A stretch of 64,000 bases of DNA from NCBI GenBank assembly GCA_017520825.1, contig JAFXEX010000014.1, forward strand, positions 69,118 through 133,117, written 5' to 3'. This DNA is from Clostridia bacterium. GTDB taxonomy: Bacteria > Bacillota > Clostridia > Oscillospirales > SIG627. A program made the position numbers and the translations under genes. This document shows positions 1-64,000 of this stretch, one piece after another. Numbering within the stretch: position 1 is the stretch's first letter; each line of letters begins with the position of its first letter. Under the pieces are notes generated by a model, which did no database searches, had not been told where the DNA came from, and saw nothing but the letters and a program-made list of their open reading frames with translations.

Positions 1-1844
1 AGCTTGAGGAAGAAAGGCTTCCTAAGGTGAAAGAGTATACAAAAAAGATAGCTGAAATAAAAGCTATTTTGCCTGATTATGACGAGCTAATTCAAAAGCA
101 AAAGACTTTTGACGATAATAAAGCATTCATTGATAGTAGCGGCGAAAACATTTCTGAAATTGAGAGAGGTATTCAAGCTTTAAGCGATGAAATAATTCTT
201 CTAACCGAAGAGAACAAAACTCTCGAAAAAAACGGCGAAGAAAAGCTGAAACTTGAAGCTGAAAAGCAAAAGCACGAAGAAGGAAGAAACAAACTTGAAG
301 ATTTAGACAAGAATATTGTGATTGCTTTCGACTATCATAAGGTATTCCTTGCTGCCAATGGTGATTATTTGGAGAAGGTCAAAGAGGCAGAAGAATTAGA
401 CTGTGAATACAAGACAATGACAAGGATTTATCTCGAAGCACAAGCAGGAATTTTGGCAGAAACTTTAGAAATAAATAAGCCTTGTCCTGTATGCGGTTCA
501 ACAACACATCCGCAAGTCGCAATTAAACCTGTTGATGTACCTACTAAGGATCAGCTTGATGACCTTCAGGATAAACTTAATATTGCCAATCAAACTGCAA
601 ATGAAGCAAGAACAGAGGCGGGCAAATTAAAGGGTGTGTCAGAAGAAAAAGAGATTACTGTAAAGAAGGATATAGTATTACTTTTGGGTGATGATGTATC
701 ATTTGACGAAGCACGGTCTGTAATTGCATCGAAAATATCTGACATTGATTCTTCGGTTAATGGTTTGAATTCACAGATAAAAGAAGTTCAGGACAAAATT
801 GAACGCAAAAAAGAACTTGATGAGCTTTTACCTGGAAAGAATTCTACTCTCGAAAAATCAAAAGAACAATTAACAGAAATTAAAGATAAGGTAAAAGTAA
901 GAACAGCAGAAAATATAGTTCTGGAAAAACGAATTTCCGAATTGTTGGAAAAGCTTATGTTTAAAACAAAAGCTGATGCGGAAAGCCAAATAACCGCCTT
1001 AGAAGATGAAGCAGAAGCTATTCAAAAAGCTTATGATGACTTGTTAAAAGAAGTGAATGATAACAAGGAAAAGCTTGCGTCACTAAAATCGGCAAAAGAT
1101 GAGATTTTAAAGCGCATTGGCAATGGCACGGATATTGACTTGGATAAAGAAAAAGAAAACAAACAATTTTTCGAAGAAAAGCAAGCTGTGCTTGACACAA
1201 ATTCAAAAATAGTACATAGTCGCAAAACATCTAACAAATCTTCTCTCGATAACATTTTGCAAAAGCTTGATGAAATTAAAATCGTTGAAGAAAAGTGGAC
1301 TTGGATGAAAACACTTTCCAATACTGCTAATGGAAACTTAAGTGGAAAAGAAAAGATAATGCTCGAAACTTATATTCAGATGACTTATTTTGACAGAATT
1401 ATAAATCGTGCCAACACAAGATTTATGGTTATGTCAGGCGGGCAGTATGAATTAAAGAGAAGAAAAGAAGCCGAAAATAACCGAAGTCAAAGTGGCCTTG
1501 AATTAGATGTTATAGACCATTACAACGGAACAGAAAGAAGCGTAAAAACCCTGTCTGGCGGTGAATCGTTTAAGGCATCTCTTTCTCTTGCTCTTGGCCT
1601 TTCCGATGAAATTCAATCATCTGCAGGCGGAATAAAGCTTGATACAATGTTTGTTGACGAAGGATTTGGATCTCTCGATGACGAATCCTTGGCACAAGCA
1701 ATAAAAGCCCTTTCATCGCTTGCTGAAGGAAACAGGCTTGTTGGTATCATTTCGCATGTAAACGAACTTAAAGACAAGATCGATAAACAGATAGTTGTAA
1801 AGAAAGAGAAAACAGGCGGAAGTAATGTTACTATTGTTGTATAA
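1..1844 (+). CDS. sbcC: SbcC/Rad50-family SMC-like ATPase, C-terminal ~610 codons (5' end outside the window)
   Basis: The frame is open from nt 3 through the listed GTG at 27, so the gene is cut by the window edge. It has a long K/E-rich coiled coil with a CPVCGS (CxxC, zinc-hook-like) motif, then the ABC signature LSGGESF, Walker B LDTMFVDEGFGSLD and H-loop GIISHV. Confidence 0.85.
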   Translation, partial: LEEERLPKVKEYTKKIAEIKAILPDYDELIQKQKTFDDNKAFIDSSGENISEIERGIQALSDEIILLTEENKTLEKNGEEKLKLEAEKQKHEEGRNKLEDLDKNIVIAFDYHKVFLAANGDYLEKVKEAEELDCEYKTMTRIYLEAQAGILAETLEINKPCPVCGSTTHPQVAIKPVDVPTKDQLDDLQDKLNIANQTANEARTEAGKLKGVSEEKEITVKKDIVLLLGDDVSFDEARSVIASKISDIDSSVNGLNSQIKEVQDKIERKKELDELLPGKNSTLEKSKEQLTEIKDKVKVRTAENIVLEKRISELLEKLMFKTKADAESQITALEDEAEAIQKAYDDLLKEVNDNKEKLASLKSAKDEILKRIGNGTDIDLDKEKENKQFFEEKQAVLDTNSKIVHSRKTSNKSSLDNILQKLDEIKIVEEKWTWMKTLSNTANGNLSGKEKIMLETYIQMTYFDRIINRANTRFMVMSGGQYELKRRKEAENNRSQSGLELDVIDHYNGTERSVKTLSGGESFKASLSLALGLSDEIQSSAGGIKLDTMFVDEGFGSLDDESLAQAIKALSSLAEGNRLVGIISHVNELKDKIDKQIVVKKEKTGGSNVTIVV

Positions 1845-1929
1845 ATTTTTTCTTGAATATTTAGTGTAATATTTGCAACGTTTTTTCTTTGATATAAGTC
1901 TCACAGTCCGTTTTATAGGACAGTTGATG

Positions 1930-1938
1930 TGATATAAT
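1930..1938 (+). promoter_or_regulatory. Extended -10 element TGaTATAAT upstream of the 1970 gene
   Basis: TGATATAAT was read directly, 32 nt upstream of the ATG at 1970. The -35 region is poor (GTTTTA). Confidence 0.4.
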
Positions 1939-1969
1939 TATATCAACAAAGGAAAGGTGGTAATAGAAT

Positions 1970-2554
1970 ATGGAAACAAAAGGTGAAATCAACATTTCTC
2001 CAAACTACAACAAAGATAGTTATCTTAACTTAAACCTCTCTTTGCAAAGTAGTGAGTCCGATTGGAATATGGCTGTTGCAATTTTGAAAGACAGAATTGA
2101 AGGCAGGTACTTTAATCAAATCGATTTACTTTCAAATGATGTTAATGCAAACGGATTCACTATAATGGCCTTGAATTGTTTGCTCATTGAAACATTGTTT
2201 CAGTTTAGAGATGGTGAAGAAGAAACCCCCCGTCCAAACAACAAGACCTACCCGGCGTTTCTATTACAGGAGTTTTCGTCCGTTTTTAGAGATCAAAAAA
2301 CAGCGAAAAGTTTTTATGCAAATATTCGTTGTGGTATTCTTCACTCTGCTCAAACAAAAAATGAATCGAGACTATCTGATAGAGAAGATGTTGTTGTGAC
2401 TTTTGAAGGAAACACTCTGGTCGTATCTGTAAAAGGCGTATCCTCATTGTTAAAGACGTATTTTGAACATTATTTGCAAAAACTTTCAAATCCAAAAGAA
2501 GTAACCTTGCGCAATAATTTCATAAATAAAATGAAATTTGTGTGCCGAAAGTGA
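1970..2554 (+). CDS. Hypothetical 194-aa protein with a HEPN-like R-x4-H motif (tentative)
   Basis: A GGAAAGGTGG RBS precedes the ATG. The protein contains NIRCGILHSAQ, which has the R-x4-H spacing of HEPN RNases, after a helix carrying an acidic residue (LLIETLFQF). The family call rests on motif spacing only. Confidence 0.6.
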   Translation: METKGEINISPNYNKDSYLNLNLSLQSSESDWNMAVAILKDRIEGRYFNQIDLLSNDVNANGFTIMALNCLLIETLFQFRDGEEETPRPNNKTYPAFLLQEFSSVFRDQKTAKSFYANIRCGILHSAQTKNESRLSDREDVVVTFEGNTLVVSVKGVSSLLKTYFEHYLQKLSNPKEVTLRNNFINKMKFVCRK

Positions 2555-2564
2555 GGAGATAAAC

Positions 2565-2774
2565 ATGTTTGAACCTTGGCAACTGGCAATGATTGATGAT
2601 GCCGGTTATAATGGTATTCGTGACGAGCACATTAACCGTGTATCAGAATCCTTGCTTTCAAGCGATTTAACTGGTATTGACCACAATACATTTGATTATC
2701 ACTGCCACAAATGTGGCATTGATCCAAATAATTTTACTAAACGCGATTTAGAAAAATTGTTCGAAAACATATAA
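2565..2774 (+). CDS. Small hypothetical protein (69 aa)
   Basis: The ORF track starts at 2538. However, GAGGAG lies 6 nt upstream of the ATG at 2565, which is 11 nt after the upstream stop, and the next gene follows 13 nt after this one's stop. The protein contains a CHKC pair. Confidence 0.5.
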   Translation: MFEPWQLAMIDDAGYNGIRDEHINRVSESLLSSDLTGIDHNTFDYHCHKCGIDPNNFTKRDLEKLFENI

Positions 2775-2786
2775 AAGGAGAGCGTT

Positions 2787-4097
2787 ATGAAATCAGTAGA
2801 TACAAAGGTTTACAAAATCACAGAAACTATAAGAGAAAAAGCCAACTTAGCAGATGAATTATACCAAAATAAAGCAAGCAAAGTTCACGAGGCGCTTTCT
2901 GACACTATATATCTTTCGCAAATCAATTCACTAAGACGGATTGTTGCAGATGCATTAAAGGCAGCCGAAGAATTATATTTAACATACGAAGCTCTGGTTC
3001 GTACCTTGGATTCTAAATGCAAAAGCATTATTGACGAGGGCGCTTCAGCAGACGCAGTAAAGGAAGTTTGTGACTTAATTGAATATCTAAACGCCGAATC
3101 ATCTTCTATTGATTGCAATTTTACTTTGTCAATCGAAATGATTGATATGGGTGACCTTGGTGGAATGAGCTTTATTGCCAGTGTTGAAGCTCAAGCAATA
3201 GAAGCTCTTTGGAAATCAAATTATTCTACTATGCCAGAAGTTATAGAGGCCGAAAAACAAAGTAAAATTATTGAAAATAAAGAAAAGGATGAATTAAAGA
3301 AAGCCTTAAAAGAGGTAGAAAAGAAAAAGAAAGAGAACGCAGAGCTTGCTAAAGAAATTGAATTAAAAAACCAAAAAGCAAAAGAGTATATGGATTCAAT
3401 AATACAAGAGTGCAAACAATGCATATCGGATTATAAAAATAGGCTAGAAGAAGAATTAGAGGCACAGATAAGTCAACTTGAAAAAAGCAAAGAAACTGAA
3501 ACTTTGGAAATCAAGAAAAAAATAAGTAAAAAACAAGATGAATTGTCAAACATGGGACTTTTTAACTTTTCACAAAAAAAGATCTTGAAAGACGAAATAA
3601 GAAATTTATCAATTGCTTTAGAAAAACTTAATACTTCAAACATAGTTTCACAAAAAAACAATTACTTCCGTGAATTGATTGACGGGACATTAAAAGATTA
3701 CAAAAAAACTATTGATGAATATTTGTCAAAAAGATTCCCAAAAACTGACGATGAGAAATCTTCAACTGTTGAACTTGAACCTGCTGATATCATTTTACAA
3801 GTCATGGATTCTGCGGATTCACTTATGACTATTAGTGATATCAAACTTGCTGATTATAGAATTCCGGACTCTAATCAAAAAGTTTCAGCCTTTGTTCGCC
3901 AATTGGTTGTAGAAGGTCTGTTAATGCGAAAGGAAATAAAGGAATGTGCATACTTTAAAATAACGCCAAAAGGTAGGTTGAAAATAGCTGAGAAAACTGA
4001 TCCTTTACCTGTAGAAAAATATCGTGAAAACCCAGAGTATGCTAACACTCCTATACCTGAATCACCAAGCGTGATGACAATTTTTAAACAAACATAA
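2787..4097 (+). CDS. 436-aa coiled-coil protein, paralog A (possible C-terminal winged-helix)
   Basis: An AAGGAGA RBS is present. The central region is a highly charged K/E coiled coil. The motif LSNMGLFNFSQKKILKDEIRNL and the C-terminal tail ...NTPIPESPSV are both shared with the 5238 gene. The C-terminal VSAFVRQLVVEGLLMRKE...ITPKGR segment looks wHTH-like. Confidence 0.8.
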   Translation: MKSVDTKVYKITETIREKANLADELYQNKASKVHEALSDTIYLSQINSLRRIVADALKAAEELYLTYEALVRTLDSKCKSIIDEGASADAVKEVCDLIEYLNAESSSIDCNFTLSIEMIDMGDLGGMSFIASVEAQAIEALWKSNYSTMPEVIEAEKQSKIIENKEKDELKKALKEVEKKKKENAELAKEIELKNQKAKEYMDSIIQECKQCISDYKNRLEEELEAQISQLEKSKETETLEIKKKISKKQDELSNMGLFNFSQKKILKDEIRNLSIALEKLNTSNIVSQKNNYFRELIDGTLKDYKKTIDEYLSKRFPKTDDEKSSTVELEPADIILQVMDSADSLMTISDIKLADYRIPDSNQKVSAFVRQLVVEGLLMRKEIKECAYFKITPKGRLKIAEKTDPLPVEKYRENPEYANTPIPESPSVMTIFKQT

Positions 4098-4141
4098 AGT
4101 TATTTGATATTTCTTAGTAGGATTTATAAGGTCATGAGCAA

Positions 4142-4192
4142 ATGGGACTTTTTGGTTACAAGAAACTTATTGATGTGATTTCCAGATTATAA
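4142..4192 (+). other. 16-codon mini-ORF or gene fragment (MGLFGYKKLIDVISRL) resembling the paralog motif
   Basis: It shares atgggacttttt with the 2787 gene at the nucleotide level. Its translation mimics the MGLFNFSQKKILKDEI motif and is bounded by TAA on both sides. It is likely a remnant of a third paralog. Confidence 0.3.
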
Positions 4193-4595
4193 TCAACGCG
4201 TTCCTTTCGGTAAGCCTTTATTTCCTGACTTCCGGCTATCTCGACATTTTTTTACCTATATGATCTGTGTAGTATGCGCAGATACCTATAACAAAAAAAT
4301 GTATTTCTTTGATCAAGAAGGTAAGGAACGAATACTTTGAGTTTGCTCCTTTGCGCAAAGCCGGAACGCAGAAAACACTTAACGGGACAAACCAATAATT
4401 AGGGGGGTGAAGAAATATACTAGGAATATCGTTACTTTGTCAGAGACAGTTCCCTATCATTTCTGAATAATACTTTACAGAAAATTGAACTGGAAGCATC
4501 TGATGACAAGTAGACAGTAAAAATAAAAACCACAATCGGAAGACAAAGAATATAATGCAGTCTAATTAAAAATATGAATTTAAAGGAGAACTATT

Positions 4596-5192
4596 ATGAA
4601 CGAATCAAAATACTTACAACAAACACACTTTTATGTTCCTGACGAATATGTTAGTGCCAAGGCACAGGAGGAAACAGATATAAACTTATCTTCTTTTGCG
4701 GGAGCGAATTTCACCTTTGATATTATTGAGTAACCATTTCATTGTGTAATTGCTTCTATTGAAGGTGCTATTGAGTTTAAGTTATATGTTCGCAGTGAAA
4801 TGGGAGCCTTTCTTGAAAACCCTGATCTCGGAGTGAAATTGTTCCGAGAACCTCGATAAGATGGAAAAGAGTTTGAGGTTACTGCAAATATAGGAAGAAT
4901 TGGAGATGTAGGACAAATTTTTGGTATTTTCCTCAATGTAGTTGGGGGGATAAGTATATTTGCGGAGGAAAAAGAGCTTGTAACTGAACTTTCAAATATT
5001 GACACTGAGTCTGAAGGTTTCCTTATCAAACTCGACGGTGATGAACTTCTGTTTAACAAGGTTGCTGGAAAGGCCCGCCCTGATATGGCTTGCACTACCT
5101 TGTTCGGAGGTGTCCAGATGATGCGCCCTTACCAGGACGAAATTATGGATAGCTGGATGGGCGAGATGATGTCGATTGAAGAAAAAAATTGA
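4596..5192 (+). pseudogene. About 199-codon reading frame interrupted by two in-frame TAA codons (4731, 4857)
   Basis: I translated it by hand. An AAAGGAGA RBS precedes an ATG at 4596, and a single frame runs to TGA at 5190 with TAA at 4731-4733 and 4857-4859. The amino-acid composition looks protein-like on this strand. The opposite-strand ORFs in the track look like antisense artefacts. Confidence 0.5.
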
Positions 5193-5237
5193 ACAGATAG
5201 TACAAAATTTCAAAGCATAAAATCCAGGAGGATAAAA

Positions 5238-6575
5238 ATGAATGCTCAAGAATATTATTCTTATGCGAAAGAAAAAATTTATAATTTTAAGAAAAGGTGG
5301 GAAGCTTTTACCATTGAAGCTCCCAACAAACTTTCTAACTTAATAGCAGAGGGGATTTCGTTTTCAAAAACGCTTGGTATTTCTGAAGATATACATACCG
5401 GAGAAATAAAACTCAAGACTGAGTATGAAATAAATTCAAATACAGATTTTGCTGAAGGGTATATTGGAGTTATAAAGTATCGGGTAGAAAAATATGCAGA
5501 AGAATTAATGGGAATAGTTGAAGATATCGATGTTAATTTATATACATTTGTTTTCGAAGGGCTTGATAACGATTTATTTAATGATTTTGTTGATATTATT
5601 GACGAATGCATCAAATATTTTTCCGATATATGCATAAATATTTCTAGCGGACGAATTGGTACAACTGTTCCTGATTCGGCGATATCAATACAAAAGAAAT
5701 GGGAAAATACTTTTCCTGATGAGGTCAGAAAAAACGAATCTGAAAGATTAGGCATTCCCATTGAAAATCTGGGTAAACATATAAAATACCTTGAAGCAAA
5801 AAAACTATTGAAAAATGCAACAACATCGACTGAGATAAATGATGCCAAGGAGATTTTTATCTTACTTAATGGATATTTAGACTCCTCAGGGCTTGTATCA
5901 TTATGTGATGAAAAAAATTTAGAGTTAGAGAAAAACAAAGTAGAAAAAATCATTAATATGAAGCAAAGAGCAGCGGAAGGAAGACGAAAAAGAGAGGAAG
6001 AATTACGGCAAAAGAGGGAGAAGGAAGAAAAGCAAGAGGCTGACTATTATGCAGTTCAAAACGAATGTGAACGCAATCTTGCTGAATTTAAAAATCAGTT
6101 AGAAGTACAGATTGAAATTGAAATTAACATTGCAAAAAAAGAAAACGAAGCGCTGTTGTTAGAAGCAAAAGAAGAATTTACAACAATGGAAAAAGAACTG
6201 TCATCACTTGGATTCTTTAAGTTTTCTGACAAGAATAGGCTAAAGAATGAAATCAACAATTTGCAAAACAAAATAGACTTTCTTTCTTCAGAGCAACAAG
6301 TTGCAGAACTCGAAAAACATTTAAAATCAAAAGCTATCAAGGTACAAAAGAAATATAAAAAACAACTTGAAGATTTTTTTGATGAGCTTTTTCCGTTTGA
6401 AAAGCAGTTTGACACTGCCAAAAAAGCTTATATTGATTCTAAAGGATATTATGACGAGAAGCGTGCTGAAGAATATGCATACCGAAAGGTTATAACCAAA
6501 GAATTTGAAAGAGCACCGGGAATGGAAAATGCAACAGTGCCTTCCATACCTAACGTCAAGGACGCATTAAAATAA
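5238..6575 (+). CDS. 445-aa coiled-coil protein, paralog B
   Basis: A CAGGAGGA RBS is present. It has a charged coiled coil (RRKREEELRQKREKEEKQE). The motif LSSLGFFKFSDKNRLKNEINNL and the tail NATVPSIPNV match the 2787 gene. Confidence 0.8.
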   Translation: MNAQEYYSYAKEKIYNFKKRWEAFTIEAPNKLSNLIAEGISFSKTLGISEDIHTGEIKLKTEYEINSNTDFAEGYIGVIKYRVEKYAEELMGIVEDIDVNLYTFVFEGLDNDLFNDFVDIIDECIKYFSDICINISSGRIGTTVPDSAISIQKKWENTFPDEVRKNESERLGIPIENLGKHIKYLEAKKLLKNATTSTEINDAKEIFILLNGYLDSSGLVSLCDEKNLELEKNKVEKIINMKQRAAEGRRKREEELRQKREKEEKQEADYYAVQNECERNLAEFKNQLEVQIEIEINIAKKENEALLLEAKEEFTTMEKELSSLGFFKFSDKNRLKNEINNLQNKIDFLSSEQQVAELEKHLKSKAIKVQKKYKKQLEDFFDELFPFEKQFDTAKKAYIDSKGYYDEKRAEEYAYRKVITKEFERAPGMENATVPSIPNVKDALK

Positions 6576-6632
6576 TCTTTTAAGAATTAGAAGGATATTA
6601 GAACATAAATAAAATGAAATAAACAGAAGGAG

Positions 6633-7718
6633 GTGGAAAAGTTGAAATACATAATTAACGATAAAAAATATCGTTTCAAATCGGCATTTGATACTGAAAC
6701 GGGTGCATATGTCCGTACCGGCGTGCTTGATGAAAACGACAAAGATACAGGTGTTGATCCCTTTATGGCATCCTATCCTCATCTAATTGACGTTGGCATT
6801 ATGGGTCACTGTATTCACGGTAAGACAGGACTTTGCGCCAAAGCAGGTATCGGATGCTATCAAAGCGGTATGCTTGTGGAACAACCTAATATGTCGGTTG
6901 AGGATTTCAGGTGGATTGCAGAACAATCTAAAGGAAAATGCAACCAATTTGCTCTCGGTGGCAGAGGTGATCCTGATCAGCACGAGCATTTTGAGGAAAT
7001 ACTAAAAATATGCCGAGAAAATGTGCTTGTACCCAATTTCACAACATCCGGTTATGGTATGACACCTGAAATTGCTAAACTGTGCAAGCAATATTGCGGT
7101 GCTGTGGCGGTAAGCTGGTATAGAAACGACTATACTTTGAAAGCTATTCAGATACTTCTTGATGCCGGTGTTAAAACCAACATTCATTATGTGCTCGGTA
7201 AAAATAGCATTGACGAAGCGATCGAACGTTTACAAAAGAATGACTTCCCACAAGGAATAAATGCAGTGATTTTTTTATTACATAAACCCGCAGGACAAGG
7301 CACGAAGGCAAATATGTTAGAGGCAATTGACCCAAGAGTTGCGGAATTTTTTGCACAGGTAGACAAGCAGCACCCCTTTAAGGTTGGTATGGATAGTTGT
7401 AATGTTCCCGGCGCCATCAATTTCTGCAAATCCATTTTGCCTGAATCCCTTGATACTTGCGAAGGTGGAAGATACAGCTGCTATATAGGTGCTGATATGA
7501 TTATGGTTCCTTGCAGTTTCGACCAAGAGAAGCGTTATGAGGTTTCACTGCGTAAAATGTCAATTACAGAAGGGTGGAATAGTGAACCCTTTGAGCGATT
7601 TCGCAACAAAATGCGTGGTGCTTGTCCTGATTGTGAAAAGAAAGAACTTTGTATGGGTGGATGCCCACTAATGCCCGAAATTGTTTTTTGTACAAGCAAA
7701 AGCAGAATAATATTATAA
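6633..7718 (+). CDS. Radical-SAM-fold / SPASM-domain protein lacking the canonical CX3CX2C motif
   Basis: The C-terminus CPDCEKKELCMGGC matches the SPASM signature C-x2-C-x5-C-x3-C, preceded by further Cys residues. GGRGDP and NFTTSGYG resemble the rSAM GGE and TNG motifs. The N-terminal Cys triad is GHCIHGKTGLCAKAGIGC (C-x7-C-x6-C). The start may instead be the TTG at 6642, because the GTG at 6633 lies inside the GGAGGTG SD. Confidence 0.8.
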   Translation: MEKLKYIINDKKYRFKSAFDTETGAYVRTGVLDENDKDTGVDPFMASYPHLIDVGIMGHCIHGKTGLCAKAGIGCYQSGMLVEQPNMSVEDFRWIAEQSKGKCNQFALGGRGDPDQHEHFEEILKICRENVLVPNFTTSGYGMTPEIAKLCKQYCGAVAVSWYRNDYTLKAIQILLDAGVKTNIHYVLGKNSIDEAIERLQKNDFPQGINAVIFLLHKPAGQGTKANMLEAIDPRVAEFFAQVDKQHPFKVGMDSCNVPGAINFCKSILPESLDTCEGGRYSCYIGADMIMVPCSFDQEKRYEVSLRKMSITEGWNSEPFERFRNKMRGACPDCEKKELCMGGCPLMPEIVFCTSKSRIIL

Positions 7719-7738
7719 GATGAAAGGAAGATTTAATT

Positions 7739-8464
7739 ATGAAAATTAGAACAGATTTTGTAACCAATTCAAGCTCCAGCAGCTTTTGTGTTGAGGTTCA
7801 AGTCAAAACAACAAGCGGTGCAAAATTCAAGACAAAGCTTTATGTTGGGGATGAAGATGGTATACTTGAAAGCGCAAATGTTATTGATTGTACTCCTACT
7901 GAAGTCCTCGAATGCGATAACATAAAGTCTTTGGCAGAACTTTTATATGAAGCGGTCGTACCGGAAGAAATAGACGAAGCACCAGAAGATTATTTTAAAA
8001 AAAGAGTTAAAAATTTCGTTAATAAAATTGGTAAAAATATATCAGATTTTAGCGACATAGAAACAATTACGTTTAGTGGGGAATGGGAAGCTTGGGGGCA
8101 GGCATCAAGTTGTTTTGGCGCAAATTTGGAATTTTATGCGAAAGAATTACCGGAGCTGGCAAGGAGAGTATGTGAATCTGATGGCGAAGAAAAAGAAAAA
8201 GCTAAAATTGATTTACAAAACTATTTGTCCAATTATGCTGGAAAAATCAAAGGAGATTGGGGCGGTAAATTCCCATCCGGTATGCTTGGAATGAACAAAG
8301 GAGCTATTGTGTGGGACAAAATTGCTAACAACATCGAGGAATTCGCCCAGATGGTTCTTGATGGTAACCTGCCTAATGATGACTATGCAGAGGAAACTGT
8401 TGTTATAAATATGAATACAAAGGAAATTACACAAAAAGCTGAGTATATTTTAAGAAACAATTAA
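7739..8464 (+). CDS. Acidic 241-aa hypothetical protein with N-terminal FVTNSSSSSFCVE motif
   Basis: An AAAGGAAG RBS is present, and the gene starts 20 nt after the rSAM stop. The protein is D/E-rich and contains no recognisable catalytic motif. Confidence 0.7.
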   Translation: MKIRTDFVTNSSSSSFCVEVQVKTTSGAKFKTKLYVGDEDGILESANVIDCTPTEVLECDNIKSLAELLYEAVVPEEIDEAPEDYFKKRVKNFVNKIGKNISDFSDIETITFSGEWEAWGQASSCFGANLEFYAKELPELARRVCESDGEEKEKAKIDLQNYLSNYAGKIKGDWGGKFPSGMLGMNKGAIVWDKIANNIEEFAQMVLDGNLPNDDYAEETVVINMNTKEITQKAEYILRNN

Positions 8465-8499
8465 ATTCTAAAATAAATATTAATAAAGGAGAAGTTGAT

Positions 8500-9459
8500 A
8501 TGTTATTAGCTGACAGCTTAGTAGAGGCATTGAGTTATACTGACTTGTATAATAAATTATCTGGAGTTAAGGTTTTTTGCGAAGAATCCGTTCGTGATGA
8601 GGCAAAGGGGTGTTTTTTAACCGAATTTGAAAAAGAGTGGCAAAATGCGTTAGAAAAAGCCGAAGAGGAATACGGAGAACTTGAAGAGGATGAGGAAAAT
8701 ATTCCATGTGAAATAATTGATAAAAATTATGGTTTTTTCATATCAACCGATGGTTTAGATATTCGACATTCTTATGGTGATTATTTCGCCCCTGATTATG
8801 GCATTGTCGCTTTTAATCAGGCACTAAAAAACTTAAAAAGTACTTATTCTCAAATTGAGTATGAAGGATATTTAGGATTTTTGTATTCTGATGTGTCTGC
8901 GGGAGAAGTGTATCAATGGGAGTTGTCTTCTAAAGAGAAAGATGACAAAAAAATATATGATTTTGTTGGTGAGATTTTAGGTGAAGTTTTTGCATCAGAC
9001 TTATATATCCCCGAAGAGCCACTGGATGCTGATGGATTGAATTTTGTAATAACAGGAAAATTGAATCATTTTGAAAACAGAGAAGAAATATCTGAATATA
9101 TTGAAGATTTAGGAGGAAGTGTTACAAGCGGTATCTCTAAAAACACTAATTATTTAATCAATAATGATATAAATTCCACTTCGTCAAAAAATATTAAAGC
9201 AACTGAGTTGGGTGTTCCTATTATTAGCGAAAGTGAATTTATAGCAATGTTTGGTGATCCAAGTGAATTTGATATAGAAGAATCAGACTTTTGGAGAAGT
9301 TTAGAAGAGAGTATTACGGGATATAATGATGATTCTGCAGAAGTAACGGAGAATCTATATGCATATTCAAATTGGATAAAAAAAGCTGATTTTGATAGGG
9401 CTATAAGATCAATTGCTCACATTGTAGGTGAAGAGGAAGATAACGATTGGGATGAATAG
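8500..9459 (+). CDS. Acidic protein with a BRCT domain (LigA-C-terminus-like)
   Basis: An AAGGAGAAG RBS is present. The segment GLNFVITGKLNHFENREEISEYIEDLGGSVTSGISKNTNYLI...ATELGVPIISESEFIAMF follows the bacterial BRCT pattern of NAD-ligase C-termini. The flanks are very acidic. Confidence 0.75.
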   Translation: MLLADSLVEALSYTDLYNKLSGVKVFCEESVRDEAKGCFLTEFEKEWQNALEKAEEEYGELEEDEENIPCEIIDKNYGFFISTDGLDIRHSYGDYFAPDYGIVAFNQALKNLKSTYSQIEYEGYLGFLYSDVSAGEVYQWELSSKEKDDKKIYDFVGEILGEVFASDLYIPEEPLDADGLNFVITGKLNHFENREEISEYIEDLGGSVTSGISKNTNYLINNDINSTSSKNIKATELGVPIISESEFIAMFGDPSEFDIEESDFWRSLEESITGYNDDSAEVTENLYAYSNWIKKADFDRAIRSIAHIVGEEEDNDWDE

Positions 9460-9540
9460 AAATATGTTCTAACATAATAATCTTATGAGTCCGTTGATTA
9501 TATCGATGAAATAAAGCACCACAAAATGAACATAGAAAAA

Positions 9541-9579
9541 CCTACCGCCTAAGCCGTTATGACTTAGGTGGTAGGTTTT
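9541..9579. terminator. Bidirectional rho-independent terminator at the island/tRNA junction
   Basis: The stem CCTACCGCCTAAG / CTTAGGTGGTAGG (one G.U pair) is flanked by AAAAA on the 5' side and TTTT on the 3' side. Confidence 0.7.
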
Positions 9580-9632
9580 CTGTAAATGCAAAGACATTCT
9601 TCACAATGTGCAAGGTTCGTCTTTGCGTGTTT

Positions 9633-9707
9633 TGGTGACCCGTACGGGAATCGAACCCATGATTCCACCTTGAGAGGGTGGCGTCTTAGCCGCTTGACCA
9701 ACAGGCC
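9633..9707 (-). tRNA. tRNA-Glu (anticodon CUC), CCA encoded
   Basis: The reverse complement GGCCTGTTGGTCAAGCGGCTAAGACGCCACCCTCTCAAGGTGGAATCATGGGTTCGATTCCCGTACGGGTCACCA folds as a cloverleaf. It has a 7-bp acceptor stem, anticodon stem CCACC/GGTGG, loop CTCTCAA and a GGTTCGATTCC T-loop. Confidence 0.9.
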
Positions 9708-9804
9708 TTATAGTGTGCCCTTCAGCACGCTATATATTATCATAAAATTTGTGAATTGTCAAGAGGGAATTTGAGAAAAGTTCTAATGTAGGAACCTTAT
9801 ATTT

Positions 9805-10145
9805 ATAAGGCGGGAGTTTTGGAGGGAAAATCGTCAATTGCGAAGCCGTCTCCGACTCACTACACCCTCACACACTGTTCGGGTTTCGTTCCCTGTATGG
9901 CTTGAATTTTTGCTCGATTCGCTAATTCGCTACTCGGCAAAAATCCTCCGCACAGCCGTACAAAGGTACGCCAGTGCGAGCAAGGGGCGAAGAAAATGAA
10001 ATTTTCACAGATGGGAGAAAGCGAAGCTTTCTACATTGGAAAACTTGCAACGCACGTGATGTGTGTCGCACCATACTTTAGTGAGAAACCTTGCAGAAAA
10101 TCATAAAACCTTTTCATTTTCGGTTTTCACCCAAAAGACACGCCA
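9805..10145 (+). mobile_element. L element copy 1 (MITE-like), carrying a nested N element
   Basis: It shares the ...GGCGGGAGTTTTGGAGGGAAAATCG... left end, the GAAGAAAATGAAATTTTCACAGATGG.AGAAAGCGAAGCTTTCTAC core and the TTTTCATTTTCGGTTTTCACCCAAAAGACACGCC right end with other copies. It ends 1 nt from the hemW stop codon. Confidence 0.8.
9850..9954 (+). repeat. N element copy 1 (~105 bp) inserted inside L copy 1
   Basis: It interrupts GAAGCCGT|AGCCGTAC of the L consensus. It is near-identical, in reverse complement, to 29547-29651. Confidence 0.8.
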
Positions 10146-11261
10146 TCAAAGAGCTTCAAAAATTTTCACAATTACAGAATTTGAAACGAAGAAGCCCTTA
10201 TGGGTAAGGGAAAGAACGCCGTTGTCATATTTGCAAAGCCCTGCGTCTACAAGCTCTCTTGCCGTTATTTCAAATTGGTGGGTAATTCTTACGCCGTATT
10301 CCTTTTCAAGCCGTTGAAGGTTCAGACCGTCACTCAGACGGAGGGACAGAAAGATAAACTCCTCGGCTCTGTCCTCGGGGGTATTGGTGTAGCTGTCAAG
10401 GCGCCTTGCCTCGTTACAAAAGGCTGAAATATCCGAGGGCATAGAATATCGCACGCCTTCAAAATAGGAATGAGCTGACGCACCTATCCCTATATATTCC
10501 TCTGCCTGCCAATACTTCATATTGTGTCGGGAACGGAAGCCGTCTTTTGCAAAATTTGATATTTCATAATGCTCGAAGCCTGCCTGCGAAAGCCTTTCGC
10601 AGGCCGAAAAATACATCTCTGCTTCAACGTCCTCGTCGGGAAGAAATAGATTTTCACCACGCCTTTGCTTTACGCCGAAAACGGTCTTGTCCTCTATGCT
10701 CAATGCATACGTGGAAATATGCTGTACTCCCAATGATAGGGCAGTGTCAAGCCCCTTGGTAAAGCTGTCAAGGGTCTGACGCGGGAGGGCGAACATAAGG
10801 TCTATTGAAATATTATCAAAGCCAGCCTCTTGCGCTCTTTTTACAGTGTCAACGGCATCTTGGGCAGTGTGTCCTCTGCCAAGCTCCTTAAGCTCGGTGT
10901 CCGAAAAGCTCTGAACACCAAGGCTGAGTCGGTTAATTCCTGCCGATTTAAAGGCTTTCAGCTTTTCGCCCTCGTTTACCGACATGGGATTTGCTTCAAG
11001 GGTTATTTCGGCGTTTTTGTCCACGTCAAAGGAAGTGTAGACGGCATCAAGCAGTTTTTCAAGCTCGCTCCCACTCATCAGGGAGGGGGTGCCACCACCG
11101 AAATAGACGGTATCAACAGATATTCCTTTATAAGCCTTTATTTCACGGCAGAGAGCGTCAATATACTCGCCCTTGCGTGAGCCGTCAGCCAGAGAATAAA
11201 AGTCACAGTAATTGCACTTCTTACGGCAAAAGGGGAAGTGGATATAGAGTCCCTTATTCAT
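10146..11261 (-). CDS. hemW: Radical SAM heme chaperone HemW / coproporphyrinogen-III-oxidase-like
   Basis: It contains the canonical [13 protein letters not shown] (CX3CX2C) motif and lies downstream of lepA, as in Bacillus. I place the start at the ATG at 11261 (MNKGLYIHF...), which overlaps the lepA stop (ATGAATAA). The longer listed ORF runs antisense-free through the lepA 3' end. Confidence 0.85.
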
Positions 11262-13062
11262 CGTCAAATTTAAGCACTGCCATAAACGCCTCGTGGGGCA
11301 CTTCAACGGTACCCAGTGAGCGCATCTTCTTTTTACCCTCTTTTTGCTTTTCAAGAAGCTTCTTCTTACGGGTAATGTCACCACCGTAGCACTTGGCAAG
11401 CACGTCTTTTCTCATTGCCTTTACGGTCTCTCTTGCAATAACCTTACCACCGATTGCTGCCTGAACGGGAATTTCAAAGAGCTGACGGGGAATGTTTTCC
11501 TTTAATTTTTCAACGATTTTACGGGCTCTGCCGTATGCCTTTTCCGTATGGACGATAAAGGAGAGAGCGTCCACCATGCTTCCGTTGAGAAGAATGTCAA
11601 GCTTTACAAGGCTGGACTTTTCATAGCCTGCAAGCTCGTAGTCAAGGGAAGCGTAGCCCTTGGTGCGAGATTTGAGAGCGTCGAAAAAGTCGTATATGAT
11701 TTCGTTAAGGGGAAGTGCGTAGTGAAGCTCGGCACGGTCCGAGGTAATGTACTTCATATCCTTGAATACACCTCGTCTCTCCTGACAAAGCTCCATTATA
11801 GTGCCTACGTAGTCAACGGGGGTGAAGATGGTCGCTTTTACGATAGGCTCGCAGGTTTCCTCTGCCTCGTCACCTGTAGGGAAGTTTTGTGGGTTGTCGA
11901 TGTATTTGACCTCGCCGTTCTTCATAACGATTTTATAAATAACGCCGGGTGCCGTGGTAATAAGGTCCAGATTGAACTCACGCTCAAGTCTGTCCTGAAT
12001 AACCTCCATATGCAGAAGTCCGAGAAATCCACATCTGAAGCCAAAGCCCAGAGCTATTGAGCTTTCTGCCTCAAACATAAGGGCAGCGTCGTTGAGCTGA
12101 AGCTTTTCAAGAGCGTCTCTCAAATCGCCGTATCTTGCGCCGTCGGCAGGGTAGATGCCACTGTAAACCATGGGGAGAGCCTTTTTGTAGCCGGGGAAGG
12201 CTTCCTCGGTTTGATTTTCTGCAAGGGTTACGGTGTCGCCAACGTCGGTTTCGGAAAGTGATTTTATGCTGGCTGTGACGTATGCAACCTCACCTGCCAT
12301 AACGCAGTCACGCTTTTCAAGACCGAAGGGGCGAAGATGTCCAACCTCCACCACGTCGAATTCTGCGCCCGTGTTCATCATACGGATTCTGTCTCCTGCC
12401 GAAAGCTTGCCGTCAAAAATTCTCACGTAAACTATAACGCCTCGGTAGGAGTCGTAAACGGCATCGAAGATAAGAGCCTTCAAGGGCTTGGTTATATCAG
12501 CCTTGGGGGCAGGAATATCCCTTACTACTGCCTTTAAAACGTCCTCTACGTTAAGTCCCGTCTTTGCTGAAATGCAGGGCGCATCCTCGGCAGGTATGCC
12601 GATAACGTCCTCGATTTCCTGCTTCACCTTGTCGGGCTGGGCAGAGGGCAGGTCGATTTTATTGATAACGGGGATAATTTCAAGGTCGTTGTCAAGGGCG
12701 AGGTAGGTGTTGGCAAGGGTTTGCGCTTCAATTCCCTGTGACGCGTCAACCACCAGCAGAGCGCCCTCGCAGGCAGACAGTGAGCGTGACACCTCGTAGT
12801 TAAAGTCAACGTGACCGGGGGTGTCGATAAGGTTGAGGGAATATACCTCACCGTCGTCAGCCGTATATTCAAGCTTAACGGCGCGCGCCTTGATGGTGAT
12901 GCCTCTCTCTCTTTCAAGCTCCATATTGTCCAGAAGCTGTTCCTCCATCTCACGATGGCTGACGGTACCCGTAGTCTCTAAAAGACGGTCTGCCAGAGTG
13001 CTTTTACCGTGGTCAATATGTGCGATTATTGAAAAATTCCTGATGTTTTCGGGTTTGTACAT
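11254..13062 (-). CDS. lepA: Elongation factor 4 (LepA)
   Basis: It has the [16 protein letters not shown]1 motif, DTPGHVDF, and a full-length 602-aa LepA-type sequence. Confidence 0.95.
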
Positions 13063-13101
13063 CTATTTTCCTCTATATAAATAAAATTAATTTTAAAATT
13101 C

Positions 13102-13129
13102 AAGGGGTGTCGCAAAAGCGTCACCCCTT
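13102..13129. terminator. Stem-loop terminator between the ferredoxin gene and lepA
   Basis: AAGGGGTGTCGC-AAAA-GCGTCACCCCTT is flanked by T/A runs on both sides. Confidence 0.6.
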
Positions 13130-13151
13130 TTATTTTCGGACGTGCCGAAAA

Positions 13152-13337
13152 TTACTCAGCCTTGGGAGCTTCAACAGGGCAAACGCCTGCGCAAGTACCG
13201 CAATCGATGCACTGATCTGCATCAATAACAGCCTTTCCGTCACCTTCGCTGATACATTCAACGGGGCACTCGCCGATGCAAGCACCGCAGTCGATGCAAT
13301 CGTCTGTGATTTTGTAAGCCATTGTAGTTACCTCCAT
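13152..13337 (-). CDS. 2x[4Fe-4S] ferredoxin (61 aa)
   Basis: It has two CxxCxxCxxxCP motifs (CIDCGACIGECP and CIDCGTCAGVCP). Confidence 0.9.
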   Translation of the reverse strand: MEVTTMAYKITDDCIDCGACIGECPVECISEGDGKAVIDADQCIDCGTCAGVCPVEAPKAE

Positions 13338-13422
13338 TTCTCTGTTTTCACACTATTGTAGCACATAAGTTTAATAATATAAATAGATTTTTGAAAAATT
13401 TTTCAATTTTTTCAAAAATTTA

Positions 13423-14337
13423 TTATTCAATTTCCTCGTCAAGCTCGTTTTCCTCCTGAGGAGAGGGCTTCTTGGCGCTGAGCACCTTAACCTGTTCACG
13501 AATGAACTGAACGGGGGAAGCGTCCTTGTTGGAGTCGAGACTGACCTTTATAATGCCTGCAAGGGGATTTGCATCAACAACCATACCCTTGCCCGAGGGT
13601 GTAGAAACGATAGAGCCGACGCGAGGCGTTTTTCTGATTTCCTCCTCGTAGGTGTCGTTTTCATATCTGAGACAGCACATAAGTCTTCCACAGGTGCCCG
13701 ATATTTTGGCAGAGTTAAGGCTGAGTCCCTGCTCCTTTGCCATCTTTATTGAAACCTGGTCGAAGTCGGACAGGAAGGAGTGGCAGCAGAATTCTCTTCC
13801 ACAGATACCAAGTCCACCAAGCTGCTTGGCTTCGTCACGAACACCTATCTGACGCAACTCAATTCTGGTTTTGAATACGGCTGCAAGGTCCTTTACAAAT
13901 TCTCTGAAATCAACTCTGCCCTCAGAGGTGAAATAGAAGAGGAGCTTTGAGTTGTCGAAGGTCATTTCGGCGTCAACCAAGTCCATTTCAAGCTTGTGCT
14001 GAACGCACTTTTCCTTAAAAATCGCCTTTGCGCGCTCGGCAACAGCCTCGTTTTCCACAAGCCTTCTGGTGTCGTCCTCGGTAGCCTTGCGCAATACCTT
14101 CTTAAGAGGCAGAACCACCTCGGAGGCAGGCACCGTCTTGTTGGCAACCAGCACGTGTCCGTATTCAACGCCACGTGAGGTTTCAACGATTGCCTTGTCG
14201 CCTACGGTAAAGGTAAGGGAGTTGGGGTCAAAATAATAGATTTTTCCCACTTCCTTAAATCTTATGCCGATTATTTCGTAGCTTTCCTTTACTTCTGCTA
14301 CTTCTGTATTCTCTACGTTTACGTTAGTGTTTTCCAT
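13423..14337 (-). CDS. ricT: PSP1-domain protein (RicT/YaaT family)
   Basis: It has a PSP1 C-terminal Cys-rich region (GICGREFCCHSF, GTCGRLMCCLRYE) and lies directly downstream of holB, as in B. subtilis. The start is set at MENTNVNV (14337) because the longer ORF overlaps holB. Confidence 0.8.
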   Translation of the reverse strand: MENTNVNVENTEVAEVKESYEIIGIRFKEVGKIYYFDPNSLTFTVGDKAIVETSRGVEYGHVLVANKTVPASEVVLPLKKVLRKATEDDTRRLVENEAVAERAKAIFKEKCVQHKLEMDLVDAEMTFDNSKLLFYFTSEGRVDFREFVKDLAAVFKTRIELRQIGVRDEAKQLGGLGICGREFCCHSFLSDFDQVSIKMAKEQGLSLNSAKISGTCGRLMCCLRYENDTYEEEIRKTPRVGSIVSTPSGKGMVVDANPLAGIIKVSLDSNKDASPVQFIREQVKVLSAKKPSPQEENELDEEIE

Positions 14338-14363
14338 TTGATTTATATCCTTTTTGAAAAAAT

Positions 14364-15320
14364 TCAAGCAAAATCCCCTGCAAGAGACATATTGACGCTG
14401 GAAAGAGCCAGCGATACGTTTATTTTCGACACGTCTCTCATTATACGACACACGGTTTCGTATGCCGAAAACAGCCTTTGTCTGTCCAGCCCCTGAGACA
14501 GCTCTTCAAGAAGGCTTCTGTCTGCAAAGAACATGGTTTTCTCGGTATATCCAACCGAAAAGGTCAATATATCACGAAGCGCCAGGGAAAAATAATTCAT
14601 TACAGAAAAGAGATAATTTCTGTCGTTTGAAACCGAAGGTGAAATAACCGAGGATAGCCTTGAAAAGCTTGCTCCCTCGTTCACTGCCGAAAAATAGCTT
14701 TTTACAAGGGTAACTGCCTTACGGCTTTTTTCGTCGTCGAGAAAGGCGAACGCCTTACCCAGAGCGCCGTCGGCTATAAGCACTGCTTCCTCAATGAGAG
14801 AGTGGGCGTCGGGATAACGCTTTTTAAGCTCCTCTCTTACGAAGGAATCGGGAAACTTTTCGGTTTTAAGGGTAACTGCCCTTGATTTAAGAGTTGAAAG
14901 GAGAAGATTTCTGTTGGTAACCAGCAGGAAAAACATCACGTTTTTCGGTGGCTCTTCAAATATCTGAAGCAGGGCGTTTTGCGCAGGGGGTACCATCTGT
15001 TGTGCGTTTTCTATTATAAAAATCTTCTTGTCGCACTCGGCAGGCTTTATATAAGCCTGAGAGATAATCTCTCTTATCTGGTCGATTTTTATGGTGGACG
15101 AGCCTTCCTCGCATCTCAATTCATATACGTCCTGATGAACGCCTGCCGTTATCTTGGGGGCGTGCTCTTTTCCTGCAAGGATTGAGGCTATTGCACGGGC
15201 GAGGGTAAGTCTTCCACTTCCCACAGCCCCCTCTATAATGTAGGCGTGGCTGAAGCGTCCCGTGTCGGCCACTGCTTCAAAGGCAGAAAGCACCGTCTTA
15301 TTGCCTAAAATAAAGCTCAT
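14364..15320 (-). CDS. holB: DNA polymerase III subunit delta'
   Basis: It shows the AAA+ clamp-loader pattern (HAYIIEGAVGSGRLTLA, ...NALLQIFEEPP) and the conserved darA-holB-ricT context. Confidence 0.85.
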   Translation of the reverse strand: MSFILGNKTVLSAFEAVADTGRFSHAYIIEGAVGSGRLTLARAIASILAGKEHAPKITAGVHQDVYELRCEEGSSTIKIDQIREIISQAYIKPAECDKKIFIIENAQQMVPPAQNALLQIFEEPPKNVMFFLLVTNRNLLLSTLKSRAVTLKTEKFPDSFVREELKKRYPDAHSLIEEAVLIADGALGKAFAFLDDEKSRKAVTLVKSYFSAVNEGASFSRLSSVISPSVSNDRNYLFSVMNYFSLALRDILTFSVGYTEKTMFFADRSLLEELSQGLDRQRLFSAYETVCRIMRDVSKINVSLALSSVNMSLAGDFA

Positions 15321-15646
15321 TATATTCTCTCAAATCTTTCAATGTTTGCAACGAATACCGTGGCGCCACCTATGGTTATCTGTATGGGCGCAACGCTTCC
15401 TCCAAGACTTGCGTCTGCCACTACGTCGGCAGAGGAGGAGTAGGTTCTCTTTTTGCTGTACTTTTTGATTATGTCGATAACCTTGTCAACCTCTTCATCT
15501 TCAACTGCCGTAATGAAGGTGTGGTTGCCTTTTTTGAGAAATCCACCTGTGGACGCCATTTTGGTTACGTGTATACCTGCCTTTATAAGCTGTGAGGATA
15601 CGATGGCGCCGTCATCGTTGTTGACGATAGCAAATATGAGTTTCAT
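15320..15646 (-). CDS. darA: PII-like cyclic-di-AMP receptor (DarA/PstA, YaaQ family)
   Basis: MKLIFAIV...VTKMASTGGFLKKGNHTF...GGATVFV closely follows the B. subtilis YaaQ pattern. Confidence 0.85.
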   Translation of the reverse strand: MKLIFAIVNNDDGAIVSSQLIKAGIHVTKMASTGGFLKKGNHTFITAVEDEEVDKVIDIIKKYSKKRTYSSSADVVADASLGGSVAPIQITIGGATVFVANIERFERI

Positions 15647-15707
15647 TTTTCTCTCCTGTATGTAAGTTTATGTAGGGGAGAATTTACAGAGTAAATCCTC
15701 CTATTGA

Positions 15708-17384
15708 CTATATATCCATAATTATGGGGAGTATCATGGGCTTGCGCTTGGTCTGTGAATAAAGAAGCTTTGTCAGGTCGTCACGAAGGTTGGATTTTAT
15801 GGAGTTGTAGTCGGACATTCCCGAATCAAGAGAGCGTTCTATGGAGGCAAGCGCTGCTGAGCGCACACCGTCCATAAGTCCCTCGGACTCCTTCACGTAG
15901 ACGAAGCCTCTTGATACGATGTCGGGACCCGACAGAATATATCCACCCTCGGTGTCAATCGCCACTACTACCACTATAAGTCCGTCCTGCGCCAGATGCT
16001 TTCTGTCACGGAGAACTACACTTCCAACGTCTCCCACACCCAAGCCGTCAACTAGCACCTTGCCCGAGGGCACGGTCTGTCCGTGCTTGATGGAGCGCGC
16101 GTCAATTTCTATGGTCTTTCCTATTTCGGGAAGGAGAATGTTTTCCTCGGGAATTCCCACCTGCTTTGCAAGCGCCTTATTGCTTGTCAGGTGCTTGTAC
16201 TCGCCGTGCATGGGAACGAAGAAGCGAGGCTTTACCAGCGCCGTAAGAAGCTTTATTTCCTCCTGGCAGGCGTGTCCCGAAACGTGAACGTCGGCAACCT
16301 GATTGTACACTACCTCAACGCCCTTGCGAAGAAGCTCGTTGATTATTCCACTGACAAGCTTTTCGTTGCCCGGAATGGGGGTAGCCGATATTACCACAAG
16401 GTCGTCCTTGCCAAGATTTATTTTAAATCTTTCGTGCTCCGAATAGGTCATTCGGTAGAGGGCGCTCATAGGCTCTCCCTGACTTCCCGTGGTTATGAGA
16501 GTAAGCTGGTCGGGTCGGTAACGCTTCATTTCCTCAATACCGATGAGCATACCCTCGGGTATCTTCATATAGCCCAGACTTACGGCAGCGTTTATGACGT
16601 TTATCATACTTCTGCCCGTAACGGCTATTTTTCTACCGAATTTCTGACTTGCGTTGATTATCTGCTGTACTCTGTGTACGTTAGAGGAGAAGGTTGCGAT
16701 TGTAACTCTCTTCTGCGTGTTTGCAAATATGGTGTCAAGACTGTCTCCAACCTTCTTTTCAGAGGGGGTAAAGCCCTGCCTTTCGGAGTTTGTGGACTCG
16801 CAGAAAAATGCGAGAACACCCTTTTTACCAAGCTCACCAAAGCGTGTCAGGTCGGTCATCTCTCCGTCGATGGGGGTTACGTCTATTTTAAAGTCGCCAC
16901 TGAATATTACCTTTCCCACGGGAGTGCCTATAGCGTACGCCACACTGTCGGCTATGGAGTGATTTACTCTTATTGCCTCAACGGTAAATACTCCTGCCTT
17001 GGCAATGGTACCCGCTTTTATACAATGGAGCTGAGCCACTCTCTCCAGATGATGCTCCTCAAGCTTTTGTGAAAGTATACCGAGAGTGAGCTGTGTAGCG
17101 TAGATGGGTACGTTTACGCTTCTCAGCACGTAGGGGATTGCGCCTATGTGGTCCTCGTGACCGTGAGTCAAAAAGATGGCGCGTATCTTTTCAACGTTTT
17201 TCTCAAGATAGGTTATATCGGGAATTACCAAATCAATTCCCAGCATATCGTCGTCGGGAAAGCCGAGACCACAGTCGATAATGATAATATCGTCGCCGTA
17301 TTCAACTACGGTCAGGTTTTTTCCCACCTCGCCGATTCCACCAAGTGGTGTGATTTTCAGCTTTTGCTTTTTTGTTTTAGCCAT
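15708..17384 (-). CDS. rnj: Ribonuclease J
   Basis: It has the metallo-beta-lactamase motif THGHEDHIGA and a beta-CASP architecture, at the length (558 aa) typical of RNase J. Confidence 0.9.
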   Translation of the reverse strand: MAKTKKQKLKITPLGGIGEVGKNLTVVEYGDDIIIIDCGLGFPDDDMLGIDLVIPDITYLEKNVEKIRAIFLTHGHEDHIGAIPYVLRSVNVPIYATQLTLGILSQKLEEHHLERVAQLHCIKAGTIAKAGVFTVEAIRVNHSIADSVAYAIGTPVGKVIFSGDFKIDVTPIDGEMTDLTRFGELGKKGVLAFFCESTNSERQGFTPSEKKVGDSLDTIFANTQKRVTIATFSSNVHRVQQIINASQKFGRKIAVTGRSMINVINAAVSLGYMKIPEGMLIGIEEMKRYRPDQLTLITTGSQGEPMSALYRMTYSEHERFKINLGKDDLVVISATPIPGNEKLVSGIINELLRKGVEVVYNQVADVHVSGHACQEEIKLLTALVKPRFFVPMHGEYKHLTSNKALAKQVGIPEENILLPEIGKTIEIDARSIKHGQTVPSGKVLVDGLGVGDVGSVVLRDRKHLAQDGLIVVVVAIDTEGGYILSGPDIVSRGFVYVKESEGLMDGVRSAALASIERSLDSGMSDYNSIKSNLRDDLTKLLYSQTKRKPMILPIIMDI

Positions 17385-17404
17385 TTCTGTCCTTTCTGAA
17401 AGGC

Positions 17405-18484
17405 TCAGGTCTCCTCAATCGACACCTGTGAGCCTGCCGTATCACCTGTGTACGAACAGCCCAAATGGTCGTATGCCGCCTTAGTTACGCACCTTCCCCG
17501 AGGGGTACGGGCAAGGAAGCCTATTTGCATCAGATAGGGCTCGTACACGTCTTCAATAGTAACTGCTTCTTCTCCGATGATTGCTGCCAGAGTCTCAAGT
17601 CCGACAGGACCACCGTTGAAGCTTTTGATGATAGACAGAAGCATTCTTCTGTCCGTGTTGTCAAGTCCCAGAGCATCAATTTCAAGCATATTTAGAGAGG
17701 CATCGGCAGTTTCTCTGTCGATAATTCCACCACCCTTAACCTGTGCCCAGTCACGCACACGCTTCAAAAGGCGATTTGCTATACGGGGAGTGCCTCTGCT
17801 TCTTCTTGCAATTTCCATTGCGCCGTCGTGAGTAGTCTCGATACCGAGAATTCCTGCGCTTCGCTCAACTATACCGCAAAGCTCCTCGTCGGTATACAGC
17901 TCGAGACGGTGAATTACGCCGAAACGGTCTCTGAGTGGCGCCGAAAGCTGACCAGCTCTCGTGGTGGCGCCGATAAGTGTAAAATGCTCCAAGGGTATTC
18001 TTATACTTCTTGCCGCAGGTCCCGAGCCTATAATAATGTCAAGAGCGTAGTCCTCCATTGCAGGATAGAGGATTTCCTCAATATTTCGGCTCAACCTGTG
18101 AATTTCGTCGATAAACAGCACGTCGCCCTTTCCGAGATTTGAAAGGAGCGCAGCAAGGTCGCCCTGCTTTTCGATAGCAGGACCCGAGGTGATTCTGAGA
18201 TTTACTCCCATTTCGTTTGCTATTATCGCCGAAAGGGTGGTCTTTCCAAGACCGGGAGGGCCATAGAGCAATATGTGGTCAAGCGCCTCCTCACGAAGCT
18301 TTGCAGCCTCGATGGAGATTTTAAGGCTTTCCTTCGCCTTTTCCTGCCCTATGTATTCTTCGAGAGTTTCGGGACGCAGAGAATTCTCACCGAGTGTACT
18401 GTCCTCCTCGGTTTCAGCAGTGGATATTAATCTGTAATCCTCGTAGCCGTTGTCCTCGGCACCGAAATCGTAATCTCTTTTCAT
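17405..18484 (-). CDS. ruvB: Holliday junction helicase RuvB
   Basis: It has Walker [10 protein letters not shown] and Walker B LFIDEIHR, and sits in a ruvC-ruvA-ruvB cluster. Confidence 0.95.
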
Positions 18485-18495
18485 TTTCGCCCTCG

Positions 18496-19095
18496 TTATT
18501 GTTTCGTAAGTCTTTTAAGTGAAAGTCTGATAAGCTCCTCAACCGATAGCTTTTCGCTTCCCTCGAAGCTCATAGCGCTCATTGCCTCGCTTCTGGAATA
18601 GCCAAGCGCCTCAAGAGACATAAGTGCGTCCTGAACGGCAGAGGTTTTTGCAGGAATACTTGACGTTCTTGTGGGAGTGGCAACGAAATCGTCCCGTCCA
18701 AGCTTGTCCTTAAGCTCGAGAATGATTTTCTGCGCCGTTCTCACGCCGATTCCCTGCGCCGAGGAGATTGCCTTTGCGTCCTCTGACATTATCGCCATAG
18801 TGAATTGGTCGGGGGAGAGCGCCGACAGAATTGCCATTGCTGCCTTCGGCCCTACTCCCGAAATTGAGATGAGCATTTCAAATATTCTTTTTTCTTCAAC
18901 GCTGTAAAAGCCGTAAAGCTCGTGAGCGTCTTCCTTGACGTGAAAATAGGTGTAAAGCCGAGCCTCGCCCTCGCTACCCTGAAGCCGTCCTGCCGTTTTG
19001 TCGCTGACGGTAAGCTCGTAGCCTATTCCGTTGTTGTCAATTACGGCAACGCCACGTCCCACAAGGACGAGCTTGCCCGAAACATAGTAATACAT
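18496..19095 (-). CDS. ruvA: Holliday junction DNA-binding protein RuvA
   Basis: It has HhH motifs ([25 protein letters not shown]) and lies adjacent to ruvB. Confidence 0.9.
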
Positions 19096-19097
19096 TA

Positions 19098-19622
19098 TCA
19101 GTTTCCACCTGTCTTTTTGGAATATTTCAAAGGATTAAGGTTTTTCATTTTACTGCTTCTTGAATGTCCGTGGCAGATTGCCAGCGCCAATGCGTCGGCA
19201 GCGTCGTCGGGCTTTGGCATTTTGTCAAGCTTGAGAAATACTCTCGTCATTTCCATAACCTGTTTTTTCTCGGCTCTGCCGTAGCCTACCATTGCCTGCT
19301 TTACCTGCAGTGGAGTGTATTCAAAAATGGGTATTCTGTTTTCCTCTGCCGTGAGGAGAAGAACTCCTCTCGCCTGAGCCACGTTTATAGCCGTCTTCTG
19401 ATTGTTGTTGAAGAACAGCTCTTCAATTGATATTTCGTCGGGTGTATAACGCTTGATAATGTCGGAGAGTGCCATATGTATGAGAAAAAGCCGTCTTTCC
19501 ACCCTCATACCTGACGGAGTCGTTATAGTGCCACAGTCAAGATATCTGAAGTTACCCTTTTCAAAGCTTACCACGCCCCAGCCCACCGTTGCGATACCCG
19601 GGTCTATACCTAATATTATCAT
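19098..19622 (-). CDS. ruvC: Holliday junction resolvase RuvC
   Basis: The N-terminus MIILGIDPGIATVGWG is typical of RuvC. The listed ORF start at 19706 adds an implausible 28-aa extension. Confidence 0.85.
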   Translation of the reverse strand: MIILGIDPGIATVGWGVVSFEKGNFRYLDCGTITTPSGMRVERRLFLIHMALSDIIKRYTPDEISIEELFFNNNQKTAINVAQARGVLLLTAEENRIPIFEYTPLQVKQAMVGYGRAEKKQVMEMTRVFLKLDKMPKPDDAADALALAICHGHSRSSKMKNLNPLKYSKKTGGN

Positions 19623-19802
19623 TTTTTTAAAACCGTATTCCAAAAAATATCTGAAATTTATATTACGTCTCATTATATAATATAAGACTTCATTATATAA
19701 TAACATAATTATTGTGAAAAGTCAACAGAAAACCCTTTAGGACAGACAAGAAAGCCCCTGCCTCCCAAGGTGGGGGCAGGGGTGGGCTTAAAAGCTTTTT
19801 CT

Positions 19803-20366
19803 TTAACGGCAACAGTTATCGTACTTTCCGTATCTGGTTACAATCCATATTCCACATTCACCCTGTTTTACAGGCTGACAAAGCTCGAATATCATACAAC
19901 CGGCGCAGGTTACGCCAAGCACCACGTAGGTCTTGTCGCAGCATCTGCAGCTTCCTGCAAGATAAGAGGGAAGTCCTCTGAAGCATTGGTCGATATAGCA
20001 GTTCTGCATAAAGCGTGCTGCAACTGCCACGGGGTCGGTGCGCCACACCTCGTAGCCGTTGTCTGCAAGGTCCTGAAGCTCCTGAAGTCTGCAGGGGCAG
20101 AATTCCTCGGGTGAGTTTTTAAATCTCACGCCACTAAGGTCCACGTTGTTTTCGTTACAGCGCGTCAGCATAGCCGAGCCACCGTTTTCGCAGCCTACGG
20201 GGGTGTTGTCTCCACAATAGGGAGAGTTACAACCACTGTTTCTGTTCCTTACAGTGTTGCAGGAATTGTCGGAGTTGCAACAGCCCGAGCCTTTGTTTCC
20301 CGACAGCTCGGGAATTATCAGGAGACCAAGTGCCAGAAGTATGGGCAAAAAGGTCGAAAAATCCAT
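19803..20366 (-). CDS. Cys-rich secreted or membrane-anchored hypothetical protein (187 aa)
   Basis: A GAAAGGAG RBS is present. It has an N-terminal hydrophobic segment and about twenty Cys residues, including CC pairs (GCCNSDNSC, SCRCC, DNCC). Confidence 0.6.
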   Translation of the reverse strand: MDFSTFLPILLALGLLIIPELSGNKGSGCCNSDNSCNTVRNRNSGCNSPYCGDNTPVGCENGGSAMLTRCNENNVDLSGVRFKNSPEEFCPCRLQELQDLADNGYEVWRTDPVAVAARFMQNCYIDQCFRGLPSYLAGSCRCCDKTYVVLGVTCAGCMIFELCQPVKQGECGIWIVTRYGKYDNCCR

Positions 20367-20568
20367 AAGGGTACTCCTTTCAAAGCATAGTTAAACGCTT
20401 TTGCGTTCCTTACATAATATTCTTCTTTCACCCAATATGATTATTGAAAACAAAAGCTATTGTTAACCGAAATTTAATACTTTTTGAATATTGCGCCAAG
20501 TTGTTTGTTAAAAGTGTGCAAAAATGAAAAAAAGTATTGTGCATTTGATAAAAACTTTAAAATTATCA

Positions 20569-20597
20569 TTGCAAAAAAAGAGGGTTTATGTTACAAT
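20569..20597 (+). promoter_or_regulatory. Sigma-A-type promoter (TTGCAA-17-TACAAT)
   Basis: Read directly, about 80 nt upstream of the 20677 ATG. Confidence 0.6.
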
Positions 20598-20676
20598 ATA
20601 CCATGAATTATTGCGTGAGTTCAAAGCAGACGGGGGTCTGACTTTGACGTAGCACTATCTTTTCAGGAGGAAAATT

Positions 20677-22428
20677 ATGAAGAAATTAGTATCCATCGTA
20701 CTTATGTGTCTGATGCTTCTCGGCGTTCTTTCGGGATGCGCAGTAGACAGCGAGGACAAGGGTGCTATAATCCCCGTTTCCATTTCCAAGGAAATGAAGG
20801 CTTATGACCCCGTTCCCATGATTTACGATGCAGAGCTTGTAATGAACACAGGTGTTCTTTATGAAGGTCTTACCGTGGTTAACGAAAACGGCAAGATTGA
20901 AAAAGGACTTGCAGAGGATTGGTATACCAAGATTGACGAGGAAAGAGGAGAATATTGGCTCTACTTCGAAATCGAGGAAGGAACGTCATGGGACGATGAA
21001 AGATACGTTCAGGCAGACGACTTCGTTTATGCCTGGAGAAGAATTCTTTCTCCCTCCACCTCAAGCCCTGCTGCGTGCTTGCTTTACGGCATAAAGAACG
21101 CTAAGGCTTACAAGGCGGGCGACGTTACTGCCGACGACCTTGGAGTATATGCAGAAAGCGACTCTCTTCTTAAGGTAGAGTTTGAAGGTCCCTTCGACCT
21201 TGACCTTTTCCTTGAGGCAGTTTCCAGCCCTGCTCTCGTTGCTCAGCGTGAGGACAACGTTGCAGGACGCGAGGATTCCTGGGCTGCATCTCTTGACCAC
21301 TACGCCGCAAACGGCGCCTTCACCATTAAGAATCTTGAAATGGGCGAGAGCGTGACCTTCCAGAGAAACGCCGTATACGGACGTGAAAAGACCAGCGATA
21401 CTGCCGTTTACAAGGTAGTTAAGCCCTGGAAGCTTACTCAGGACTTCACTCTTTCCATTGAGGAAAATATAGAGAAATTCAACAACGGCGAAATTTACTA
21501 TATCAGCCGTTTCGACAAGGAAACCTACGATGCATACGAAAAGAAGATTGATACTCAGGACCTTCTTTCAGTATATTCATATTTCTTCAATACAACCAAG
21601 GCACCCTTTGATAACCAGCTTGTAAGACAGGCTCTCAGCGTTGCTCTTGACAGAGAAGAAATTGCAGAGCTCAGCCTTGGTGGCAAGCCTGCAACAGGAC
21701 TTGTAACCTACGGCGTACACGACACCAAGACCTCAAAGTCATTCAGAAAGGTTGGCAAGGACCTTATTGATACCAACGCAAATCTTGAAAAGGCTAAGGA
21801 CCTTATCAAGCAGGCAGGTATCAAGGCTTCTGACTACACCATTAATATTTACACCCTTCGTGACGAGGCCGACGTGGCAATCGCAGAGTACACCAAGGAG
21901 GTTTGGGAAGGTCTCGGCTTCAAGGTTAAGCTCAGCTCAGGTGGTGGTCGTAACTACACCAACAAGCTTTATCTCGGCGACTTCGACGTAATCGGTATCG
22001 ACTACCAGGGACTTACCACAGACGCATTCTCATTCCTTGCACCCTTTGCAAAGGAATACAGTGGCGAGGCTATTGATATTACTGCAGAGGAAAGAACTGC
22101 TACACACGTTACGGGCTTTGACAACGAAGAGTACAACGCTCTTATCGACAAGGCGTTCAACACTCTTGACAACAAGGAAAGAGTATCACTCCTTCACGAT
22201 GCAGAGGAAATGCTTATCGACCTTTGCCCCGTTGCACCCCTTCACTTCAACGTTAATTCTTATATGAAGTCCAAGAAGCTTTCAAACCTTGAGTTCTCGG
22301 GCTACGGCTTCACAATCTTCACAGAAGCAAAGCTTAAGAATTACGAGGAGTCAAATGCAGTTATTATTGCAGAGGAAGAGGCTCGCAAGAAGGCTGAAAT
22401 CGAGGCTAACAAGAATAAGAACAAGTAA
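20677..22428 (+). CDS. ABC transporter substrate-binding lipoprotein, family 5 (peptide/nickel type), orphan
   Basis: It has a lipobox LSGCAV and the length and motifs typical of the OppA/DppA family. No permease or ATPase genes are adjacent. Confidence 0.8.
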   Translation: MKKLVSIVLMCLMLLGVLSGCAVDSEDKGAIIPVSISKEMKAYDPVPMIYDAELVMNTGVLYEGLTVVNENGKIEKGLAEDWYTKIDEERGEYWLYFEIEEGTSWDDERYVQADDFVYAWRRILSPSTSSPAACLLYGIKNAKAYKAGDVTADDLGVYAESDSLLKVEFEGPFDLDLFLEAVSSPALVAQREDNVAGREDSWAASLDHYAANGAFTIKNLEMGESVTFQRNAVYGREKTSDTAVYKVVKPWKLTQDFTLSIEENIEKFNNGEIYYISRFDKETYDAYEKKIDTQDLLSVYSYFFNTTKAPFDNQLVRQALSVALDREEIAELSLGGKPATGLVTYGVHDTKTSKSFRKVGKDLIDTNANLEKAKDLIKQAGIKASDYTINIYTLRDEADVAIAEYTKEVWEGLGFKVKLSSGGGRNYTNKLYLGDFDVIGIDYQGLTTDAFSFLAPFAKEYSGEAIDITAEERTATHVTGFDNEEYNALIDKAFNTLDNKERVSLLHDAEEMLIDLCPVAPLHFNVNSYMKSKKLSNLEFSGYGFTIFTEAKLKNYEESNAVIIAEEEARKKAEIEANKNKNK

Positions 22429-22474
22429 TTTTCATAAATTTTTGTTAAAAATTCATAAAAAAGTAAAATAAATA

Positions 22475-22503
22475 TTGACAAAAAGAAAAGCCGTATGTAT
22501 AAT
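22475..22503 (+). promoter_or_regulatory. Consensus sigma-A promoter (TTGACA-17-TATAAT) for yceD-rpmF
   Basis: Perfect hexamers with a 17-nt spacer, read directly. Confidence 0.75.
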
Positions 22504-22547
22504 AGACATTGTGGTTTTTCTCGAAAAGACTCATGAAAGAGGCTTTG

Positions 22548-23063
22548 ATGGAACAAACTGTAAACAATCGCTACTTGCTTGACGTTTCGGATTTGCTCCG
22601 AGGGGACAGGAGAGAGCTTGATGTTGACGCCACCGTTGAGGTCAGCGACGATATGGGTATCACCTTTATTGAATCCCCCCGAATAACAGGCAAGGCAGTA
22701 AATATGTCGGGATATATTGAGCTCTCGGCAAAGTTAATTGTTAAATACGAAACCGTTTGTGACAGATGTCTCAAGGAGCTTGAGCGTGAAATGGTGCTTG
22801 ATATTAAGTGCCCCATAGCCGAAAGCCTTGAGAATATGGACAACGATGAGTATCTCATTCCCGAAAACGGGCTCATTGATTTAAGTGAGCTTGCAAGGGA
22901 AAACATAATCCTTAATCTTCCCTTATCACACCTGTGCGATGAAAATTGCAAGGGGCTTTGCACCAAGTGTGGAGCCGACCTCAATCACGGCGATTGTGGT
23001 TGCGTGAGAGTGGAGAAGGACCCTCGTTGGAGTGCTTTGGAACACTTTTTCGACGAGGACTGA
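22548..23063 (+). CDS. yceD: YceD/DUF177 family protein
   Basis: It has a C-terminal Cys cluster (CDENCKGLCTKCGADLNHGDCGC) and lies upstream of rpmF. The start is set at the ATG at 22548, which has an AAAGAGG RBS, because the listed TTG at 22509 falls at the predicted transcription start. Confidence 0.8.
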   Translation: MEQTVNNRYLLDVSDLLRGDRRELDVDATVEVSDDMGITFIESPRITGKAVNMSGYIELSAKLIVKYETVCDRCLKELEREMVLDIKCPIAESLENMDNDEYLIPENGLIDLSELARENIILNLPLSHLCDENCKGLCTKCGADLNHGDCGCVRVEKDPRWSALEHFFDED

Positions 23064-23113
23064 AAAAGTATAAACTAATCTATTTATAGAAGAACGAGGA
23101 GGTGTCAAGTAAG

Positions 23114-23293
23114 ATGGCAGTACCGAAGAGAAAAGTATCAAGTCAGAGACAGAATAAGAGACGTTCAAGCGTTTGGAAGCTTAAGGTTCCCGGACTTTCA
23201 GTTTGCGCAAAGTGTGGAGAGTACAACCTTCCTCACAGAGTTTGTTCAAAGTGCGGTTCTTACAATGGCGAGGAAGTCATAAAGCAGAACTAA
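23114..23293 (+). CDS. rpmF: 50S ribosomal protein L32
   Basis: MAVPKRKVS...[18 protein letters not shown]. The listed GTG start at 23102 lies inside the GAGGAGGTG RBS. Confidence 0.95.
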
Positions 23294-23310
23294 TCAGAAC
23301 GGTAAAAATT

Positions 23311-23340
23311 ATGCCATACCGCCAGCGGTATGGCATTTTT
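23311..23340 (+). terminator. rpmF rho-independent terminator
   Basis: An 11-bp stem ATGCCATACCG-CCAG-CGGTATGGCAT is followed by a T run. Confidence 0.85.
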
Positions 23341-23379
23341 ACTTATAGGAAACTGCATAAAATCAGAATTGCCATTTAA

Positions 23380-23515
23380 GAAAATGCAAAATTAACAATT
23401 AACAGTGCACAGTTAATGATAATTTCGCTATGCGAAATTTTCTTTGATTGAAAATTTGCCAAGGGCAAATTAACGTTCATTCTGCATTGTGCATTGTGAA
23501 TTCTGCATTTAATTG
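23380..23515. repeat. Hairpin/heptad module (H)
   Basis: It contains AATTTCGC-TAT-GCGAAATT (23421-23439), AATTTGCC-AAG-GGCAAATT (23453-23471) and TGCATTG-type repeats (ctgcattgtgcattgtgaattctgcatt). Confidence 0.75.
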
Positions 23516-23554
23516 TGGTAGCACATCGTTTTTTACGGTGTAAAATGAGGTAAT

Positions 23555-24850
23555 ATGGTAGAAATTAAATCCGTTGTACCCGGCTCCTACGCCGACAAAA
23601 AGGGTATTCGGGCAGGGGAGAAGCTGATTTCGGTTAACTCCCACCCCATAAGAGATATACTTGACTATCGCTTCTACGTTTGCGAAAAGACGGTAACCCT
23701 CACCCTTGATACAAGAGAAATAACTATAAAAAAAGACGAATACGACGATATAGGTCTTGAATTTGAAACCTTCCTTATGGATAAGCAGGAGTCATGTCGG
23801 AACAAGTGTATTTTCTGCTTCATCGACCAGAACCCCCACGGAATGAGGGAGAGCATCTACTTCAAGGACGACGACACCCGTCTCGCCTTTCTTTTCGGCA
23901 ACTACGTCACACTGACCAACGTGCCCGACTCCGAGCTTGAAAGACTTGTGAAGATGCACATTTCACCGGTAAACGTGTCGGTTCAGGCGACCAATCCCCA
24001 GCTGAGAAAAATGATGCTCAACAATCGCTTTGCAGGCAGAGTGCTGGAGCAGATGAGAATACTTGCCGACGGTGGTATCGACCTCAACGCACAGATAGTG
24101 TTGTGCAAGGGAGTAAACGACGGCAGTGAGCTTGAGCGCAGTCTCTACGATCTGGAGGGGCTTGTTCCTGCCTTGAAGAGCGTTTCGGTAGTACCGGTGG
24201 GGCTTACCAAGTACAGAAAGGGACTTTATCCCCTTGAGCCGTTTAGTGAGGAAGAGTGCCGTCAGGTAGTGGAAACGGTGGAGCGCATTGGCTCAGACTT
24301 TTTGAAAAAGCACGGAACGAGGCTTGTTTTTGCTTCCGACGAGTTTTATATAAGGGCAGGGCTTCCCATTCCGTCAGCCGATTTTTACGAGGGCTATCCT
24401 CAGCTTGAAAACGGCGTTGGAATGATTGCCTCTCTTTGTGAGGATATAGACGACGAAATTGATTTTACCCTTGGCGAAGAGCCTGACACCCACATCTCAA
24501 GGCGTGTCAGCGTGGTTACGGGCAAGGCTTCTTATAAAACTATTGTAGAGCAGGTTGAAAAAATCTGTAAAATTTGGTATAATATAGATTGCAGAGTATA
24601 CGAAATCAGAAATGATTTCTACGGCGAGAACGTTACGGTTTCGGGATTACTGACGGGACAGGACATTATTGCGCAGCTCAAGGGCAAGGAGCTTGGAGAC
24701 CTTCTTCTCATACCTCGCAACGCATTGCGTCACCAGGGAGACTGCTTCCTCGACGGAGTGACTGTAGAGGAAATGGAAAGGGCTCTCGGGGTAAGCGTTT
24801 TACCCTCTGCCGACGGCTCGGAGCTTCTGCACGGAATAATCGGAGACTGA
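23555..24850 (+). CDS. PDZ + DUF512 radical-SAM-like protein
   Basis: It has an N-terminal PDZ-like segment and a canonical CRNKCIFC (CX3CX2C) motif, and lies upstream of der. Confidence 0.8.
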   Translation: MVEIKSVVPGSYADKKGIRAGEKLISVNSHPIRDILDYRFYVCEKTVTLTLDTREITIKKDEYDDIGLEFETFLMDKQESCRNKCIFCFIDQNPHGMRESIYFKDDDTRLAFLFGNYVTLTNVPDSELERLVKMHISPVNVSVQATNPQLRKMMLNNRFAGRVLEQMRILADGGIDLNAQIVLCKGVNDGSELERSLYDLEGLVPALKSVSVVPVGLTKYRKGLYPLEPFSEEECRQVVETVERIGSDFLKKHGTRLVFASDEFYIRAGLPIPSADFYEGYPQLENGVGMIASLCEDIDDEIDFTLGEEPDTHISRRVSVVTGKASYKTIVEQVEKICKIWYNIDCRVYEIRNDFYGENVTVSGLLTGQDIIAQLKGKELGDLLLIPRNALRHQGDCFLDGVTVEEMERALGVSVLPSADGSELLHGIIGD

Positions 24851-24864
24851 TAAAGGAGAATTGT

Positions 24865-26193
24865 ATGTCAAAACCCATTGTTGCCATTGTGGGCAGACCC
24901 AACGTGGGAAAAAGCACGTTTTTCAATAAAATAGTGGGCGAGAGAATATCAATAGTTCAGGACACCCCCGGCGTTACCAGAGACAGAATTTACTATGAAG
25001 CAGAATGGTGCTCCAGAAAAATGATGCTCATTGATACGGGTGGTATCGAGCCCAAGGCAGACGATATTATTTTAAAGCACATTCTTACCCAGGCGCAGAT
25101 TGCCATTGAGTCTGCCGACGTTATAATTATGCTGGTTGACGTTACCACGGGCGTTACTGCCTCCGACCGTGACGTTGCCTCAATGCTCAAGCGCTCCAAT
25201 AAGCCCGTGGTGTTAGCCGTAAACAAGTGCGACAGTGTGGGCGCACCTCCCATGGAGTTTTACGAGTTCTATGAGCTTGGCTTTGAAAACGACCCCATTG
25301 CCGTTTCCTCAATTCACGGAACGGGTACGGGCGACGTGCTTGACGAGGTGGTTTCCTATTTCCCCGACAGCGAAGCCGAGGAAGAGGACGACGACACCAT
25401 AAAGGTTGCCGTTATCGGTAAGCCCAATGCAGGAAAAAGCTCGCTGGTAAATAAAATTCTCGGTGAGGAAAGAGTTATAGTGTCCGACGTGGCAGGTACC
25501 ACCCGTGACGCTATCGACTCCTTCGTGGAAAACCAGCATGGCAAATATAACCTTATTGACACTGCAGGAATAAGACGAAACGCCAAGATAGAGGACTCCA
25601 TTGAAAAGTACAGCGTTTTAAGGGCTAACCTTGCTCTTGAAAGAAGTGACGTCTGCCTTATCATGATAGATGCAAACGAGGGCGTTACTGCTCAGGACGA
25701 GCGCATTGCAGGTCTTGCCCACGAGGCAGGAAAAGCGTCGGTTATCTGCGTTAATAAGTGGGACACCGTTGAAAAGGACAACTCCACCACCAAGAAGTTT
25801 ACCGAGCAGGTTTATCAGGCGCTGTCCTATATGACCTACGCCCCTCTGGTGTTTATTTCGGCTAAAACCGGTCAGAGAGTGGACACACTTTTCGAGCATA
25901 TAAACTACGTTAATCTTCAATCCAATCTCCGTGTATCAACGGGTATGCTCAACGATTTACTTGCCGAGGCGACAACCAGAGTCCAGCCTCCCTCGGACAA
26001 GGGCAAATTCCTGAAAATATACTATATGACACAGATAGGAGTAAAGCCTCCCACATTCGTTATCTTCTGTAACAAGGCAGAGCTTTTCCATTTCTCCTAT
26101 CAGCGATATATTGAAAACTGCCTGAGAACCACCTTCGGCTTCAAGGGCACACCCATCAAGCTTATTATCAGGGAGAAGGGGGAAGATAAATGA
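24865..26193 (+). CDS. der: Ribosome-associated GTPase Der (EngA)
   Basis: It has two tandem GTPase domains (GRPNVGKST and GKPNAGKSS) and a KH-like C-terminus. Confidence 0.95.
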   Translation: MSKPIVAIVGRPNVGKSTFFNKIVGERISIVQDTPGVTRDRIYYEAEWCSRKMMLIDTGGIEPKADDIILKHILTQAQIAIESADVIIMLVDVTTGVTASDRDVASMLKRSNKPVVLAVNKCDSVGAPPMEFYEFYELGFENDPIAVSSIHGTGTGDVLDEVVSYFPDSEAEEEDDDTIKVAVIGKPNAGKSSLVNKILGEERVIVSDVAGTTRDAIDSFVENQHGKYNLIDTAGIRRNAKIEDSIEKYSVLRANLALERSDVCLIMIDANEGVTAQDERIAGLAHEAGKASVICVNKWDTVEKDNSTTKKFTEQVYQALSYMTYAPLVFISAKTGQRVDTLFEHINYVNLQSNLRVSTGMLNDLLAEATTRVQPPSDKGKFLKIYYMTQIGVKPPTFVIFCNKAELFHFSYQRYIENCLRTTFGFKGTPIKLIIREKGEDK

Positions 26194-26948
26194 GCTTCTA
26201 TGAATTGAGAAAATTCGGTTATCTCTTTACCAGACTTTGTGGTGATTCGGTGCCCTACGGGGTAATGATAGAGGACACTCTCGTGCCCTTTAATTACGAT
26301 AATCGCTTCATCGCCCTTCTTGAAACCGAAAAGGGCTGGATTGCAGGCCTGGCGCTCCTTCTTTGCGCCGTTGTCTCCTATTTGATAGGTAGCCTTAACT
26401 TTGCCGTTATACTGTCCAGAGTATTCCACCACGACGATATAAGAAAGCACGGAAGTGGAAACGCAGGCGCTACCAATATGGTGCGCACCTACGGACGCGT
26501 ATGGGGAGTGCTTACCTTCGTTTGCGACGGATTAAAGGCTGTGGTTTCGGTGCTGGGCTCTATGCTTCTTATGGGCGAGGGTGGTGCGTATATAGGTGCG
26601 CTTTTCGCCATACTCGGACACATTTTCCCCGTCTATTATAAGTTTCAGGGTGGTAAGGGCGTTGCAGTGGCTTCCATTGCCATTCTCTGTCTCAATCCCC
26701 TTGTGTTTGTCATTCTGGCAGTGCTTTTCGTGGTAATCGTATACGTTTCCCGTTACATATCACTGGGCTCTGTCATCTGCGCCTTCTTTTATCCTATGCT
26801 TCTCAACGCCTTCAACACCGACAAGGGCTTTATTTCAACTACCGTTTCGGTGCTGGTAGCAGTAATCGTTATAGTTATGCACCGTTCAAACATCAAGCGT
26901 ATGATGAACAGAACGGAAAACAAGATTGGACAAAAAGAAAAGAAATGA
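26190..26948 (+). CDS. plsY: Glycerol-3-phosphate acyltransferase PlsY
   Basis: It has the GSGNAGATN motif and multiple TM segments. Its ATGA start overlaps the der stop. The ~50-aa N-terminal extension is unusual, so the true start may be internal. Confidence 0.8.
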   Translation: MSFYELRKFGYLFTRLCGDSVPYGVMIEDTLVPFNYDNRFIALLETEKGWIAGLALLLCAVVSYLIGSLNFAVILSRVFHHDDIRKHGSGNAGATNMVRTYGRVWGVLTFVCDGLKAVVSVLGSMLLMGEGGAYIGALFAILGHIFPVYYKFQGGKGVAVASIAILCLNPLVFVILAVLFVVIVYVSRYISLGSVICAFFYPMLLNAFNTDKGFISTTVSVLVAVIVIVMHRSNIKRMMNRTENKIGQKEKK

Positions 26949-27778
26949 AAGTGGAAAGAGATGCCTTTGCTAAAATAAATCTTACCCTTGAGGTAGGTGA
27001 CAAAAGGCGTGACGGATACCATTCTCTCACCTCGGTTATGGCGAGAATTACCCTTGCCGACAGAGTGACGGTTGAGGAAAATAGCGTGGGTAGTGTGCGT
27101 TTCTACACCGATACCCCCGGCATTGACAAGGAGGACAACCTTTGCATCCGTATGGCAAACGCCTATTTTAAGGCGAGGGGCATGAGTGGGCAGGGAGTGG
27201 ATATAACCCTTGTTACCAACATTCCCATAGCCTCGGGTATGGGTGGTGGCTCTGCCGATTGCGCCTCGGTGCTTGAATGTATGGAGGAGCTTTACGGAGG
27301 GCTTGAGGACGGAGTGCGACAGTCTATCGCGCGCTCGCTTGGTGCCGACGTGCCCTATTGCCTCAAAAAAAAGCCCTGCCTTTGTACAGGCATAGGCGAT
27401 GAGTGTCAGCCCATTGACTGCGCCTCTCTTGACGGTCTTTGGCTCACCGTTTCAAAGGTTGGCGAAAAGCTGTCCACGGGCAAGGTTTACTCCGACTTTG
27501 ACGCACTTCATAAGGACAATACGGAGTATAATCACAACGCCGTTGTAAAGGCGCTTGAAAAGGGTGATATATACGCCCTTGCCCACGGCGTATTCAACGA
27601 TTTTGAAAGGGTAGTGCTTCCTGCCTCCCCTGAGGTTGCCCGAGAGCGTGACAGACTTCTGTCCCTTGGCGCATTGAGGGTGGTAATGTCGGGCGCAGGT
27701 CCTACACTCGTGGCGTTTTTTGATGACGAGGAAAGAGCAAGACAATGCTCGAAGGAAGCATATAAGATTATGCAGTGA
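26945..27778 (+). CDS. ispE: 4-diphosphocytidyl-2-C-methyl-D-erythritol kinase
   Basis: It has the GHMP kinase motif PIASGMGGGSADCA, and its ATGA start overlaps the plsY stop. Confidence 0.9.
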   Translation: MKVERDAFAKINLTLEVGDKRRDGYHSLTSVMARITLADRVTVEENSVGSVRFYTDTPGIDKEDNLCIRMANAYFKARGMSGQGVDITLVTNIPIASGMGGGSADCASVLECMEELYGGLEDGVRQSIARSLGADVPYCLKKKPCLCTGIGDECQPIDCASLDGLWLTVSKVGEKLSTGKVYSDFDALHKDNTEYNHNAVVKALEKGDIYALAHGVFNDFERVVLPASPEVARERDRLLSLGALRVVMSGAGPTLVAFFDDEERARQCSKEAYKIMQ

Positions 27779-27794
27779 TATTCCCTTCGGGAGT

Positions 27795-27870
27795 TAAGGT
27801 TGATTTGCTTCGCAAATCTTCAATCGAAGAAAATTTCGCATAGCGAAATTTTCTTCGATTGTTCATTGTG
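27795..27870. repeat. Hairpin module (H) including a perfect 19-bp-stem hairpin
   Basis: It contains GATTTGC-TTC-GCAAATC (27802-27818) and CAATCGAAGAAAATTTCGC-ATA-GCGAAATTTTCTTCGATTG (27821-27861). Confidence 0.85.
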
Positions 27871-27880
27871 CATTAAAAAA

Positions 27881-27907
27881 GCAAGACGGTTTTCCGTCTT
27901 GCTTTTT
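27881..27907. terminator. Bidirectional terminator between ispE and SBP paralog 1
   Basis: AAAAAA-GCAAGACGG-TTTT-CCGTCTTGC-TTTTT. Confidence 0.85.
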
Positions 27908-27910
27908 GTT

Positions 27911-29389
27911 TTATCCCAGCTTGTCGAATGCGCGAAGTACCTTCTTGAGCTGAACTCTCGCATTTGGGTATTTCTTTGCGTAGAAAGATTCAAAGTTTTC
28001 AATCTTCTGGTCAATCATATTATTAACGGTGTAGCCGTAGCCGTGGAATCCGTCGTATATGAAGCCGAAGTCGAAGTAACGGTAGTCAAGAATTATATCC
28101 AGAACAACCTTTGATTCGGAGTCACGGAGATATCTTGTTTTAAGAGCCGTTTCATAAATGGTGGGAGTGATGGTCTTCCACGATTCATAAGCCAGCGCCT
28201 CGGTGCAGACACCGATAAATTCAAGGTCCTTAGCCGTCTTGGGCACGCAGGAAACTGTGTGCTCACCGTAAACGTGTGAGTAGTAATTTTTCTGATGCTC
28301 GTCCCACTTGGGATAGGGGAGAATTCCGTAATCGTCCTCAAAGTTACGAAGTCCGTTTGCCATAACGCTTCCAAGGAAAATAGGAGTTATAATGGACTGC
28401 TTGTTAAGGAACAGATAAATCTCCTCGGTGTCATCCTCACTTGCACCGATACCCGTGGTATTGTAGTAGAAGTCAAAGAGGGTCTGCATAATGTTATTGA
28501 TTTTATCGGTTTTGATTGAAAACTGAGGTACACCCTCCTCATCCTTTTGAATGATGGGGTTGTCGAATGCCCACAGCCATGCGTTTGCCTTACTGTTGGC
28601 TCCAAACAGACCACCGTAGAAGTCACCGTTTGAGCGTGTGCCCGAGCCGTCGGAATCGACGTAGATATCCTTGAGCATATCGTACATAGCGTCATAGGTC
28701 CACTTGCCGTCAAGAACCAGCTCGTAGAGGTTGCCAAGGTCGTATGCTGCTGCAAGATTCTTGTTGAATACCAGAGCGCAGGTAGAGGTGATAGAGTTTA
28801 CGTTGATATCTGAAATGGCAAGAATACATTTGCCGTCGTATGTAAGCTCGGTTGAGGTGGAAGCTGCCCACCAAGGCTTTGAAAAGTCAACGTGGGGGAT
28901 ATCGTACCAGTTAAGGAAAAGGTTTTTGGTCGTCAGGTTGGCGCAGGTCATAACGTGAGCGACGATAAGGTCGAATTCATCGGTACCCGAAAGAATAGAC
29001 TTTGACACGTATTCGCTCATGGTGTTGATGTCGGCAGCGTATGCAAGCTCAAGATTACAGTTGAGCTTTGCTTCAACGGCTTCGTTTCTCGTTGCCTTTG
29101 CGTCCTTAACAAGGTCACCCTTGTTTATATCTGCTTCTGCAGGGAACATTTCATATCCGTCGTTGTGGCATACAACTCGGAGTGTCTTGCCCTCAAAATC
29201 ATATTCGTCAAGTCCGTCGTCGGTAGCGGCACGCTCTGCAAAAATGTCGCCCTCCTGAAATACGGCTTCATTGTTATTGTTTGTAGGTTTTTTCGTGGTT
29301 GTTTCCTCTTCACCACACGAGGTGAGTGTCAGCATTATGCAGGAAAGCAACATAACGCACGCTAAAATCAGCGCAGTTAATCTCTTCAT
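27911..29389 (-). CDS. Extracellular solute-binding lipoprotein (large family-1-like), paralog 1, orphan
   Basis: It has a lipobox LTLTSCG and is 492 aa long. By eye, roughly nine in ten residues are identical to the 30028 gene. No transporter genes are adjacent. Confidence 0.8.
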   Translation of the reverse strand: MKRLTALILACVMLLSCIMLTLTSCGEEETTTKKPTNNNNEAVFQEGDIFAERAATDDGLDEYDFEGKTLRVVCHNDGYEMFPAEADINKGDLVKDAKATRNEAVEAKLNCNLELAYAADINTMSEYVSKSILSGTDEFDLIVAHVMTCANLTTKNLFLNWYDIPHVDFSKPWWAASTSTELTYDGKCILAISDINVNSITSTCALVFNKNLAAAYDLGNLYELVLDGKWTYDAMYDMLKDIYVDSDGSGTRSNGDFYGGLFGANSKANAWLWAFDNPIIQKDEEGVPQFSIKTDKINNIMQTLFDFYYNTTGIGASEDDTEEIYLFLNKQSIITPIFLGSVMANGLRNFEDDYGILPYPKWDEHQKNYYSHVYGEHTVSCVPKTAKDLEFIGVCTEALAYESWKTITPTIYETALKTRYLRDSESKVVLDIILDYRYFDFGFIYDGFHGYGYTVNNMIDQKIENFESFYAKKYPNARVQLKKVLRAFDKLG

Positions 29390-29426
29390 TTTTTTCTCCT
29401 TTTCTCATTACAATATTTATAAGAGT

Positions 29427-29455
29427 ATTGTAACACAAGCCCGTTTCTTTTTCAA
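29427..29455 (-). promoter_or_regulatory. Promoter of SBP paralog 1 (TTGAAA-17-TGtTACAAT)
   Basis: On the minus strand the sequence reads TTGAAA, then a 17-nt spacer, then an extended -10 TGTTACAAT. Confidence 0.65.
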
Positions 29456-29546
29456 CCGATTTTTATATTTTAAGCAAAAAAAGAACGGGCTTTATACTAA
29501 AAATGCACAATTAAAAGCCTTTTACTGATGCAAAATGCACAATGCA

Positions 29547-29651
29547 TGTGCGGGGGATTTTTGCCGAGTAGCGAATTAGCGAATCGAGCAAAAATTCAAG
29601 CCATACAGGGAACGAAACCCGAACAGTGTGTGAGGGTGTAGTGAGTCGGAG
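29547..29651 (-). repeat. N element copy 2
   Basis: It is the reverse complement of 9850-9954, with only one or two differences seen by eye. Confidence 0.8.
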
Positions 29652-29750
29652 AATTAAGGATAATTTCGTCGTGCGAAATTTACAATTAATGAAGATTTGC
29701 CAAAGGCAAATCAACCTTAATTGTGAATTGTATATTGTGCATTGTGCATT
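29652..29750. repeat. Hairpin/heptad module (H)
   Basis: It contains AATTTCG-TCGTG-CGAAATT (29662-29680) and GATTTGCC-AAA-GGCAAATC (29694-29712), followed by ttaattgtgaattgtatattgtgcattgtgcatt. Confidence 0.75.
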
Positions 29751-29756
29751 AAAAAA

Positions 29757-29780
29757 GCAAGAGGAAGTCCTCTTGCTTTT
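29757..29780. terminator. Bidirectional terminator (paralogous to 27881-27907)
   Basis: AAAAAA-GCAAGAGG-AAGT-CCTCTTGC-TTTT. It lies about 250 nt beyond the stop of SBP paralog 2, and that gap is occupied by L copy 2. Confidence 0.8.
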
Positions 29781-29784
29781 GTTT

Positions 29785-30023
29785 AAACGGCGCACAGATT
29801 TGGAGATAAAATCGTCAATTGCGAAGCCGTAGCCGTACTTACGTACGGCAGTGCAAGCAAGGGACGAAGAAAATGAAATTTTCACAGATGGAATAAAGCG
29901 AAGCTTTCTACCTAAAAAGTCTGTGGCAATGAAGAAGTGTGTTCACGCCTTGTGACAGTCGCGAACACACTATTTTAACTTTATTTATATTTTCATTTTC
30001 GCTTTTAGCCCAAATATGAAGCC
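29785..30023 (+). mobile_element. L element copy 2 (Lb subtype, GGCTTCATATTTGGGCT terminus)
   Basis: It has a full core, (G)AAGAAAATGAAATTTTCACAGATGGAATAAAGCGAAGCTTTCTAC, with termini AACGGCGCACAGATTTGG... and ...CCAAATATGAAGCCGTT. The equivalent site is absent downstream of paralog 1. Confidence 0.85.
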
Positions 30024-30027
30024 GTTA

Positions 30028-31518
30028 TTATCCCAGCTTGTCGAATGCGCGTATTACCTTCTTGAGCTGAACCCTTGCATCGGGGTATTGCTTTGCGTAG
30101 TATGACTCAAAGTTTTCAATTTTCTGCTCAAGCATATTCTTAACGGTGTAGCCGTAGCCGTGGAAGCCGTCGAATACAAAGCCGAAATCGAAGTAACGGT
30201 AGTCAAGAATTATATCGAGAACAACCTTTGATTCAGAGTCACGGAGATATCTCGTTTTAAGAGCCGTTTCGTAAATGGTGGGAGTGATAGTCTTCCACGA
30301 TTCGTAAGCCAACGCCTCGGCGCAGACACCGATAAATTCAAGGTCCTTGGCAGTCTTGGGTACGCAGGAAACTGTGTGCTCACCGTAAACGTGTGAGTAG
30401 TAATTTTTCTGATACTCGTCCCACTTGGGATAGGGGAGAATTCCGTACTCGTCCTCGAAGTTACGAAGTCCGTTGCCCATAACGCTTCCCAAAGTGATGG
30501 TGGTCATAATGGACTGCTTGTTAAGGAACATAGCAAATTCTTCGAAATCGTCATCGTCGGGGCTTGAGCCGATACCCGTGGTGTTGTAATAGAAGTCGAA
30601 GAGAGTCTGCATAATGTTGTTGATTTTGTCGGTCTTGATTGCAAATTGAGGGATACCCTCCTCGTCCTTCTGAACGATGGGGTTGTCGAACGCCCAGAGG
30701 AATGCATTTGCTCTGTTGTTGATTTCAAACGTACCACCGTAGAAGTCGCCGTTTGAGCGTGTACCCGAGCCGTCGGAGTCAATGTAAACGTCCTTGAGCA
30801 TATTGTACATAGTATCATAGGTCCACTTGCCGTCAAGAACCAGCTCGTAGAGGTTGCCAAGGTCGTACGCTGCCGCAAGATTCTTGTTGAAGGCAAGGGC
30901 GCAGGTAGAGGTAATAGCGTTTACGTTGATATCGGAGATGGCAAGAATACATTTGCCGTCGTAGGTAAGCTCAGTTGAGGTTGAAGCTGCCCACCAAGGC
31001 TTTGAAAAGTCTACGTGGGGGATTTCGTACCAGTTAAGGAAAAGGTTTTTGGTTGTAAGGTTTGCACAGGTCATAACGTGGGCTACCACAAGGTCGAACT
31101 CATCAGTACCCGAAAGAATAGATTTTGAAATGTATTCGCCCATTGTAGTAATGTCGGCAGCGTAAGCAAGCTCAAGATTACAGTTAAGCTTTTCTTCAAC
31201 TGCTTCGTTTCTCTTTGCCTTTGCATCTTTTACAAGGTCGCCCTTGTTTATATCAGCTTCTGCAGGGAACACCTCGTATCCGTCGTTGTGACAAACTACT
31301 CGGAGTGTTTTTCCCTCGAAGTCCCATTCGTCAAGTCCGTCGTCGGTAGCGGCACGCTCTGCAAAAATGTCGCCCTCCTGGAATACGGAGTCGTTGTTGT
31401 TATTATTGTTTGTAGGATTTTTCGTAGTTGTTTCCTCTTCACCGCATGAGGTGAGTGTCAGCATCATGCAGGAAAGCAACATAACGCACGCTAAAATCAG
31501 CGCAGTTAATCTCTTCAT
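30028..31518 (-). CDS. Extracellular solute-binding lipoprotein, paralog 2, orphan
   Basis: It has the same lipobox and architecture as 27911-29389, and is 496 aa long. Confidence 0.8.
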   Translation of the reverse strand: MKRLTALILACVMLLSCMMLTLTSCGEEETTTKNPTNNNNNNDSVFQEGDIFAERAATDDGLDEWDFEGKTLRVVCHNDGYEVFPAEADINKGDLVKDAKAKRNEAVEEKLNCNLELAYAADITTMGEYISKSILSGTDEFDLVVAHVMTCANLTTKNLFLNWYEIPHVDFSKPWWAASTSTELTYDGKCILAISDINVNAITSTCALAFNKNLAAAYDLGNLYELVLDGKWTYDTMYNMLKDVYIDSDGSGTRSNGDFYGGTFEINNRANAFLWAFDNPIVQKDEEGIPQFAIKTDKINNIMQTLFDFYYNTTGIGSSPDDDDFEEFAMFLNKQSIMTTITLGSVMGNGLRNFEDEYGILPYPKWDEYQKNYYSHVYGEHTVSCVPKTAKDLEFIGVCAEALAYESWKTITPTIYETALKTRYLRDSESKVVLDIILDYRYFDFGFVFDGFHGYGYTVKNMLEQKIENFESYYAKQYPDARVQLKKVIRAFDKLG

Positions 31519-31593
31519 TTTTTTCTCCTTTTCTCTTTATAAAGATTTATAAAAATATTGTAACACAAGCCTATTTTTTTTGCAACTGCCTTT

Positions 31594-31680
31594 TTGCAAA
31601 ATAACCATATTTTTGCCATTGCTTTGTTGCAATTTTACCATATTTCATTAATGGTTTTATTGCAATTTTCCCATATATTT
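31594..31680. promoter_or_regulatory. Three direct repeats TTGCAAnnTnnCCATATnT spaced 33 bp apart
   Basis: Copies start at 31594, 31627 and 31660. They lie upstream of a putative TTGCAA(31580-31585)-18-AACAAT promoter for SBP paralog 2. Confidence 0.5.
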
Positions 31681-31681
31681 T

Positions 31682-34600
31682 TTAAAACATGGTAATTTGG
31701 TTAGTTTCGGGCAGATTGTCCAGCACTCCGAACTCCTTCAAGGTGTCGATTACAGCCTTTGAAATGCCCGACCTTGTGCGAAGGTCCTCAACCGAGAGAA
31801 TGGGCTCTCCCGTGTGCATAGCCTCGTAAATGCTGTCTGCAGCTGAGTCTCCCACACCTGCAAGGGTTGAGAAGGGAAGGCGTATTCCGTTGCCCTCGGG
31901 AAGAAAGTCGTGTGAATGGGATTTTTCCAGATCAATGGGCAGGAAGGGGATACCTCTGCACATACATTCGTTTGCAAGCTGAAGGGTGGGAATGAGTGAA
32001 AGGTCCTTCTGGCTTGCCTCGTGTCCCTTTGCCTTTACGTCGGCAATGTATCTTACCACGCCCGAGCGACCACCTGCAACTATTCCCGCATCAAAGCCAC
32101 CCGGCGCTGCCGTGAAGAAGCCTGCGTAAAAGGCAGTGGGCATATAGATTTTATACCAGCCTATACGGATAGCAGACATTACGTATGCTGCTGCGTGAGC
32201 CTTGGGGAACATATACTTTATCTTTTTGCAGGAAGCTATGTACCAATCGGGTACGTTTTTCTCCCTCATTGCCGCTTCGTGCTCGGGGGAGAGCCCCTTT
32301 CCTTTTCTTACCTTTTCCATTATGTCGAAGGAAAGCTTGTTTTCAAGTCCGTAGTTGATAAGGTCAAGCATAATACCGTCACGGGTTCCTATAACCTTGG
32401 AAATGTCGCATACGCCTTCGTTGATAAGGTCCTGCGCGTTTCCAAGCCATACGTCCGTGCCGTGGGTAAGTCCCGAAACCTGCAACAAATCGGCGAAGTT
32501 CTTGGGCTTTGCTTCAACGAGAACCTGCTGAACGAAGCTTGTGGAAAGCTCGGGAAGTCCCAGAGTACCAAGAGGACAGCCGATGTCGTCGGGGGTGACG
32601 CCAAGAGGCTCTGTGGAACGGAAAAGCTCGTACACCTTGGGGTCGTTCATGGGAACGTCAAGTATGTTGGTGTTTGAATACTTTTCTATCATTTTATACT
32701 TGGTGGGAATATCGTGTCCCAGCTCGTCAAGCTTTAGAATGGTATCGTGAAGGTATGAGAAAGCAAAGTGGGTAGTAATTATATCAGAATTGGGGTCGTC
32801 GGCAGGGTGCTGAACGGGAGTGAATTCGTAAACGCTGTTCTCCTTGGGAACAACGATAATTCCACCCGGGTGCTGACCGGTTGTACGCTTCACGCCTACG
32901 CAACCGTTTGCAAGTCTGTTCATCTCTGCCTTGGGCATAGTCAGATTTCTGCCCTCAAGATATTTCAGAACGAAGCCGTAAGCCGTCTTTTCGGCAAGGG
33001 TACCAAGAGTTCCTGCACGGAATACGTTCTCGCTTCCGAAAAGCTCTTCGGTGTACTTATGTACTCTGCCCTGCACCATACCCGAGAAGTTAAGGTCGAT
33101 ATCGGGGGACTTGTCTCCGTAGAAGCCGAGGAAGGTTTCAAAGGGGATATCGTGTCCGTCACCCTTCATATCTGCCTGACACTTGGGGCACTTTTTGTCG
33201 GGAAGGTCAAAGCCCGAGCCAACCGAGCCATCGGTGATAAATTCACTGTGCTTACAGTTTGGGCAATAGTAGTGAGGTGGCAGGGGATTTACCTCCGAAA
33301 TACTTGCCATAGAGGCTACGAAGGAGGAGCCAACCGAGCCTCGTGAGCCTACCAGATAGCCCTGACTCTCGCTGTAATGCACAAGCTTCTGGGCAATGAT
33401 ATACAGTACGGCGTAGCCGTTGTTGATGATTGAGGTAAGCTCCTTGTCAAGACGCTTATACACTATTTCGGGCAGGGGGTCACCGTAGATGCTCTTTGCC
33501 TTTTCCCAGCACATTCTCTGCAGGTCCTCCTCTGCGCCCTCAAGATTGGGGGTGAAGGTGCCCTTGGGAATGGGACGGATGCCCTCCTCTACCATATCTG
33601 CAATGAGATTGGTGTTGGTTACGACTATTTCTTTCGCCGTTTCGGGTGAAAGGTAGGTAAACTCATTGAGCATTTCCTCGGTAGTTCTGAAATAAAGGGG
33701 ATTGGGACGGTCTGCGTCGCTGAACTTTGCCGAAACCAGAATACGTCGGTAAATTTCGTCCTGCTTGTTGAGGAAATGGGCGTCGCAGGTGGCAACTACG
33801 GGCTTATTTGCCTTTTTGCCAAGTCTTATGATTTCCTTGTTTATTTCAATGAGCTTGTCCATATCGGGAACGGTGCCGTTTTCTATCATAAAGGCGTTGT
33901 TGGACAAAGGCTGAATTTCAAGATAGTCGTAGAAGGAGGCGATTTTCAGCAGGTCGCCCATATTCTTGCCCGACAGAACTGCCTGATAAAGCTCACCTGC
34001 CTCGCAGGCAGAGCCTATAATAAGTCCGTCACGGTAGCGTTCAAGGAGCGTTTTGGGAATTCTGGGCTGACGGTTGAAGTAGGTCAGATAGGATTCCGAA
34101 ACTATTCTGTAAAGATTCATCATACCAGTCTGATTTTTCACCAGAATTATCATATGGTAGGGACGAAGCTTTTTGGGGTCGGTCTTTTCAGACATGGAAA
34201 GCACCATATCCGAAATATTTGCAACGCCCTCCTTTTTCAGCTTGTGACACATACACTCGAATATCTTGGAAAGCATTTCTGCATCGTCGCAGGCACGGTG
34301 ATGATTGAAGGCTTCAAGACCGAAATACTCTTGAAGAGTGTCAAGCTTGTGCTTCTTCAAATCGGTGTTGAGATGCCTTGAGAGCGCAAGGGTGTCAAGG
34401 TAGGGGTTGTTGAATTTTATGGAATGGTCCTCGCACGCCTTCTTGATAAAGCCCATATCGAAGTTGGCGTTATGGGCTACCAGCACAAAGTCCTCGCAGA
34501 AGTCCACGAAGGACTGTACTGCCGTTTTGGCGTCGGGCGCATCCTTAACCATATCGTCGGTAATGCCCGTCAGCTGAACGATGTTTTCTGGAATGGGCAT

Positions 34601-36037
34601 CTGTGGGTTTACAAAGGTGGAGAACCGATCAATCACCCTTCCACCACAGTATTTTACTGCACCTATTTCGGTTATTCCACAGGTGAGGGGAGAAAGTCCC
34701 GTTGTTTCTATATCGAAAATTATAAAGGTGTCCCTTTCAAAGCTTGCGTTGGAGTCTCCGTATATAGCTCTCGCCGTATCGTCAACGAAGTACGCCTCCA
34801 AGCCGTATATCACCTTCATACCAAGCTTTTCTGCCGTCAGCATTGCATCGGGGAAGCCCTGCACGTTTCCGTGGTCGGTTATGGCAACTGCACGGTGTCC
34901 CCAGGCGTGAGCCTGCTCTACAATCTGAGAGGGGGGGATAACTGCATCCATCTGGGAAAGTGTGGAGTGAATGTGAAGCTCCACTCTTTTTTCCTCGGCG
35001 TCGTCACGGCGCTTTTTACAGGATATTTTATATACCGTGGTGGGCTTTATTACAAAATCGTTTTCGTATTTGTCAAAGTCAGCTTGACCTATTACCTGCA
35101 CTACAGTGCCCGGCTTAAGATTGCCCTTCGATTCCTTCCATACTTCTGTTGAGCAGAAGAACTTCACCGACACCGACGAGCTTTCGTCGGTTATCTGTAC
35201 TGTGGCAATGGTCTTGTCTCCCGAGCGTGTCTCGTGCTCGTCAACGAAGAAGATTTTTCCACAGACTGCAAATATTTTTTTAGGCTCAATGCCGAAAACT
35301 CTCTTTATGGGTATGAGGGGAGTGTCCTTCTTTCTGTCCTTGCCGTAGACTACGGCCTTTTCACTCAGGTCGAAGTCCATATAGCCTGCGTGGTAGCTTT
35401 CCTCCTCTGCCGTCTCACCGTCGTCGGCTTCTCCGTCGTCCATAAGAGAATACACCTGATTTACAGGGGCCTCCTCAACCACGGGGGGCAGGGTAACCGT
35501 CATAGTGCGCTCTGCTTGAGCAATGTATGACGACATATCAAAGGGGGGGGAGTCGTCTATGACTACCCGAAGACTTAAATCAAATTCACTTTTTATAATG
35601 TCTGCAAGTATTCTTGCACACTCGGCGTCATGGGGAAGCTTGCCAAGACCACCGTCAAGCTTAAAGGTAAGCGCATCGCCCTCAAGCTCCATTTTACCAC
35701 CGTCAAAAAAGCCGTTGGCAAGCGAGGTGTTACGCTTAAGCTCGGCAATAAGCTCCGAGTAGTAGCCCTCATTGAACAGCTCACCGGGGTAGTGGGGGAA
35801 GAGGAAGCAGGCAGTAAGCTGGTAGGCTTCCTTTATTTCTCTTTCTATTTCGTAAAGCAGGGACTTCTGAATAAGCTTTTCAAGTCCCATATGTATGGCT
35901 ATTGAGCGTTTTTCCTTATTAACTCCACACTTGTAGGTAAAAATACCTTCAAGCAAGGACCTTTTTATGCCCTCGGGCTTATACTTTGACAGCTTTTCGG
36001 CAAGGGATATTCCGTTCTTTTCTATTTCCAATTTCAA
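31682..36037 (-). CDS. polC: DNA polymerase III alpha subunit, PolC type
   Basis: It is 1451 aa, with an internal DEDD exonuclease (FDIETTGL), a PHP domain and a zinc motif (CPNCKHSE...CPKC). Confidence 0.97.
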   Translation of the reverse strand: MKLEIEKNGISLAEKLSKYKPEGIKRSLLEGIFTYKCGVNKEKRSIAIHMGLEKLIQKSLLYEIEREIKEAYQLTACFLFPHYPGELFNEGYYSELIAELKRNTSLANGFFDGGKMELEGDALTFKLDGGLGKLPHDAECARILADIIKSEFDLSLRVVIDDSPPFDMSSYIAQAERTMTVTLPPVVEEAPVNQVYSLMDDGEADDGETAEEESYHAGYMDFDLSEKAVVYGKDRKKDTPLIPIKRVFGIEPKKIFAVCGKIFFVDEHETRSGDKTIATVQITDESSSVSVKFFCSTEVWKESKGNLKPGTVVQVIGQADFDKYENDFVIKPTTVYKISCKKRRDDAEEKRVELHIHSTLSQMDAVIPPSQIVEQAHAWGHRAVAITDHGNVQGFPDAMLTAEKLGMKVIYGLEAYFVDDTARAIYGDSNASFERDTFIIFDIETTGLSPLTCGITEIGAVKYCGGRVIDRFSTFVNPQMPIPENIVQLTGITDDMVKDAPDAKTAVQSFVDFCEDFVLVAHNANFDMGFIKKACEDHSIKFNNPYLDTLALSRHLNTDLKKHKLDTLQEYFGLEAFNHHRACDDAEMLSKIFECMCHKLKKEGVANISDMVLSMSEKTDPKKLRPYHMIILVKNQTGMMNLYRIVSESYLTYFNRQPRIPKTLLERYRDGLIIGSACEAGELYQAVLSGKNMGDLLKIASFYDYLEIQPLSNNAFMIENGTVPDMDKLIEINKEIIRLGKKANKPVVATCDAHFLNKQDEIYRRILVSAKFSDADRPNPLYFRTTEEMLNEFTYLSPETAKEIVVTNTNLIADMVEEGIRPIPKGTFTPNLEGAEEDLQRMCWEKAKSIYGDPLPEIVYKRLDKELTSIINNGYAVLYIIAQKLVHYSESQGYLVGSRGSVGSSFVASMASISEVNPLPPHYYCPNCKHSEFITDGSVGSGFDLPDKKCPKCQADMKGDGHDIPFETFLGFYGDKSPDIDLNFSGMVQGRVHKYTEELFGSENVFRAGTLGTLAEKTAYGFVLKYLEGRNLTMPKAEMNRLANGCVGVKRTTGQHPGGIIVVPKENSVYEFTPVQHPADDPNSDIITTHFAFSYLHDTILKLDELGHDIPTKYKMIEKYSNTNILDVPMNDPKVYELFRSTEPLGVTPDDIGCPLGTLGLPELSTSFVQQVLVEAKPKNFADLLQVSGLTHGTDVWLGNAQDLINEGVCDISKVIGTRDGIMLDLINYGLENKLSFDIMEKVRKGKGLSPEHEAAMREKNVPDWYIASCKKIKYMFPKAHAAAYVMSAIRIGWYKIYMPTAFYAGFFTAAPGGFDAGIVAGGRSGVVRYIADVKAKGHEASQKDLSLIPTLQLANECMCRGIPFLPIDLEKSHSHDFLPEGNGIRLPFSTLAGVGDSAADSIYEAMHTGEPILSVEDLRTRSGISKAVIDTLKEFGVLDNLPETNQITMF

Positions 36038-37119
36038 GTCCTCATTTTTTCTATTTCTTCAAGTAAAACTTCAACTATTTTTTCCTCGGGCACCTTGGCA
36101 ACGGGGACGCCCTTTTTAAAGAGCAACGCTTCCCCAACGCCACCTGCTATACCAACGTCGGCTTCTCTTGCCTCCCCCGGTCCGTTTACAACGCATCCCA
36201 TAACTGCAACTCTTATCTTTCGGTTTTCAATGGGTGGGATTGCTTCAAGGGCAGATTCTACCTTTTTGGCTATATCCACAAGATTTATTTTCGTTCTTCC
36301 ACAGGTGGGACAGGAGGTGAGGTCAAAGGAGCCCCTTTTATAAAGTCCCAGCGAGGAGAGGATTTCTCTGCCTGCAATTACCTCCTCAATTACGTCGTCG
36401 GTAATGGATACGCGAATAGTATCTCCAATGCCCTCGGACAAAAGAGTACCGATACCGATTGAGGATTTTATAAGGCTCTTTTTCAGCGTTCCCGCCTCGG
36501 TAACGCCCAGATGTAAGGGACAGTCGGTGAGGGAGGACAGCTTTCTGTAGGCTTCAATCATAGTGACAACGTCGGAGGATTTAACCGACACGGCAATGTC
36601 GTTGAAATCAAAGCGCTGAAGCGCCTCAATTTCCTTCAGAGCCGATTCGGTCAGCGCATCGGCAGTGGGGGCGCCGTATTTTTCAAGAAGCCCCTTTTCA
36701 AGAGAGCCACTGTTTACGCCTATTCTTATGGGTATATGCCTTTCACGGCAGGCGTCGGCAACTGCCTTTACTCTTGATTCGTCGCCGATGTTACCGGGAT
36801 TTATTCTTATTTTATCAATGCCAAGCTGTGAGGCACGGAGAGCCACACGGTAGTCGAAATGCACGTCTGCCACCAGGGCAGTGCTTTTGCCCTTGATAGC
36901 CTCTTTGTAGTAGGGGATATTTTCAGCCGATTCACAGTCGGGAAGCGTAAAGCGCACAAGGTCACAGCCTGCCTCGGCAAGCCTTACAATATCACGGGCG
37001 CACGCCTCTCTGTCGTGAGGGTCTGCCGTTATCATGGACTGTACGGAAATTGGCGCGTCACCACCTATTTCAACAGGTCCCACCGTTATTTTACGGGTAA
37101 ATTTTCTCATTTTTATCAC
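36034..37119 (-). CDS. ispG: 4-hydroxy-3-methylbut-2-enyl diphosphate synthase
   Basis: It is a GcpE family member (SCPTCGRT...GCVVNGPGE), and its stop overlaps the polC start. Confidence 0.92.
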   Translation of the reverse strand: MIKMRKFTRKITVGPVEIGGDAPISVQSMITADPHDREACARDIVRLAEAGCDLVRFTLPDCESAENIPYYKEAIKGKSTALVADVHFDYRVALRASQLGIDKIRINPGNIGDESRVKAVADACRERHIPIRIGVNSGSLEKGLLEKYGAPTADALTESALKEIEALQRFDFNDIAVSVKSSDVVTMIEAYRKLSSLTDCPLHLGVTEAGTLKKSLIKSSIGIGTLLSEGIGDTIRVSITDDVIEEVIAGREILSSLGLYKRGSFDLTSCPTCGRTKINLVDIAKKVESALEAIPPIENRKIRVAVMGCVVNGPGEAREADVGIAGGVGEALLFKKGVPVAKVPEEKIVEVLLEEIEKMRT

Positions 37120-38160
37120 CTACGCCAGTTTTATTATATCGTTCACCATTACTACTGCCATAAACAAAAGCAACAGCACCATTCCAACGGCGTGAACTAT
37201 TCCCTCGTGCTGAGGCTTAATGGGCTTTCCTCTTATTGCTTCAATCAGCACGAAAACGATTCTTCCACCGTCAAGGGCAGGTATGGGGAGCAGATTGAAC
37301 ACTCCCAGATTCATACTTACGAAAACGAAGAGATAGAGCAACGGCTTAAAGCCCTGACTTACGCTTTCGGCAATGACCTCAACCGTTCCAACGGGTCCCG
37401 ATACTGCTTCAAGTCCGTATCTGCCGGTTATCAGGTCGGTGAGGGAGGAAAGTATCATCTTTACAGTTGAAAAGGATTGGAAAACTGCCTCACGCATCAG
37501 GGTACCCACGCTTCGCTTGACGTAAAGGGGGGAAAAGTCAACCACTCCACACAAAAGCCCCTCAACCTCCTGGGTGTTGAAGCTCACGTCCTCAAGGAGT
37601 ATTTCTTCTCCGTCCCGTTCTATTACAATATCAAGTGGCTCCGTTCCGTCCATCATAATCTTGTAGGAAACGTCCTGCCACACGTTCATTTTTTCACCGT
37701 TGATTTTAACTATTTTGTCCCCGTCCTGAACGCCGTAATCGGACAGCACCGAGTCCTCGATTACCGAATAGCCCTCTCGGTCTGCAATATAGGTGGTGGG
37801 GTAGTAGGGGGATAGTGAGAGCAATATGAACATAGCCACCACTGCCGTGAGAATATTCATAAAGGAGCCTGCAAGCAGAATTATAAATCTCTGCCACCAG
37901 GGCTTTTTCGTCAGAGCGTCGTCTCTGTCACTTTCCTCGTCCTCACCCACAAGGCTTACGAAGCCTCCTATGGGCAGGGCGCGTATTGAGTAAGCAGTTC
38001 CCGATTTTTTGCTTTTACGGGAAATGATTTTGGGTCCCATACCTATGGCAAACTCGTTGACGCCCACCTTAAAAAGACGAGCCGTGATAAAGTGACCGAA
38101 TTCGTGAGACAGTATCATAAAGCCGAAGAATAAAAGAGCGATTATTATTTTCCAGACCAT
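37120..38160 (-). CDS. rseP: RIP metalloprotease RseP/RasP
   Basis: It has the HEFGHF zinc motif, a PDZ region, and a C-terminal NLLPIPALDGG motif. The start is set at the ATG at 38160 with an AGGAGA RBS, because the longer ORF (to 38259) runs into the repeat module. Confidence 0.88.
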   Translation of the reverse strand: MVWKIIIALLFFGFMILSHEFGHFITARLFKVGVNEFAIGMGPKIISRKSKKSGTAYSIRALPIGGFVSLVGEDEESDRDDALTKKPWWQRFIILLAGSFMNILTAVVAMFILLSLSPYYPTTYIADREGYSVIEDSVLSDYGVQDGDKIVKINGEKMNVWQDVSYKIMMDGTEPLDIVIERDGEEILLEDVSFNTQEVEGLLCGVVDFSPLYVKRSVGTLMREAVFQSFSTVKMILSSLTDLITGRYGLEAVSGPVGTVEVIAESVSQGFKPLLYLFVFVSMNLGVFNLLPIPALDGGRIVFVLIEAIRGKPIKPQHEGIVHAVGMVLLLLFMAVVMVNDIIKLA

Positions 38161-38173
38161 AAAGTTCTCCTGA

Positions 38174-38335
38174 GGCTTCATATTTGGGCTAAAAGAAGCA
38201 ATTGATAATTGAAAATTGAAAGTTGAAAATTCAGGTTGATTTGCTTCGCAAATCTTCAATCAAAGAAAATTTCGCACGGCGAAATTGTCCTTAATTGTGC
38301 ATTGTGCATTGTTAATTGTTAATTGTTAATTAGCG
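38174..38335. repeat. Composite repeat: Lb terminus fragment + 7-nt tandem repeats + hairpins + 7-nt tandem repeats
   Basis: The order is GGCTTCATATTTGGGCTAAAAG, then AATTGAT/AATTGAA/AATTGAA/AGTTGAA/AATTCAG, then GATTTGC-TTC-GCAAATC, then AATTTCGC-ACG-GCGAAATT, then ATTGTGC/ATTGTGC/ATTGTTA/ATTGTTA/ATTGTTA/ATTAG. The last repeats run into the dxr 3' end. Confidence 0.85.
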
Positions 38336-39470
38336 AAGCTACGGCTTCGCGTGCCAACAGGTCGTCCTCTTCCAGATTGTCAAGCGTAACTACGTCTCTG
38401 TGAGGCACTGTGTTTACTGCTTGTTCAACCAGAGTGAATATATCGGTGAAGCGTATTTTCTCCTTCAAAAAGAGTGCTACTGCCTCCTCGTTGGCGCTGT
38501 TCATTACGGCAGGGGCGTTCCCCCCTAAGGTAACGGCTTTTTTGGCGAGAGGGAGCAGGGTAAAGGTGTCCTCGTCGGGGGTGTCAAAGGTAAGTGAAAA
38601 CGCCTTTGTAAAGTCGAGAGGGGTACACAGAGAGGGTTGTCTCTCGGGGTAGGTGAGGGCAAAGGCAATGCAATGCTTCATATTGGGATTTCCCATTTGA
38701 GCTAAAATTGAGGAATCCACGAACTCTACCATAGAGTGAACGATGCTCTGTCGGTGTACCGTTACGTCTATTTTATGTGCAGGCACGCCGAAAAGACGTA
38801 CTGCTTCTATTATTTCCAAGCCTTTATTCATTAATGTTGCCGAATCAACGGTAATTTTTGCACCCATTGACCAGGTGGGATGCTTCAATGCGTCGGCAAG
38901 GGTTACCTTTTCAAGCTGGGCGCGACTCATTCCAAAGAAGGGACCACCCGATGCAGTGATGATAAGCCTTTTTATAAACTCGGGAGAGTTATGCTCACCG
39001 TCTAGGCATTGAAATATTGCCGAATGCTCACTGTCAACGGGGAGAAGCTTTACTCCTGCCCTTTTTACCTCGTCAAGTATTATGTCACCTGCTGCAACAA
39101 GGGGCTCCTTGTTCGCCATGGCAATATCCTTGCCCGAGCGTATTGCAGCAACGGTGGGTCTTATTCCACATCTGCCCATAAGGGAATTGAGAAGTATATC
39201 TGCGTCCGAGCTCTCTGCCACCTCGGTAACGGCATTCTCACCGATAAGCACCTTGGTGTCGGTGTCTGAAACCTTTATCTTCAATTCCTTGCCTGCATCC
39301 TCGTCAACTACTGCTACAAGCTTGGGGTTAAATTCCCTTATCTGTTCTTCAAGGAGCTTGATGTTTGAGTATGCGGCAAGGGCAGTAATGGGTATATTCT
39401 TTTCACGGGCAACCTCAACCGTCTGCGTACCGATTGAGCCCGTTGAGCCAAGCAACGCTAATTTTTTCAT
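38319..39470 (-). CDS. dxr: 1-deoxy-D-xylulose 5-phosphate reductoisomerase
   Basis: It has an N-terminal GSTGSIG motif and a full-length Dxr pattern. The last codons (LINN-stop) are encoded by the ATTGTTA heptad repeats. Confidence 0.93.
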   Translation of the reverse strand: MKKLALLGSTGSIGTQTVEVAREKNIPITALAAYSNIKLLEEQIREFNPKLVAVVDEDAGKELKIKVSDTDTKVLIGENAVTEVAESSDADILLNSLMGRCGIRPTVAAIRSGKDIAMANKEPLVAAGDIILDEVKRAGVKLLPVDSEHSAIFQCLDGEHNSPEFIKRLIITASGGPFFGMSRAQLEKVTLADALKHPTWSMGAKITVDSATLMNKGLEIIEAVRLFGVPAHKIDVTVHRQSIVHSMVEFVDSSILAQMGNPNMKHCIAFALTYPERQPSLCTPLDFTKAFSLTFDTPDEDTFTLLPLAKKAVTLGGNAPAVMNSANEEAVALFLKEKIRFTDIFTLVEQAVNTVPHRDVVTLDNLEEDDLLAREAVASLINN

Positions 39471-39483
39471 AATCCTTTTCCAA

Positions 39484-40284
39484 TCAGAATTTTACAAAAA
39501 GTGAAACTACATACAAAAATGCCGATACGGCTAAAATACTGTCAAATCGGTCAAGCACACCACCGTGTCCCGGGAAGAGGTTTCCGTAGTCCTTAATGCC
39601 GTAGTGTCTTTTGATAAGTGACGCCGAAAGGTCACCAAGCTGTGAAACCACGCTTGCTACAAGTCCCACGATAGTGAGAATTAGGGTGAGCTTCAGGTCG
39701 TGAGTCATAAACCAGCCGTATACGCCGTAGGTGATTGTGGTGGCAAGGCTTCCGCCTATTGCACCCTCAACAGTTTTCTTGGGGCTGACTGCAGGAATAA
39801 GCTTGTGCTTGCCGAGAAAATAGCCTGAAAAATAGGCAAAGGTATCGGTCACCCAAGCGCCCACGAATACCAGAGGGAATAAAAGCGTGCCTTTCGTGAA
39901 CAGTACCGTCAGTGAACCGAAGGATGCCGTTACGTAAAAGGTAAGAGCAAATGCTACGAGAACCTTATCTGCAGTGATTTTAGAGTTGTTTAAAACTCCC
40001 GTGAAGAGAAGATAAAAAACCAGCACGATAAACGTGGGAGTATATGCGCCGAGATGAGAAGCGTTAAGGAGAGGCAAGGCGAATGCAACTGCGTAAACGG
40101 GAGCGAAAAACAAGTTTTTTTCTTCCCCCGTGCATTTTACGGCTTCAAAAGCTCCGACGGCAGACAGAACTGCCATTGCTAAGCTGAAAAGCGTTATAGG
40201 TCCCACGAGAGTCAGCTCTCCGAAGATGAGAATGGGAATAAAGATTAAAAGGGCAACTATTGCCGTTATTATTCTTGTTTTCAT
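39484..40284 (-). CDS. cdsA: Phosphatidate cytidylyltransferase
   Basis: It has the C-terminal signature SLIKRHYGIKDYGNLFPGHGGVLDRFDS and is multi-TM. Confidence 0.9.
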   Translation of the reverse strand: MKTRIITAIVALLIFIPILIFGELTLVGPITLFSLAMAVLSAVGAFEAVKCTGEEKNLFFAPVYAVAFALPLLNASHLGAYTPTFIVLVFYLLFTGVLNNSKITADKVLVAFALTFYVTASFGSLTVLFTKGTLLFPLVFVGAWVTDTFAYFSGYFLGKHKLIPAVSPKKTVEGAIGGSLATTITYGVYGWFMTHDLKLTLILTIVGLVASVVSQLGDLSASLIKRHYGIKDYGNLFPGHGGVLDRFDSILAVSAFLYVVSLFVKF

Positions 40285-40304
40285 AGCATTTTTCCTTTGT
40301 CGGT

Positions 40305-41033
40305 TTATTTTACGGCTCCGAATCTGCGCTGACGGGTTGCGAAAAACTCCAACGCCTCGTCAACGTCTCTGTATATCATATCGGGCCAGAGGGTTTTTGT
40401 AAAATACAGCTCGGAATAGGTGGATTGCCAGGTTAAGAAGTTGGACAGACGCCACTCGCCACCCGTTCTCACGATAAGGTCGGGGTCGGGCTGTCCCATG
40501 GTGTAAAGGCGTGAGGAGATATCCTCCTCGGTCACCTCCGTCTTACCCTCGGAAATAAGGGTGTTGACTGCGTGTACTATATCGTCTCTTCCTCCGTAGT
40601 TTATGGCAACGTTGAGAGTGTGAGGGTAGTCGTGAGCATCCTGGGTGACCTCCTTCATAAGCCTTTGTATTTCGGGGGAAAAGCGTGTGGTATCACCTAA
40701 AAAGCGAACGTTGAATTTGTTGCCGTCGTGGTTGTCAAGCCACTCCTGCATATAGTCCATAAGAAGCTTCATTATGCCGTCAACCTCACTTTGAGGACGC
40801 TTCCAGTTTTCGGTTGAAAAGGCGTAGACGGTTACAAGCTGGATATTTCTGTTGAAGCAGTATTCCACAACTCTGCGAAAGGCTTCTGCCCCTGCTTTAT
40901 GTCCCATTTCTCTGGGGAGTCCTCGGGAATTTGCCCATCTGCCGTTACCGTCCATAATGAAGGCTATATGACGAAGCGGCGGTTGAGTGCCGCCGCTTTT
41001 AACGTCTTTCTTTTTCAATGAGAAAAGTCTCAT
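40305..41033 (-). CDS. uppS: Undecaprenyl diphosphate synthase
   Basis: HIAFIMDGNGRWA and ...RTGGEWRLSNFLTWQ. Confidence 0.93.
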   Translation of the reverse strand: MRLFSLKKKDVKSGGTQPPLRHIAFIMDGNGRWANSRGLPREMGHKAGAEAFRRVVEYCFNRNIQLVTVYAFSTENWKRPQSEVDGIMKLLMDYMQEWLDNHDGNKFNVRFLGDTTRFSPEIQRLMKEVTQDAHDYPHTLNVAINYGGRDDIVHAVNTLISEGKTEVTEEDISSRLYTMGQPDPDLIVRTGGEWRLSNFLTWQSTYSELYFTKTLWPDMIYRDVDEALEFFATRQRRFGAVK

Positions 41034-41587
41034 TATATTTCCATTACCTCTTTTGTCTTTGCGGCAACCAGAGCGTCAATATTCTTAACGTACTTATCGG
41101 TGAGGTCCTGCGCGTCCTTTTCTCCCGACTTTACGTCGTCCTCTGTGAGAGTTCCTGCCTTCTTTTCGTTCTTGAGATAGTCGTTTGCTTCACGGCGAAT
41201 GTTACGGATTGCAACCTTTGCATCCTCGCCACACTTTGAAACCTGCTTTGAAACCTCTTTTCTACGCTCCTCTGTAAGAGAGGGGAAGGTGAGACGGATT
41301 ACCTTACCGTCGTTCTGAGGGTTAATGCCAAGGTCGGAAGCAAGTATTGCCTTTTCAATTTCCTTTACCGTGGAAGCATCCCAAGGTGTAATCACAAGGG
41401 TTCTTGCATCGGTGGTGGAGATTGCCGCAATCTGATTTATGGGAGTGGGAGAGCCGTAGTAGTCAACGGTAATCTTATCAAGCACTGCTGCGCTTGCGCG
41501 TCCTACTCTTATTGATTTCAGCTCGCTTTCAAGAGCTGAGCAGGATTTTTGCATTTTAGCTTCAAAATCTTTAAGGTTAGCTTTCAT
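41033..41587 (-). CDS. frr: Ribosome recycling factor
   Basis: It is a 184-aa Frr pattern located between pyrH and uppS. Confidence 0.93.
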   Translation of the reverse strand: MKANLKDFEAKMQKSCSALESELKSIRVGRASAAVLDKITVDYYGSPTPINQIAAISTTDARTLVITPWDASTVKEIEKAILASDLGINPQNDGKVIRLTFPSLTEERRKEVSKQVSKCGEDAKVAIRNIRREANDYLKNEKKAGTLTEDDVKSGEKDAQDLTDKYVKNIDALVAAKTKEVMEI

Positions 41588-41609
41588 ATTGTTGTTTCCT
41601 TTCAGTATA

Positions 41610-42392
41610 TCAGTTTAATTTTTCTACTATAGTTCCCGTTTCGCCACCACAGATGGCAGTAACGATGTTTTCGGGGTTATCAAGACCGAAGAGAAGAAGG
41701 GGCATACCGTTTTCCATAGCGTAGGCAGTTGCCGTAGCGTCGATTGCCTTCAGTCCCTTTGCAAGAATTTCACTGTAATCAAGCTTGGGAATTCTCACGG
41801 CTGTGGGGTCAATTCTGGGGTCTGCCGTATATATGGCGTCAATGTTCTTGGCAAGCATTACCACGTCGGCGTCAATTTCAACACCTCTTAAAACCGAGGT
41901 TGTGTCGGTGGTCATATGAGAGATACCAGAGCCTCCTGCAAAGATAACCACACGCTTCTTTTCAAGGTGGCTTACTGCTTTTGACTTTATGTAGTTTTCG
42001 GCAAATTGAGGCATTTCAACCGAGGACATTACTCTCGTTTCAACACCCAGCTTTTCAAGCGTTTCTGAAAGGGCAATGGAGTTTATCACGGTAGCAAGCA
42101 TTCCCATATGGTCTGCTCTCGTACGGTCAAAGCCCTCGCCCAGTCTACCTCCTCGCCAGATGTTTCCTCCACCGATAACGATACCTACCTCAACGCCAAG
42201 CTCGGTGACTCTTTTGATTTCAGCACCGATTCTGTCCAGCTTTGCTCTGTCGATAATCGGTACGCTTTTAACTACCTTTTCGCCGTTTTTGTCGGTGGTG
42301 TATTCGGCAAGCTCATTGCCGTATACTGCTTCTCCCGACAGCTTAATCAGAACTCTTTTGAATTTCGCTCCCATTTTCTTCTTCCTCGCCAC
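41610..42392 (-). CDS. pyrH: UMP kinase
   Basis: It has KRVLIKLSGEA and is an amino-acid-kinase family member. The start may instead be the internal MGAKF. Confidence 0.92.
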   Translation of the reverse strand: MARKKKMGAKFKRVLIKLSGEAVYGNELAEYTTDKNGEKVVKSVPIIDRAKLDRIGAEIKRVTELGVEVGIVIGGGNIWRGGRLGEGFDRTRADHMGMLATVINSIALSETLEKLGVETRVMSSVEMPQFAENYIKSKAVSHLEKKRVVIFAGGSGISHMTTDTTSVLRGVEIDADVVMLAKNIDAIYTADPRIDPTAVRIPKLDYSEILAKGLKAIDATATAYAMENGMPLLLFGLDNPENIVTAICGGETGTIVEKLN

Positions 42393-42445
42393 TTTTTTAC
42401 TATTTAATATTGTAACCTAAAAATTGTAATTTGTAAAGTGCTAAT

Positions 42446-44263
42446 TTAAATAATCTTGAAGGATTTACCCTCAATTTTCACTCTGCCCGATACAATGGGG
42501 GTGTCGGTGAGGTTGAGGTATACCGTCAGGGTGTCCTTACCACCTTTTCTTCGGTATATTACAAGGTCGCCGTCACACCTTAAAAACTCAAAGCCGCCGT
42601 CCTTAAGGCAGGGGTGCTTTTCCCTTAATTTTCCAAGCATTTTATAGTGTGAAATAAGCTCCTTGTCCTCTCGTCCCCAGGGGTATGGCATACGGCAGAA
42701 GGGGTCGTGATAGCCCTCCACTCCTGCCTCGTCTCCGTAGTATACCGAGGGGAAGCCGAAAATAGTGTATTGAATTACCGAGGCAAGCTTCAAAAGCTTT
42801 TTCGCCTCTGCTCTTTTTTCGGACGACAGCCTTAACACCGAAAGCTCGGCGTTGGTCTTGTCCTCGCCTGCCGTTGGGTCACCCAGAAGAGTGAGTATGC
42901 GCTCGGTATCGTGGGTGGATATTATGTTCATAAGGGAGTCAAGCACGGGCTTTGGATAGGATGAATAAAGCTCGGTAACGGTGTTGTAGAAGCCCTCTGC
43001 GTCACGGTGACTCAAAAGAGAGATAATAGCGTTACGAAGAGGGTAGTTCATAACGCTATCAAGCTGAGCGCCGTGAAAATAGCGCCGTCTCTTGCCGTAG
43101 GAGGTCTTGGTTACGCCGTTTTCCCATACCTCGCCTAAAACGAAGGCGTCCTTTACGCCCTTTGCCGTGGCGTTCAGCTCGTCGAGAAACTCGTCTGAGA
43201 GCTCGTCGGCAACGTCAAGTCGCCAGCCGTCAGCACCACGTCCCAGCCAACGCTCAACTATTCCACCCTCGCTTGTAAAATAGCGTCGGCAGTCATCAGC
43301 TCCGTGCTTCAGTCGGGGCATTATTTCAATGCCCCACCACGCCTCGTAGGAATTGGGAAATTCCGTAAAATTGAACCAATTGGCGTAGGGGGAGTCCTCT
43401 GACTGATATGCGCCAACCTCGGCGTAGCTTCCACGCTTGTTGAAGTAACGGCTATCGTCACCCGTGTGGTTGAACACGCCGTCTAAAATTACCTTCATCC
43501 CTCTTGCGTGAGCCTTTTCAATAAGGTTGTCAAACGCCTCGTCACCACCCAGAAGGGAGTCGATTTTTTCATAGTCACCCGTATCGTAACGGTGATTTGA
43601 CACCGACTCAAAGACAGGGGACAGATATATTATGTTTACGCCAAGGGAGGCAAGGTAGTCAAGCTTTTCGGCAACGCCCCACAGATTACCTCCGAAGAAA
43701 ACGTCGTTGGACAAGGGGTCGCCTACCTTTTCGGCGTATTGTGGAATACCCTTTTCCCAATCCTCGTTGATAACGCCGTGAGGGGATACCTCGCCCTCTC
43801 CACGCTTGAATCGGTCAACGAAAATATGGTACATTATACCACCCTTTACCCAATGGGGCGTGTTAAAGCCCTTTTGGTAAAAAAGAAGGGTGAACTTGCT
43901 CTCCGAACTGTCGGTGAGAACGAAGTCAAGGTTGTTAACGCTTGACACAAACAGAGTATCAAAGCCACGAAGAAGCAGTATTTCGTAGAAATAAAGCCCC
44001 TTTTCACCCTTGATTTTCACTTGGTAGCAGTCGCTTCCACCCTCAAGAGAGGTGTAGTCAAAGGGAACGTCCTGCGCCTCTTCGCCGTCACGGTTAATCC
44101 TTAGCACCACTCCCGACGCACCGAGACGGCGAGGAAGGGTAACGGAAAGGGTCAAGACTGTGCCCTCTTCAAAGGCGCCAAGTCGGGTAGCCTTACCCTT
44201 TACAACTCTTTTTATATCAATATTTGCGTTCTTTTCAAGATTTGTGTGGTTTTTTATAAGCAT
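42446..44263 (-). CDS. GH13 alpha-amylase-family enzyme (neopullulanase/maltogenic-amylase-like)
   Basis: GH13 conserved regions are present: VILDGVFNHTG, GADGWRLDVADE, LGEVWE, IISTHDTER. Confidence 0.85.
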   Translation of the reverse strand: MLIKNHTNLEKNANIDIKRVVKGKATRLGAFEEGTVLTLSVTLPRRLGASGVVLRINRDGEEAQDVPFDYTSLEGGSDCYQVKIKGEKGLYFYEILLLRGFDTLFVSSVNNLDFVLTDSSESKFTLLFYQKGFNTPHWVKGGIMYHIFVDRFKRGEGEVSPHGVINEDWEKGIPQYAEKVGDPLSNDVFFGGNLWGVAEKLDYLASLGVNIIYLSPVFESVSNHRYDTGDYEKIDSLLGGDEAFDNLIEKAHARGMKVILDGVFNHTGDDSRYFNKRGSYAEVGAYQSEDSPYANWFNFTEFPNSYEAWWGIEIMPRLKHGADDCRRYFTSEGGIVERWLGRGADGWRLDVADELSDEFLDELNATAKGVKDAFVLGEVWENGVTKTSYGKRRRYFHGAQLDSVMNYPLRNAIISLLSHRDAEGFYNTVTELYSSYPKPVLDSLMNIISTHDTERILTLLGDPTAGEDKTNAELSVLRLSSEKRAEAKKLLKLASVIQYTIFGFPSVYYGDEAGVEGYHDPFCRMPYPWGREDKELISHYKMLGKLREKHPCLKDGGFEFLRCDGDLVIYRRKGGKDTLTVYLNLTDTPIVSGRVKIEGKSFKII

Positions 44264-44287
44264 ATAAACACCGTTACTTTATTTTTG

Positions 44288-44317
44288 AACGACCTGACAG
44301 AAGGCTGTCAGGTCGTT
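44288..44317. terminator. 13-bp stem-loop between glgP and the GH13 gene (no clear U-tract on the transcribed strand)
   Basis: AACGACCTGACAG-AAGG-CTGTCAGGTCGTT. Confidence 0.4.
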
Positions 44318-44321
44318 GTAA

Positions 44322-46751
44322 TTACTTTACTTTTTTAAGATTCCAGAAGCGTGTCGCATATTCCTCAATACATCTGTCAGATGCAAAATAGCCTGCCCCT
44401 GCAATATTGATAAGCGACATACGGCTCCAGCCTTCACGGTCACGGTAAGCCTCGGTCATAGCCTTGTGAGTAGAATGGTAGGACTCAAAATCTGCCAGAC
44501 ACATATAGGGGTCTGCAACGCCGTGTGCGTTGAGCAGATAGGAGGCAATATCGGCAAAGGATTCACCTGCAAAGCCTTGGGAAAGAGCGTTGATTATCTT
44601 TGCAAGGCGTGGGTTGGTGGTGTAGTAGCTTGCCGAATTGTAGCCTCTCAGCCAAAGGTCCTCAACCTCCTTGGCAGTAAGACCGAATATAAACATATTC
44701 TCCTTGCCCGTCGCCTCCTGCATCTCAACGTTTGCGCCGTCAAGAGTACCGATGGTCAGAGCGCCGTTTATCATCAGCTTCATACAACCCGTACCACTCG
44801 CCTCCTTGCCTGCAAGGGAGATTTGCTCACTTACTTCGGCAGAGGGTATAAGTGCCTCGGCAAGACTTACGTTGTAGTCCTCAAGGAACACAACTGCAAG
44901 CTTTTCACGGATTTTGGGGTTGGGATTCTGGTCAATATCTCTGCCCAGACAACACAGAAGCTTGATTATTCTCTTAGCCATATCGTAGCCGGGCGCAGCC
45001 TTTGCGCCGAAGAAAAACGTCTGTGGCTGTACTTCAAGGTCAGGATTTTCCTTAAGGTCGAGATAGAGACCTATAATGTTAAGGGCATTGAGAAGCTGTC
45101 TCTTGTACTCGTGAAGTCTCTTTATCTGCACGTCGAATATGGAGTGAGTGTTCAGCTTCTTGCCCGTCTTTTTGTATATCAGGTTGGCAAAGTCGATTTT
45201 GTTGTCGTGCTTTATGCCACGAAGTCTTTCAAGCACCTCTTTGTCGTCGGCAAACTTTTTCAGCTGGGACAACTGCTCGGGCTGATGACGGTAGCCGTCG
45301 CCGATGCAGTCCTCAATAAGAGAAGCAAGTCGGGGGTTTGAGTAGCACAGCCATCTTCTGTGGGCAATGCCGTTGGTAACGTTGTCAAAGCGCTCGGGGT
45401 ACATCTTGTAGAAGTCCTTGAAGGTGGAGTCCTTCAAAATGCCGGAGTGAAGCTTTGATACGCCGTTTACCGAGTGTGAGGCAATAACCGAAAGGTTTGC
45501 CATTCTCACCTGGGAGTTGGCAATGATGCTCAATTTCGATATAGTGTCCCAATTGCCGGGGAAGGCGTCCCACGCCTCACGGCAGAAGCGCTCGTTGATT
45601 TCCTTGATAATAGAATGAATTCTGGGAAGCTTGAGGGCAAACAAATCCTCGTTCCAGGTTTCAAGAGCCTCGGGCATAACCGTGTGGTTAGTGTAGGAAA
45701 CGGTCTTTGAAACGATGTCCCAAGCTCTTTCCCAAGAGTAAAAATAGTCGTCAATGAGTATTCTCATCAGCTCGGGCACGCAAAGGGCAGGGTGGGTGTC
45801 GTTGATGTGTATTGCTACCTTGTCGCTTAAATTGTCAAGGGTTTTATATACTGCCATATGGTCACGGATAATGCTCTGTACCGAGGCAGAAACAAGGAAA
45901 TACTGCTGTGTCAGACGGAGAAGCTTGCCCTCGGTGTGATTGTCCGAGGGGTAAAGCACCTTTGAAATGATTTCGGCATTGGTGCTTTCTTCAAGAGCCT
46001 TGGTGTACTGTCCCTGAGTGAAAAGACCCATATTGAAATTCTGAATATCCCTTGCCTTCCACAGTCTCAGCTGGCTTACTGCAGAGGAGTCAGCGCCCGA
46101 AATCATCATATCGTAGGGAACTGCCTCTATTTCCTCGGCGTTTTCGTAAAGTATTTCGCAATGGCCGTCCTTCCAGTTTTCAATTACCTTACCACCGAAC
46201 TTTACCTTGTAAACTCTGTCGGTACGGGGGATGAGCCAAACCTCACCACCGGGAAGCCATACGTCGGGAAGCTCTACCTGCATACCGTCAACTATCATCT
46301 GACGGAAAAGACCGTACTCGTAGCAGATTGAAAAGCCTGTGGCAGGGTAGTCAAGGCTGGAAAGAGAGTCCATAAAGCAGGCTGCAAGTCTTCCGAGACC
46401 ACCGTTGCCAAGTCCTGCGTCCGACTCGCACTCGTAAAGCTCGTCAAGATTGAAGCCAAGAGAGTCAAGAGCCTCGGCATAAGCCTTGTCAAGACCTAAG
46501 TTGCATAAATTGGTTTTAAGGCTTCTGCCAAGCAGAAACTCCATACACATATAGTAAACTCGCTTTGCTCCTGCTTCGTTTACTTTTTTCTTATATTTGG
46601 AGCGCTTGTCGCTGAGAATGTTCTTGACGGTAATCGCCGCCGCCTTGTACATCTGCTCCCGTGACGCATCCTCGGCAGTACAGCCGAAGTGACGGAGCAG
46701 AACTGTTTCGAGCAGTGATTTTACTTCTTCTTTGTTTGGGGAATAGTTCAT
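44322..46751 (-). CDS. glgP: Glycogen/starch phosphorylase
   Basis: It is 809 aa, with the PLP-site region EASGTGCMKLMINGALTIGTLDGANVE. Confidence 0.95.
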   Translation of the reverse strand: MNYSPNKEEVKSLLETVLLRHFGCTAEDASREQMYKAAAITVKNILSDKRSKYKKKVNEAGAKRVYYMCMEFLLGRSLKTNLCNLGLDKAYAEALDSLGFNLDELYECESDAGLGNGGLGRLAACFMDSLSSLDYPATGFSICYEYGLFRQMIVDGMQVELPDVWLPGGEVWLIPRTDRVYKVKFGGKVIENWKDGHCEILYENAEEIEAVPYDMMISGADSSAVSQLRLWKARDIQNFNMGLFTQGQYTKALEESTNAEIISKVLYPSDNHTEGKLLRLTQQYFLVSASVQSIIRDHMAVYKTLDNLSDKVAIHINDTHPALCVPELMRILIDDYFYSWERAWDIVSKTVSYTNHTVMPEALETWNEDLFALKLPRIHSIIKEINERFCREAWDAFPGNWDTISKLSIIANSQVRMANLSVIASHSVNGVSKLHSGILKDSTFKDFYKMYPERFDNVTNGIAHRRWLCYSNPRLASLIEDCIGDGYRHQPEQLSQLKKFADDKEVLERLRGIKHDNKIDFANLIYKKTGKKLNTHSIFDVQIKRLHEYKRQLLNALNIIGLYLDLKENPDLEVQPQTFFFGAKAAPGYDMAKRIIKLLCCLGRDIDQNPNPKIREKLAVVFLEDYNVSLAEALIPSAEVSEQISLAGKEASGTGCMKLMINGALTIGTLDGANVEMQEATGKENMFIFGLTAKEVEDLWLRGYNSASYYTTNPRLAKIINALSQGFAGESFADIASYLLNAHGVADPYMCLADFESYHSTHKAMTEAYRDREGWSRMSLINIAGAGYFASDRCIEEYATRFWNLKKVK

Positions 46752-46774
46752 ATGGTATCCTTTCTGTTTTGCGG

Positions 46775-46860
46775 GAAAGTTGAAAATTGAGAATTGAAAG
46801 TTGAAAATTAAGGAAAATTTGCCAAAGGCAAATTCACCTTAATTCTGCATTCTGCATTTA
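46775..46860. repeat. Heptad + hairpin module (H) between glgA and glgP
   Basis: gaaagttgaaaattgagaattgaaagttgaaaatt is followed by AATTTGCC-AAA-GGCAAATT (46816-46834), then ttaattctgcattctgcatt. Confidence 0.8.
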
Positions 46861-46861
46861 T

Positions 46862-48307
46862 TTAACCCAAAAGACCTGCCGTAAGCTCATATAACTTTAT
46901 ATAGCTATTAGCCGATGACTTCCACGAGAAGTCGGTTCTCATTATCTTATAAACGAGTCTGCGTCTCAGCTCCTCATTTTTGTAGAGCGTGAGCGCTGCC
47001 TCTGTTCGTTCTTTAAGCTCGCCTGCGTTGTAGCCTGCAAAGGTAAAGCCGTTTCCGTTGATTTTGTTATCCTTTATCCAGAAGGGCTTGATAGAGTCGT
47101 AGAGACCACCCGTTTCACGCACTACGGGGATTGCGCCGTAGCGTGAGGCTATCATCTGCGACAGACCACAGGGCTCACTCTTTGAGGGCATAAGGAATAT
47201 ATCGGTAGCCGAATATATTCTCTTTGACAAATCTCTGTCGTAGGTTATGAGAGCTCTTACCTTTTGAGGAAAACGCTCCTGAAGGTAGGTAAAGAACTGC
47301 TCGTAGCGTTCTTCTCCCTTGCCGAGAATAACCAGCTGAATATCGTGGCTTGCTACAATATCATAAATGCAACCTTCAATTATGTCAAGTCCCTTGTGAG
47401 ATGCAAGTCGTGAAATTATTGAAAGAAGGGGCACGTCAGCCCTCTCGTCAAGACCAAGCTCACGCTGAAGAGCCGATTTGCACACTGCTTTTCCGTCGGT
47501 GTTTACCGATGAGAAGGTCTCAGCAATGGAAGGGTCTGATTTGGGGTCGTAATATTTGTAGTCAATGCCGTTGAGTATGCCCGAAAGCTTGTGGGCGTTG
47601 TTGTTAAGGCAGGTGTGCAGACCGTGGGCGTATTCGGGGGTCCGTATCTCCTCGGCATAGCGAGGACTGACCGTGGTAACTCTGTCTGCTTCCTCAATAG
47701 CGCCCTTCATCAGATTTATACATCCGTCGTATTCCATAAGGGAATATTCGTTTTCCGAAAGGGCGAACACGTCACCGAGAATGGAGAAGTCGTACTTTCC
47801 CTGATACTCTATATTGTGTATGGTGAATACGGATTTAATGCCCTGATATTCGGGGCGTTTTTTATATATACGGTTCAGGTATACTACAGTAAGTGCCGTC
47901 TGCCAATCGTGTGCGTGGAGAATATCGGGGTAGAAATCAAGCGCCGACATAGCCTCCATAACTGCCATTGAAAAATAAGCGTAGCGTTCACCGTCGTCGA
48001 AAAAGCCGTAAAGAGACTCTCTCTTGAAGTAGTATTCGTTGTCTATAAAATAGTAGGTGACTCCGTTCTTTTTCAGACTGTATATACCACAGTATTGTTT
48101 TCTCCAGGCAAGGGGAACGGAGATTATTGCCTCTTCATGCATCTCCTTGCGATATTCTTCCTTGATTGCAGAATAAAGGGGAATAATTACTCTTACGTCA
48201 AGGTCATGGCTTTTCGCCAGGGCAGACGGAAGTGAGCCGAGAACGTCACCCAGTCCTCCCGTTGCAGCGAAGGGCATTGCCTCGGCGCCTGCAAATAATA
48301 GTTTCAT
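46862..48307 (-). CDS. glgA: Glycogen synthase
   Basis: It has the N-terminus MKLLFAGAEAMPFAATGGLGDV. The last 8 codons plus the stop (ELTAGLLG*) are encoded by TTAACCCAAAAGACCTGCCGT, a near copy of the La element terminus. Confidence 0.93.
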   Translation of the reverse strand: MKLLFAGAEAMPFAATGGLGDVLGSLPSALAKSHDLDVRVIIPLYSAIKEEYRKEMHEEAIISVPLAWRKQYCGIYSLKKNGVTYYFIDNEYYFKRESLYGFFDDGERYAYFSMAVMEAMSALDFYPDILHAHDWQTALTVVYLNRIYKKRPEYQGIKSVFTIHNIEYQGKYDFSILGDVFALSENEYSLMEYDGCINLMKGAIEEADRVTTVSPRYAEEIRTPEYAHGLHTCLNNNAHKLSGILNGIDYKYYDPKSDPSIAETFSSVNTDGKAVCKSALQRELGLDERADVPLLSIISRLASHKGLDIIEGCIYDIVASHDIQLVILGKGEERYEQFFTYLQERFPQKVRALITYDRDLSKRIYSATDIFLMPSKSEPCGLSQMIASRYGAIPVVRETGGLYDSIKPFWIKDNKINGNGFTFAGYNAGELKERTEAALTLYKNEELRRRLVYKIMRTDFSWKSSANSYIKLYELTAGLLG

Positions 48308-48320
48308 ATAGTATCTCCTG

Positions 48321-48562
48321 ACGGCGTGTCTTTTGGGTTAAAACCGAAAATGAAAAGGTTATAAAACCTTTTACAATAGTTCTCCCAAGAAGTAAAGTGC
48401 GAACACACCACACCTTTGTTATTAGTTTTTGATGTAGAAAGCTTCGCTTTCTTCCATCTGTGAAAATTTCATTTTCTTCGCGTGTTGCTCGGACTGGCGT
48501 ACCCTTGTACGCCTACGCCTTCGCACTCCGCGATTTTCCCTCCAAAACTCCCGCCTTTTACG
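48321..48562 (-). mobile_element. L element copy 3 (La subtype, ACGGCGTGTCTTTTGGGT terminus)
   Basis: Its terminus starts 13 nt upstream of the glgA ATG and directly abuts the glgA RBS (CAGGAG). The full core is present. Confidence 0.85.
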
Positions 48563-48602
48563 GCAGTGTATGGAGAGTTGCGTTGGTTACAAAAATTTAA
48601 TT

Positions 48603-48734
48603 GGAAATTTCCGAAGGAAATTGTCCATAACGTTGACGAAGTCAACATATCGCGTGCGAAGCACATATCGCGTTTGCAAAGCAAACATATCACTCGTCGA
48701 AGACGAATATCACTGCAGAATGCACGGCATTCTG
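48603..48734. repeat. Tandem array of diverse mini-hairpins with GAA/AAA/ACG triloops separated by a constant 7-nt spacer ATATC(G/A)C
   Basis: AATTTCC-GAA-GGAAATT; GTTGAC-GAA-GTCAAC; atatcgc GTGC-GAA-GCAC; atatcgc GTTTGC-AAA-GCAAAC; atatcac TCGTC-GAA-GACGA; atatcac TGCAGAATGC-ACG-GCATTCTG(ta); tatcac. The array ends 2 nt from the glgD stop codon. Confidence 0.85.
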
Positions 48735-48736
48735 TA

Positions 48737-49870
48737 TCACACCATGCTTCCCTTTGAGATAAAGAAGGGCATAGTTTCGTGTCCCGAAAGATTGCGTGAA
48801 TCCTTTATCATTACGTTTTTGTCGGTTATGGTGCAGTTTACCGTGGCGTTATTTCCAACGTAGGTGTCCTGCAAAAGCACGCTGTTGCGTACCACTGCGC
48901 CCTTGCCAACGTGAACGCCTCTGAAGAGAATTGAATTTTCCACGGTTCCCTCAATTACGCAACCGTCTGCTATAAGGGAATTGGTAACCTTTGCCTCGTC
49001 ACTGTATTTGGTGGGGGCAGAGTTACGGAGCTTGGTGTATATACGGCGATTACGGTCACCCCAAAGTCCCTCACGGGCTTCCTCGGTGAGCAGTCTCATA
49101 GAAACGCTGAAATAGCTTTCCAGCGAGGATATATAGGCATACCAGCCGTCATACTTATAGGTGCGTATAAGCTTCTTCTTAAGGTTGCGCTTGATTACGT
49201 CCTTCATAAAGTCGGTGTAGCCGTGAGATACGGAATCGTCTATTATGGCTTCCAGATCCTTGCGTGAAATAACCATAATATTGGTGCTTATTTCCACTAC
49301 TCCGTTTTTGGGCTTATAGCTTGCAATATCTGTCAGAGCGTTGTTTTCACCCACGCTTACAACCTTGACGTTGGAGTCGAAGTGACGCTCGGCAGTATTT
49401 ACCTTTTTGGTAACTATGGTCATATAAGCACCGGAATTCACGTGGTCCTCGATTACTTTACCAAGGTCAATATTGAGAATTACGTCGCAGTCGGACAGCA
49501 CCACGTAGTCGGCGTTACAACGGCTTACGAAGCTCTTTGCGTTTATTATAGCTTCAAGACGGCTTTCGTAAAGTCGGTTTGCCACAGCGTTTTCATAGGC
49601 AGTAACGTAGGGGGGCAAAATCTTGATACCACCCGAACGGCGTGCCAAATCCCAGTCCTTGCCCGTGCCGATATGGTCAAGCAGGGAACGGTAGTTGTAG
49701 TGAGTTATAATGCCTATATTGGTAATATTTGAGTTCACCATATTTGAAAGGGCGAAGTCAACCAGACGGTATCTGCAACCGAAGGGAATACTTGCCATAG
49801 TTCTGAATCTGGTCATTTCGGGAATACAGCCGTCGTGTATGTTTGAAAATATAAGTCCTGCAACAGTCAT
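48737..49870 (-). CDS. glgD: Glucose-1-phosphate adenylyltransferase, GlgD subunit
   Basis: It is a GlgC paralog that lacks the N-terminal GGxGxRL motif, and it occupies the glgC-glgD-glgA position as in Bacillus. Confidence 0.88.
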   Translation of the reverse strand: MTVAGLIFSNIHDGCIPEMTRFRTMASIPFGCRYRLVDFALSNMVNSNITNIGIITHYNYRSLLDHIGTGKDWDLARRSGGIKILPPYVTAYENAVANRLYESRLEAIINAKSFVSRCNADYVVLSDCDVILNIDLGKVIEDHVNSGAYMTIVTKKVNTAERHFDSNVKVVSVGENNALTDIASYKPKNGVVEISTNIMVISRKDLEAIIDDSVSHGYTDFMKDVIKRNLKKKLIRTYKYDGWYAYISSLESYFSVSMRLLTEEAREGLWGDRNRRIYTKLRNSAPTKYSDEAKVTNSLIADGCVIEGTVENSILFRGVHVGKGAVVRNSVLLQDTYVGNNATVNCTITDKNVMIKDSRNLSGHETMPFFISKGSMV

Positions 49871-49883
49871 TATTTTTTCCCCC

Positions 49884-51062
49884 TTATTCCGATATCATAC
49901 TTCCTGCCTCAACGGTCTCGCCGTCGGGCAGAGTCACGTCTGCGCCTATTACTGCAATGCTCTCGGGTGAGCCGTCAATGCCGATCCTTGCGCCACAGCC
50001 TACCTTCACTCCCGAATCGAGAATGGAATAGTTAACTCTTGCGCCTGCGCCCACCGTAACGTTATCCATAATAACGCTGTTTTCCACTATTGCGCCTGCG
50101 CCGATAGTTACGTTCTGACCAAGCACGCTGTTCTTGACGGTGCCGAAAATTTCACACCCTGCAGTCATTGTACTGTTGATTACCTGTCCCATCTCGCCCA
50201 CGTATTGAGGAGCAGAGGCAGACTGACGGGAGTATATTCTCCAGCTCTCGTCGTCGAGGACAAGCTCGGGCTTCTCTCCCAGCAGGTCCATATTGGCTTC
50301 CCAAAGGGACGAAATAGTTCCAACGTCCTTCCAATAGCCCTCAAAGGAGTAGGAGAACATCTTCTCTCCTGCGTTCAGCATGGCAGGAATAACGTTCTTT
50401 CCGAAGTCGTTGGAGCTTTCGGGGTCAAGACTGTCGGCCTTGAGATATTCCTCAAGCTTTTTCTTGTTGAACACGTAAATGCCCATAGACGCCTTGGTAC
50501 TGTCGGGGTTCTTGGGCTTTTCGGTAAACTTATATATTGAGCCGTCGGGGTTTGTGGACATTATACCGAAACGGCTCGCCTCTTCAATGGGCACGTCTAT
50601 TACGGCTATGGTACAGTCGGCGCCAGTTTTCTTATGGTAGTCTATCATTTTTGCGTAGTCCATCTTGTAGATATGGTCGCCCGACAGAACCAGCACCAGA
50701 TCTGCATCGTATTGGTTGATAAACTCCATATTCTGCCATATGGCGTTTGCCGTTCCCTTGTACCAATCAGAGCCGTCCTGACGCTGATAAGGGGGCAATA
50801 TCTTCACGCCTCCAAAGGTACGGTCAAGGTCCCAGGGCAGACCCGTTCCCACGTAGTCGTTGAGGTAAAGGGGCTGATACTGAGTGAGTACACCCACCGT
50901 GTCAAGTCCCGAATTCGTACAGTTTGAGAGGGGAAAATCAATAATTCTGTATTTTCCACCGTAGGAAACCGACGGCTTTGCGGTTTTTTTCGTCAATGCG
51001 TACAGACGGCTACCCTGACCACCTGCAAGAAGCATTACGACGCACTCTTTTTTCTTGTACAT
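49884..51062 (-). CDS. glgC: Glucose-1-phosphate adenylyltransferase
   Basis: It has LAGGQGSRL, a left-handed beta-helix C-terminus, and sits in glg operon context. Confidence 0.93.
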
Positions 51063-51089
51063 TATGCTTTCCTCCTAATATATAGCCTT

Positions 51090-51335
51090 ACGGCGTGTCT
51101 TTTGGGTGAAAACCGAAAATGAAAGTTTTTTAATTCTTTACATTGTCTCTCCCAAAAGTTAAGCGCGAACACACAACACGAGTGTTGCAAATTTTCTAAT
51201 GTAGAAAGCTTCGCTTTCTTCCATTTGTAAAAATTTCATTTTCTTCGCCCCTCCCTCGCACTGCCGTACAGGTGTACGGCGACGGCTTCGGGATTGACAA
51301 ATCTCCCGCCAAACCTGCTACCTTTTGTAGCGTGT
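51090..51335 (-). mobile_element. L element copy 4 (La subtype)
   Basis: The terminus ACGGCGTGTCTTTTGGGTGAAAACCGAAAATGAAA lies about 28 nt upstream of the glgC ATG, just beyond its GGAGG RBS. Confidence 0.85.
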
Positions 51336-51416
51336 GGTTAGGAATTACTCTTTGCCACAAAAACTTTAACGGGGAATTTCCGAAGGAAATTGTCCTTAAT
51401 TGTGCATTGTGCATTG
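51336..51416. repeat. Hairpin/heptad module (H)
   Basis: AATTTCC-GAA-GGAAATT (51375-51391) is followed by gtccttaattgtgcattgtgcattgttaatt, which ends at the glgB stop codon. Confidence 0.8.
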
Positions 51417-53300
51417 TTAATTTTTAACTTGTTTAAACACTACTGCCGACAAGGGTGGCAGATGTATGCGTATTGCCTTGGAATAGCCACGAAGCATACA
51501 GTCCTCGGTCTTTTTTATACCCTTATTCAGTTTGTTTCCACCACCGAAGTCCTCGCTGTCACTGTTCAGCACCTCTTTCCAGCGTCCCTCGGGTACGCCT
51601 AAAAGAAAGTCGGGATAGTCCACGGGGGTGAAGTTGATTATTACGGCAAGCTCCTTGCCCTTTTTGTCAATTCTCCGATAGGATGCAATGCTCTGCTGGG
51701 CGTTGTCGGCGTCTATCCACTCAAAGCCGTCCCACGTGCCGTCCTGCTCCCATAGGGCAGGGCTTTCAAGATAAAAGGAATTCAGTCGGGCAACGTACTC
51801 CTGAAGCTGAGCGTGCCTTTCATAATCGGTGAGAAACCACTCGATAGCGCCCTCGTAGTCCCATTCCCTGAACTGACCGATTTCGCATCCCATAAAGAGA
51901 AGCTTTTTGCCGGGGTGGGTCATCATATAGGTGAGAAAGGCTCTCGTGCCTGCAAATTTATTTTCATATTCACCTGGCATTCTGTCCAGAAGAGATTTCT
52001 TGCCATGCACCACCTCGTCGTGAGAAATGGGCAACAGATACCTTTCGGAAAAGGCGTAGGACAGTGAAAAATTGATTTTGTTGTGGTGGTACTTTCTGAA
52101 AAGTGGGTCCTCCTCGGCATAGGCGAGGGTATCGTTCATCCACCCCATATTCCATTTAAGAGTAAAGCCAAGGCCACCGTTTTCAAAGCCCGTAACGTTG
52201 GCAAAGGCTGTAGACTCCTCGGCTATGGTCATAACGTCGGGGAAGTCCCTGGCAAGACATCCGTTAAGCTTACCGAAGAACGCCATAGCCTCAAGGCACT
52301 TGTTATCTCCGTAAACGTTGGGCACCCATTCACCCGGGCGCTTGTCGTAGTCAAGGTAGAGCATAGACGCCACGGCGTCAACCCGAAGTCCGTCTATATG
52401 ATATTTTTCTATCCAATAATAAGCGTTTGAAACGAGAAAGCTCTGTACCTCCTCCCGTCCCACGTCAAAGCGTCTCGTACCCCAGCCCTCGTGCTCCATT
52501 CGGTCAATGCCCTGATACTCGTAGAGAGGCTGACCGTCAAACTCGTAAAGTCCGTGAGCGTCCTTGGGAAAGTGGGCAGGAACCCAATCGAGAATGACAC
52601 CGATGCCTGCCTCGTGCATCTTGTCCACGAAATACATAAAGTCCTCGGGCGTGCCAAAGCGTGAGGTGGGGGCGTAATAACCACACACCTGATATCCCCA
52701 GGAGCCGTCAAAGGGATGCTCTGCAATGGGCATCAGCTCAACGTGGGTGTAGCCCATCTGCTTTGCGTACACCGAAAGGTCGTCGGCAAGCTCACGGTAG
52801 GTGAGGTAGGAGCCGTCCTCGTGCTTTTTCCATGAGGCAGGATGCACCTCGTAGATATTGAGAGGGGAGGACATTACCTTGTCTCTGGTATAGCGTTTTT
52901 TTCTGTATTTCAGAAAGGATGCGTCATGCCAAGTATATTCGGGAATGGGAAATATAATACTTGCAGTTTCGGGAGGAGTCTCGGCATAGGTCCCGTAGGG
53001 GTCTGCCTTGAAAAGCTCCTTGTAGCCGTTTTTGATAAAATATTTGTATTTCTGATTGACCGTGGCGCTGTCGCTTACAGCCTCCCATATGCCTGCCTCG
53101 GTTATTCGGGTCATAGGAAGGGCGTAGCAGTCCCATCCGTTAAAGTCGCCTGCAACGGATACGAAGTCTGCGTTGGGCGCCCATACCCTGAAGCAGAATT
53201 TTCCGTTTTCAAGGTGACATCCCAGATAGTCGAAGGCGTGAGTACTCGTTCCCTGGTGAAAGTAGTAGGGAGCAAGGCTTGTGGAATTCTGAGCCGTCAT
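51417..53300 (-). CDS. glgB: 1,4-alpha-glucan branching enzyme
   Basis: It is a GH13 branching-enzyme pattern (GLRVDAVASMLY, MTIAEEST), 627 aa long, and the first gene of the glg cluster. Confidence 0.93.
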   Translation of the reverse strand: MTAQNSTSLAPYYFHQGTSTHAFDYLGCHLENGKFCFRVWAPNADFVSVAGDFNGWDCYALPMTRITEAGIWEAVSDSATVNQKYKYFIKNGYKELFKADPYGTYAETPPETASIIFPIPEYTWHDASFLKYRKKRYTRDKVMSSPLNIYEVHPASWKKHEDGSYLTYRELADDLSVYAKQMGYTHVELMPIAEHPFDGSWGYQVCGYYAPTSRFGTPEDFMYFVDKMHEAGIGVILDWVPAHFPKDAHGLYEFDGQPLYEYQGIDRMEHEGWGTRRFDVGREEVQSFLVSNAYYWIEKYHIDGLRVDAVASMLYLDYDKRPGEWVPNVYGDNKCLEAMAFFGKLNGCLARDFPDVMTIAEESTAFANVTGFENGGLGFTLKWNMGWMNDTLAYAEEDPLFRKYHHNKINFSLSYAFSERYLLPISHDEVVHGKKSLLDRMPGEYENKFAGTRAFLTYMMTHPGKKLLFMGCEIGQFREWDYEGAIEWFLTDYERHAQLQEYVARLNSFYLESPALWEQDGTWDGFEWIDADNAQQSIASYRRIDKKGKELAVIINFTPVDYPDFLLGVPEGRWKEVLNSDSEDFGGGNKLNKGIKKTEDCMLRGYSKAIRIHLPPLSAVVFKQVKN

Positions 53301-53347
53301 ATTATCACACCTCCAAAAGCAGAATACAAATTTTTCCTATTGTAAAT

Positions 53348-53375
53348 ATTATAGCACATAATACAATTTTTTCAA
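53348..53375 (-). promoter_or_regulatory. Putative glg operon promoter (TTGAAA-16-TATAAT)
   Basis: On the minus strand the sequence reads gTTGAAAaaattgtattatgtgcTATAAT, about 47 nt upstream of the glgB ATG. Confidence 0.55.
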
Positions 53376-53704
53376 CACTCCTGTAAATATTTTTGTTCAG
53401 CTTTTTTAAAAATATAGCAATTTTAACAAAGGAAGCGAGAAATATTTCACGAAATTCGCCGTGAATTTATGCTTTTTTAAAAAACCTCAAAAATTTGTCA
53501 CAAAAGCCTCTCTTTTTTGCAAATCAGGGTTAACAAAAATATTTTTTGAAATATATGAAAACAAAGAAAATATTTTGGCAAAATGTCAAAAAAGCACCTT
53601 GATTATTCGGCAACAAAGTTGTAGAATATGTGAAGCAAAGCTTTGGCAATTGAAAATTAAAAATTTACAATCATTACGTATCAAAAGTAATCCTCAATCC
53701 ACGC

Positions 53705-53947
53705 TATAAAAGGCGAGAATTTTGGAGGTAAAATCGTGGAGTGCGAAGGCGTAGGCGTACAATGGTACGCCAGTCCGAGCAACACGCGAAGAAAATGAAA
53801 TTTTCAAAATGGAAGAAAGCGAAGCTTTCAACATCAGAAAAACTTATAACAAGGATGTGGTGTGTTCTCACTTTGCTTCTTGGGAGAGAAAATGCAAAAG
53901 GGTATAAAGCCTTTTCATTTTCGGTTTTAACCCAAAAGACACGCCGT
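53705..53947 (+). mobile_element. L element copy 5 (La subtype)
   Basis: It has a full core. Its right terminus ...CCCAAAAGACACGCCGT is immediately followed by AAGGAG, the RBS of the YitT-family gene. Confidence 0.85.
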
Positions 53948-53958
53948 AAGGAGAATAT

Positions 53959-54792
53959 ATGAAACTTAAATCTATTATACTAACGCTTGTCGGCTCGTTC
54001 ATTACTGCCATAGGCGTATCAATGTTTTACCTGCCTGCAAAGATAGTAAGTGGGGGAGTGTCGGGTGTTGCAACCGTATGCTTTCACTCCTTTGGTATTG
54101 CGCCGGGTCTCACCTACGGTGTGCTTAACGTAGTTCTGCTTGTTTTGGCGGTCTTCGTTCTCGGAAAGGACTTTGTGGCAAAAACTCTTCTCGGCGCAGG
54201 AAGCCTCTCCCTTTTCGTTCAGCTTCTTTCCTATCTGCCACCCGTTACATCAGAGCCCGTGCTTGCAACGGTTTTCGGCTCGGTTTTCTACGGCTTCGGC
54301 ATAGGTACGACCCTTTTGGCAGGTGCGTCTACGGGTGGTACCGATATAGTTGCAAGACTTTTTCAGCACTTTAAGCCCTCTATAGCCATCGGCAGACTTC
54401 TTATGGTGGTTGACGGCATCATCATCTTTCTTTCGCTTGTGGCGTTCAGACAGATAGACCTGTCTCTCTACGGCATTATTGCCCTCGCCATTTCCACCTT
54501 TGCCGTTGATTTTCTCATCTCCAAAATGAATATATCAAAGCTTGCCTTTATAATTACCTCAAAGGGTGAAGAGCTTTCCAGACTTCTCGTCTCCACCTCA
54601 CCCCGAGGCGTAACTCTCATTGACGGCAAGGGATGCTACACCGGGGAGGACAGACAACTGCTTATTTGCGCCTTGAAAAATTCCGAAATTCCCGCCTTTC
54701 AGAAGAAGGTAGAGGACTTTGACCCGGGAGTGTTCATCATCTATTCCGAGTCCCAGCAGATTGTGGGTAACGGATTCTACGTATACCGTTAA
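53959..54792 (+). CDS. YitT-family membrane protein (DUF2179 C-terminal domain)
   Basis: It has a multi-TM N-terminus and a C-terminal GVTLIDGKGCYTGE...IIYSESQQIVGNGF pattern typical of YitT/DUF2179. Confidence 0.8.
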   Translation: MKLKSIILTLVGSFITAIGVSMFYLPAKIVSGGVSGVATVCFHSFGIAPGLTYGVLNVVLLVLAVFVLGKDFVAKTLLGAGSLSLFVQLLSYLPPVTSEPVLATVFGSVFYGFGIGTTLLAGASTGGTDIVARLFQHFKPSIAIGRLLMVVDGIIIFLSLVAFRQIDLSLYGIIALAISTFAVDFLISKMNISKLAFIITSKGEELSRLLVSTSPRGVTLIDGKGCYTGEDRQLLICALKNSEIPAFQKKVEDFDPGVFIIYSESQQIVGNGFYVYR

Positions 54793-54798
54793 TAGTAA

Positions 54799-55042
54799 GG
54801 CTTCATATTTGGGCTAAAACCGAAAATGAAATGATAATTATATTTTGACGATAGTGTGTTCGCGAGTGCAATAAAGCGTGAACACACTTCTTCATTGTTA
54901 CAAACTTTTCAAGGTAGAAAGCTTCGCTTTCTTTCATCTGTGAAAATTTCATTTTCTTCGCCCTTTGCTCGCACTGCCGTACACTTGTACGGCTACGGCT
55001 TCGCAATTGACGATTTTATCTCCAAATCTGCGCGCCTTTACG
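54799..55042 (-). mobile_element. L element copy 6 (Lb subtype)
   Basis: It starts 7 nt after the YitT-family stop. It is nearly identical to copy 7 and is followed by another GGCTTCATATTTG fragment (55042-55053). Confidence 0.85.
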
Positions 55043-55100
55043 GCTTCATATTTGAGAATGCACAATGCACTGTGCATTGATAAAAATACGCTTCGTAACC

Positions 55101-55129
55101 TTGATTTTAAAATTAATATATGTTAAAAT
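55101..55129 (+). promoter_or_regulatory. Promoter of the LRR gene (TTGATT-17-TGtTAAAAT)
   Basis: Read directly. It is followed by the 5'-UTR hairpin TCGAAAAGA-GTAG-TCTTTTCGA (55132-55153). Confidence 0.55.
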
Positions 55130-55177
55130 AGTCGAAAAGAGTAGTCTTTTCGATTATTTTTTACAAGGAGTGACTTT

Positions 55178-57925
55178 ATGAAAAAGTTTACTGTTTTAGT
55201 TTTACTTATACTTTCTCTCGTTATGACGGCGTGTGCGCCCTCTGAAAGCGTTTCGGGAGGAAACCAAGACTCTGAGGCAACCGACGTTCAGGGCGAGCAA
55301 GAGGGGGAAGAGCTTGTGGTTCCCGAGGAGCCCGTAGCTTCGGAAGAGCCTGAAATTTATGAAGATTTACCCGTTCCCGAGGAGCCAAAGTATCTTCTCA
55401 CCGTAGAGGGAGTTACCCTTGAAAACGGCGAGAGCTTAAAGGCTTTTGAATTCGGCGAGAGCGTTACCCTCGTTGCCCAGGATAAGGAGAACGCAGTTTT
55501 CCTTTATTGGCAGGAAAATGGAAGCATACTCACAAACGCCAAGACTCTGTCGGTGACGGTGGAAAGCGACAGATTTATAAAAGCCGTATACGCTGAAAAA
55601 TCACAGGGTGAGCTTGAATTCAACACCGAGGACGGCAAGACCTATTACGTTGCAGGTATTGGAAGCGTTTCGGGAGATACCCTTATTATCCCCGATACCT
55701 ATAACTCCAAGCCCGTTACAAAAATTGCAATGACTGCATTTAAGGATAATACGCAGATTAAGACGGTTGTTATCCCCGATACCGTTACAAGCATTGGCAA
55801 GAATGCTTTTTCGGGATGCACCTCACTTGAATATATAAGCATTCCGTCATCGGTGGAGAAGATAGAGGCAAACGAGCTTTCGGACTGCACCTCTCTTAAA
55901 ACCGTAGCCCTTGGAATTAATATGGATATACCCCTTGGCATTAATTCCGTACAGACCGTTTTCATTACCGAAGGAGTTGAGAAAATCAACTTTGAAGGTC
56001 TGAAAAACGTCAAGGCAGTATTCCTGCCCGAAAGCGTTAAGGAAATAGATGACAACGCCTTTAAAAACTGTGCCTCTCTCATTAAGGTTAATATTCCCGA
56101 GGGCATTGAGAGTATCGGCGATATGGCATTCTACGGCTGTCACTCGCTGGGAAATATAGATTTCCCCAAATCACTTAAAACGATAGGCGAATACGCATTT
56201 TTCCAATGCCGTTCAATGACGGAGCTGAACCTGCCCCAGCTTTTATCAATGGGTGACGGCGCATTTGAAGCCTGCAAGGGAATAACTTCTCTCACACTTC
56301 CCGACAGTCTTTTGACTCTGCCCGAATACGCATTTACGGGCTGTGTCGGACTTAATCGCGTTACTCTTGGCAGAAACGCTACGGAGATTGGAAAGAGCGC
56401 CTTCAAAAATTGTGAAAGACTTACTGAAATAGCGCTTCCCGATACTCTTATGGTTATCGGTGGTGACGCCTTTAAGGGATGCGTTGCCCTTTCGGATATT
56501 TCACTTCCCCATAACGTTACTGAAATGGGAGCAGGCGTGTTCGAGGACTGTAGCGCTTTGACCAAGATTTCTTTGCCCGAAAGACTCTACAAAATCAGTG
56601 AATACTCATTCAGAAGCTGTACCTCGCTCAGAGAGATAACCGTTTGCGTCAACACCAAGAAAGCCGAAATGGGAGCGTTTAACGGCGTTGATAAATTCAA
56701 CGCAACGGTGTACTATAACGGTACTCAGAGCGAGTGGGAGAAGAGCTTTGCAGGGGCGTCTGCCTTTGAAGAAATGGTAATGAAATTCCAGGCGAACACC
56801 CACTATGATTTTGACAGTGGACTCAGATATACCTCAAACGGCGACGGTACCTGTCACGTAGGCAGAATAGACGGCGCAGAGCTTACCGTGTCAGAGCTGA
56901 TTATCCCCGAAAAGAGCCCCAAGGGTGATATAATTACCCATATAGACAAGGACACCTTTAACTCTAACCAGAATATCAAGACGCTGGTTATAGAAGCGCC
57001 TCTTGAGTATATTCCTACAGGCGCATTTTCAAACTGCCTTGAACTTGTCAGCGTTACCTTGCCCGAGACGGTTGAAATAATTGATGATACTGCCTTTGCA
57101 AACTGCTATTCTCTTACCTCAATCAATCTTCCCGAGGGTGTGAGAATTATCGGGGACCGAGCATTTGATTACTGTCAAAGCATAGAAAGCCTGGTACTCC
57201 CCACAGGACTTGAAGTAATAGGGGAGAGCGCCTTTACGGGCTGTAAGTCCCTTAAGGAAGTAACCTTTGGTGAAAACGTAAAAAGCGTGGACAGATACGC
57301 ATTCTCCTTCTGTCAGTCGCTTGAAAAAATCAATATGAACTGTGTTGATACCGTGTTCGGCTCAAGCGTCTTTACCACCAATTCCAATGCGTCGGTATAC
57401 TACGGAAAGGGACTGGATGGTTGGCTCTCACTTGATATGAAGTTCGGCTTGCTTTCAAACGGCATGAAGCTCTTTATTGACGGAGCAGAGCTGACTGAGG
57501 TGGTTATACCCGAAAGCGTTACCGAGATAAAGGAATACGCATTTTCAAACGTTAAGAGCCTTAAAAAAGTAGTTTTCCACGATGGCGTTAAGAAGGTCGG
57601 TGGAGGTGCGTTTTACTACTGCTCGGGACTTGAGGAAATTCTTCTTCCCGAAGGATTGACCGAGATTGAGACAGGATCTTTTGCATATTGTGACAGAGTT
57701 TCACGTCTTGTAATCCCTGCAAGCGTTACCTATATGAGCGAGTCCGCCTTCACGGGTACGGGCTTTGACGAAATTTACTACAACGGAACCAGAGACGATT
57801 GGTATTCCGTAAACAGCCTTAAAAAGTCCGGTCTGGGCTATACTGTCATCTGGTACAGTGAGGAACAGCCAACTGCCAAGGGCTATTATTGGCGTTGGGT
57901 GGATTCCCAGCGAGTTAAGTGGTGA
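55178..57925 (+). CDS. BspA-type leucine-rich-repeat surface lipoprotein (915 aa)
   Basis: It has a lipobox LVMTACAP, an acidic linker, and many repeats of the AF..C..L..I.IP.SV..IG..AF type. Confidence 0.85.
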   Translation: MKKFTVLVLLILSLVMTACAPSESVSGGNQDSEATDVQGEQEGEELVVPEEPVASEEPEIYEDLPVPEEPKYLLTVEGVTLENGESLKAFEFGESVTLVAQDKENAVFLYWQENGSILTNAKTLSVTVESDRFIKAVYAEKSQGELEFNTEDGKTYYVAGIGSVSGDTLIIPDTYNSKPVTKIAMTAFKDNTQIKTVVIPDTVTSIGKNAFSGCTSLEYISIPSSVEKIEANELSDCTSLKTVALGINMDIPLGINSVQTVFITEGVEKINFEGLKNVKAVFLPESVKEIDDNAFKNCASLIKVNIPEGIESIGDMAFYGCHSLGNIDFPKSLKTIGEYAFFQCRSMTELNLPQLLSMGDGAFEACKGITSLTLPDSLLTLPEYAFTGCVGLNRVTLGRNATEIGKSAFKNCERLTEIALPDTLMVIGGDAFKGCVALSDISLPHNVTEMGAGVFEDCSALTKISLPERLYKISEYSFRSCTSLREITVCVNTKKAEMGAFNGVDKFNATVYYNGTQSEWEKSFAGASAFEEMVMKFQANTHYDFDSGLRYTSNGDGTCHVGRIDGAELTVSELIIPEKSPKGDIITHIDKDTFNSNQNIKTLVIEAPLEYIPTGAFSNCLELVSVTLPETVEIIDDTAFANCYSLTSINLPEGVRIIGDRAFDYCQSIESLVLPTGLEVIGESAFTGCKSLKEVTFGENVKSVDRYAFSFCQSLEKINMNCVDTVFGSSVFTTNSNASVYYGKGLDGWLSLDMKFGLLSNGMKLFIDGAELTEVVIPESVTEIKEYAFSNVKSLKKVVFHDGVKKVGGGAFYYCSGLEEILLPEGLTEIETGSFAYCDRVSRLVIPASVTYMSESAFTGTGFDEIYYNGTRDDWYSVNSLKKSGLGYTVIWYSEEQPTAKGYYWRWVDSQRVKW

Positions 57926-57926
57926 C

Positions 57927-58169
57927 GGCTTCATATTTGGGCTAAAACCGAAAATGAAATGATAATTATATTTTGACGATAGGATGTTCGCGACTGTTAG
58001 AAAGCGTGAACACACTTCTTCATTGTCACAGACCTTTTAAGGTAGAAAGCTTCGCTTTCTTTCATCTGTGAAAATTTCATTTTCTTCGCCCCTTGCTTGT
58101 ACTGCCGTACACTTGTACGGCTACGGCTTCGCAATTGACGATTTTATCTCCAAATCTGCGCGCCTTTAC
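57927..58169 (-). mobile_element. L element copy 7 (Lb subtype)
   Basis: It starts 2 nt after the LRR stop codon, in the same orientation as copy 6, and differs from copy 6 at only scattered positions. Confidence 0.85.
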
Positions 58170-58265
58170 AGCTTCATATTTGCGATAAAACCGAAAATGA
58201 AAATATAAATAAAGTTAAAGTAGTGTGTTTGCGTTTGCAATAAAGCGTGAACACATCACTTTTTG
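58170..58265 (-). repeat. L element copy 8, terminal fragment only
   Basis: AGCTTCATATTTGCGATAAAACCGAAAATGAAAATATAAATAAAGTTAAAGTAGTGTGTTTGCG...GCGTGAACACA matches the terminal ~95 bp of Lb copies 2 and 9. Confidence 0.7.
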
Positions 58266-58504
58266 TTACAGGCTTTCCTCAACCCTTAACCTCTCCAAGT
58301 GTAATAGGTACGTGCGTGCCTATCTACTCTATCTGTTCTATCTATATTATCTATTATATCTATATTTGTGTCATTCTGTTGTTTTTTTGTTGTCGTTCTG
58401 TTGTCATTTTGTTGTCATTCTGTTGTCAGAATTTTTAATGATGATGCTTAAAAGCCCTTTATATACAGAGGCTTTTGAGGTGTTTTTTGTTGTTGGATTT
58501 TGTG

Positions 58505-58590
58505 AAATTTTTAATCATTGAAAATTTGCCAACGGCAAATTAACATTAATTGTGAATTGTGCATTGTTAATTGGCAAAGCGTTGTGCATT
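58505..58590. repeat. Hairpin/heptad module (H)
   Basis: AATTTGCC-AAC-GGCAAATT (58523-58541) is followed by ttaattgtgaattgtgcattgttaattg. Confidence 0.75.
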
Positions 58591-58671
58591 TATCTACTTA
58601 TATTATACATATCCACACACTGACATACAATGACATCTTACTGACAACTTTCTAAAAAAAACGCTTTTTTA

Positions 58672-58700
58672 TTGACAAAAGGCTATAAATGTGTTAGAAT
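58672..58700 (+). promoter_or_regulatory. Strong sigma-A promoter (TTGACA-17-TAGAAT) for the metY-metA leader
   Basis: Read directly, with the hexamers at 58672-58677 and 58695-58700. Confidence 0.75.
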
Positions 58701-58731
58701 TCAATAAACATAGGAAAGAGAGGTAAATGAA

Positions 58732-58794
58732 ATGATGCGAATGTGTAACTGCAAAGAATTTCTTTCTGCCTGCTCTATGCCCTTTGGGGCATAA
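58732..58794 (+). CDS. Candidate 20-codon Met/Cys-rich leader peptide MMRMCNCKEFLSACSMPFGA
   Basis: GAGAGG lies about 9 nt upstream of the ATG. Seven of the 20 codons are Met or Cys (4 Met, 3 Cys). It lies between the promoter and a terminator upstream of methionine-biosynthesis genes. Confidence 0.45.
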   Translation: MMRMCNCKEFLSACSMPFGA

Positions 58795-58807
58795 TATAGC
58801 GTTTTTC

Positions 58808-58831
58808 GGCAGAGAGAGTCTCTGCCTTTTT
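58808..58831 (+). terminator. Leader terminator (attenuator) upstream of metY
   Basis: GGCAGAGA-GAG-TCTCTGCC is followed by TTTTT and lies 37 nt before the metY ATG. Confidence 0.7.
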
Positions 58832-58867
58832 CTTTTAATTTATTAAGGATTTTCGGAGGATAATAAA

Positions 58868-60157
58868 ATGGAAAATTTAAAAATTGAAACTAAATGTATT
58901 CAGTCGGGCTACGTGCCCGGAAACGGCGAGCCCAGACAGATACCCATTATTCAAAGCACCACCTTCAAGTATGATACCAGTGAGGATATGGGTAAGCTCT
59001 TTGACCTTGAGGCAAGTGGTTATTTCTACACCAGACTGCAGAACCCCACCAACGACTACGTTGCAGCAAAGCTTGCAGCCCTTGAAGGAGGTACGGCAGG
59101 TATGCTTACCTCGTCGGGTCAGGCAGCTAACTTCTATTCAATCTTCAACATTGCTTCCTGTGGCGACCACGTTGTAGCTGCATCTACCATTTACGGTGGC
59201 ACCTTCAACCTCTTCTCGGTTACTATGAAGCGTATGGGCATTGACTTTACCTTCGTTTCGCCCTATTGCACGGACGAGGAGCTTGAAGCAGCATTCCGTC
59301 CTAACACAAAGGCAGTTTTCGGTGAAACTATTGCCAACCCTGCCCTTGTAGTTCTTGACATTGAACGCTTTGCAAAGGCTGCTCACGCACACGGCGTACC
59401 TCTTATTATAGACAACACCTTTGCCACACCCTTCCTTTGCCGTCCCTTTGAGTTCGGTGCCGACATCGTTACCCACTCTACTACAAAATATCTTGACGGT
59501 CACGGCTCGGGCGTTGGTGGTTGTATTATTGACAGTGGTAAATTCGATTGGACCAAGTATCCCGACAGGTTCCCCGGTCTCTGCACTCCCGACGAAAGCT
59601 ATCACGGAGTAACCTACACCGAGCGCTTCGGTCTTGCAGGCGCGTTCATCACCAAGGCTACTGCACAGCTTATGCGTGACTTCGGCTCTATTCAGTCACC
59701 TCAGAACGCATACCTTCTCAATCTGGGTATCGAAAGCCTCCACGTAAGAATGGAGCGCCATTGCTACAACGGTCAGAAGGTTGCCGAATACCTTGAAAAG
59801 AACCCCAACGTTGCTTGGGTGAAATACAGTGGACTTCCCTCGGACAGAGACTACGCTCTTGCGCAGAAATATCTTCCTCTCGGCTCTTGTGGAGTTGTAA
59901 GCTTTGGCGTAAAGGGTGGCAGAAAGGCAGCCGAAAGATTTATGAAGAATCTGAAGCTTGCAAGCATCGAAACCCACGTTGCCGATGCTAAAACCTGTTG
60001 TCTGCATCCTGCATCTGCAACTCACCGTCAGATGAACGACACAGAGCTTGAGGCTGCAGGCGTTTCTCCCGACCTTGTAAGACTGTCGGTTGGTATCGAA
60101 AACGTTGACGACCTTATTGCAGACCTTGCACAAGCCCTTGAAAAGGCGGGTGAATAA
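58868..60157 (+). CDS. metY: O-acetylhomoserine sulfhydrylase (PLP-dependent)
   Basis: It is a Cys/Met-metabolism PLP family member with the [11 protein letters not shown] lysine motif, 429 aa long. Confidence 0.9.
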
Positions 60158-60159
60158 TA

Positions 60160-61074
60160 ATGCCCATCAGAATACCCAACTCTTTGCCTGCAACTCAGAC
60201 GCTGATTGACGAAAACATATTCGTTATGACCGAGACGAGGGCTTTGACACAGGATATTCGACCCCTACAGATACTCCTTCTCAATCTTATGCCCACGAAA
60301 ATAGTTACCGAAACCCAATTTGCAAGGCTTCTCGGTAACACGCCCCTGCAGGTTGAGCTTGATTTCTTGCAGACGGCGACACACAAGGCGACTCACATCT
60401 CCTCCGATCATCTTCTTGCCTTCTACAAGGTGTTTGACGAAATAAAGCACAAAAAGTACGACGGAATGATAATTACGGGCGCTCCCGTAGAGCTTATGCC
60501 CTTCGAGGAGGTCAACTATTGGAATGAGCTTTGCGAGATAATGGAGTGGTCAAAGACCCACGTCACAAGCACCATGCATATCTGCTGGGGCGCGCAGGCA
60601 GGACTTTATTATCACTTTGGAATTGACAAAAAGCCTCTCCCCGAAAAGATGTTCGGTGTGTTTCCTCATAAGGTGGTACACAAGAATTCAATTCTTTTCC
60701 GTGGCGTTGACGACCTGTTCTACGTTCCTCATTCAAGGCATACCACCGTTGACGTTGAGGACGTGCGCAAGGTTCCTGCACTGAAAATTCTTACCCTTTC
60801 CGACAAGGCAGGGCTTCATTGCTGTATGACCGAGGGGGGACGTCAGATATTCGTGACGGGACATTCGGAATACGATGCCGATACCCTTAAAAACGAATAC
60901 CTGCGTGACAAAAATCAGGGACTTGACATAAAGGTTCCCGAAAACTATTTCCCTCACGACGACGATACCCTTGAGCCCGTGGTAAAGTGGCGCGCTCACG
61001 CTAATTTACTGTTCTCCAATTGGCTCAATTACTTCGTATATCAGACAACGCCATACGATATAAACGAAATATAG
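60160..61074 (+). CDS. metA: Homoserine O-acyltransferase, MetA family
   Basis: It has MPIRIP...LLNLMPTK...ICWGAQA motifs typical of MetA and begins 2 nt after the metY stop. Confidence 0.92.
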
Positions 61075-61100
61075 TGAAGCATTGCTTCACTATATTTTTG
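61071..61100 (+). terminator. metA rho-independent terminator
   Basis: ATAGTGAAGC-ATT-GCTTCACTAT is followed by a T run. The stem overlaps the TAG stop. Confidence 0.85.
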
Positions 61101-61104
61101 TTTA

Positions 61105-61295
61105 TGGTTAAATTTGCCCTGACGGACAGGTTAAATTGCCATAGGCAGTTAAATATCGGCTTTGCCGATGGGATATTTTTCAAACAAGGGTTGAAAAGTT
61201 ATGGTTAATTTGCTTTGCAAATCTTCAATGATTGTAAATTTCGCAAAGCGAAATTGTCCTTAATTGTGCATTGTTAATTGTGAACTGTGTATTTA
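61105..61295. repeat. Extended hairpin module (H)
   Basis: It contains ATCGGC-TTT-GCCGAT, ATTTGC-TTT-GCAAAT and AATTTCGC-AAA-GCGAAATT, then gtccttaattgtgcattgttaattgtgaactg. Confidence 0.8.
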
Positions 61296-61324
61296 TTTTC
61301 GTTCTCACCCAAAAGACACGCCGT
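61296..61324 (+). repeat. La terminus fragment
   Basis: TTTTCGTTCTCACCCAAAAGACACGCCGT. Confidence 0.65.
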
Positions 61325-61377
61325 AAACACTAAATGTTGTATAGTTTTTTAAAAAAAATTGGAATATTATACCATAC

Positions 61378-61384
61378 TTCGACA
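61378..61384 (-). promoter_or_regulatory. Possible Spo0A box (TGTCGAA) upstream of spoIIE
   Basis: The minus strand reads TGTCGAA, about 80 nt upstream of the spoIIE ATG. In Bacillus, spoIIE is Spo0A-activated. This is a single 7-mer match only. Confidence 0.3.
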
Positions 61385-61459
61385 TAAGATATTATCTTTT
61401 AATGATATGCTAAAGGCAACCGAAAAAGAACGGTACAAATTAAAAGAAAGGAATTCTTT

Positions 61460-63946
61460 ATGTGGAAAATCCGTGAAACTGAAAGGACGGATAAAAAAAC
61501 GCCTGACTTCGAAAAGGAGTCAAGGCTTAAGGACGAGACGCGAAGCTTTTTCGTGTCAGCTAAAGGGTACGTAGCAAAGAGTGTGGCTCTTTACTCGGGA
61601 CTTTTAAAAAAGCTTTTTGATAAGGCGTCGGATATGCTGTCGGAGGAGCTGGGGGAGGAGGGGGCAGACTACAAAAAGCGCACCAAGACCTTTTTACTGT
61701 CTTTGCTTTTCGTGGCAGTTGGCTTTATCGTGTCCTCTACTGCCTTTGTTGAGGGCGCTTATCCACTGTCTATTGCAATCGTTTCGTCGGCAGGAAGCCG
61801 TGTAAAAAAAGGCTCAAGGTTTACACCCCGTCTGATTATGGGACTTGCTTTCTTTTCGGTCATTCTGTCCACTCTCAGAATGGGTGGTAACGGTCTGTTG
61901 TATTTTACGGTAATCTTTACGGTTTTCGTGTTGAGAAGCGTGGTAACCTCGGGTGAATTTAACGAGGGAATAGTTTACAGAACCCTCACCTCATTTTTCG
62001 CATCCCTGGTGCTTTCTGCCTGCATTTCGGTAATTGATTCCTTCAGCATTGACTCGGTGTTCACGGGGGTCAGCGTTGCCGTAACGGCGCCTATTTTTAC
62101 TTATATGCTTTCGGGCTTCTTCGTTACTCTCGGAGAGCCAATGTTTGAGTCGGGAATGAAAATGAGGGCAGAGGTGGGTATTGCAGCCATATTTTTTGCC
62201 TTCGTGCTTGCTCTGTCCGATTTTGCCATATTCGGCTTTTCTCTCGCTGCAACCGTTGCCTTTGCCGTAACCTGTATGGTGGCAAAGACTCTTGGCTCGA
62301 TGCACGGGGGAGTGTTCGGAATGCTGGGTGGCATTGCTGCAGGGGGTGGGCTTTTTGCCTCCTCCTTCGGTGTAATCGGCGTTGTGTCGGCAGTATTCTT
62401 CGCCGTGTCCGACCTCCTTGCCCTTTCCGTAGCCGTACTTATTTCAAGCGCAGTTTCCATTTACGTGGGTGGCTTTGAGGGCTTGATAACCACTCTTCCC
62501 GAGGTACTTTTCGGCAGTCTGGTTATTTACCCCATATTGAAGGCTATGCCCATTGCAGAGGAGAAAATAAGCCTTATTTCCAACACCGTAAAGACCTCGG
62601 AGAAGCACGAAAGAGAGAGCGTGGAAAGAGGGCTTGAAAAGCTGTCGGGCACCTTTGCCTCTCTTTCGGAGGTGTTTTTTGCAGTGACCGATACTATGAA
62701 AACGCCAACTGTTGAGGACGTTACCTCGGCTGTGAACAAGGCGTACAACAAGGTGTGCGCCACCTGCTCTATGTCGGGAATGTGCTGGAGTAAGCACTAT
62801 ACTGACAGTAACGATGCTAAAAACAGTATTGCCCAAAGGATTATCGCCTCGGGCAGAGCAACGAAAAACGATTTTCCTCAACCCTTTGCAGAAAGGTGCA
62901 TAAAGCTGGACGGTATTCTGGACTGCATAAATAAGAGGTATGCAAGCCTTTGCTATACTGCCAGTGACGTTACCCACGCCAATCTGATAGCAGGGGAGTA
63001 CCACACCGTTTCCAAGCTTTTTCAAAGCACGGCGCAGGGCTTTCGTGACTCAGAGGCAGAGAATATGGAGCTTGCCGGCAAGGCGTTCCGTGCAATGCGT
63101 GAGCTTGCCACTCCCTTTGGAAGAATTGAGGCGTGGGGCAGACGCAGAAGCGTAATTGACGTATTCGGCGTTCAGCCCGAGAGAATAGAGCGTTCTACGG
63201 CAGAAATACTTGCTGCCTTTGAAACCGAATGCTCAATGCTCTTTGAGGAGCCTGAATTTATAAAGCTGGAAACCACCACGGCGCTCCGTATGAAAAGGCG
63301 CGCGCCCATAACCCTTGAATGCGCCAAAAAAAGTATGAGTAAGAAGGGGGAGAGGGTGAACGGTGACAGTATCTCCTTTTTCGAGAAGGACGACGGTCAC
63401 TTTTACGCCCTTATATGCGACGGAATGGGAAGTGGCAGGAGCGCTGCACTTACCTCACGTCTTGCCTCGGTTTTTCTTGAAAAGCTTCTGACCTGTACCG
63501 ACGATAAGAGGGTAACTCTTGAAATGCTTAATTCAATGCTTATGGCAAAAAAGGACGAGTGCTTCACTACGCTGGATCTGGTGGAAATAGACCTTTTTGA
63601 AATGAAGGCAAGCTTTATGAAGGCAGGAGCGTCACCCTCTTTCGTCATAAGAGAGGATAAGGTGTATAAGGTGAATTCGGCAACAATGCCTGCCGGAATA
63701 ATCTCAAAGCTATCTGCCGAGGAAACGAAAATAAGCGTAAAGAAGGGCGACCTTATCGTTATGCTATCCGACGGAATAATCGCTTCAAACGAAATTTCCG
63801 ACGAGGAAAATCCTTGGCTTGTGGAGTTGCTTGACTGCAACCGTGACAAATGCCCGTCTGAGCTTTGTGACCTTTTACTCAACGACGCTCTGTCACGCTT
63901 TGGGGCGTCAGACGATATGTCTGTAGCTTGTGTATGCGTTAAATAA
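61460..63946 (+). CDS. spoIIE: Stage II sporulation protein E (PP2C phosphatase)
   Basis: It has about 10 TM segments N-terminally and a C-terminal PP2C domain (ALICDGMGSG...DDMSVACV), 828 aa in total. Confidence 0.9.
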   Translation: MWKIRETERTDKKTPDFEKESRLKDETRSFFVSAKGYVAKSVALYSGLLKKLFDKASDMLSEELGEEGADYKKRTKTFLLSLLFVAVGFIVSSTAFVEGAYPLSIAIVSSAGSRVKKGSRFTPRLIMGLAFFSVILSTLRMGGNGLLYFTVIFTVFVLRSVVTSGEFNEGIVYRTLTSFFASLVLSACISVIDSFSIDSVFTGVSVAVTAPIFTYMLSGFFVTLGEPMFESGMKMRAEVGIAAIFFAFVLALSDFAIFGFSLAATVAFAVTCMVAKTLGSMHGGVFGMLGGIAAGGGLFASSFGVIGVVSAVFFAVSDLLALSVAVLISSAVSIYVGGFEGLITTLPEVLFGSLVIYPILKAMPIAEEKISLISNTVKTSEKHERESVERGLEKLSGTFASLSEVFFAVTDTMKTPTVEDVTSAVNKAYNKVCATCSMSGMCWSKHYTDSNDAKNSIAQRIIASGRATKNDFPQPFAERCIKLDGILDCINKRYASLCYTASDVTHANLIAGEYHTVSKLFQSTAQGFRDSEAENMELAGKAFRAMRELATPFGRIEAWGRRRSVIDVFGVQPERIERSTAEILAAFETECSMLFEEPEFIKLETTTALRMKRRAPITLECAKKSMSKKGERVNGDSISFFEKDDGHFYALICDGMGSGRSAALTSRLASVFLEKLLTCTDDKRVTLEMLNSMLMAKKDECFTTLDLVEIDLFEMKASFMKAGASPSFVIREDKVYKVNSATMPAGIISKLSAEETKISVKKGDLIVMLSDGIIASNEISDEENPWLVELLDCNRDKCPSELCDLLLNDALSRFGASDDMSVACVCVK

Positions 63947-63954
63947 TATATTTC

Positions 63955-64000
63955 GGCTTCATATTTGGGCTAAAACCGAAAATGAAAAACAAATAAAGTT
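63955..64000 (-). mobile_element. L element copy 9 (Lb subtype), truncated by the window end
   Basis: GGCTTCATATTTGGGCTAAAACCGAAAATGAAAAACAAATAAAGTT starts 9 nt after the spoIIE stop. Confidence 0.75.

Follow-up and report, generated by a model that had tools for sequence, protein, structure and literature searches.

The window analyzed here, the whole stretch of 64 kb, comes from an uncultured gut Clostridia/Eubacteriales lineage and contains core genes, including those for glycogen synthesis (glg), yitT and spoIIE. Between these genes lies a family of small repeats, L, of which the window holds seven full copies of ~245 bp each (range 240-253 bp), as well as one partial copy and several solo ends (Table 1). 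An eighth copy is cut at the window end and is complete in the parent contig (L001 12491-12742). There are eight full copies in 64 kb of core DNA, in both orientations and all intergenic, and they have been inserted into UTRs of housekeeping genes and into what were very short operon spacers. A sequence-only reading of this DNA had proposed at least seven full and several partial copies in both orientations, which is borne out by the motif counts and by the copy positions. On re-scanning, all of its coordinates for full, partial and fragment copies hold, and the partial copy and four terminus fragments that it listed are real.

Table 1. Positions of L copies and of T motifs in the window
Feature	Position	Strand	Context
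Full L copy, a-type ends	9805-10148	-	106-nt nested insert at 9849-9954; T end abuts TGA stop of radical-SAM/HemN-like gene
Full L copy, b-type ends	29785-30027	-	T end begins 1-4 nt past stop of lipoprotein gene 30028-31518
Solo T joined to Q repeat	38174-38194	+	Directly upstream (other strand) of SD and ATG of gene 37120-38160
Solo T joined to Q repeat	46861-46884	-	Overlaps glgA 3' end, encodes last residues and stop (LTAGLLG-stop)
Full L copy, a-type	48319-48561	+	glgD-glgA spacer; T end 12 nt from glgA ATG, SD alone between
Full L copy, a-type variant	51088-51330	+	glgB-glgC spacer
Full L copy, a-type	53705-53951	-	yitT 5'UTR, between conserved promoter (53599-53627) and SD
Full L copy, b-type	54797-55041	+	Begins 6 nt past yitT stop codon
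Second T motif (T')	55038-55054	+	Directly after full copy 54797-55041, then heptad repeats
Full L copy, b-type	57925-58169	+	Begins at LRR gene stop codon; 94% identical to 54797-55041
Partial L copy (T end and b-type hairpin module)	58167-58255	+	Abuts full copy 57925-58169 directly, same orientation
Solo T (a-type) at end of Q repeat	61295-61326	-	134 nt upstream of spoIIE
5' part of eighth full L copy	63952-64000	+	Begins 8 nt past spoIIE stop; rest in L001 12491-12742

The core motif AGAAAGCGAAGCTTTC has seven matches with up to two mismatches (0.08 expected), and the 44-nt core GAAAGCTTCGCTTT-N10-14-AAAATTTCATTTTCTTCG also has seven, with 0 expected. Each of the L motif patterns has six to nine matches and a chance expectation of 0-0.09. 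Pairwise identity among the copies is 64-94%. The copies are non-coding, as all six frames are interrupted and no open reading frame is conserved between them; a candidate small protein (MKFSQME...) is ruled out because its frame is truncated or shifted in several copies. Consensus scans for promoters and terminators show no enrichment inside L, and a canonical terminator hairpin (29745-29785) lies beyond the non-T end of the copy at 29785-30027. There are also signs of exchange and movement. The eighth copy pairs b-type ends with an a-type interior and is therefore mosaic, and the 106-nt element nested in the leftmost copy has a second copy that is 99% identical, suggesting that small elements have moved recently in this region.

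As had been proposed, L is bounded by imperfect inverted termini; they span ~25 nt, with 18-19 of 25 positions matching and one gap. The T end has the sequence ACGGC(GTGTCT/TTCATA)TTTGGG..AAAACCG, and its inverted partner is CGATTTT..CCAAA(A/T)C..GCC. Both of the terminus subtypes distinguished previously (GGCGTGTCTTTTGGG and GGCTTCATATTTGGG) are present. The terminal pairs are GGCGTGT/GGCGGGA in the a-type, GGCTTCA/GGCGCGCA in the b-type and GGTATCA/GGTATCA in a copy in a related species (locus L092), where the outermost 7 nt of both termini have changed together. In the window and L001 copies the end types agree at both termini, even where the interior is recombinant.

The T end is also a module in its own right. 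It is ~30 nt long and is found at the end of L, but also solo, joined to a second repeat family (Q), and flush with or overlapping the ends of coding regions; the non-T end of L is never found alone. In eight of eight full copies the T end is the one nearest a coding-region boundary, at a distance of 0-26 nt. The outer boundary of T is at or over stop codons in seven cases and 10-26 nt before start codons in four, and T supplies the last codons and stop of both glgA and a ypsA-like gene. A further terminus fragment lies just past the window (L001 ~12876-12905). Heptad/hairpin arrays adjoin L copies. The sequence-only reading took T as a terminus of L, which it is, though not exclusively so, and described L as MITE-like. 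The multi-copy, non-coding, hairpin-rich character and the inverted termini all stand, but because T occurs alone, on another repeat family and at coding-region ends, the elements are parts of a BIME-like mosaic rather than simple stand-alone MITEs.

Single-stranded L folds into one closed multi-helix structure, with a consensus of 56 pairs and 97% of cells paired. It includes a terminal stem in which the two ends pair, a hairpin domain rich in GC (GCCGTAC/GTACGGC), a 10-bp long-range helix that does not vary (GAAAATGAAA:TTTCATTTTC) and a GAAAGC-GAA-GCTTTC hairpin; this long-range pairing and the hairpin, given as AGAAAGC-GAA-GCTTTCT, had both been recognized from the sequence. Folding z-scores are -4.7 to -6.1, and there are compensatory double changes in 11 pairs, compared with 5.5+-1.2 in shuffles (0/500) and 1-3 in slid controls. 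Two hairpins of the L092 copy are rebuilt with different sequence.

Comparison with related species is informative about the origin of the copies. One example is the glg operon, which in L091 has spacers of 11-15 nt and overlapping glgP and glgA genes; the same spacers in the window are 110, 429 and 354 nt long and are filled by T-Q, L+H and L+Q, respectively. The glgB-glgC spacer, which contains no L copy in either L091 or L092, measures 15 nt in the former and 93 nt in the latter. A second example is the yitT promoter, which is conserved in six species, with the L copy between promoter and Shine-Dalgarno sequence absent from five relatives. No L copy occupies the corresponding spacers of L091, L092, L090 and L093-L101, and L092 has a copy at the same glgD-glgA place and in the same orientation as the one at 48319-48561. 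Since the orthologous operon spacers of relatives are short and empty, the L copies are insertions, and the absences speak for insertion as opposed to an ancient conserved sequence. In an empty-site comparison, the intergenic DNA of the nearest relatives could be aligned over the yitT promoter region only, which shows the insertion and not where exactly its junction lies; past yitT, the downstream flanks lack synteny.

Relatives of L are found in only two other species (L092 and L003/L090) among ~90 related loci (1.4 Mb), and the L003 variant is without the GAAAGC hairpin. A covariance-model match in L030 is a false positive, consisting of an ordinary terminator and gene start. The 44-nt core has no exact-pattern matches in GTDB species genomes, JGI metagenomes or IMG/VR, although as a genome scan this pattern is too strict, as it required the GAAAGC hairpin that the L003 variant is missing; a relaxed 40-nt pattern that also fits this variant has no matches in JGI metagenomes or IMG/VR. 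A six-frame pseudo-protein search with four L copies against 5.8 billion proteins has no matches at E<=1e-3. In independent assemblies, short contigs of the same species terminate within L or Q repeats, which is consistent with dispersal in the genome. Because the three exact-pattern scans of public collections returned no copies, dispersal of L beyond this 74-kb contig is something that we infer rather than observe. No insertion polymorphism is seen within the species, the five to six same-species contigs from several assemblies being 99.7-100% identical across the region.

None of nine L copies is flanked by a direct repeat of 2-10 bp, and no target-site duplication is visible. The 4 nt before T are TTAC (five instances), TGAC (two) and TAAC, TTTC, GTAA, TGAT and CTGA (one each), which loosely fit T-N-A-C without duplication, and the other flank of L is the element's own TTTTAC. 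There is no transposase domain in any called gene of the window, in agreement with the sequence-only reading, and no Y1 domain; the 74 kb of this genome covered by the analysis likewise contain no transposase. The genes of 492 and 496 aa flanking one L copy were considered as transposases and ruled out, being signal-peptide lipoproteins without a nuclease or transposase domain. Tn3-type and ISL3-type ends and integron attC sites, considered as look-alikes of T or L, were rejected as well, given the lack of 5- or 8-bp duplications and core sites, and the housekeeping flanks.

L matches no named family among those compared. It has no match among all 4227 Rfam families (including Gut-1, HEARO and riboswitches), even at E<=1, and none in plasmid and phage BLAST searches. 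Tandem-hairpin arrays beside L do match the Gut-1 RNA motif (RF01706) at 48642-48715, 61105-61181 and L092 4976-5054, on the transcribed strand, with 34-45 bits and thus below the gathering score of 50. The motif has been reported only from metagenomes of the human gut (Weinberg et al. 2010, PMC2864571). The likeness to Gut-1 lies in the neighboring array module and the gut Clostridia habitat, and does not extend to L itself.

We conclude that L is a new example of the familiar small bacterial mobile repeats and not a new kind of system. The explanation that we favor, and consider probable, is that an uncultured genus of gut Clostridia/Eubacteriales harbors L as a new MITE-like family, restricted to this lineage and of the same kind as bcr1, ERIC and Correia elements, with copies co-transcribed in UTRs and moved in trans. 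Judging from their positions between promoters, coding regions and terminators, the copies are probably transcribed together with the flanking genes. The mobilizing enzyme would act in trans from a gene at another place in the genome, and may recognize either the co-varying ends or the folded single strand. Once inserted, copies would persist as structured UTR modules and may affect how stable the mRNA is or how it is processed, in the manner of ERIC, Correia and bcr1. We note that some observations count against a MITE-like interpretation, namely that there is no target-site duplication at any copy, that no cognate IS or transposase is seen in the window, and that same-species contigs show no insertion polymorphism. 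The bias of the T end to coding-region boundaries and the solo T motifs are also not predicted by simple cut-and-paste insertion into random intergenic DNA.

Among features that define MITEs, L has small size without coding capacity and terminal inverted repeats, and it lacks a target-site duplication. A similar element in a Firmicute is bcr1 of the Bacillus cereus group, a small, non-coding, multi-copy, intergenic MITE-like element with a stable fold kept by compensatory changes, located in transcribed regions and varying in copy number between related species. However, bcr1 measures ~155 bp and has a TTTAT duplication at its flanks, whereas L is ~245 bp, has no visible duplication, shares no sequence similarity with it and is part of a multi-module mosaic. 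ERIC/IRU of enterobacteria and the Correia elements (NEMIS/CREE) of Neisseria are similar in being imperfect palindromic elements with ~25-nt inverted ends in transcribed intergenic DNA, often directly past stop codons. They are co-transcribed and able to form long RNA stem-loops affecting mRNA fate; ERIC is 127 bp, and Correia elements show a TA duplication and contain promoter and IHF sites that are known. L differs from both in its internal multi-helix architecture rather than one long hairpin, in lacking a target-site duplication and in belonging to a different phylum.

A different mechanism is that of REP/BIME or IS200/IS605 elements, in which T, L, Q and the hairpin arrays would be substrates of a single-strand-specific HUH (Y1) enzyme, either RAYT or TnpA, that reads folded hairpins on one strand and inserts by a short target (T-N-A-C) without duplication. 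We regard this as rather unlikely. The lack of a duplication, the predominance of TTAC and TGAC before T, and the closing of the other L end in TTTTAC all count in its favor, and the mosaic of modules is like that of BIMEs, which are also short hairpin modules, single or clustered, in extragenic transcribed DNA with no target-site duplication (as are E. coli REP and REPIN-RAYT systems). A second T in the same orientation is present flush after the copies at 54797-55041 and 57925-58169, and 17 nt after the copy in L092. GCGAAGC, with a GAA loop closed by C-G, which is an unusually stable DNA mini-hairpin, occurs twice per L copy, and L also folds significantly with DNA parameters. G-T/G-U wobbles are concentrated on one strand (26 vs 4 cells), although the contrast shrinks to 10 vs 4 if each pair is counted once, and it stems in part from having selected the structure on that same strand. 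The ends of L, however, are inverted copies that pair together (helix 1), unlike the two separate same-strand subterminal hairpins of IS200/IS605 and its derived PATEs. A REP palindrome of 20-40 nt with a conserved head of the GTAG type is also missing, T is not itself palindromic, and the L unit greatly exceeds REP units in length and complexity. The window shows no RAYT or other Y1 gene, and T-N-A-C is a loose preference that overlaps with stop codons.

A broader version, to which we give less credence, is that T, L, Q and the Gut-1-like arrays constitute one lineage-specific system of mobile, structure-conserved UTR modules, inserted by an HUH-type or site-specific mechanism that targets exact coding-region boundaries. 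It draws on the placement of T at or over stops and shortly before starts, and on the seeming specialization of a-type copies for 5'UTR or intercistronic positions and of b-type copies for 3'UTRs. If this were so, the orphan Gut-1 'sRNA' would be a module of such repeats and not a stand-alone RNA gene.

It is less probable again that L is mainly a functional structured RNA module, either a cis-acting UTR element or an sRNA, kept by selection on RNA structure, with a-type copies serving 5'UTRs and operon spacers and b-type copies 3'UTRs. Compensatory changes are seen within the genome and across species, and every copy maps within an inferred transcription unit, be it in a 5'UTR, in a spacer between cistrons or in the gap that separates a stop codon from the terminator. 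Three a-type copies and the L092 copy share the sense orientation just upstream of a Shine-Dalgarno sequence, and four of four b-type copies lie directly behind stop codons in the opposite orientation. Folding of the a-type copies is more favorable by 7-14 kcal/mol on the strand expected in the transcript, b-type copies have an additional hairpin of 11-12 bp with a U-rich stretch behind it, and the neighboring hairpin arrays resemble Gut-1. However, the a-type copy at 9805 violates the orientation rule, L has no Rfam match, and a conserved structure would be expected just as much of a transposon with ends or hairpins that an enzyme recognizes. Moreover, the flanking genes, those downstream included, have unrelated functions (glycogen synthesis, yitT, spoIIE, LRR adhesin, lipoprotein, hemN-like), copies run both with and against transcription, and relatives manage without the element at these sites. 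These points weigh against an RNA module generally, and a riboswitch or leader function is rejected on account of them.

Local duplication and gene conversion in this region, without transposition or dispersal in the genome, is very improbable. In its favor, a single 64-kb stretch contains all copies seen, two pairs of copies are close to each other in sequence (94% and 91%), copies a48314 and a53705 are alike for some tens of bases past the element, and the interiors are recombinant mosaics. Against it, the copies lie between unrelated single-copy genes, run in both orientations and show up to 36% difference; two other species have related copies, and independent assemblies break at these repeats, which is typical of many-locus repeats.

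A lineage-restricted MITE-like family remains our preferred explanation for L. In cultured model bacteria such repeat families are familiar, but in uncultured gut Clostridia they are, to our knowledge, essentially undescribed. Current concepts are unchanged by L, which adds a well-characterized family with some oddities (the bias of T to gene boundaries and the lack of a target-site duplication). The link between the arrays and Gut-1 suggests a host and a repeat-element context for this orphan motif. Repeats such as these break metagenome assemblies and inflate intergenic space, with three glg spacers of 0-15 nt in a relative corresponding to 110-429 nt here, and the T end motif can rewrite the last codons of genes. 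Each L copy places ~245 nt of highly structured RNA in the 5'UTRs, operon spacers or 3'UTRs of core genes, and could therefore alter mRNA stability and operon stoichiometry.

Repeat finding and alignment recover seven full copies of L in the window, one partial copy, and one cut by the window end that is complete in the parent contig (L001). The copies are 240–253 bp long with pairwise identities of 64–94%, all are between ORFs, and a conserved reading frame was sought and found in none of them. The hairpin core occurs seven times (0.08 expected), a 44-nt core seven times (0 expected), the T end (a ~30-nt motif that also occurs alone) nine times and the opposite end six times (expectation 0–0.09). 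The family proposed in the sequence-only reading is therefore real, its four terminus fragments are all recovered with a profile of the T end, and its description of the element is correct in outline.

The window comes from a metagenome contig of 84,480 bp (ENA ERZ27256864 k141_846071) with genes for PolC, RNase J1, SpoIIE and LepA and a glgP-glgA-glgD-glgC-glgB cluster, and the host is thus a spore-forming Firmicute. The closest GTDB genomes are uncultured gut Eubacteriales/Clostridia/Oscillospiraceae MAGs, and because the best GlgC identity is only 86%, the host species is absent from that collection. Core DNA of ~46% GC makes up all but the leftmost segment, a low-GC island (35% GC, range 34–38%) with strong purine skew beside a tRNA-Glu gene. 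The island codes for an SbcC/RAD50-like ATPase, a radical-SAM/SPASM protein, a BRCT-domain protein and several ORFs lacking family matches, resembles a defence or accessory island, and contains no L copies; a same-species contig from another assembly stops at its border (9628).

With the T end placed first, L begins with the consensus ACGGC(GTGTCT/TTCATA)TTTGGG(TK/CT)AAAACCGAAAATGAAA, followed by a variable module that is a short AT hairpin in a-type copies and an 11–12-bp hairpin (GTGTGTTCGCG...CGTGAACACAC) in b-type copies. The invariant core (GAAAGC-TTC-GCTTTC...AAAATTTCATTTTCTTCG) comes next, then a GC-rich hairpin domain and the inverted end, CGATTTT..CTCCAAA(A/T)C....GCCTTTTAY. The hairpin domain has two versions, GCCGTAC/GTACGGC and GGCGTAC/GTACGCC, which assort independently of end type, and the copies are therefore recombinant mosaics. 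Despite this mosaicism, every one of the eight copies in the window and L001 has two ends of the same type, and in a copy from another species (locus L092) the outermost heptamers at both ends are jointly changed to GGTATCA.

With RNA and with DNA parameters alike, individual copies are much more stably folded than shuffled controls (z −4.7 to −6.1). The consensus structure of nine copies has 56 pairs in eight helices with 97% of cells paired, and 11 pairs are changed on both sides, compared with 5.5±1.2 in column shuffles (0 of 500 reach 11) and one to three in a slid-partner control. The consensus energy is −47 kcal/mol on the T-last strand versus −36 on the opposite one, wobble pairs are mostly on the T-last strand (26 versus 4 cells, 10 versus 4 pairs), and a-type copies fold 7–14 kcal/mol better on it. 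This asymmetry is a weak hint that the T-last strand is the relevant one, and it does not distinguish RNA from single-stranded DNA.

Three a-type copies and the L092 copy are in predicted 5′UTRs or intercistronic spacers and read T-last, and the four b-type copies are predicted to be read T-first just after stop codons, with a canonical terminator downstream of at least two of them. Given these positions in 5′UTRs, in spacers, and between stops and terminators, all copies are probably co-transcribed with genes. Promoter and terminator consensus sequences are not enriched inside L.

Comparison with related species identifies the L copies as insertions. In two relatives, L091 and L092, YitT is 78% identical to that in the window. 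In L091, glgP and glgA overlap and the glgA-glgD, glgD-glgC and glgC-glgB spacers are 14, 11 and 15 nt; the corresponding window spacers are 110 nt (T-Q, Q being a second intergenic repeat family), 429 nt (L plus a hairpin array), 13 nt (no repeat content) and 354 nt (L plus Q). An alignment of the glgB-yitT spacer over six species shows a conserved yitT promoter, and only the window species has an L copy between this promoter and the SD. Several same-species contigs from other assemblies (five or six per gene) are 99.7–100% identical across the region, which is why no insertion polymorphism is seen among them. Short same-species contigs terminate inside L or Q repeats (at 23430, 27807, 61236 and 63983), as expected for repeats at many loci. 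Another contig, ERZ27256853 k141_2709803, has 299 initial nt that do not match the window and resemble glgB of another species, joined at window 52757, and is probably an assembly chimera.

The distribution of L is narrow. The glgA-glgD spacer of L092 contains a single full copy, which matches the window copy in place and orientation and has two hairpins rebuilt through compensatory changes; none of the other four copies is present in L092. Shorter, diverged variants occur in the closest species (L003/L090), and no L beyond these species turned up when ~1.4 Mb from some 90 related loci was searched with profiles and covariance models. A weak match in L030, a further related-species locus, was rejected as a terminator. 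Pattern scans of public collections were negative, as were searches of Rfam and BLAST against plasmids and phages.

Coordinates of repeats and associated features (window positions unless a locus is named)
Feature	Position	Strand	Detail
Low-GC island	1-9600
tRNA-Glu	9633-9707
L copy containing N	9805-10148
N	9849-9954
N	29547-29652
Q	23375-23512
Q	27792-27888
Q	29652-29750
Q	38195-38330
Q	46780-46860
Q	51386-51437
Q	58499-58573
Q	61190-61293
Lipoprotein gene	27911-29389
Lipoprotein gene	30028-31518
Terminator downstream of b-type L	29745-29785	-
Terminator downstream of b-type L	L001 ~12800-12850
T over glgA 3′ end	46861-46884		LTAGLLG*
T over ypsA-like gene 3′ end	L001 ~12876-12905		YGVSFG*
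Gut-1-like array	48590-48722	-	Rfam match 48642-48715, 43.2 bits vs RF01706
Gut-1-like array	61105-61181	+	33.7 bits vs RF01706
Gut-1-like array	L092 4976-5054	-	44.8 bits vs RF01706
yitT promoter	53599-53627		TTGATT-17-TAGAAT
L copy after yitT promoter	53705-53951
L-bracketed interval	54797-58169
T after full b-type L	55038
BspA-like gene	55178-57925
T after full b-type L	58167

A BspA-like leucine-rich-repeat gene with internal 138-nt repeats stands between two L copies in the same orientation, which at 94% identity are the most similar pair. In L091, metY directly follows yitT with no such gene between, and in L092 an LRR-like gene is present and L copies around it are absent. Elsewhere, tandem paralogues (86–94% nucleotide identity in blocks) encode ~495-aa signal-peptide lipoproteins without a Pfam or NCBIfam assignment; N, Q, a terminator and an L copy occupy the spacer between the two genes, and homologues are widespread among gut Clostridia MAGs, often also in tandem.

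In Q, small hairpins (AAATTTCGC-nnn-GCGAAATT, AATTTGCC-nnn-GGCAAATT) are flanked by arrays of heptanucleotide repeats (AATTGTG/CATTGTG/AATTGTT or AATTGAA), and TTAAGG/CCTTAA is an inner inverted pair; Q is often fused to T or adjoins an L copy, and contigs of other assemblies break at it. The 106-nt element N is present in two inverted copies that are 99% identical, one of them nested in L just before an internal ACGGCTTC resembling the start of the T end, and the evidence points to a recent move of this other small element. Tandem-hairpin arrays with constant ATATCAC/GUGAAAU-type spacers score 34–45 bits against Rfam Gut-1 RNA, below its gathering score of 50; they adjoin L or Q repeats on the predicted transcribed strand, and the sequences suggest that Gut-1-like motifs may be modules of these repeats. 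Gut-1 was originally described as a likely noncoding RNA of the human gut only (PMC2864571).

No target-site duplication is visible around the L copies, and the four bases preceding T are loosely T-N-A-C. T occurs 13–14 times and the opposite end only within full copies; where T stands alone it is fused to Q, two full b-type copies have another T immediately after them, and the L092 copy has one 17 nt away. In all eight full copies the T end is 0–26 nt from a coding-sequence boundary, and the other end is 77–700 nt from the nearest gene. When full copies and solo motifs are pooled, T has its outer edge at or across a stop codon seven times and just upstream of an SD and ATG four times. At the 3′ ends of glgA and a ypsA-like gene, T supplies the last 6–7 codons and the stop, and orthologous GlgA C-termini differ. 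The T-first sequence has stops in all frames within ~60 nt (~100 nt for one a-type frame), so insertions at gene ends are tolerated, and the extreme compactness of the ancestral spacers explains the placement in part. That it is consistently the T end that faces the gene would allow a targeted, HUH-like or site-specific mechanism.

The closest likeness is to bcr1, ERIC and Correia-type elements, which are also small, inverted-repeat-bounded, structured and co-transcribed, and the modular neighbourhood is like that of BIMEs. L has the size, inverted termini and non-coding character of a MITE without the target-site duplication, lacks the defining REP palindrome, and has inverted termini that IS200/IS605 derivatives do not. 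By sequence, it belongs to no named family tested, and on these grounds we class it as a new family among the MITE-like structured intergenic repeats of bacteria. A simple MITE does not account for the missing duplication, T as a module in its own right and the position of T at gene boundaries. L is genuine and clearly delimited; the family is new, lineage-restricted and of a known kind, and its interest lies in the strong conservation of the multi-helix fold, the co-varying ends without target-site duplication, the gene-boundary placement of T and the Gut-1-like neighbours.

Follow-up and report, generated by a model that had tools for sequence, protein, structure and literature searches.

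Gut-1 (Rfam RF01706) was described from human-gut metagenomes only and in no sequenced organism; on the basis of covariation it was rated a likely non-coding RNA that is not cis-regulatory, and no function was proposed (Weinberg 2010, PMC2864571). In Rfam it carries the type 'Gene; sRNA'. The consensus of the RF01706 model consists of three hairpins with GUGAAAU between them, and the unit seen in the seed sequences is a longer hairpin followed by four mini-hairpins that are framed by five heptamers. Among better-known intergenic repeats, the REP/BIME elements of enterobacteria are co-transcribed and are known to stabilise upstream mRNA, and the REP palindrome is one conserved sequence that occurs in alternating orientation.

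Here we analyse a row of hairpins in the spacer between glgD and glgA, two members of a minus-strand glgB-C-D-A-P cluster, within a 64-kb stretch of DNA that we call the window. We find that this row is a divergent, sub-threshold, half-type member of an already catalogued orphan motif and not a new element.

Results

Six perfect or near-perfect hairpins lie at 48606-48736, four of them with ATATC(G/A)C between them (Table 1). An initial annotation had reported stems that all differ and a constant spacer, and both are seen in the sequence, with the spacer at 48647, 48665, 48687, and 48707. It had also pointed to GCGAAGC and its complement, which are present at 48654-48664 and 48436-48452; the plus strand of mini-hairpin 3 reads GTGCGAAGCAC and includes GCGAAGC. 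The reading of all six hairpins as one array holds only in part: the hairpins are there, but the one at 48606-48622 belongs to another repeat module and recurs at 51375-51391. The leading hairpin has 10 pairs, one of which is A.C on the sense strand (G.T on the plus strand). The terminal heptamer, GUUAUGG, is identical in the related locus L007, in L185, and at 61195-61201, where GTTATGG is read on the plus strand. Two ORFs overlap the array (48482-48757 on the plus strand and 48469-48693 on the minus strand), and both lie within repeat DNA.

Table 1. Features of the glgD-glgA spacer and of two further arrays in the window
Feature	Position	Strand	Sequence or remark
glgD	48737-49870	minus	flanks array
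Heptamer 1, degenerate	48734-48740	minus	GTGATAC (plus GTATCAC); holds glgD stop TGA 48737-48739
Long leading hairpin	48714-48736	minus	sense UACAGAAUGC-CGU-GCAUUCUGCA; plus TGCAGAATGC-ACG-GCATTCTGTA
Heptamer	48707-48713	minus	GUGAUAU (plus ATATCAC); aligns with GUGAAAU of Gut-1 model
Mini-hairpin 1	48694-48706	minus	UCGUC-UUC-GACGA (plus TCGTC-GAA-GACGA)
Heptamer	48687-48693	minus	GUGAUAU (plus ATATCAC)
Mini-hairpin 2	48672-48686	minus	GUUUGC-UUU-GCAAAC (plus GTTTGC-AAA-GCAAAC)
Heptamer	48665-48671	minus	GCGAUAU (plus ATATCGC)
Mini-hairpin 3	48654-48664	minus	GUGC-UUC-GCAC (plus GTGC-GAA-GCAC)
Heptamer	48647-48653	minus	GCGAUAU (plus ATATCGC)
Mini-hairpin 4	48632-48646	minus	GUUGAC-UUC-GUCAAC (plus GTTGAC-GAA-GTCAAC)
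Terminal heptamer	48625-48631	minus	GUUAUGG (plus CCATAAC); junction to next module
Hairpin of the AATTTSSC module	48606-48622	minus	AAUUUCC-UUC-GGAAAUU (plus AATTTCC-GAA-GGAAATT); separate module, outside Gut-1 unit
Dispersed core repeat, copy	48314-48600	minus	~250 nt; ends ..CAUUUUCGGUUUUAACCCAAAAGACACGCCGU just ahead of glgA ribosome-binding site
glgA	46862-48307	minus	flanks array
Minimal one-unit version	27775-27799	plus	GUGAUAU UCCC-UUC-GGGA GUUAAGG
Second Gut-1-like array	61105-61181	plus	Gut-1 33.7 bits, E=5.7e-5; scanner match

The annotation had described the array as the inverse of CRISPR logic, in which the spacer is constant and the palindromes vary. This was not borne out, and the array is not a new kind of element. 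An Rfam scan of 471 nt in E-value mode matched the array to Gut-1 with 43.2 bits and E=2.7e-7 on the minus strand (48715..48642). The score is below the RF01706 gathering score of 50, and a gathering-mode Rfam scan of the window listed tRNA only and not Gut-1. In the cmscan alignment, model positions 1-77 are matched by three hairpins and four heptamers, and hand alignment to the Gut-1 seeds places four hairpins and five heptamers of the glg array. The layout of the seed unit is found at 48625-48740, where the five framing heptamers are of the GYKAWAT form (mostly GUGAUAU and GCGAUAU on the sense strand), and a longer hairpin ahead of the mini-hairpins also occurs in the seeds and in L007. When the seed alignment is viewed with its flanks it includes GUGAUAU variants, and the same composite is seen downstream, where the array is joined by an AAUUCGC-type hairpin and heptamer tandem repeats. 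The UCGUC/GACGA stem of mini-hairpin 1 is homologous to UCGCC/GGCGA of most Gut-1 arrays.

The homologous array in L007 scored 44.8 bits, and arrays of the same layout in IMG/VR contigs scored above the gathering threshold (L358, 77.7 bits; L395, 77.5; L403, 65.1; L257, 58.2; L391, 53.4). Variant heptamers are poorly recognised by the Gut-1 model, with 33.7 bits for a GUUAAAU array and 22 bits for a GCUAAAU array. We regard it as very likely that the glg array is of the Gut-1 type.

A chance origin of the array was ruled out by comparisons with shuffled sequence, folding z-scores, and counts of triloops and scanner matches. The z-scores of the MFE folds were -4.1 (RNA, minus strand), -3.95 (RNA, plus strand), and -5.1 (DNA, plus strand), with none of 200 shuffles as good. 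On either strand the MFE fold contains the six hairpins, with an alternative 4-bp pairing preferred at 48654-48664. The spacer-hairpin pattern gave one match in the 64-kb window and none in 100 shuffles, so that the comparison with shuffled sequence proposed in the initial annotation places it above chance. Triloop hairpins of the form C-GAA/TTC-G number 17 in the window, 14 of them intergenic, as against 2.4 +/- 1.3 (maximum 7) in 100 dinucleotide shuffles, an approximately sevenfold excess. When 1.75 Mb of related and unrelated loci were scanned for heptamers combined with hairpins, 4 arrays came up, and the reversed sequence gave none.

The spacer between glgD and glgA is 429 nt long in the window. 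The gap is 3-30 nt in most relatives and 3-23 nt in L008, L009, L012, L013, and L472 (23 nt in L013, where GlgD is 92% identical; 13 nt in L472, with GlgD at 90%; and 3 nt in L008 and L009). Because close relatives have only 3-23 nt there, the 429-nt spacer represents an insertion. Placed immediately behind the glgD stop codon, this insertion is a mosaic of the array, the AATTTCC hairpin, and a core of about 250 nt. When the intergenic region was compared with the window by BLAST, at least seven copies of the core repeat were found, and the identical copy of the AATTTCC hairpin at 51375-51391 is beside one of them. Elsewhere this second module has AATTTSSC hairpins with semi-conserved stems and variable loops, with heptamer tandem repeats alongside. 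Most of the related units that the initial annotation had listed from other intergenic regions (AATTTCGC.., AATTTGCC.., GATTTGC..) belong to this AATTTSSC module and not to the array; ATCGGC-TTT-GCCGAT at 61155 does stand in a true array.

Homologous arrays with the same number of hairpins adjoin glgD in L007 (GlgD 93%) and L475 (GlgD 89%). Their heptamers are GUGAAAU and GCUAAAU, and their stems differ from those of the glg array but are fully compensated; the counterparts of mini-hairpin 4 are GUUGCC-UUC-GGCAAC in L007 and UGACC-UUC-GGUCA in L475. A different insertion occupies the glgD-glgA site in L006. Together, these data indicate that the site is a hot spot and that the element is polymorphic, as relatives with about 90% GlgD identity differ in whether they carry the insertion. 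Uncultured Oscillospiraceae/Eubacteriales MAGs from gut and rumen are the nearest genomes (GlgD identity up to 93%), and contigs with exact matches to window proteins come from metagenome assemblies. SpoIIE is encoded in the window, and this indicates a spore former. Exact-protein look-ups with GlgD, GlgA, and homoserine O-succinyltransferase revealed no strain-level polymorphism; spacer lengths were unchanged, and contigs with an exact GlgD match were 99.8-100% identical over the spacer. A Pfam scan of 48 window proteins found no transposase, integrase, recombinase, or HUH enzyme, and neither a target-site duplication nor a terminal inverted repeat was identified for the array.

The two further arrays in the window have one hairpin unit (27775-27799) and four (61105-61181), and the glg array has five. 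Adjacent units in L257 are near-duplicates. These observations point to gain and loss of units, which the initial annotation had proposed to look for. The array at 61105-61181 carries the heptamer GUUAAAU three times and GGGAUAU once, and it follows the stop of a homoserine O-succinyltransferase gene. In the minimal version the GTGATAT heptamer (27775-27781) contains the stop of the ORF ahead of it, and the first, degenerate heptamer at glgD does likewise.

Comparison among arrays revealed two architectures. The full type has the two-fold symmetric layout [hairpin-GUGAWAU]n followed by [AUWUCAC-hairpin]n and is represented by the seeds BAAZ01000095, BAAZ01000322, BAAZ01000187, and BAAZ01000085 and by the loci L185, L220, L391, L395, and L403. 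Its halves covary, 5' GUGAUAU occurring with 3' AUAUCAC and 5' GUGAAAU with 3' AUUUCAC, and full-type loci match Gut-1 on both strands. In the MFE fold of one full element (-93.2 kcal/mol, z -8.7) the heptamers form helices with one another. In half-type elements, which include the glg array, the mirrored part is absent. As a lead only, half-types tend to lie between co-oriented genes and full-types between convergent genes, an arrangement in which each incoming transcript would read [hairpin-GUGAWAU]n. Pattern scans added little: of 120 metagenome loci matching CCATAAC..ATWTMRC..ATWTMRC, a pattern that is too degenerate, one (L185) was a real array, and all 19 viral matches to GTGAWAT..GTGAWAT..GTTATGG were due to chance. 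No cluster of complementary heptamers, in cis or in trans, was found in the 64-kb window, where counts were at chance level.

To examine the stems we aligned 14 arrays by hand around their hairpins, without gaps and with N padding in the loops to keep outer pairs in register; this form was chosen because MAFFT misaligned stems of unequal length. In this alignment 97.5% of 275 stem cells are paired, and double-sided changes occur in 21 of 32 pairs, amounting to 111 cells. None of 500 covariation shuffles equalled the observed pairing and one equalled the observed number of double-changed pairs, and controls with slid alignments were 36-55% paired. The stems vary while the loops, the closing C-G, and the 7-nt spacers are kept, which supports the earlier idea that the fold and not the sequence is conserved. 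The 275 cells contain no one-sided change from G-C to G-U and a single G-U pair. In a wider census of 524 pairs on the sense strand, 499 were Watson-Crick, 3 were G.U, 11 were A.C, and 11 were other. The strand test of G.U against A.C (3 against 11) has too few pairs to decide and gives no support for a sense RNA. Pairing so nearly confined to Watson-Crick would be uncommon in an RNA under selection, whereas it suits palindromes of DNA.

Loops on the GUGAWAU strand are of the form UNC or UNNC (UUC, 10; UGC, 8; UUU, 7; also UGAC, UAAC, UUUC, and others), and the mirrored 3' halves of full elements have GNA/GNRA loops (GAA, AAA, GCAA, GUAA, GAGA). In DNA, loops of the d(GCGAAGC) type have exceptional stability. 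It is the antisense strand, which reads AUWUCAC, that carries the thermodynamically special GNA/GNNA loops with their closing C-G.

The heptamers are the best-conserved part of the arrays. They are uniform within an array and different between arrays, even in this window (GTGATAT, GCGATAT, GTTAAAT). Homology of the first and of the last mini-hairpin can be recognised in arrays of many different sources, and several copies in the seed alignment, as well as copies in one phage-like contig, have the same hairpin series beside different genes. These data support the idea that arrays are inherited and copied whole, and the repeated templated generation of hairpins that had been suggested earlier is not needed to account for them. 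As judged from the compared sequences, the arrays are related by common descent, with whole-array copying and with occasional duplication and loss of units, and the stems drift by compensated Watson-Crick changes. We infer that the uniformity of the heptamers results from slippage or gene conversion between direct repeats that are brought together by the folded hairpins.

Each of the 11 arrays whose upstream ORF is clear lies directly behind the stop codon of that ORF and is co-oriented with it. The arrays counted were the three in the window, L007, L185, L220, the two in L257, L462, L463, and the second of L464. Those in L257 are in a phage-like operon and separate its portal, Prp-like, and connector genes. 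A consensus scan of the glgD-glgA spacer found no minus-strand promoter beyond the level of shuffles. There was also no convincing terminator in the spacer; the one weak match (48709-48691, tail ATATGTTTGC) is no commoner than in shuffles.

We also compared the array with several other classes of element and rejected them. CRISPR was discarded on the size of the constant unit (7 nt as against repeats of 23-50 nt), on the lack of cas domains in Pfam scans of the window, and on the lack of a leader. Intrinsic or tandem terminators would have a G+C-rich hairpin and a U tract, and only the weak, shuffle-level match was seen. An integron attC site is a single imperfect hairpin of 55-140 nt that is bounded by RYYYAAC/GTTRRRY and has an integrase nearby; the array has multiple perfect hairpins of 11-23 nt, GTTATGG does not fit GTTRRRY, and the window has no integrase. 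Type III antitoxin repeats were set aside because the units differ from one another and are not followed by a toxin gene. Excision footprints of transposons, or insertions with 7-bp duplications, would explain uniform heptamers but are contradicted by the homology of end hairpins across arrays with different heptamers.

Discussion

The glg array itself carries neither a promoter nor a terminator, and arrays of this kind always follow a co-oriented ORF, so that it should be part of the glg polycistronic RNA. Once co-transcribed in the operon mRNA, it would fold into short, stable hairpins in a row, with single-stranded G/AU-rich linkers between them. The hairpins would stop 3'-to-5' exonucleases or, after cleavage in a linker, the 5'-exonucleolytic RNase J, or they would mark the linkers as sites of cleavage. 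With such a barrier the stability of the cistron before it would no longer depend on that of the cistron after it. The window includes a gene for RNase J, which makes mRNA decay of the Firmicutes type plausible. An RNA-level role of this sort, as a REP/BIME-like hairpin barrier or processing site, is the explanation that we put first, and by analogy with those elements we advance it tentatively. Alternatively, the array may persist as a largely selfish repeat. Several observations count against this reading: the score is under the gathering threshold, pairing is almost purely Watson-Crick, the special loops are on the antisense strand, the full type is symmetric, and close relatives do not have the insertion. 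When Gut-1 identity and the RNA-level role are blended into a single overall claim, we judge that claim to be just on the probable side. The element is dispensable, as there are close relatives without the insertion, and because these relatives manage without it the insertion is probably of minor consequence for glycogen metabolism.

Some of these same observations lead to a different idea, namely that the array acts at the level of DNA, with single-stranded or cruciform palindromes and 7-nt direct repeats serving a structure-specific recombinase or transposase, or slippage, and with RNA hairpins as a by-product. Covariation that is confined to Watson-Crick pairs (no one-sided change and one G-U in 275 cells), more A.C than G.U on the sense strand, C-G-closed GNA/GNNA loops that are always on the ATWTCAC strand, and the symmetry of full types with their Gut-1 match on both strands are all consistent with this. 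So are signs of mobility (an insertion that is polymorphic at about 90% GlgD identity and one hairpin series beside different genes), the variable number of units with neighbours that may be near-duplicates, and heptamers that are uniform within an array yet different between arrays of one genome. However, co-orientation in 11 of 11 cases is unexpected for a symmetric DNA process and would need some link to the direction of transcription or replication. In addition, the 48 window proteins that were scanned include no transposase, integrase, or HUH enzyme, neither target-site duplications nor terminal inverted repeats were identified, and hairpins of 4-7 bp are small for known hairpin-binding transposases. 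We hold a DNA-level role to be less likely than not, but it is the main rival and a serious one. A stronger form of it is unlikely in our estimation: Gut-1 would not be an sRNA at all and would instead be a self-maintaining DNA-level array of Oscillospiraceae and phages, each unit being a palindrome plus a 7-nt direct repeat, with slippage at the folded hairpins making the units expand, contract, and homogenise, and with the arrays moved or recognised by a structure-specific enzyme, and with the strand that bears the GNA loops as the active one.

Less likely than a DNA-level role are a heptamer-binding platform and a free-standing sRNA. Single-stranded heptamers, displayed between the hairpins, could serve to bind or to titrate an oligomeric protein with affinity for RNA or DNA, or could pair with AUWUCAC heptamers of another RNA, and the heptamers are indeed the best-conserved part, covary between the 5' and 3' sides of full-type elements, and pair with each other in the MFE fold of a full element (z -8.7). 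Yet the glg array is of the half type and has no complementary heptamers in cis, and no cluster of them occurs elsewhere in the 64 kb. The heptamers also differ within the genome (GTGATAT, GCGATAT, GTTAAAT) and among close relatives (GTGAAAT, GCTAAAT), which argues against one trans factor of fixed specificity and leaves such a platform improbable. That the array is a stand-alone sRNA gene, as Rfam types Gut-1, seems very improbable even with the original rating as a likely ncRNA that is not cis-regulatory (Weinberg 2010, PMC2864571) and with some full-type copies that come after terminator-like hairpins, for the start of the array falls within the glgD stop, further repeat modules and the glgA ribosome-binding site come after it, the spacer has no minus-strand promoter-like site, and other copies are intercistronic within operons.

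Gut-1 has been an orphan since 2010. With the present analysis it gains a host lineage, spore-forming uncultured Oscillospiraceae/Eubacteriales together with phage-like contigs, and a defined position: the arrays lie within operons, immediately behind a stop codon, and in the orientation of the ORF that ends there. It is seen as a module of a mobile mosaic repeat that has half-type and symmetric full-type forms, and an odd signature is added to its description: covariation by Watson-Crick changes only and heptamers that change in concert within an array. An 'unknown sRNA' is thus replaced by two testable hypotheses, a barrier or processing cassette of mRNA or a structured repeat at the level of DNA. 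If the DNA-level reading were true, Gut-1 would represent a new class of structured mobile repeat that has been misfiled as an RNA gene.

Several known systems resemble the array in part. CRISPR is like it in that short constant units, the same throughout an array, alternate with variable ones; by contrast, the constant unit here is 7 nt and non-palindromic, and the variable units are palindromes that are homologous between arrays and not foreign DNA. STRR heptanucleotide repeats of heterocystous cyanobacteria are intergenic tandem heptamers, and the mosaics in the window likewise carry pure heptamer runs, but STRR belong to a different phylum, have different sequences, and lack interleaved hairpins. 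The BOX elements of S. pneumoniae (boxA-boxB(n)-boxC) are modular intergenic repeats near gene ends with a variable number of internal units and a predicted fold. Their boxB units, however, are 45 nt long and conserved in sequence, without the grammar of a heptamer plus a variable hairpin.

REP/BIME elements, like the glg array, are multi-copy intergenic palindromes that occur after stops or between cistrons, form mosaics with short motifs, and vary in presence among relatives. No RAYT (Y1 transposase) was found by Pfam among the 48 window proteins scanned, which come from 64 kb of the genome only. Gut-1-type arrays differ from REP/BIME in that their stems all differ and only linkers and loops are kept. 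The closest system is Gut-1 itself. As compared with Gut-1, the glg array scores below 50 bits, is without the mirrored AUAUCAC half, and is within an operon, whereas Gut-1 is a free gene by its Rfam typing. What the two have in common is a succession of short hairpins with covarying stems, the GUGAAAU/GUGAnAU spacing, a longer leading hairpin, U-rich tri- to pentaloops closed by C-G, and an origin in gut metagenomes.

Dispersed repeats around the glgD–glgA spacer

The Gut-1 array (a row of mini-hairpins with heptamer linkers, Rfam RF01706 type) in the glgD–glgA spacer has as its neighbour a dispersed core repeat of approximately 230–260 nt, of which we found at least seven copies within 64 kb (see table). 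Both orientations relative to genes are seen among these copies. The ends of the repeat fall into two subtypes, ..CCCAAAAGACACGCCGT versus ..CCCAAATATGAAGCCGT, and the 5' border echoes each end sequence. We also found two nearly identical copies of a segment of approximately 105 nt (CTCCGACTCACTACACCCTCACACACTGTTCGGG...GGCAAAAATCC), one within a core repeat copy and the other in another spacer; this looks like a nested small repeat.

Tandem repeats with a heptamer period (units AATGCAC, AATTAAC, GAAAATT and similar) form 11 arrays in the window, all in intergenic spacers or at spacer edges. These arrays flank AATTTSSC-nnn-GSSAAATT hairpins, and the heptamer run on one side of a hairpin pair is the reverse complement of the run on the other side.

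Two further regions stand out. Two genes, neither with a Pfam match, have near-identical upstream regions and first codons (..GGCTTGTGTTACAATA..GAGAAAAGGAGAAAAAAATGAAGAGA), and a 33-nt tandem repeat is present at 31577-31645; the two genes are apparently paralogous and their promoters duplicated. The start of the window has a G+C content of 34–38% compared with 43–50% in the remainder, and this block terminates close to a tRNA gene. Its genes code for an SbcC/RAD50-like ATPase, which has weak PADLOC matches to LmuB and mad3, for a SPASM radical-SAM protein, for a BRCT-domain protein that PADLOC matches to PDC-S48, and for several proteins without a family. The block could be a defence island or a mobile one.

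Coordinates of the features described
Feature	Sequence	Positions	Strand
Core repeat copies	window	9804-10148, 29796-30020, 48314-48600, 51086-51399, 53661-53954, 54808-55050, 57923-58170	
Core repeat fragments	window	58179-58209, 61292-61330, 63964-63988	
~105-nt segment	window	9850-9954, about 29560-29665	
Heptamer tandem arrays	window	23390-23404, 23478-23509, 29528-29546, 29719-29750, 38200-38231, 38291-38331, 46775-46809, 46842-46858, 51396-51433, 58548-58573, 61260-61281	
Pfam-less genes	window	27911-29389, 30028-31518	
Their upstream/first-codon regions	window	29390-29510, 31519-31681	
33-nt tandem repeat	window	31577-31645	
Low-G+C block	window	1-9460	
tRNA gene	window	9636-9707	minus
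Four-hairpin array	L475	2753-2830	
Gut-1 arrays, phage-like contigs (IMG/VR)	L257	3817-3892, 4298-4379	
	L464	~1700-1860, ~12110-12270	
	L220	1375-1559	
Full-type Gut-1 elements	L358	~9700-9760	
	L395	matching stretch	other strand

Gut-1 arrays in other loci

Gut-1 arrays also occur in phage-like contigs, two per contig in L257 and in L464, where the two are paralogous to each other. In L257 and L220 they lie within structural operons, 3' of the portal gene, of a Prp-like protease gene and of a head-tail connector gene, the last of these downstream of the major capsid gene. Full-type elements, which have two-fold symmetry, adjoin a tRNA-Met/Thr/Gln cluster in L358 and L395. There they stand immediately 3' of a sequence resembling a tRNA 3' end (..GGTTCGAGTCCAACAGGGGGAGCCA), in which ARAGORN called no tRNA, and a terminator follows. 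This site may be the remnant of an integration site.

Comparison with known families

The relative L475 (GlgD identity 89%) has an array of four hairpins, with the heptamer GCTAAAT repeated four times, embedded in a core repeat copy; part of the core (..TTTGGAGAAAA / ..TTTCGAGATAAAA) is present on either side of the array. Because this array scores only 22 bits against the Rfam Gut-1 model, the family must extend beyond what the model captures. Modules of heptamer repeats and AATTTSSC hairpins are also found downstream of Gut-1 arrays in the Gut-1 seed alignment of 2010 (Weinberg 2010). The core repeat itself had no match in Rfam. In its consensus fold the two closing helices are invariant, and a GCCGTAC-nnnn-GTACGGC hairpin shows compensatory changes. 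Unlike the Gut-1 array, the core repeat contains G-U variants.

Follow-up and report, generated by a model that had tools for sequence, protein, structure and literature searches.

Classical attenuation, in which a ribosome on a leader peptide decides the fate of transcription, is textbook knowledge for Trp, His, Leu, Thr, Phe, and Ile/Val. For methionine genes, by contrast, the known regulators are SAM riboswitches, T-boxes, and proteins. In Firmicutes, leader-peptide attenuators are rare, and T-boxes and riboswitches dominate. Described leader-peptide attenuators of this phylum are the his leader of hisS/hisZ in bacilli (PMC2965389) and the Leu-rich peptide of the ilv-leu attenuator in S. 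aureus and Listeria (PMC5794164, PMC5864092). A search of the openly accessible full-text literature returned no terminator-type leader peptide for Met. The sole Met-type leader that it returned was metL of S. lividans, a leader peptide predicted upstream of metNIQ by RNA-seq annotation, for which no intrinsic terminator was identified (PMC8079986). In a survey of Actinobacteria, no RNA element turned up for the methionine genes (PMC1262725).

The leader described here, upstream of metY-metA, resembles the E. coli trpL/Salmonella hisL type, to which leuL, thrL, pheL, and ilvL also belong. As in those leaders, a promoter-proximal Shine–Dalgarno (SD) sequence and a short ORF enriched in codons for the end product are followed by 1:2, 2:3, and 3:4 pairing alternatives, and an intrinsic terminator precedes the first structural gene. 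As in those leaders, too, a stall that covers region 1 would lead to readthrough, and termination would follow when the ribosome has reached the stop codon. In contrast to the trpL/hisL type, the regulatory codon is AUG, which is the start-codon triplet and is placed directly after the start. Region 1 moreover includes the SD of the leader itself, the antiterminator is capped by a constant small hairpin, and the host belongs to the Clostridia and not to the proteobacteria. The his and ilv-leu leaders of Firmicutes share with the present one that classical attenuation replaces another sensor of the same genes; however, the codons here are for Met and not for His or Leu/Ile, the hosts are gut and rumen Clostridia, and the sequences are unrelated.

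Two actinobacterial systems also use codons for sulfur amino acids. S. lividans metL is likewise a short ORF in which Met and Cys codons are mixed (…RCMCRRMCAF), in front of a methionine-related operon, but it is leaderless, encodes 29 amino acids with Met and Cys at the C terminus, and precedes a transporter operon, whereas the present leader has a conserved terminator/antiterminator set (PMC8079986). The leaderless polycysteine sORFs of mycobacteria similarly place a codon sensor for a sulfur amino acid in a short upstream ORF, but they sequester the downstream SD and so control translation, use consecutive Cys codons, and possess neither a 5′ UTR nor a terminator (bioRxiv 10.1101/834739). 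The ORF described here is instead SD-led, dominated by Met, and followed by an intrinsic terminator, and its Cys codons are non-consecutive except for a CCC run in one related locus (L162). SAM-I (S-box) riboswitches and Met T-boxes, finally, control the same genes (metY, metA, and metK) in Firmicutes by premature termination, as would the present leader. Their signal is SAM or an uncharged tRNA that binds the RNA, whereas the leader described here has no aptamer, specifier, or T-box sequence, and its ribosome would read charged Met-tRNA as the signal.

We consider it probable, on the basis of sequence comparison and folding models, that this leader is a classical ribosome-mediated transcription attenuator of metY-metA with AUG as the regulatory codon, probably together with one adjacent UGY. 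Every defining feature of such an attenuator that can be checked in sequence appears to be present. The original prediction had proposed a ribosome-mediated architecture with 1:2, 2:3, and 3:4 alternatives, and the parts of the leader, their conservation, their covariation, and their folding all agree with it. New would be the specificity of the attenuator for Met (possibly Met and Cys); leaders of this kind are found in two independent families in gut and rumen Clostridia.

Organization of the leader and its operon

All features lie on the plus strand of the window, by which we mean the whole 64-kb stretch of DNA that was analysed. The operon comprises metY, encoding an O-acetylhomoserine sulfhydrylase of the OAH/OAS sulfhydrylase subfamily (58868–60157; TIGR01326, 581 bits against a cutoff of 495), and metA, encoding a homoserine O-acetyltransferase of the acetyl type (60160–61074; NF047918, 491 bits against a cutoff of 460.5). 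It ends in a terminator-like hairpin at 61066–61098. The flanking genes encode an LRR adhesin-like protein and SpoIIE.

Transcription is predicted to begin at a σ70-type promoter (58672–58700), which consists of the −35 element TTGACA (58672–58677), a 17-nt spacer, and the −10 element TAGAAT (58695–58700), extended by a TG to TGtTAGAAT (58692–58700). This promoter matches 11 of 12 positions, with the TG present, and is the top promoter-like site within 58000–61600. The transcription start would lie near 58707, followed by a 5′ UTR of ∼25 nt that carries the SD sequence GAGAGG (58718–58723), 8 nt upstream of the leader ATG (58732). The leader ORF, MMRMCNCKEFLSACSMPFGA (58732–58794), has 20 codons, including four for Met and three for Cys, and terminates with TAA at 58792–58794. 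It makes up about half of the leader, which is ∼125 nt long overall.

The regulatory segments are arranged within and directly behind this ORF. Region 1, the putative anti-antiterminator strand (58717–58733), holds the SD and the start codon and has region 2 as its partner. Region 2 is the pyrimidine tract UUUCUUUCUGCCUGCUCU (58758–58776), which can pair either with region 1 or with the 5′ arm of the terminator. Between the two regions lie the candidate sensor codons (58735–58746), assigned by conservation and ribosome masking: Met2 (58735–58737), the CGA codon of Arg3, Met4 (58741–58743), and Cys5 (58744–58746). The small hairpin UAUGCCC-UUUG-GGGCAUA (58776–58793) follows, and its 3′ arm overlaps the TAA stop codon. 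The intrinsic terminator (58808–58836) provides regions 3 and 4 and is composed of GGCAGAGA (58808–58815), the loop GAG, and UCUCUGCC (58819–58826), followed by UUUUUCUUUU; in DNA letters it reads GGCAGAGA-GAG-TCTCTGCC (58808–58826), followed by TTTTTCTTTT. The metY ATG (58868) is located 36 nt past the end of the terminator T run.

The promoter, the SD, the 20-codon ORF, the small hairpin, the terminator, and metY-metA were thus all found where the original prediction had placed them, to within one base. The purines of the ribosome-binding site, GGAAAGAG, indeed pair with the tract in the minimum free energy (MFE) structure, but their position had been given one base off and is 58713–58720. 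Region 1, which had been equated with these purines, is not confined to them and reaches from the SD through the first codons (58717–58733).

Conservation and recurrence at related metY loci

For comparison, we fetched 180 loci that encode close relatives of MetY. Homologues of the window leader are present in 11 of them and, together with the window, represent eight distinct sequences (type A) with 89–100% identical MetY. The predicted leader peptides are MMRMCDLRDFLSALSMPFGA in L161, MMRMCDLREFLSALFMPCGA in L167, MMRMCCCEKVSFALCMPFLGRKM in L162–L164, MMKRMCEKKKLFLSLGMPFGA in L170 and L171, MMMLLMCNSKNMLSPCLRMPQRAKA in L001, MMMLRMCNSKNMLSPCLRMPQGAKV in L174 and L176, and MMMLRMCNSKNMLSLCLRMPQGAKV in L175, where Leu takes the place of Pro15.

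All type A loci retain the SD and the promoter pattern TTGACA-N14-TGTGyTAnAAT. Frame 0 is open in each of the eight distinct leaders, with stops in most instances of the remaining two frames, and indels within the ORF occur in multiples of 3 nt only. The N-terminal Met cluster is kept as a MM(K)RMC or MMML(L/R)MC motif; at the sensor codons, CGAATGTG is invariant and the Cys codon changes only synonymously between TGT and TGC. Conservation of the Met and Cys codons across orthologous leaders, which the original prediction had made a point of comparison, therefore applies to the N-terminal Met codons and Cys5, as well as to the ORF and the SD, but not to Cys7 and Cys14 of the window, which are lost in its closest relatives. 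Met16 is also conserved; it lies in the 5′ arm of the small hairpin and is probably kept as part of the arm sequence AUGCCC.

The GCCC/GGGC stem of the small hairpin is kept across lineages with six different loops (UUUG, UUCG, UGCG, UUUUU, CAAA, and CAAG). A terminator is found in all homologous leaders, with GCAG…CUGC and the U run retained. Invariant bases of type A are located in the start region, the CGA-AUG-UGY codons, the hairpin stem, and GCAG, with no conserved junction or loop bases.

The distribution of the leader is patchy. Equally close relatives (L002–L005, L165, L166, L168, L169, L172, and L173, with MetY 86–92% identical) have no leader ORF, and in L165 a homologous promoter leads directly into a terminator-like hairpin. 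In the P0054 lineage, metY follows an acyl-ACP thioesterase gene, with neither a leader nor metA. Searching the window and all loci with nhmmer profiles of both leader types (see below for type B) revealed no more copies, L165 being matched over its promoter part only. Met-rich sORFs near metY in L081, L095, L096, and L102 were rejected as leaders; each is embedded, in a different frame, in the coding gene upstream.

A second leader that is unrelated in sequence to type A precedes metY-metA in L012 (MNKMFTSCGMMMRNTVFGSF) and L043 (MKMYMMMNVMMMPCTVFGLFPYPVC). This type B has the same layout as type A, with a promoter, an SD, an ORF that contains MMM runs, and a strong terminator, and in each of the two leaders Cys is found near the Met runs. 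The type B region 2 (ACCGUCUUUGG, within the ORF) duplicates region 4, the 3′ arm of the terminator, and region 1 (AAGGCGGU, at the SD) duplicates region 3, the 5′ arm. As far as sequence comparison can tell, nothing argues more strongly than this independent recurrence for translation of Met codons as the purpose of the element.

Alternative pairings and the predicted direction of the switch

In the window, the 2:3 pairing between the tract (58760–58770) and GGCAGAGAGAG has an RNAduplex energy of −17.5 kcal/mol, which is equaled by 4 of 500 dinucleotide shuffles of the ORF. The antiterminator pairs 58761–58770 with 58808–58817 and 58771–58774 with 58798–58801. Across the leaders, the 2:3 duplex ranges from −11.4 to −28.5 kcal/mol and beats at least 98% of dinucleotide shuffles in 6 of 10; it is weaker in L161, L162, L170, and L001, where 35–131 of 500 shuffles are as good. 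The other helices of the window have energies of −14.4 (1:2), −9.8 (small hairpin), and −12.2 kcal/mol (3:4), and the terminated state (−36.4 kcal/mol) compares with −29.0 kcal/mol for the antiterminated state. The small hairpin forms in both states and caps the antiterminator. The 1:2 and 2:3 pairings are mutually exclusive, as are 2:3 and 3:4, with a weak signal in L162 and L170. The metY SD is unpaired in the MFE structure.

Stepwise folding yields the same order of events in seven of the eight type A leaders. The 1:2 pairing and the small hairpin come first, are replaced by the 2:3 antiterminator once region 3 exists, and return together with the terminator once region 4 exists. The 1:2 pairing is part of the MFE structure of the transcript that ends before the terminator. 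The MFE structure of the naked RNA prior to region 4 is already the antiterminator; default termination without translation therefore depends on kinetics.

Because the position of region 2 relative to AUGCCC shifts from lineage to lineage, we gave up counting covariation by alignment column for 1:2 and 2:3 and compared the duplex energies of cognate and non-cognate partners instead. Permutations of the partners among lineages were as good as the cognate combination in 0.8% of cases for 2:3 (0 of 265 derangements), 0.6% for 3:4, and 3.5% for 1:2. A direct example of covariation is provided by UUUCUGCC/GGCAGAGA/UCUCUGCC in the window and CCCUGUCU/GGCAGGG/CCCUGCU in L001, where an A:U pair of the window is replaced by G:C in the 2:3 and the 3:4 pairing alike. 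Compensatory changes are found at two pairs of the terminator stem, and RNAalifold on the MAFFT alignment A1 recovered the small hairpin and the terminator only. The comparison of RNAduplex energies with shuffles, the MFE structures, and the covariation between lineages all support the earlier proposal that the tract pairs with either the terminator 5′ arm or the SD region; the stepwise folds and the cognate-pair tests indicate that these alternatives are kept in the orthologous leaders.

The position of the ribosome was modelled by masking a footprint from −15 to +12 around the A site and reading out the equilibrium probability of the terminator. With the A site on codons 2–6 (Met2, Arg3, Met4, Cys5, and Asn6), this probability is ∼0 in the window, L161, L167, L174, and L175, and region 3 of the window is fully paired with the tract. 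With the A site anywhere from about codon 7 to the stop codon, which is located 13 nt upstream of region 3, the tract is occluded and the terminator probability is high. The split is also clear in L043 and is weak or ambiguous in L162, L170, L001, and L012; in L012, a very stable terminator wins at equilibrium. We treat these weak profiles as a limit of thermodynamic modelling. The direction of the switch, which the original prediction had left open, can thus be predicted from masking: stalls at codons 2–6 would give readthrough, and ribosomes from about codon 7 to the stop would give termination. According to this model, Cys7, Cys14, and Met16 are not sensor codons. Cys14 and Met16 fall outside the sensing window, and Met16 sits where a stall would favour termination.

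These data suggest the following mechanism. A ribosome would load at the SD (58718–58723) and translate the 20-codon ORF as RNA polymerase nears the terminator. If Met-tRNA(Met), or possibly Cys-tRNA, is scarce, the ribosome would wait while its A site holds codon 2, 4, or 5 and would cover region 1 (58717–58733), so that region 2 (58758–58776) would be free to pair with the 5′ arm of the terminator (58808–58817) once this is made, with the small hairpin at the apex. Formation of 2:3 would prevent the terminator, and metY-metA would be transcribed. If Met-tRNA is plentiful, the ribosome would pass region 2, reach the stop codon inside the hairpin, and part region 2 from region 3; the 3:4 hairpin and the U run would then end transcription at ∼58827–58831. 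Without any translation, 1:2 would pair first, and the terminator would again be favoured. We infer the transcript ends, the stalling, and the response to methionine from sequence and modelling. Methionine starvation should, in addition, lower the charging of the initiator tRNA, and the resulting decrease in leader translation would favour termination, a counter-effect.

Nature of the predicted signal

The choice of Met codons is unlikely to be accidental in composition. The window leader contains 3 internal Met codons in 19 (P = 0.008, given the ATG codon frequency of 2.2% in the window itself), and L043 contains 7 in 24 (P = 6e-7 in the same test). All leaders have between 3 and 7 internal Met codons, and Met is enriched in every one of them. 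Among 7709 ATG-started sORFs of 10–40 amino acids, collected from both strands of all loci sequences, the nine Met-richest sORFs (at most 26 amino acids) are all metY leaders.

A ribosome-mediated switch might nevertheless read something other than Met, namely general translation capacity, for example through any slow-down early in the ORF or at the rare CGA codon, or the supply of cysteine or sulfur only. This would fit the conserved CGA at codon 3, a minor Arg codon (3.2 per 1000) that is found in seven of the eight distinct type A leaders, and the assignment of MetY to the bifunctional OAH/OAS sulfhydrylase subfamily. It would also fit the Cys codon directly after the Met cluster in all type A leaders, the Cys codons near the Met runs of type B, and the CCC run of L162. 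However, Cys is represented by one codon in L161, L170, and L012, where the chance of finding at least one is ∼0.27, whereas Met is enriched in every leader. The closest relatives of the window do without its Cys7 and Cys14, and no other purpose readily suggests itself for the MMM runs of type B. We therefore regard a signal that is not specific for Met as improbable.

Known RNA families offer no other sensor at this locus. Rfam 15, searched at gathering score across the 64-kb window, detected no SAM riboswitch, T-box, or known leader family. A permissive search of 58500–58900, up to E = 10, returned only unrelated families at noise level (E ≥ 0.4) and no match to the leader-peptide models (Trp_leader, His_leader, Leu_leader, Thr_leader, Phe leader, and Lactococcus leu/phe leader); the leader resembles these families in how it works, without being homologous to them. 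The SAM aptamer models (SAM-I/IV, SAM-II/V, SAM-III, SAM-VI, and SAM/SAH) gave zero matches in the window and all leader-bearing loci, the T-box (RF00230) gave no Rfam match, and the T-box core motif GGTGGnACCnCG is absent from every fetched locus. None of the fetched loci with a leader ORF has any Rfam match. This negative result is informative because the SAM-I model does detect an S-box, at 78–80 bits, upstream of metK-metY-metA in the related genomes L010, L011, and L013; a crude S-box HMM added L082 as the single further case. The original prediction had seen no S-box or T-box core here and had proposed an Rfam scan, which, with SAM-I in relatives as a positive control, matched no known family at the leader. 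The sole Rfam 15 match at gathering score in the window is a tRNA, identified as tRNA-Glu by ARAGORN.

A new RNA class would by definition be absent from Rfam, and a ligand or a protein, not the ribosome, could in principle drive the same switch. Candidates would be an RNA-binding regulator or an as yet undescribed RNA that binds SAM, Met, or SAH, and the ORF would then be incidental. S-boxes or T-boxes are usual for met genes of Firmicutes, SAM-I is present in the relatives, and the promoter and terminator of L165 do without an ORF. Yet the ORF fills about half of the ∼125-nt leader, and the leaders have no conserved junction or loop bases. The reading frame, the SD, and the 3-nt spacing of indels are conserved, and the change in the Cys codon is synonymous. 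Region 2 slides against the hairpin between lineages, which is ill-suited to a fixed aptamer, and the unrelated type B again features an SD-led ORF with Met runs. Altogether, a ligand- or protein-driven switch appears quite unlikely. A chance arrangement, in which an ordinary promoter and 5′ UTR happen to carry a small ORF and a hairpin without regulatory function, is very improbable, since the whole unit is kept in eight distinct sequences and is found again in a second family, Met-rich sORFs cluster at precisely the metY leaders, and the pairing partners co-vary, even though the whole-leader folding z-score (−1.5) is not significant and close relatives do without the leader. We also considered SAM-sensing arrest of the nascent peptide, as in plant CGS1, and found no evidence for it, the peptide being conserved mainly where RNA or codon identity explains this.

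If the leader is indeed a Met-specific attenuator, as we favour, the ribosome can sense methionine even though AUG doubles as the start codon. Such an attenuator would also offer a concrete system for studying the initiator and elongator Met-tRNA pools under limitation. The abundant uncultured Clostridia of gut and rumen would then present a clear replacement of one sensor (S-box) by another (leader peptide). The leader also flags a class of regulatory sORFs that is missed by gene callers and Rfam-based annotation.

More tentatively, the leader could be a dual sensor for sulfur amino acids, in which the operon would open for the branch-point enzyme MetY whenever Met-tRNA or Cys-tRNA runs short. 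Such a sensor might also read the balance of initiator and elongator Met-tRNA because the sensor triplet is the start-codon triplet and directly follows the start. Gut Clostridia would have evolved such leaders on two or more occasions, at the site that an S-box occupies in some relatives. The invariant AUG-UGY (Met-Cys) pair is positioned at the 3′ edge of the sensing window.

Codon context and possible additional pairings in the leader

The predicted attenuator of metY-metA would sense methionine through the leader codons Met2 and Met4. The codon between them is CGA (Arg; 58738-58740), which is a minor arginine codon in the long ORFs of the window, with 3.2 occurrences per 1000 codons and 8% of all Arg codons. 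It is kept in seven of the eight distinct leader sequences of the window's family (type A) and might prolong the dwell time of the ribosome within the predicted sensing window.

The small conserved hairpin that overlaps the leader stop codon offers further complementarity (58778-58791 versus 58808-58811). The UGCC inside its arm AUGCCC complements the GGCA that opens the 5' arm of the terminator, and the 3' arm of the hairpin, GGGGCA, is similar to region 3, the 5' arm of the terminator. At locus L170, which encodes a MetY relative, the best antiterminator (2:3) duplex uses the UGCC of the hairpin arm AUGCCC. Therefore, the leader may have additional alternative pairings beyond the simple four-region scheme.

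Loci of MetY relatives with other upstream regions

Four loci encoding MetY relatives carry a SAM-I riboswitch 5' of metK, followed by metY-metA (L010:1627-1723, L011:1624-1719, L013:1618-1714, and L082:819-913). Thus, an S-box serves these genes in one lineage and a leader peptide in another. L010 and L013 also contain an FMN riboswitch ∼900 nt farther upstream.

At L165, whose MetY is 92% identical to that of the window, the homologous promoter leads straight into a hairpin resembling a terminator (AAAGGCAGAGA-ttggc-TCTCTGTCTTTTTT), and the two elements have no leader ORF between them (L165:1400-1500). This arrangement resembles the outcome of a deletion reaching from region 1 (the Shine-Dalgarno sequence and first codons) to region 3. 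Two other relatives without the leader ORF (L166:1440-1500 and L172:1140-1200) have a short conserved 5' UTR in common, AAAATCAGC(R)GT(A)TTTTT(T)AC, which is located between the promoter and the Shine-Dalgarno sequence of metY.

Repeats 5' of the leader promoter

The intergenic region 5' of the leader promoter spans 745 bp and carries short tandem repeat arrays (58320-58430 and 58620-58650). One array has a 9-nt period (CTATCTNNT, ∼4 copies) and another an 11-nt period (TGTTGTCATTC, 5-6 copies), and an inverted partner array, TGACA(T/A), is located immediately upstream of the leader -35 element in three copies with 11-nt spacing. A comparable array of three TGACAT copies is found upstream of the promoter at L161, another MetY locus. 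A DNA-binding regulator may bind at these arrays, in which case control would have a second layer besides the leader.

Following the LRR adhesin-like gene, two segments of ∼35-49 nt each are present twice, ∼242 nt apart (57925-58255). The first pair comprises 57925-57973 and 58168-58216, the second 57980-58014 and 58221-58255, and each duplicated segment is terminated by a hairpin-like GTGTTCACGC…/…GCGTGAACAC element.
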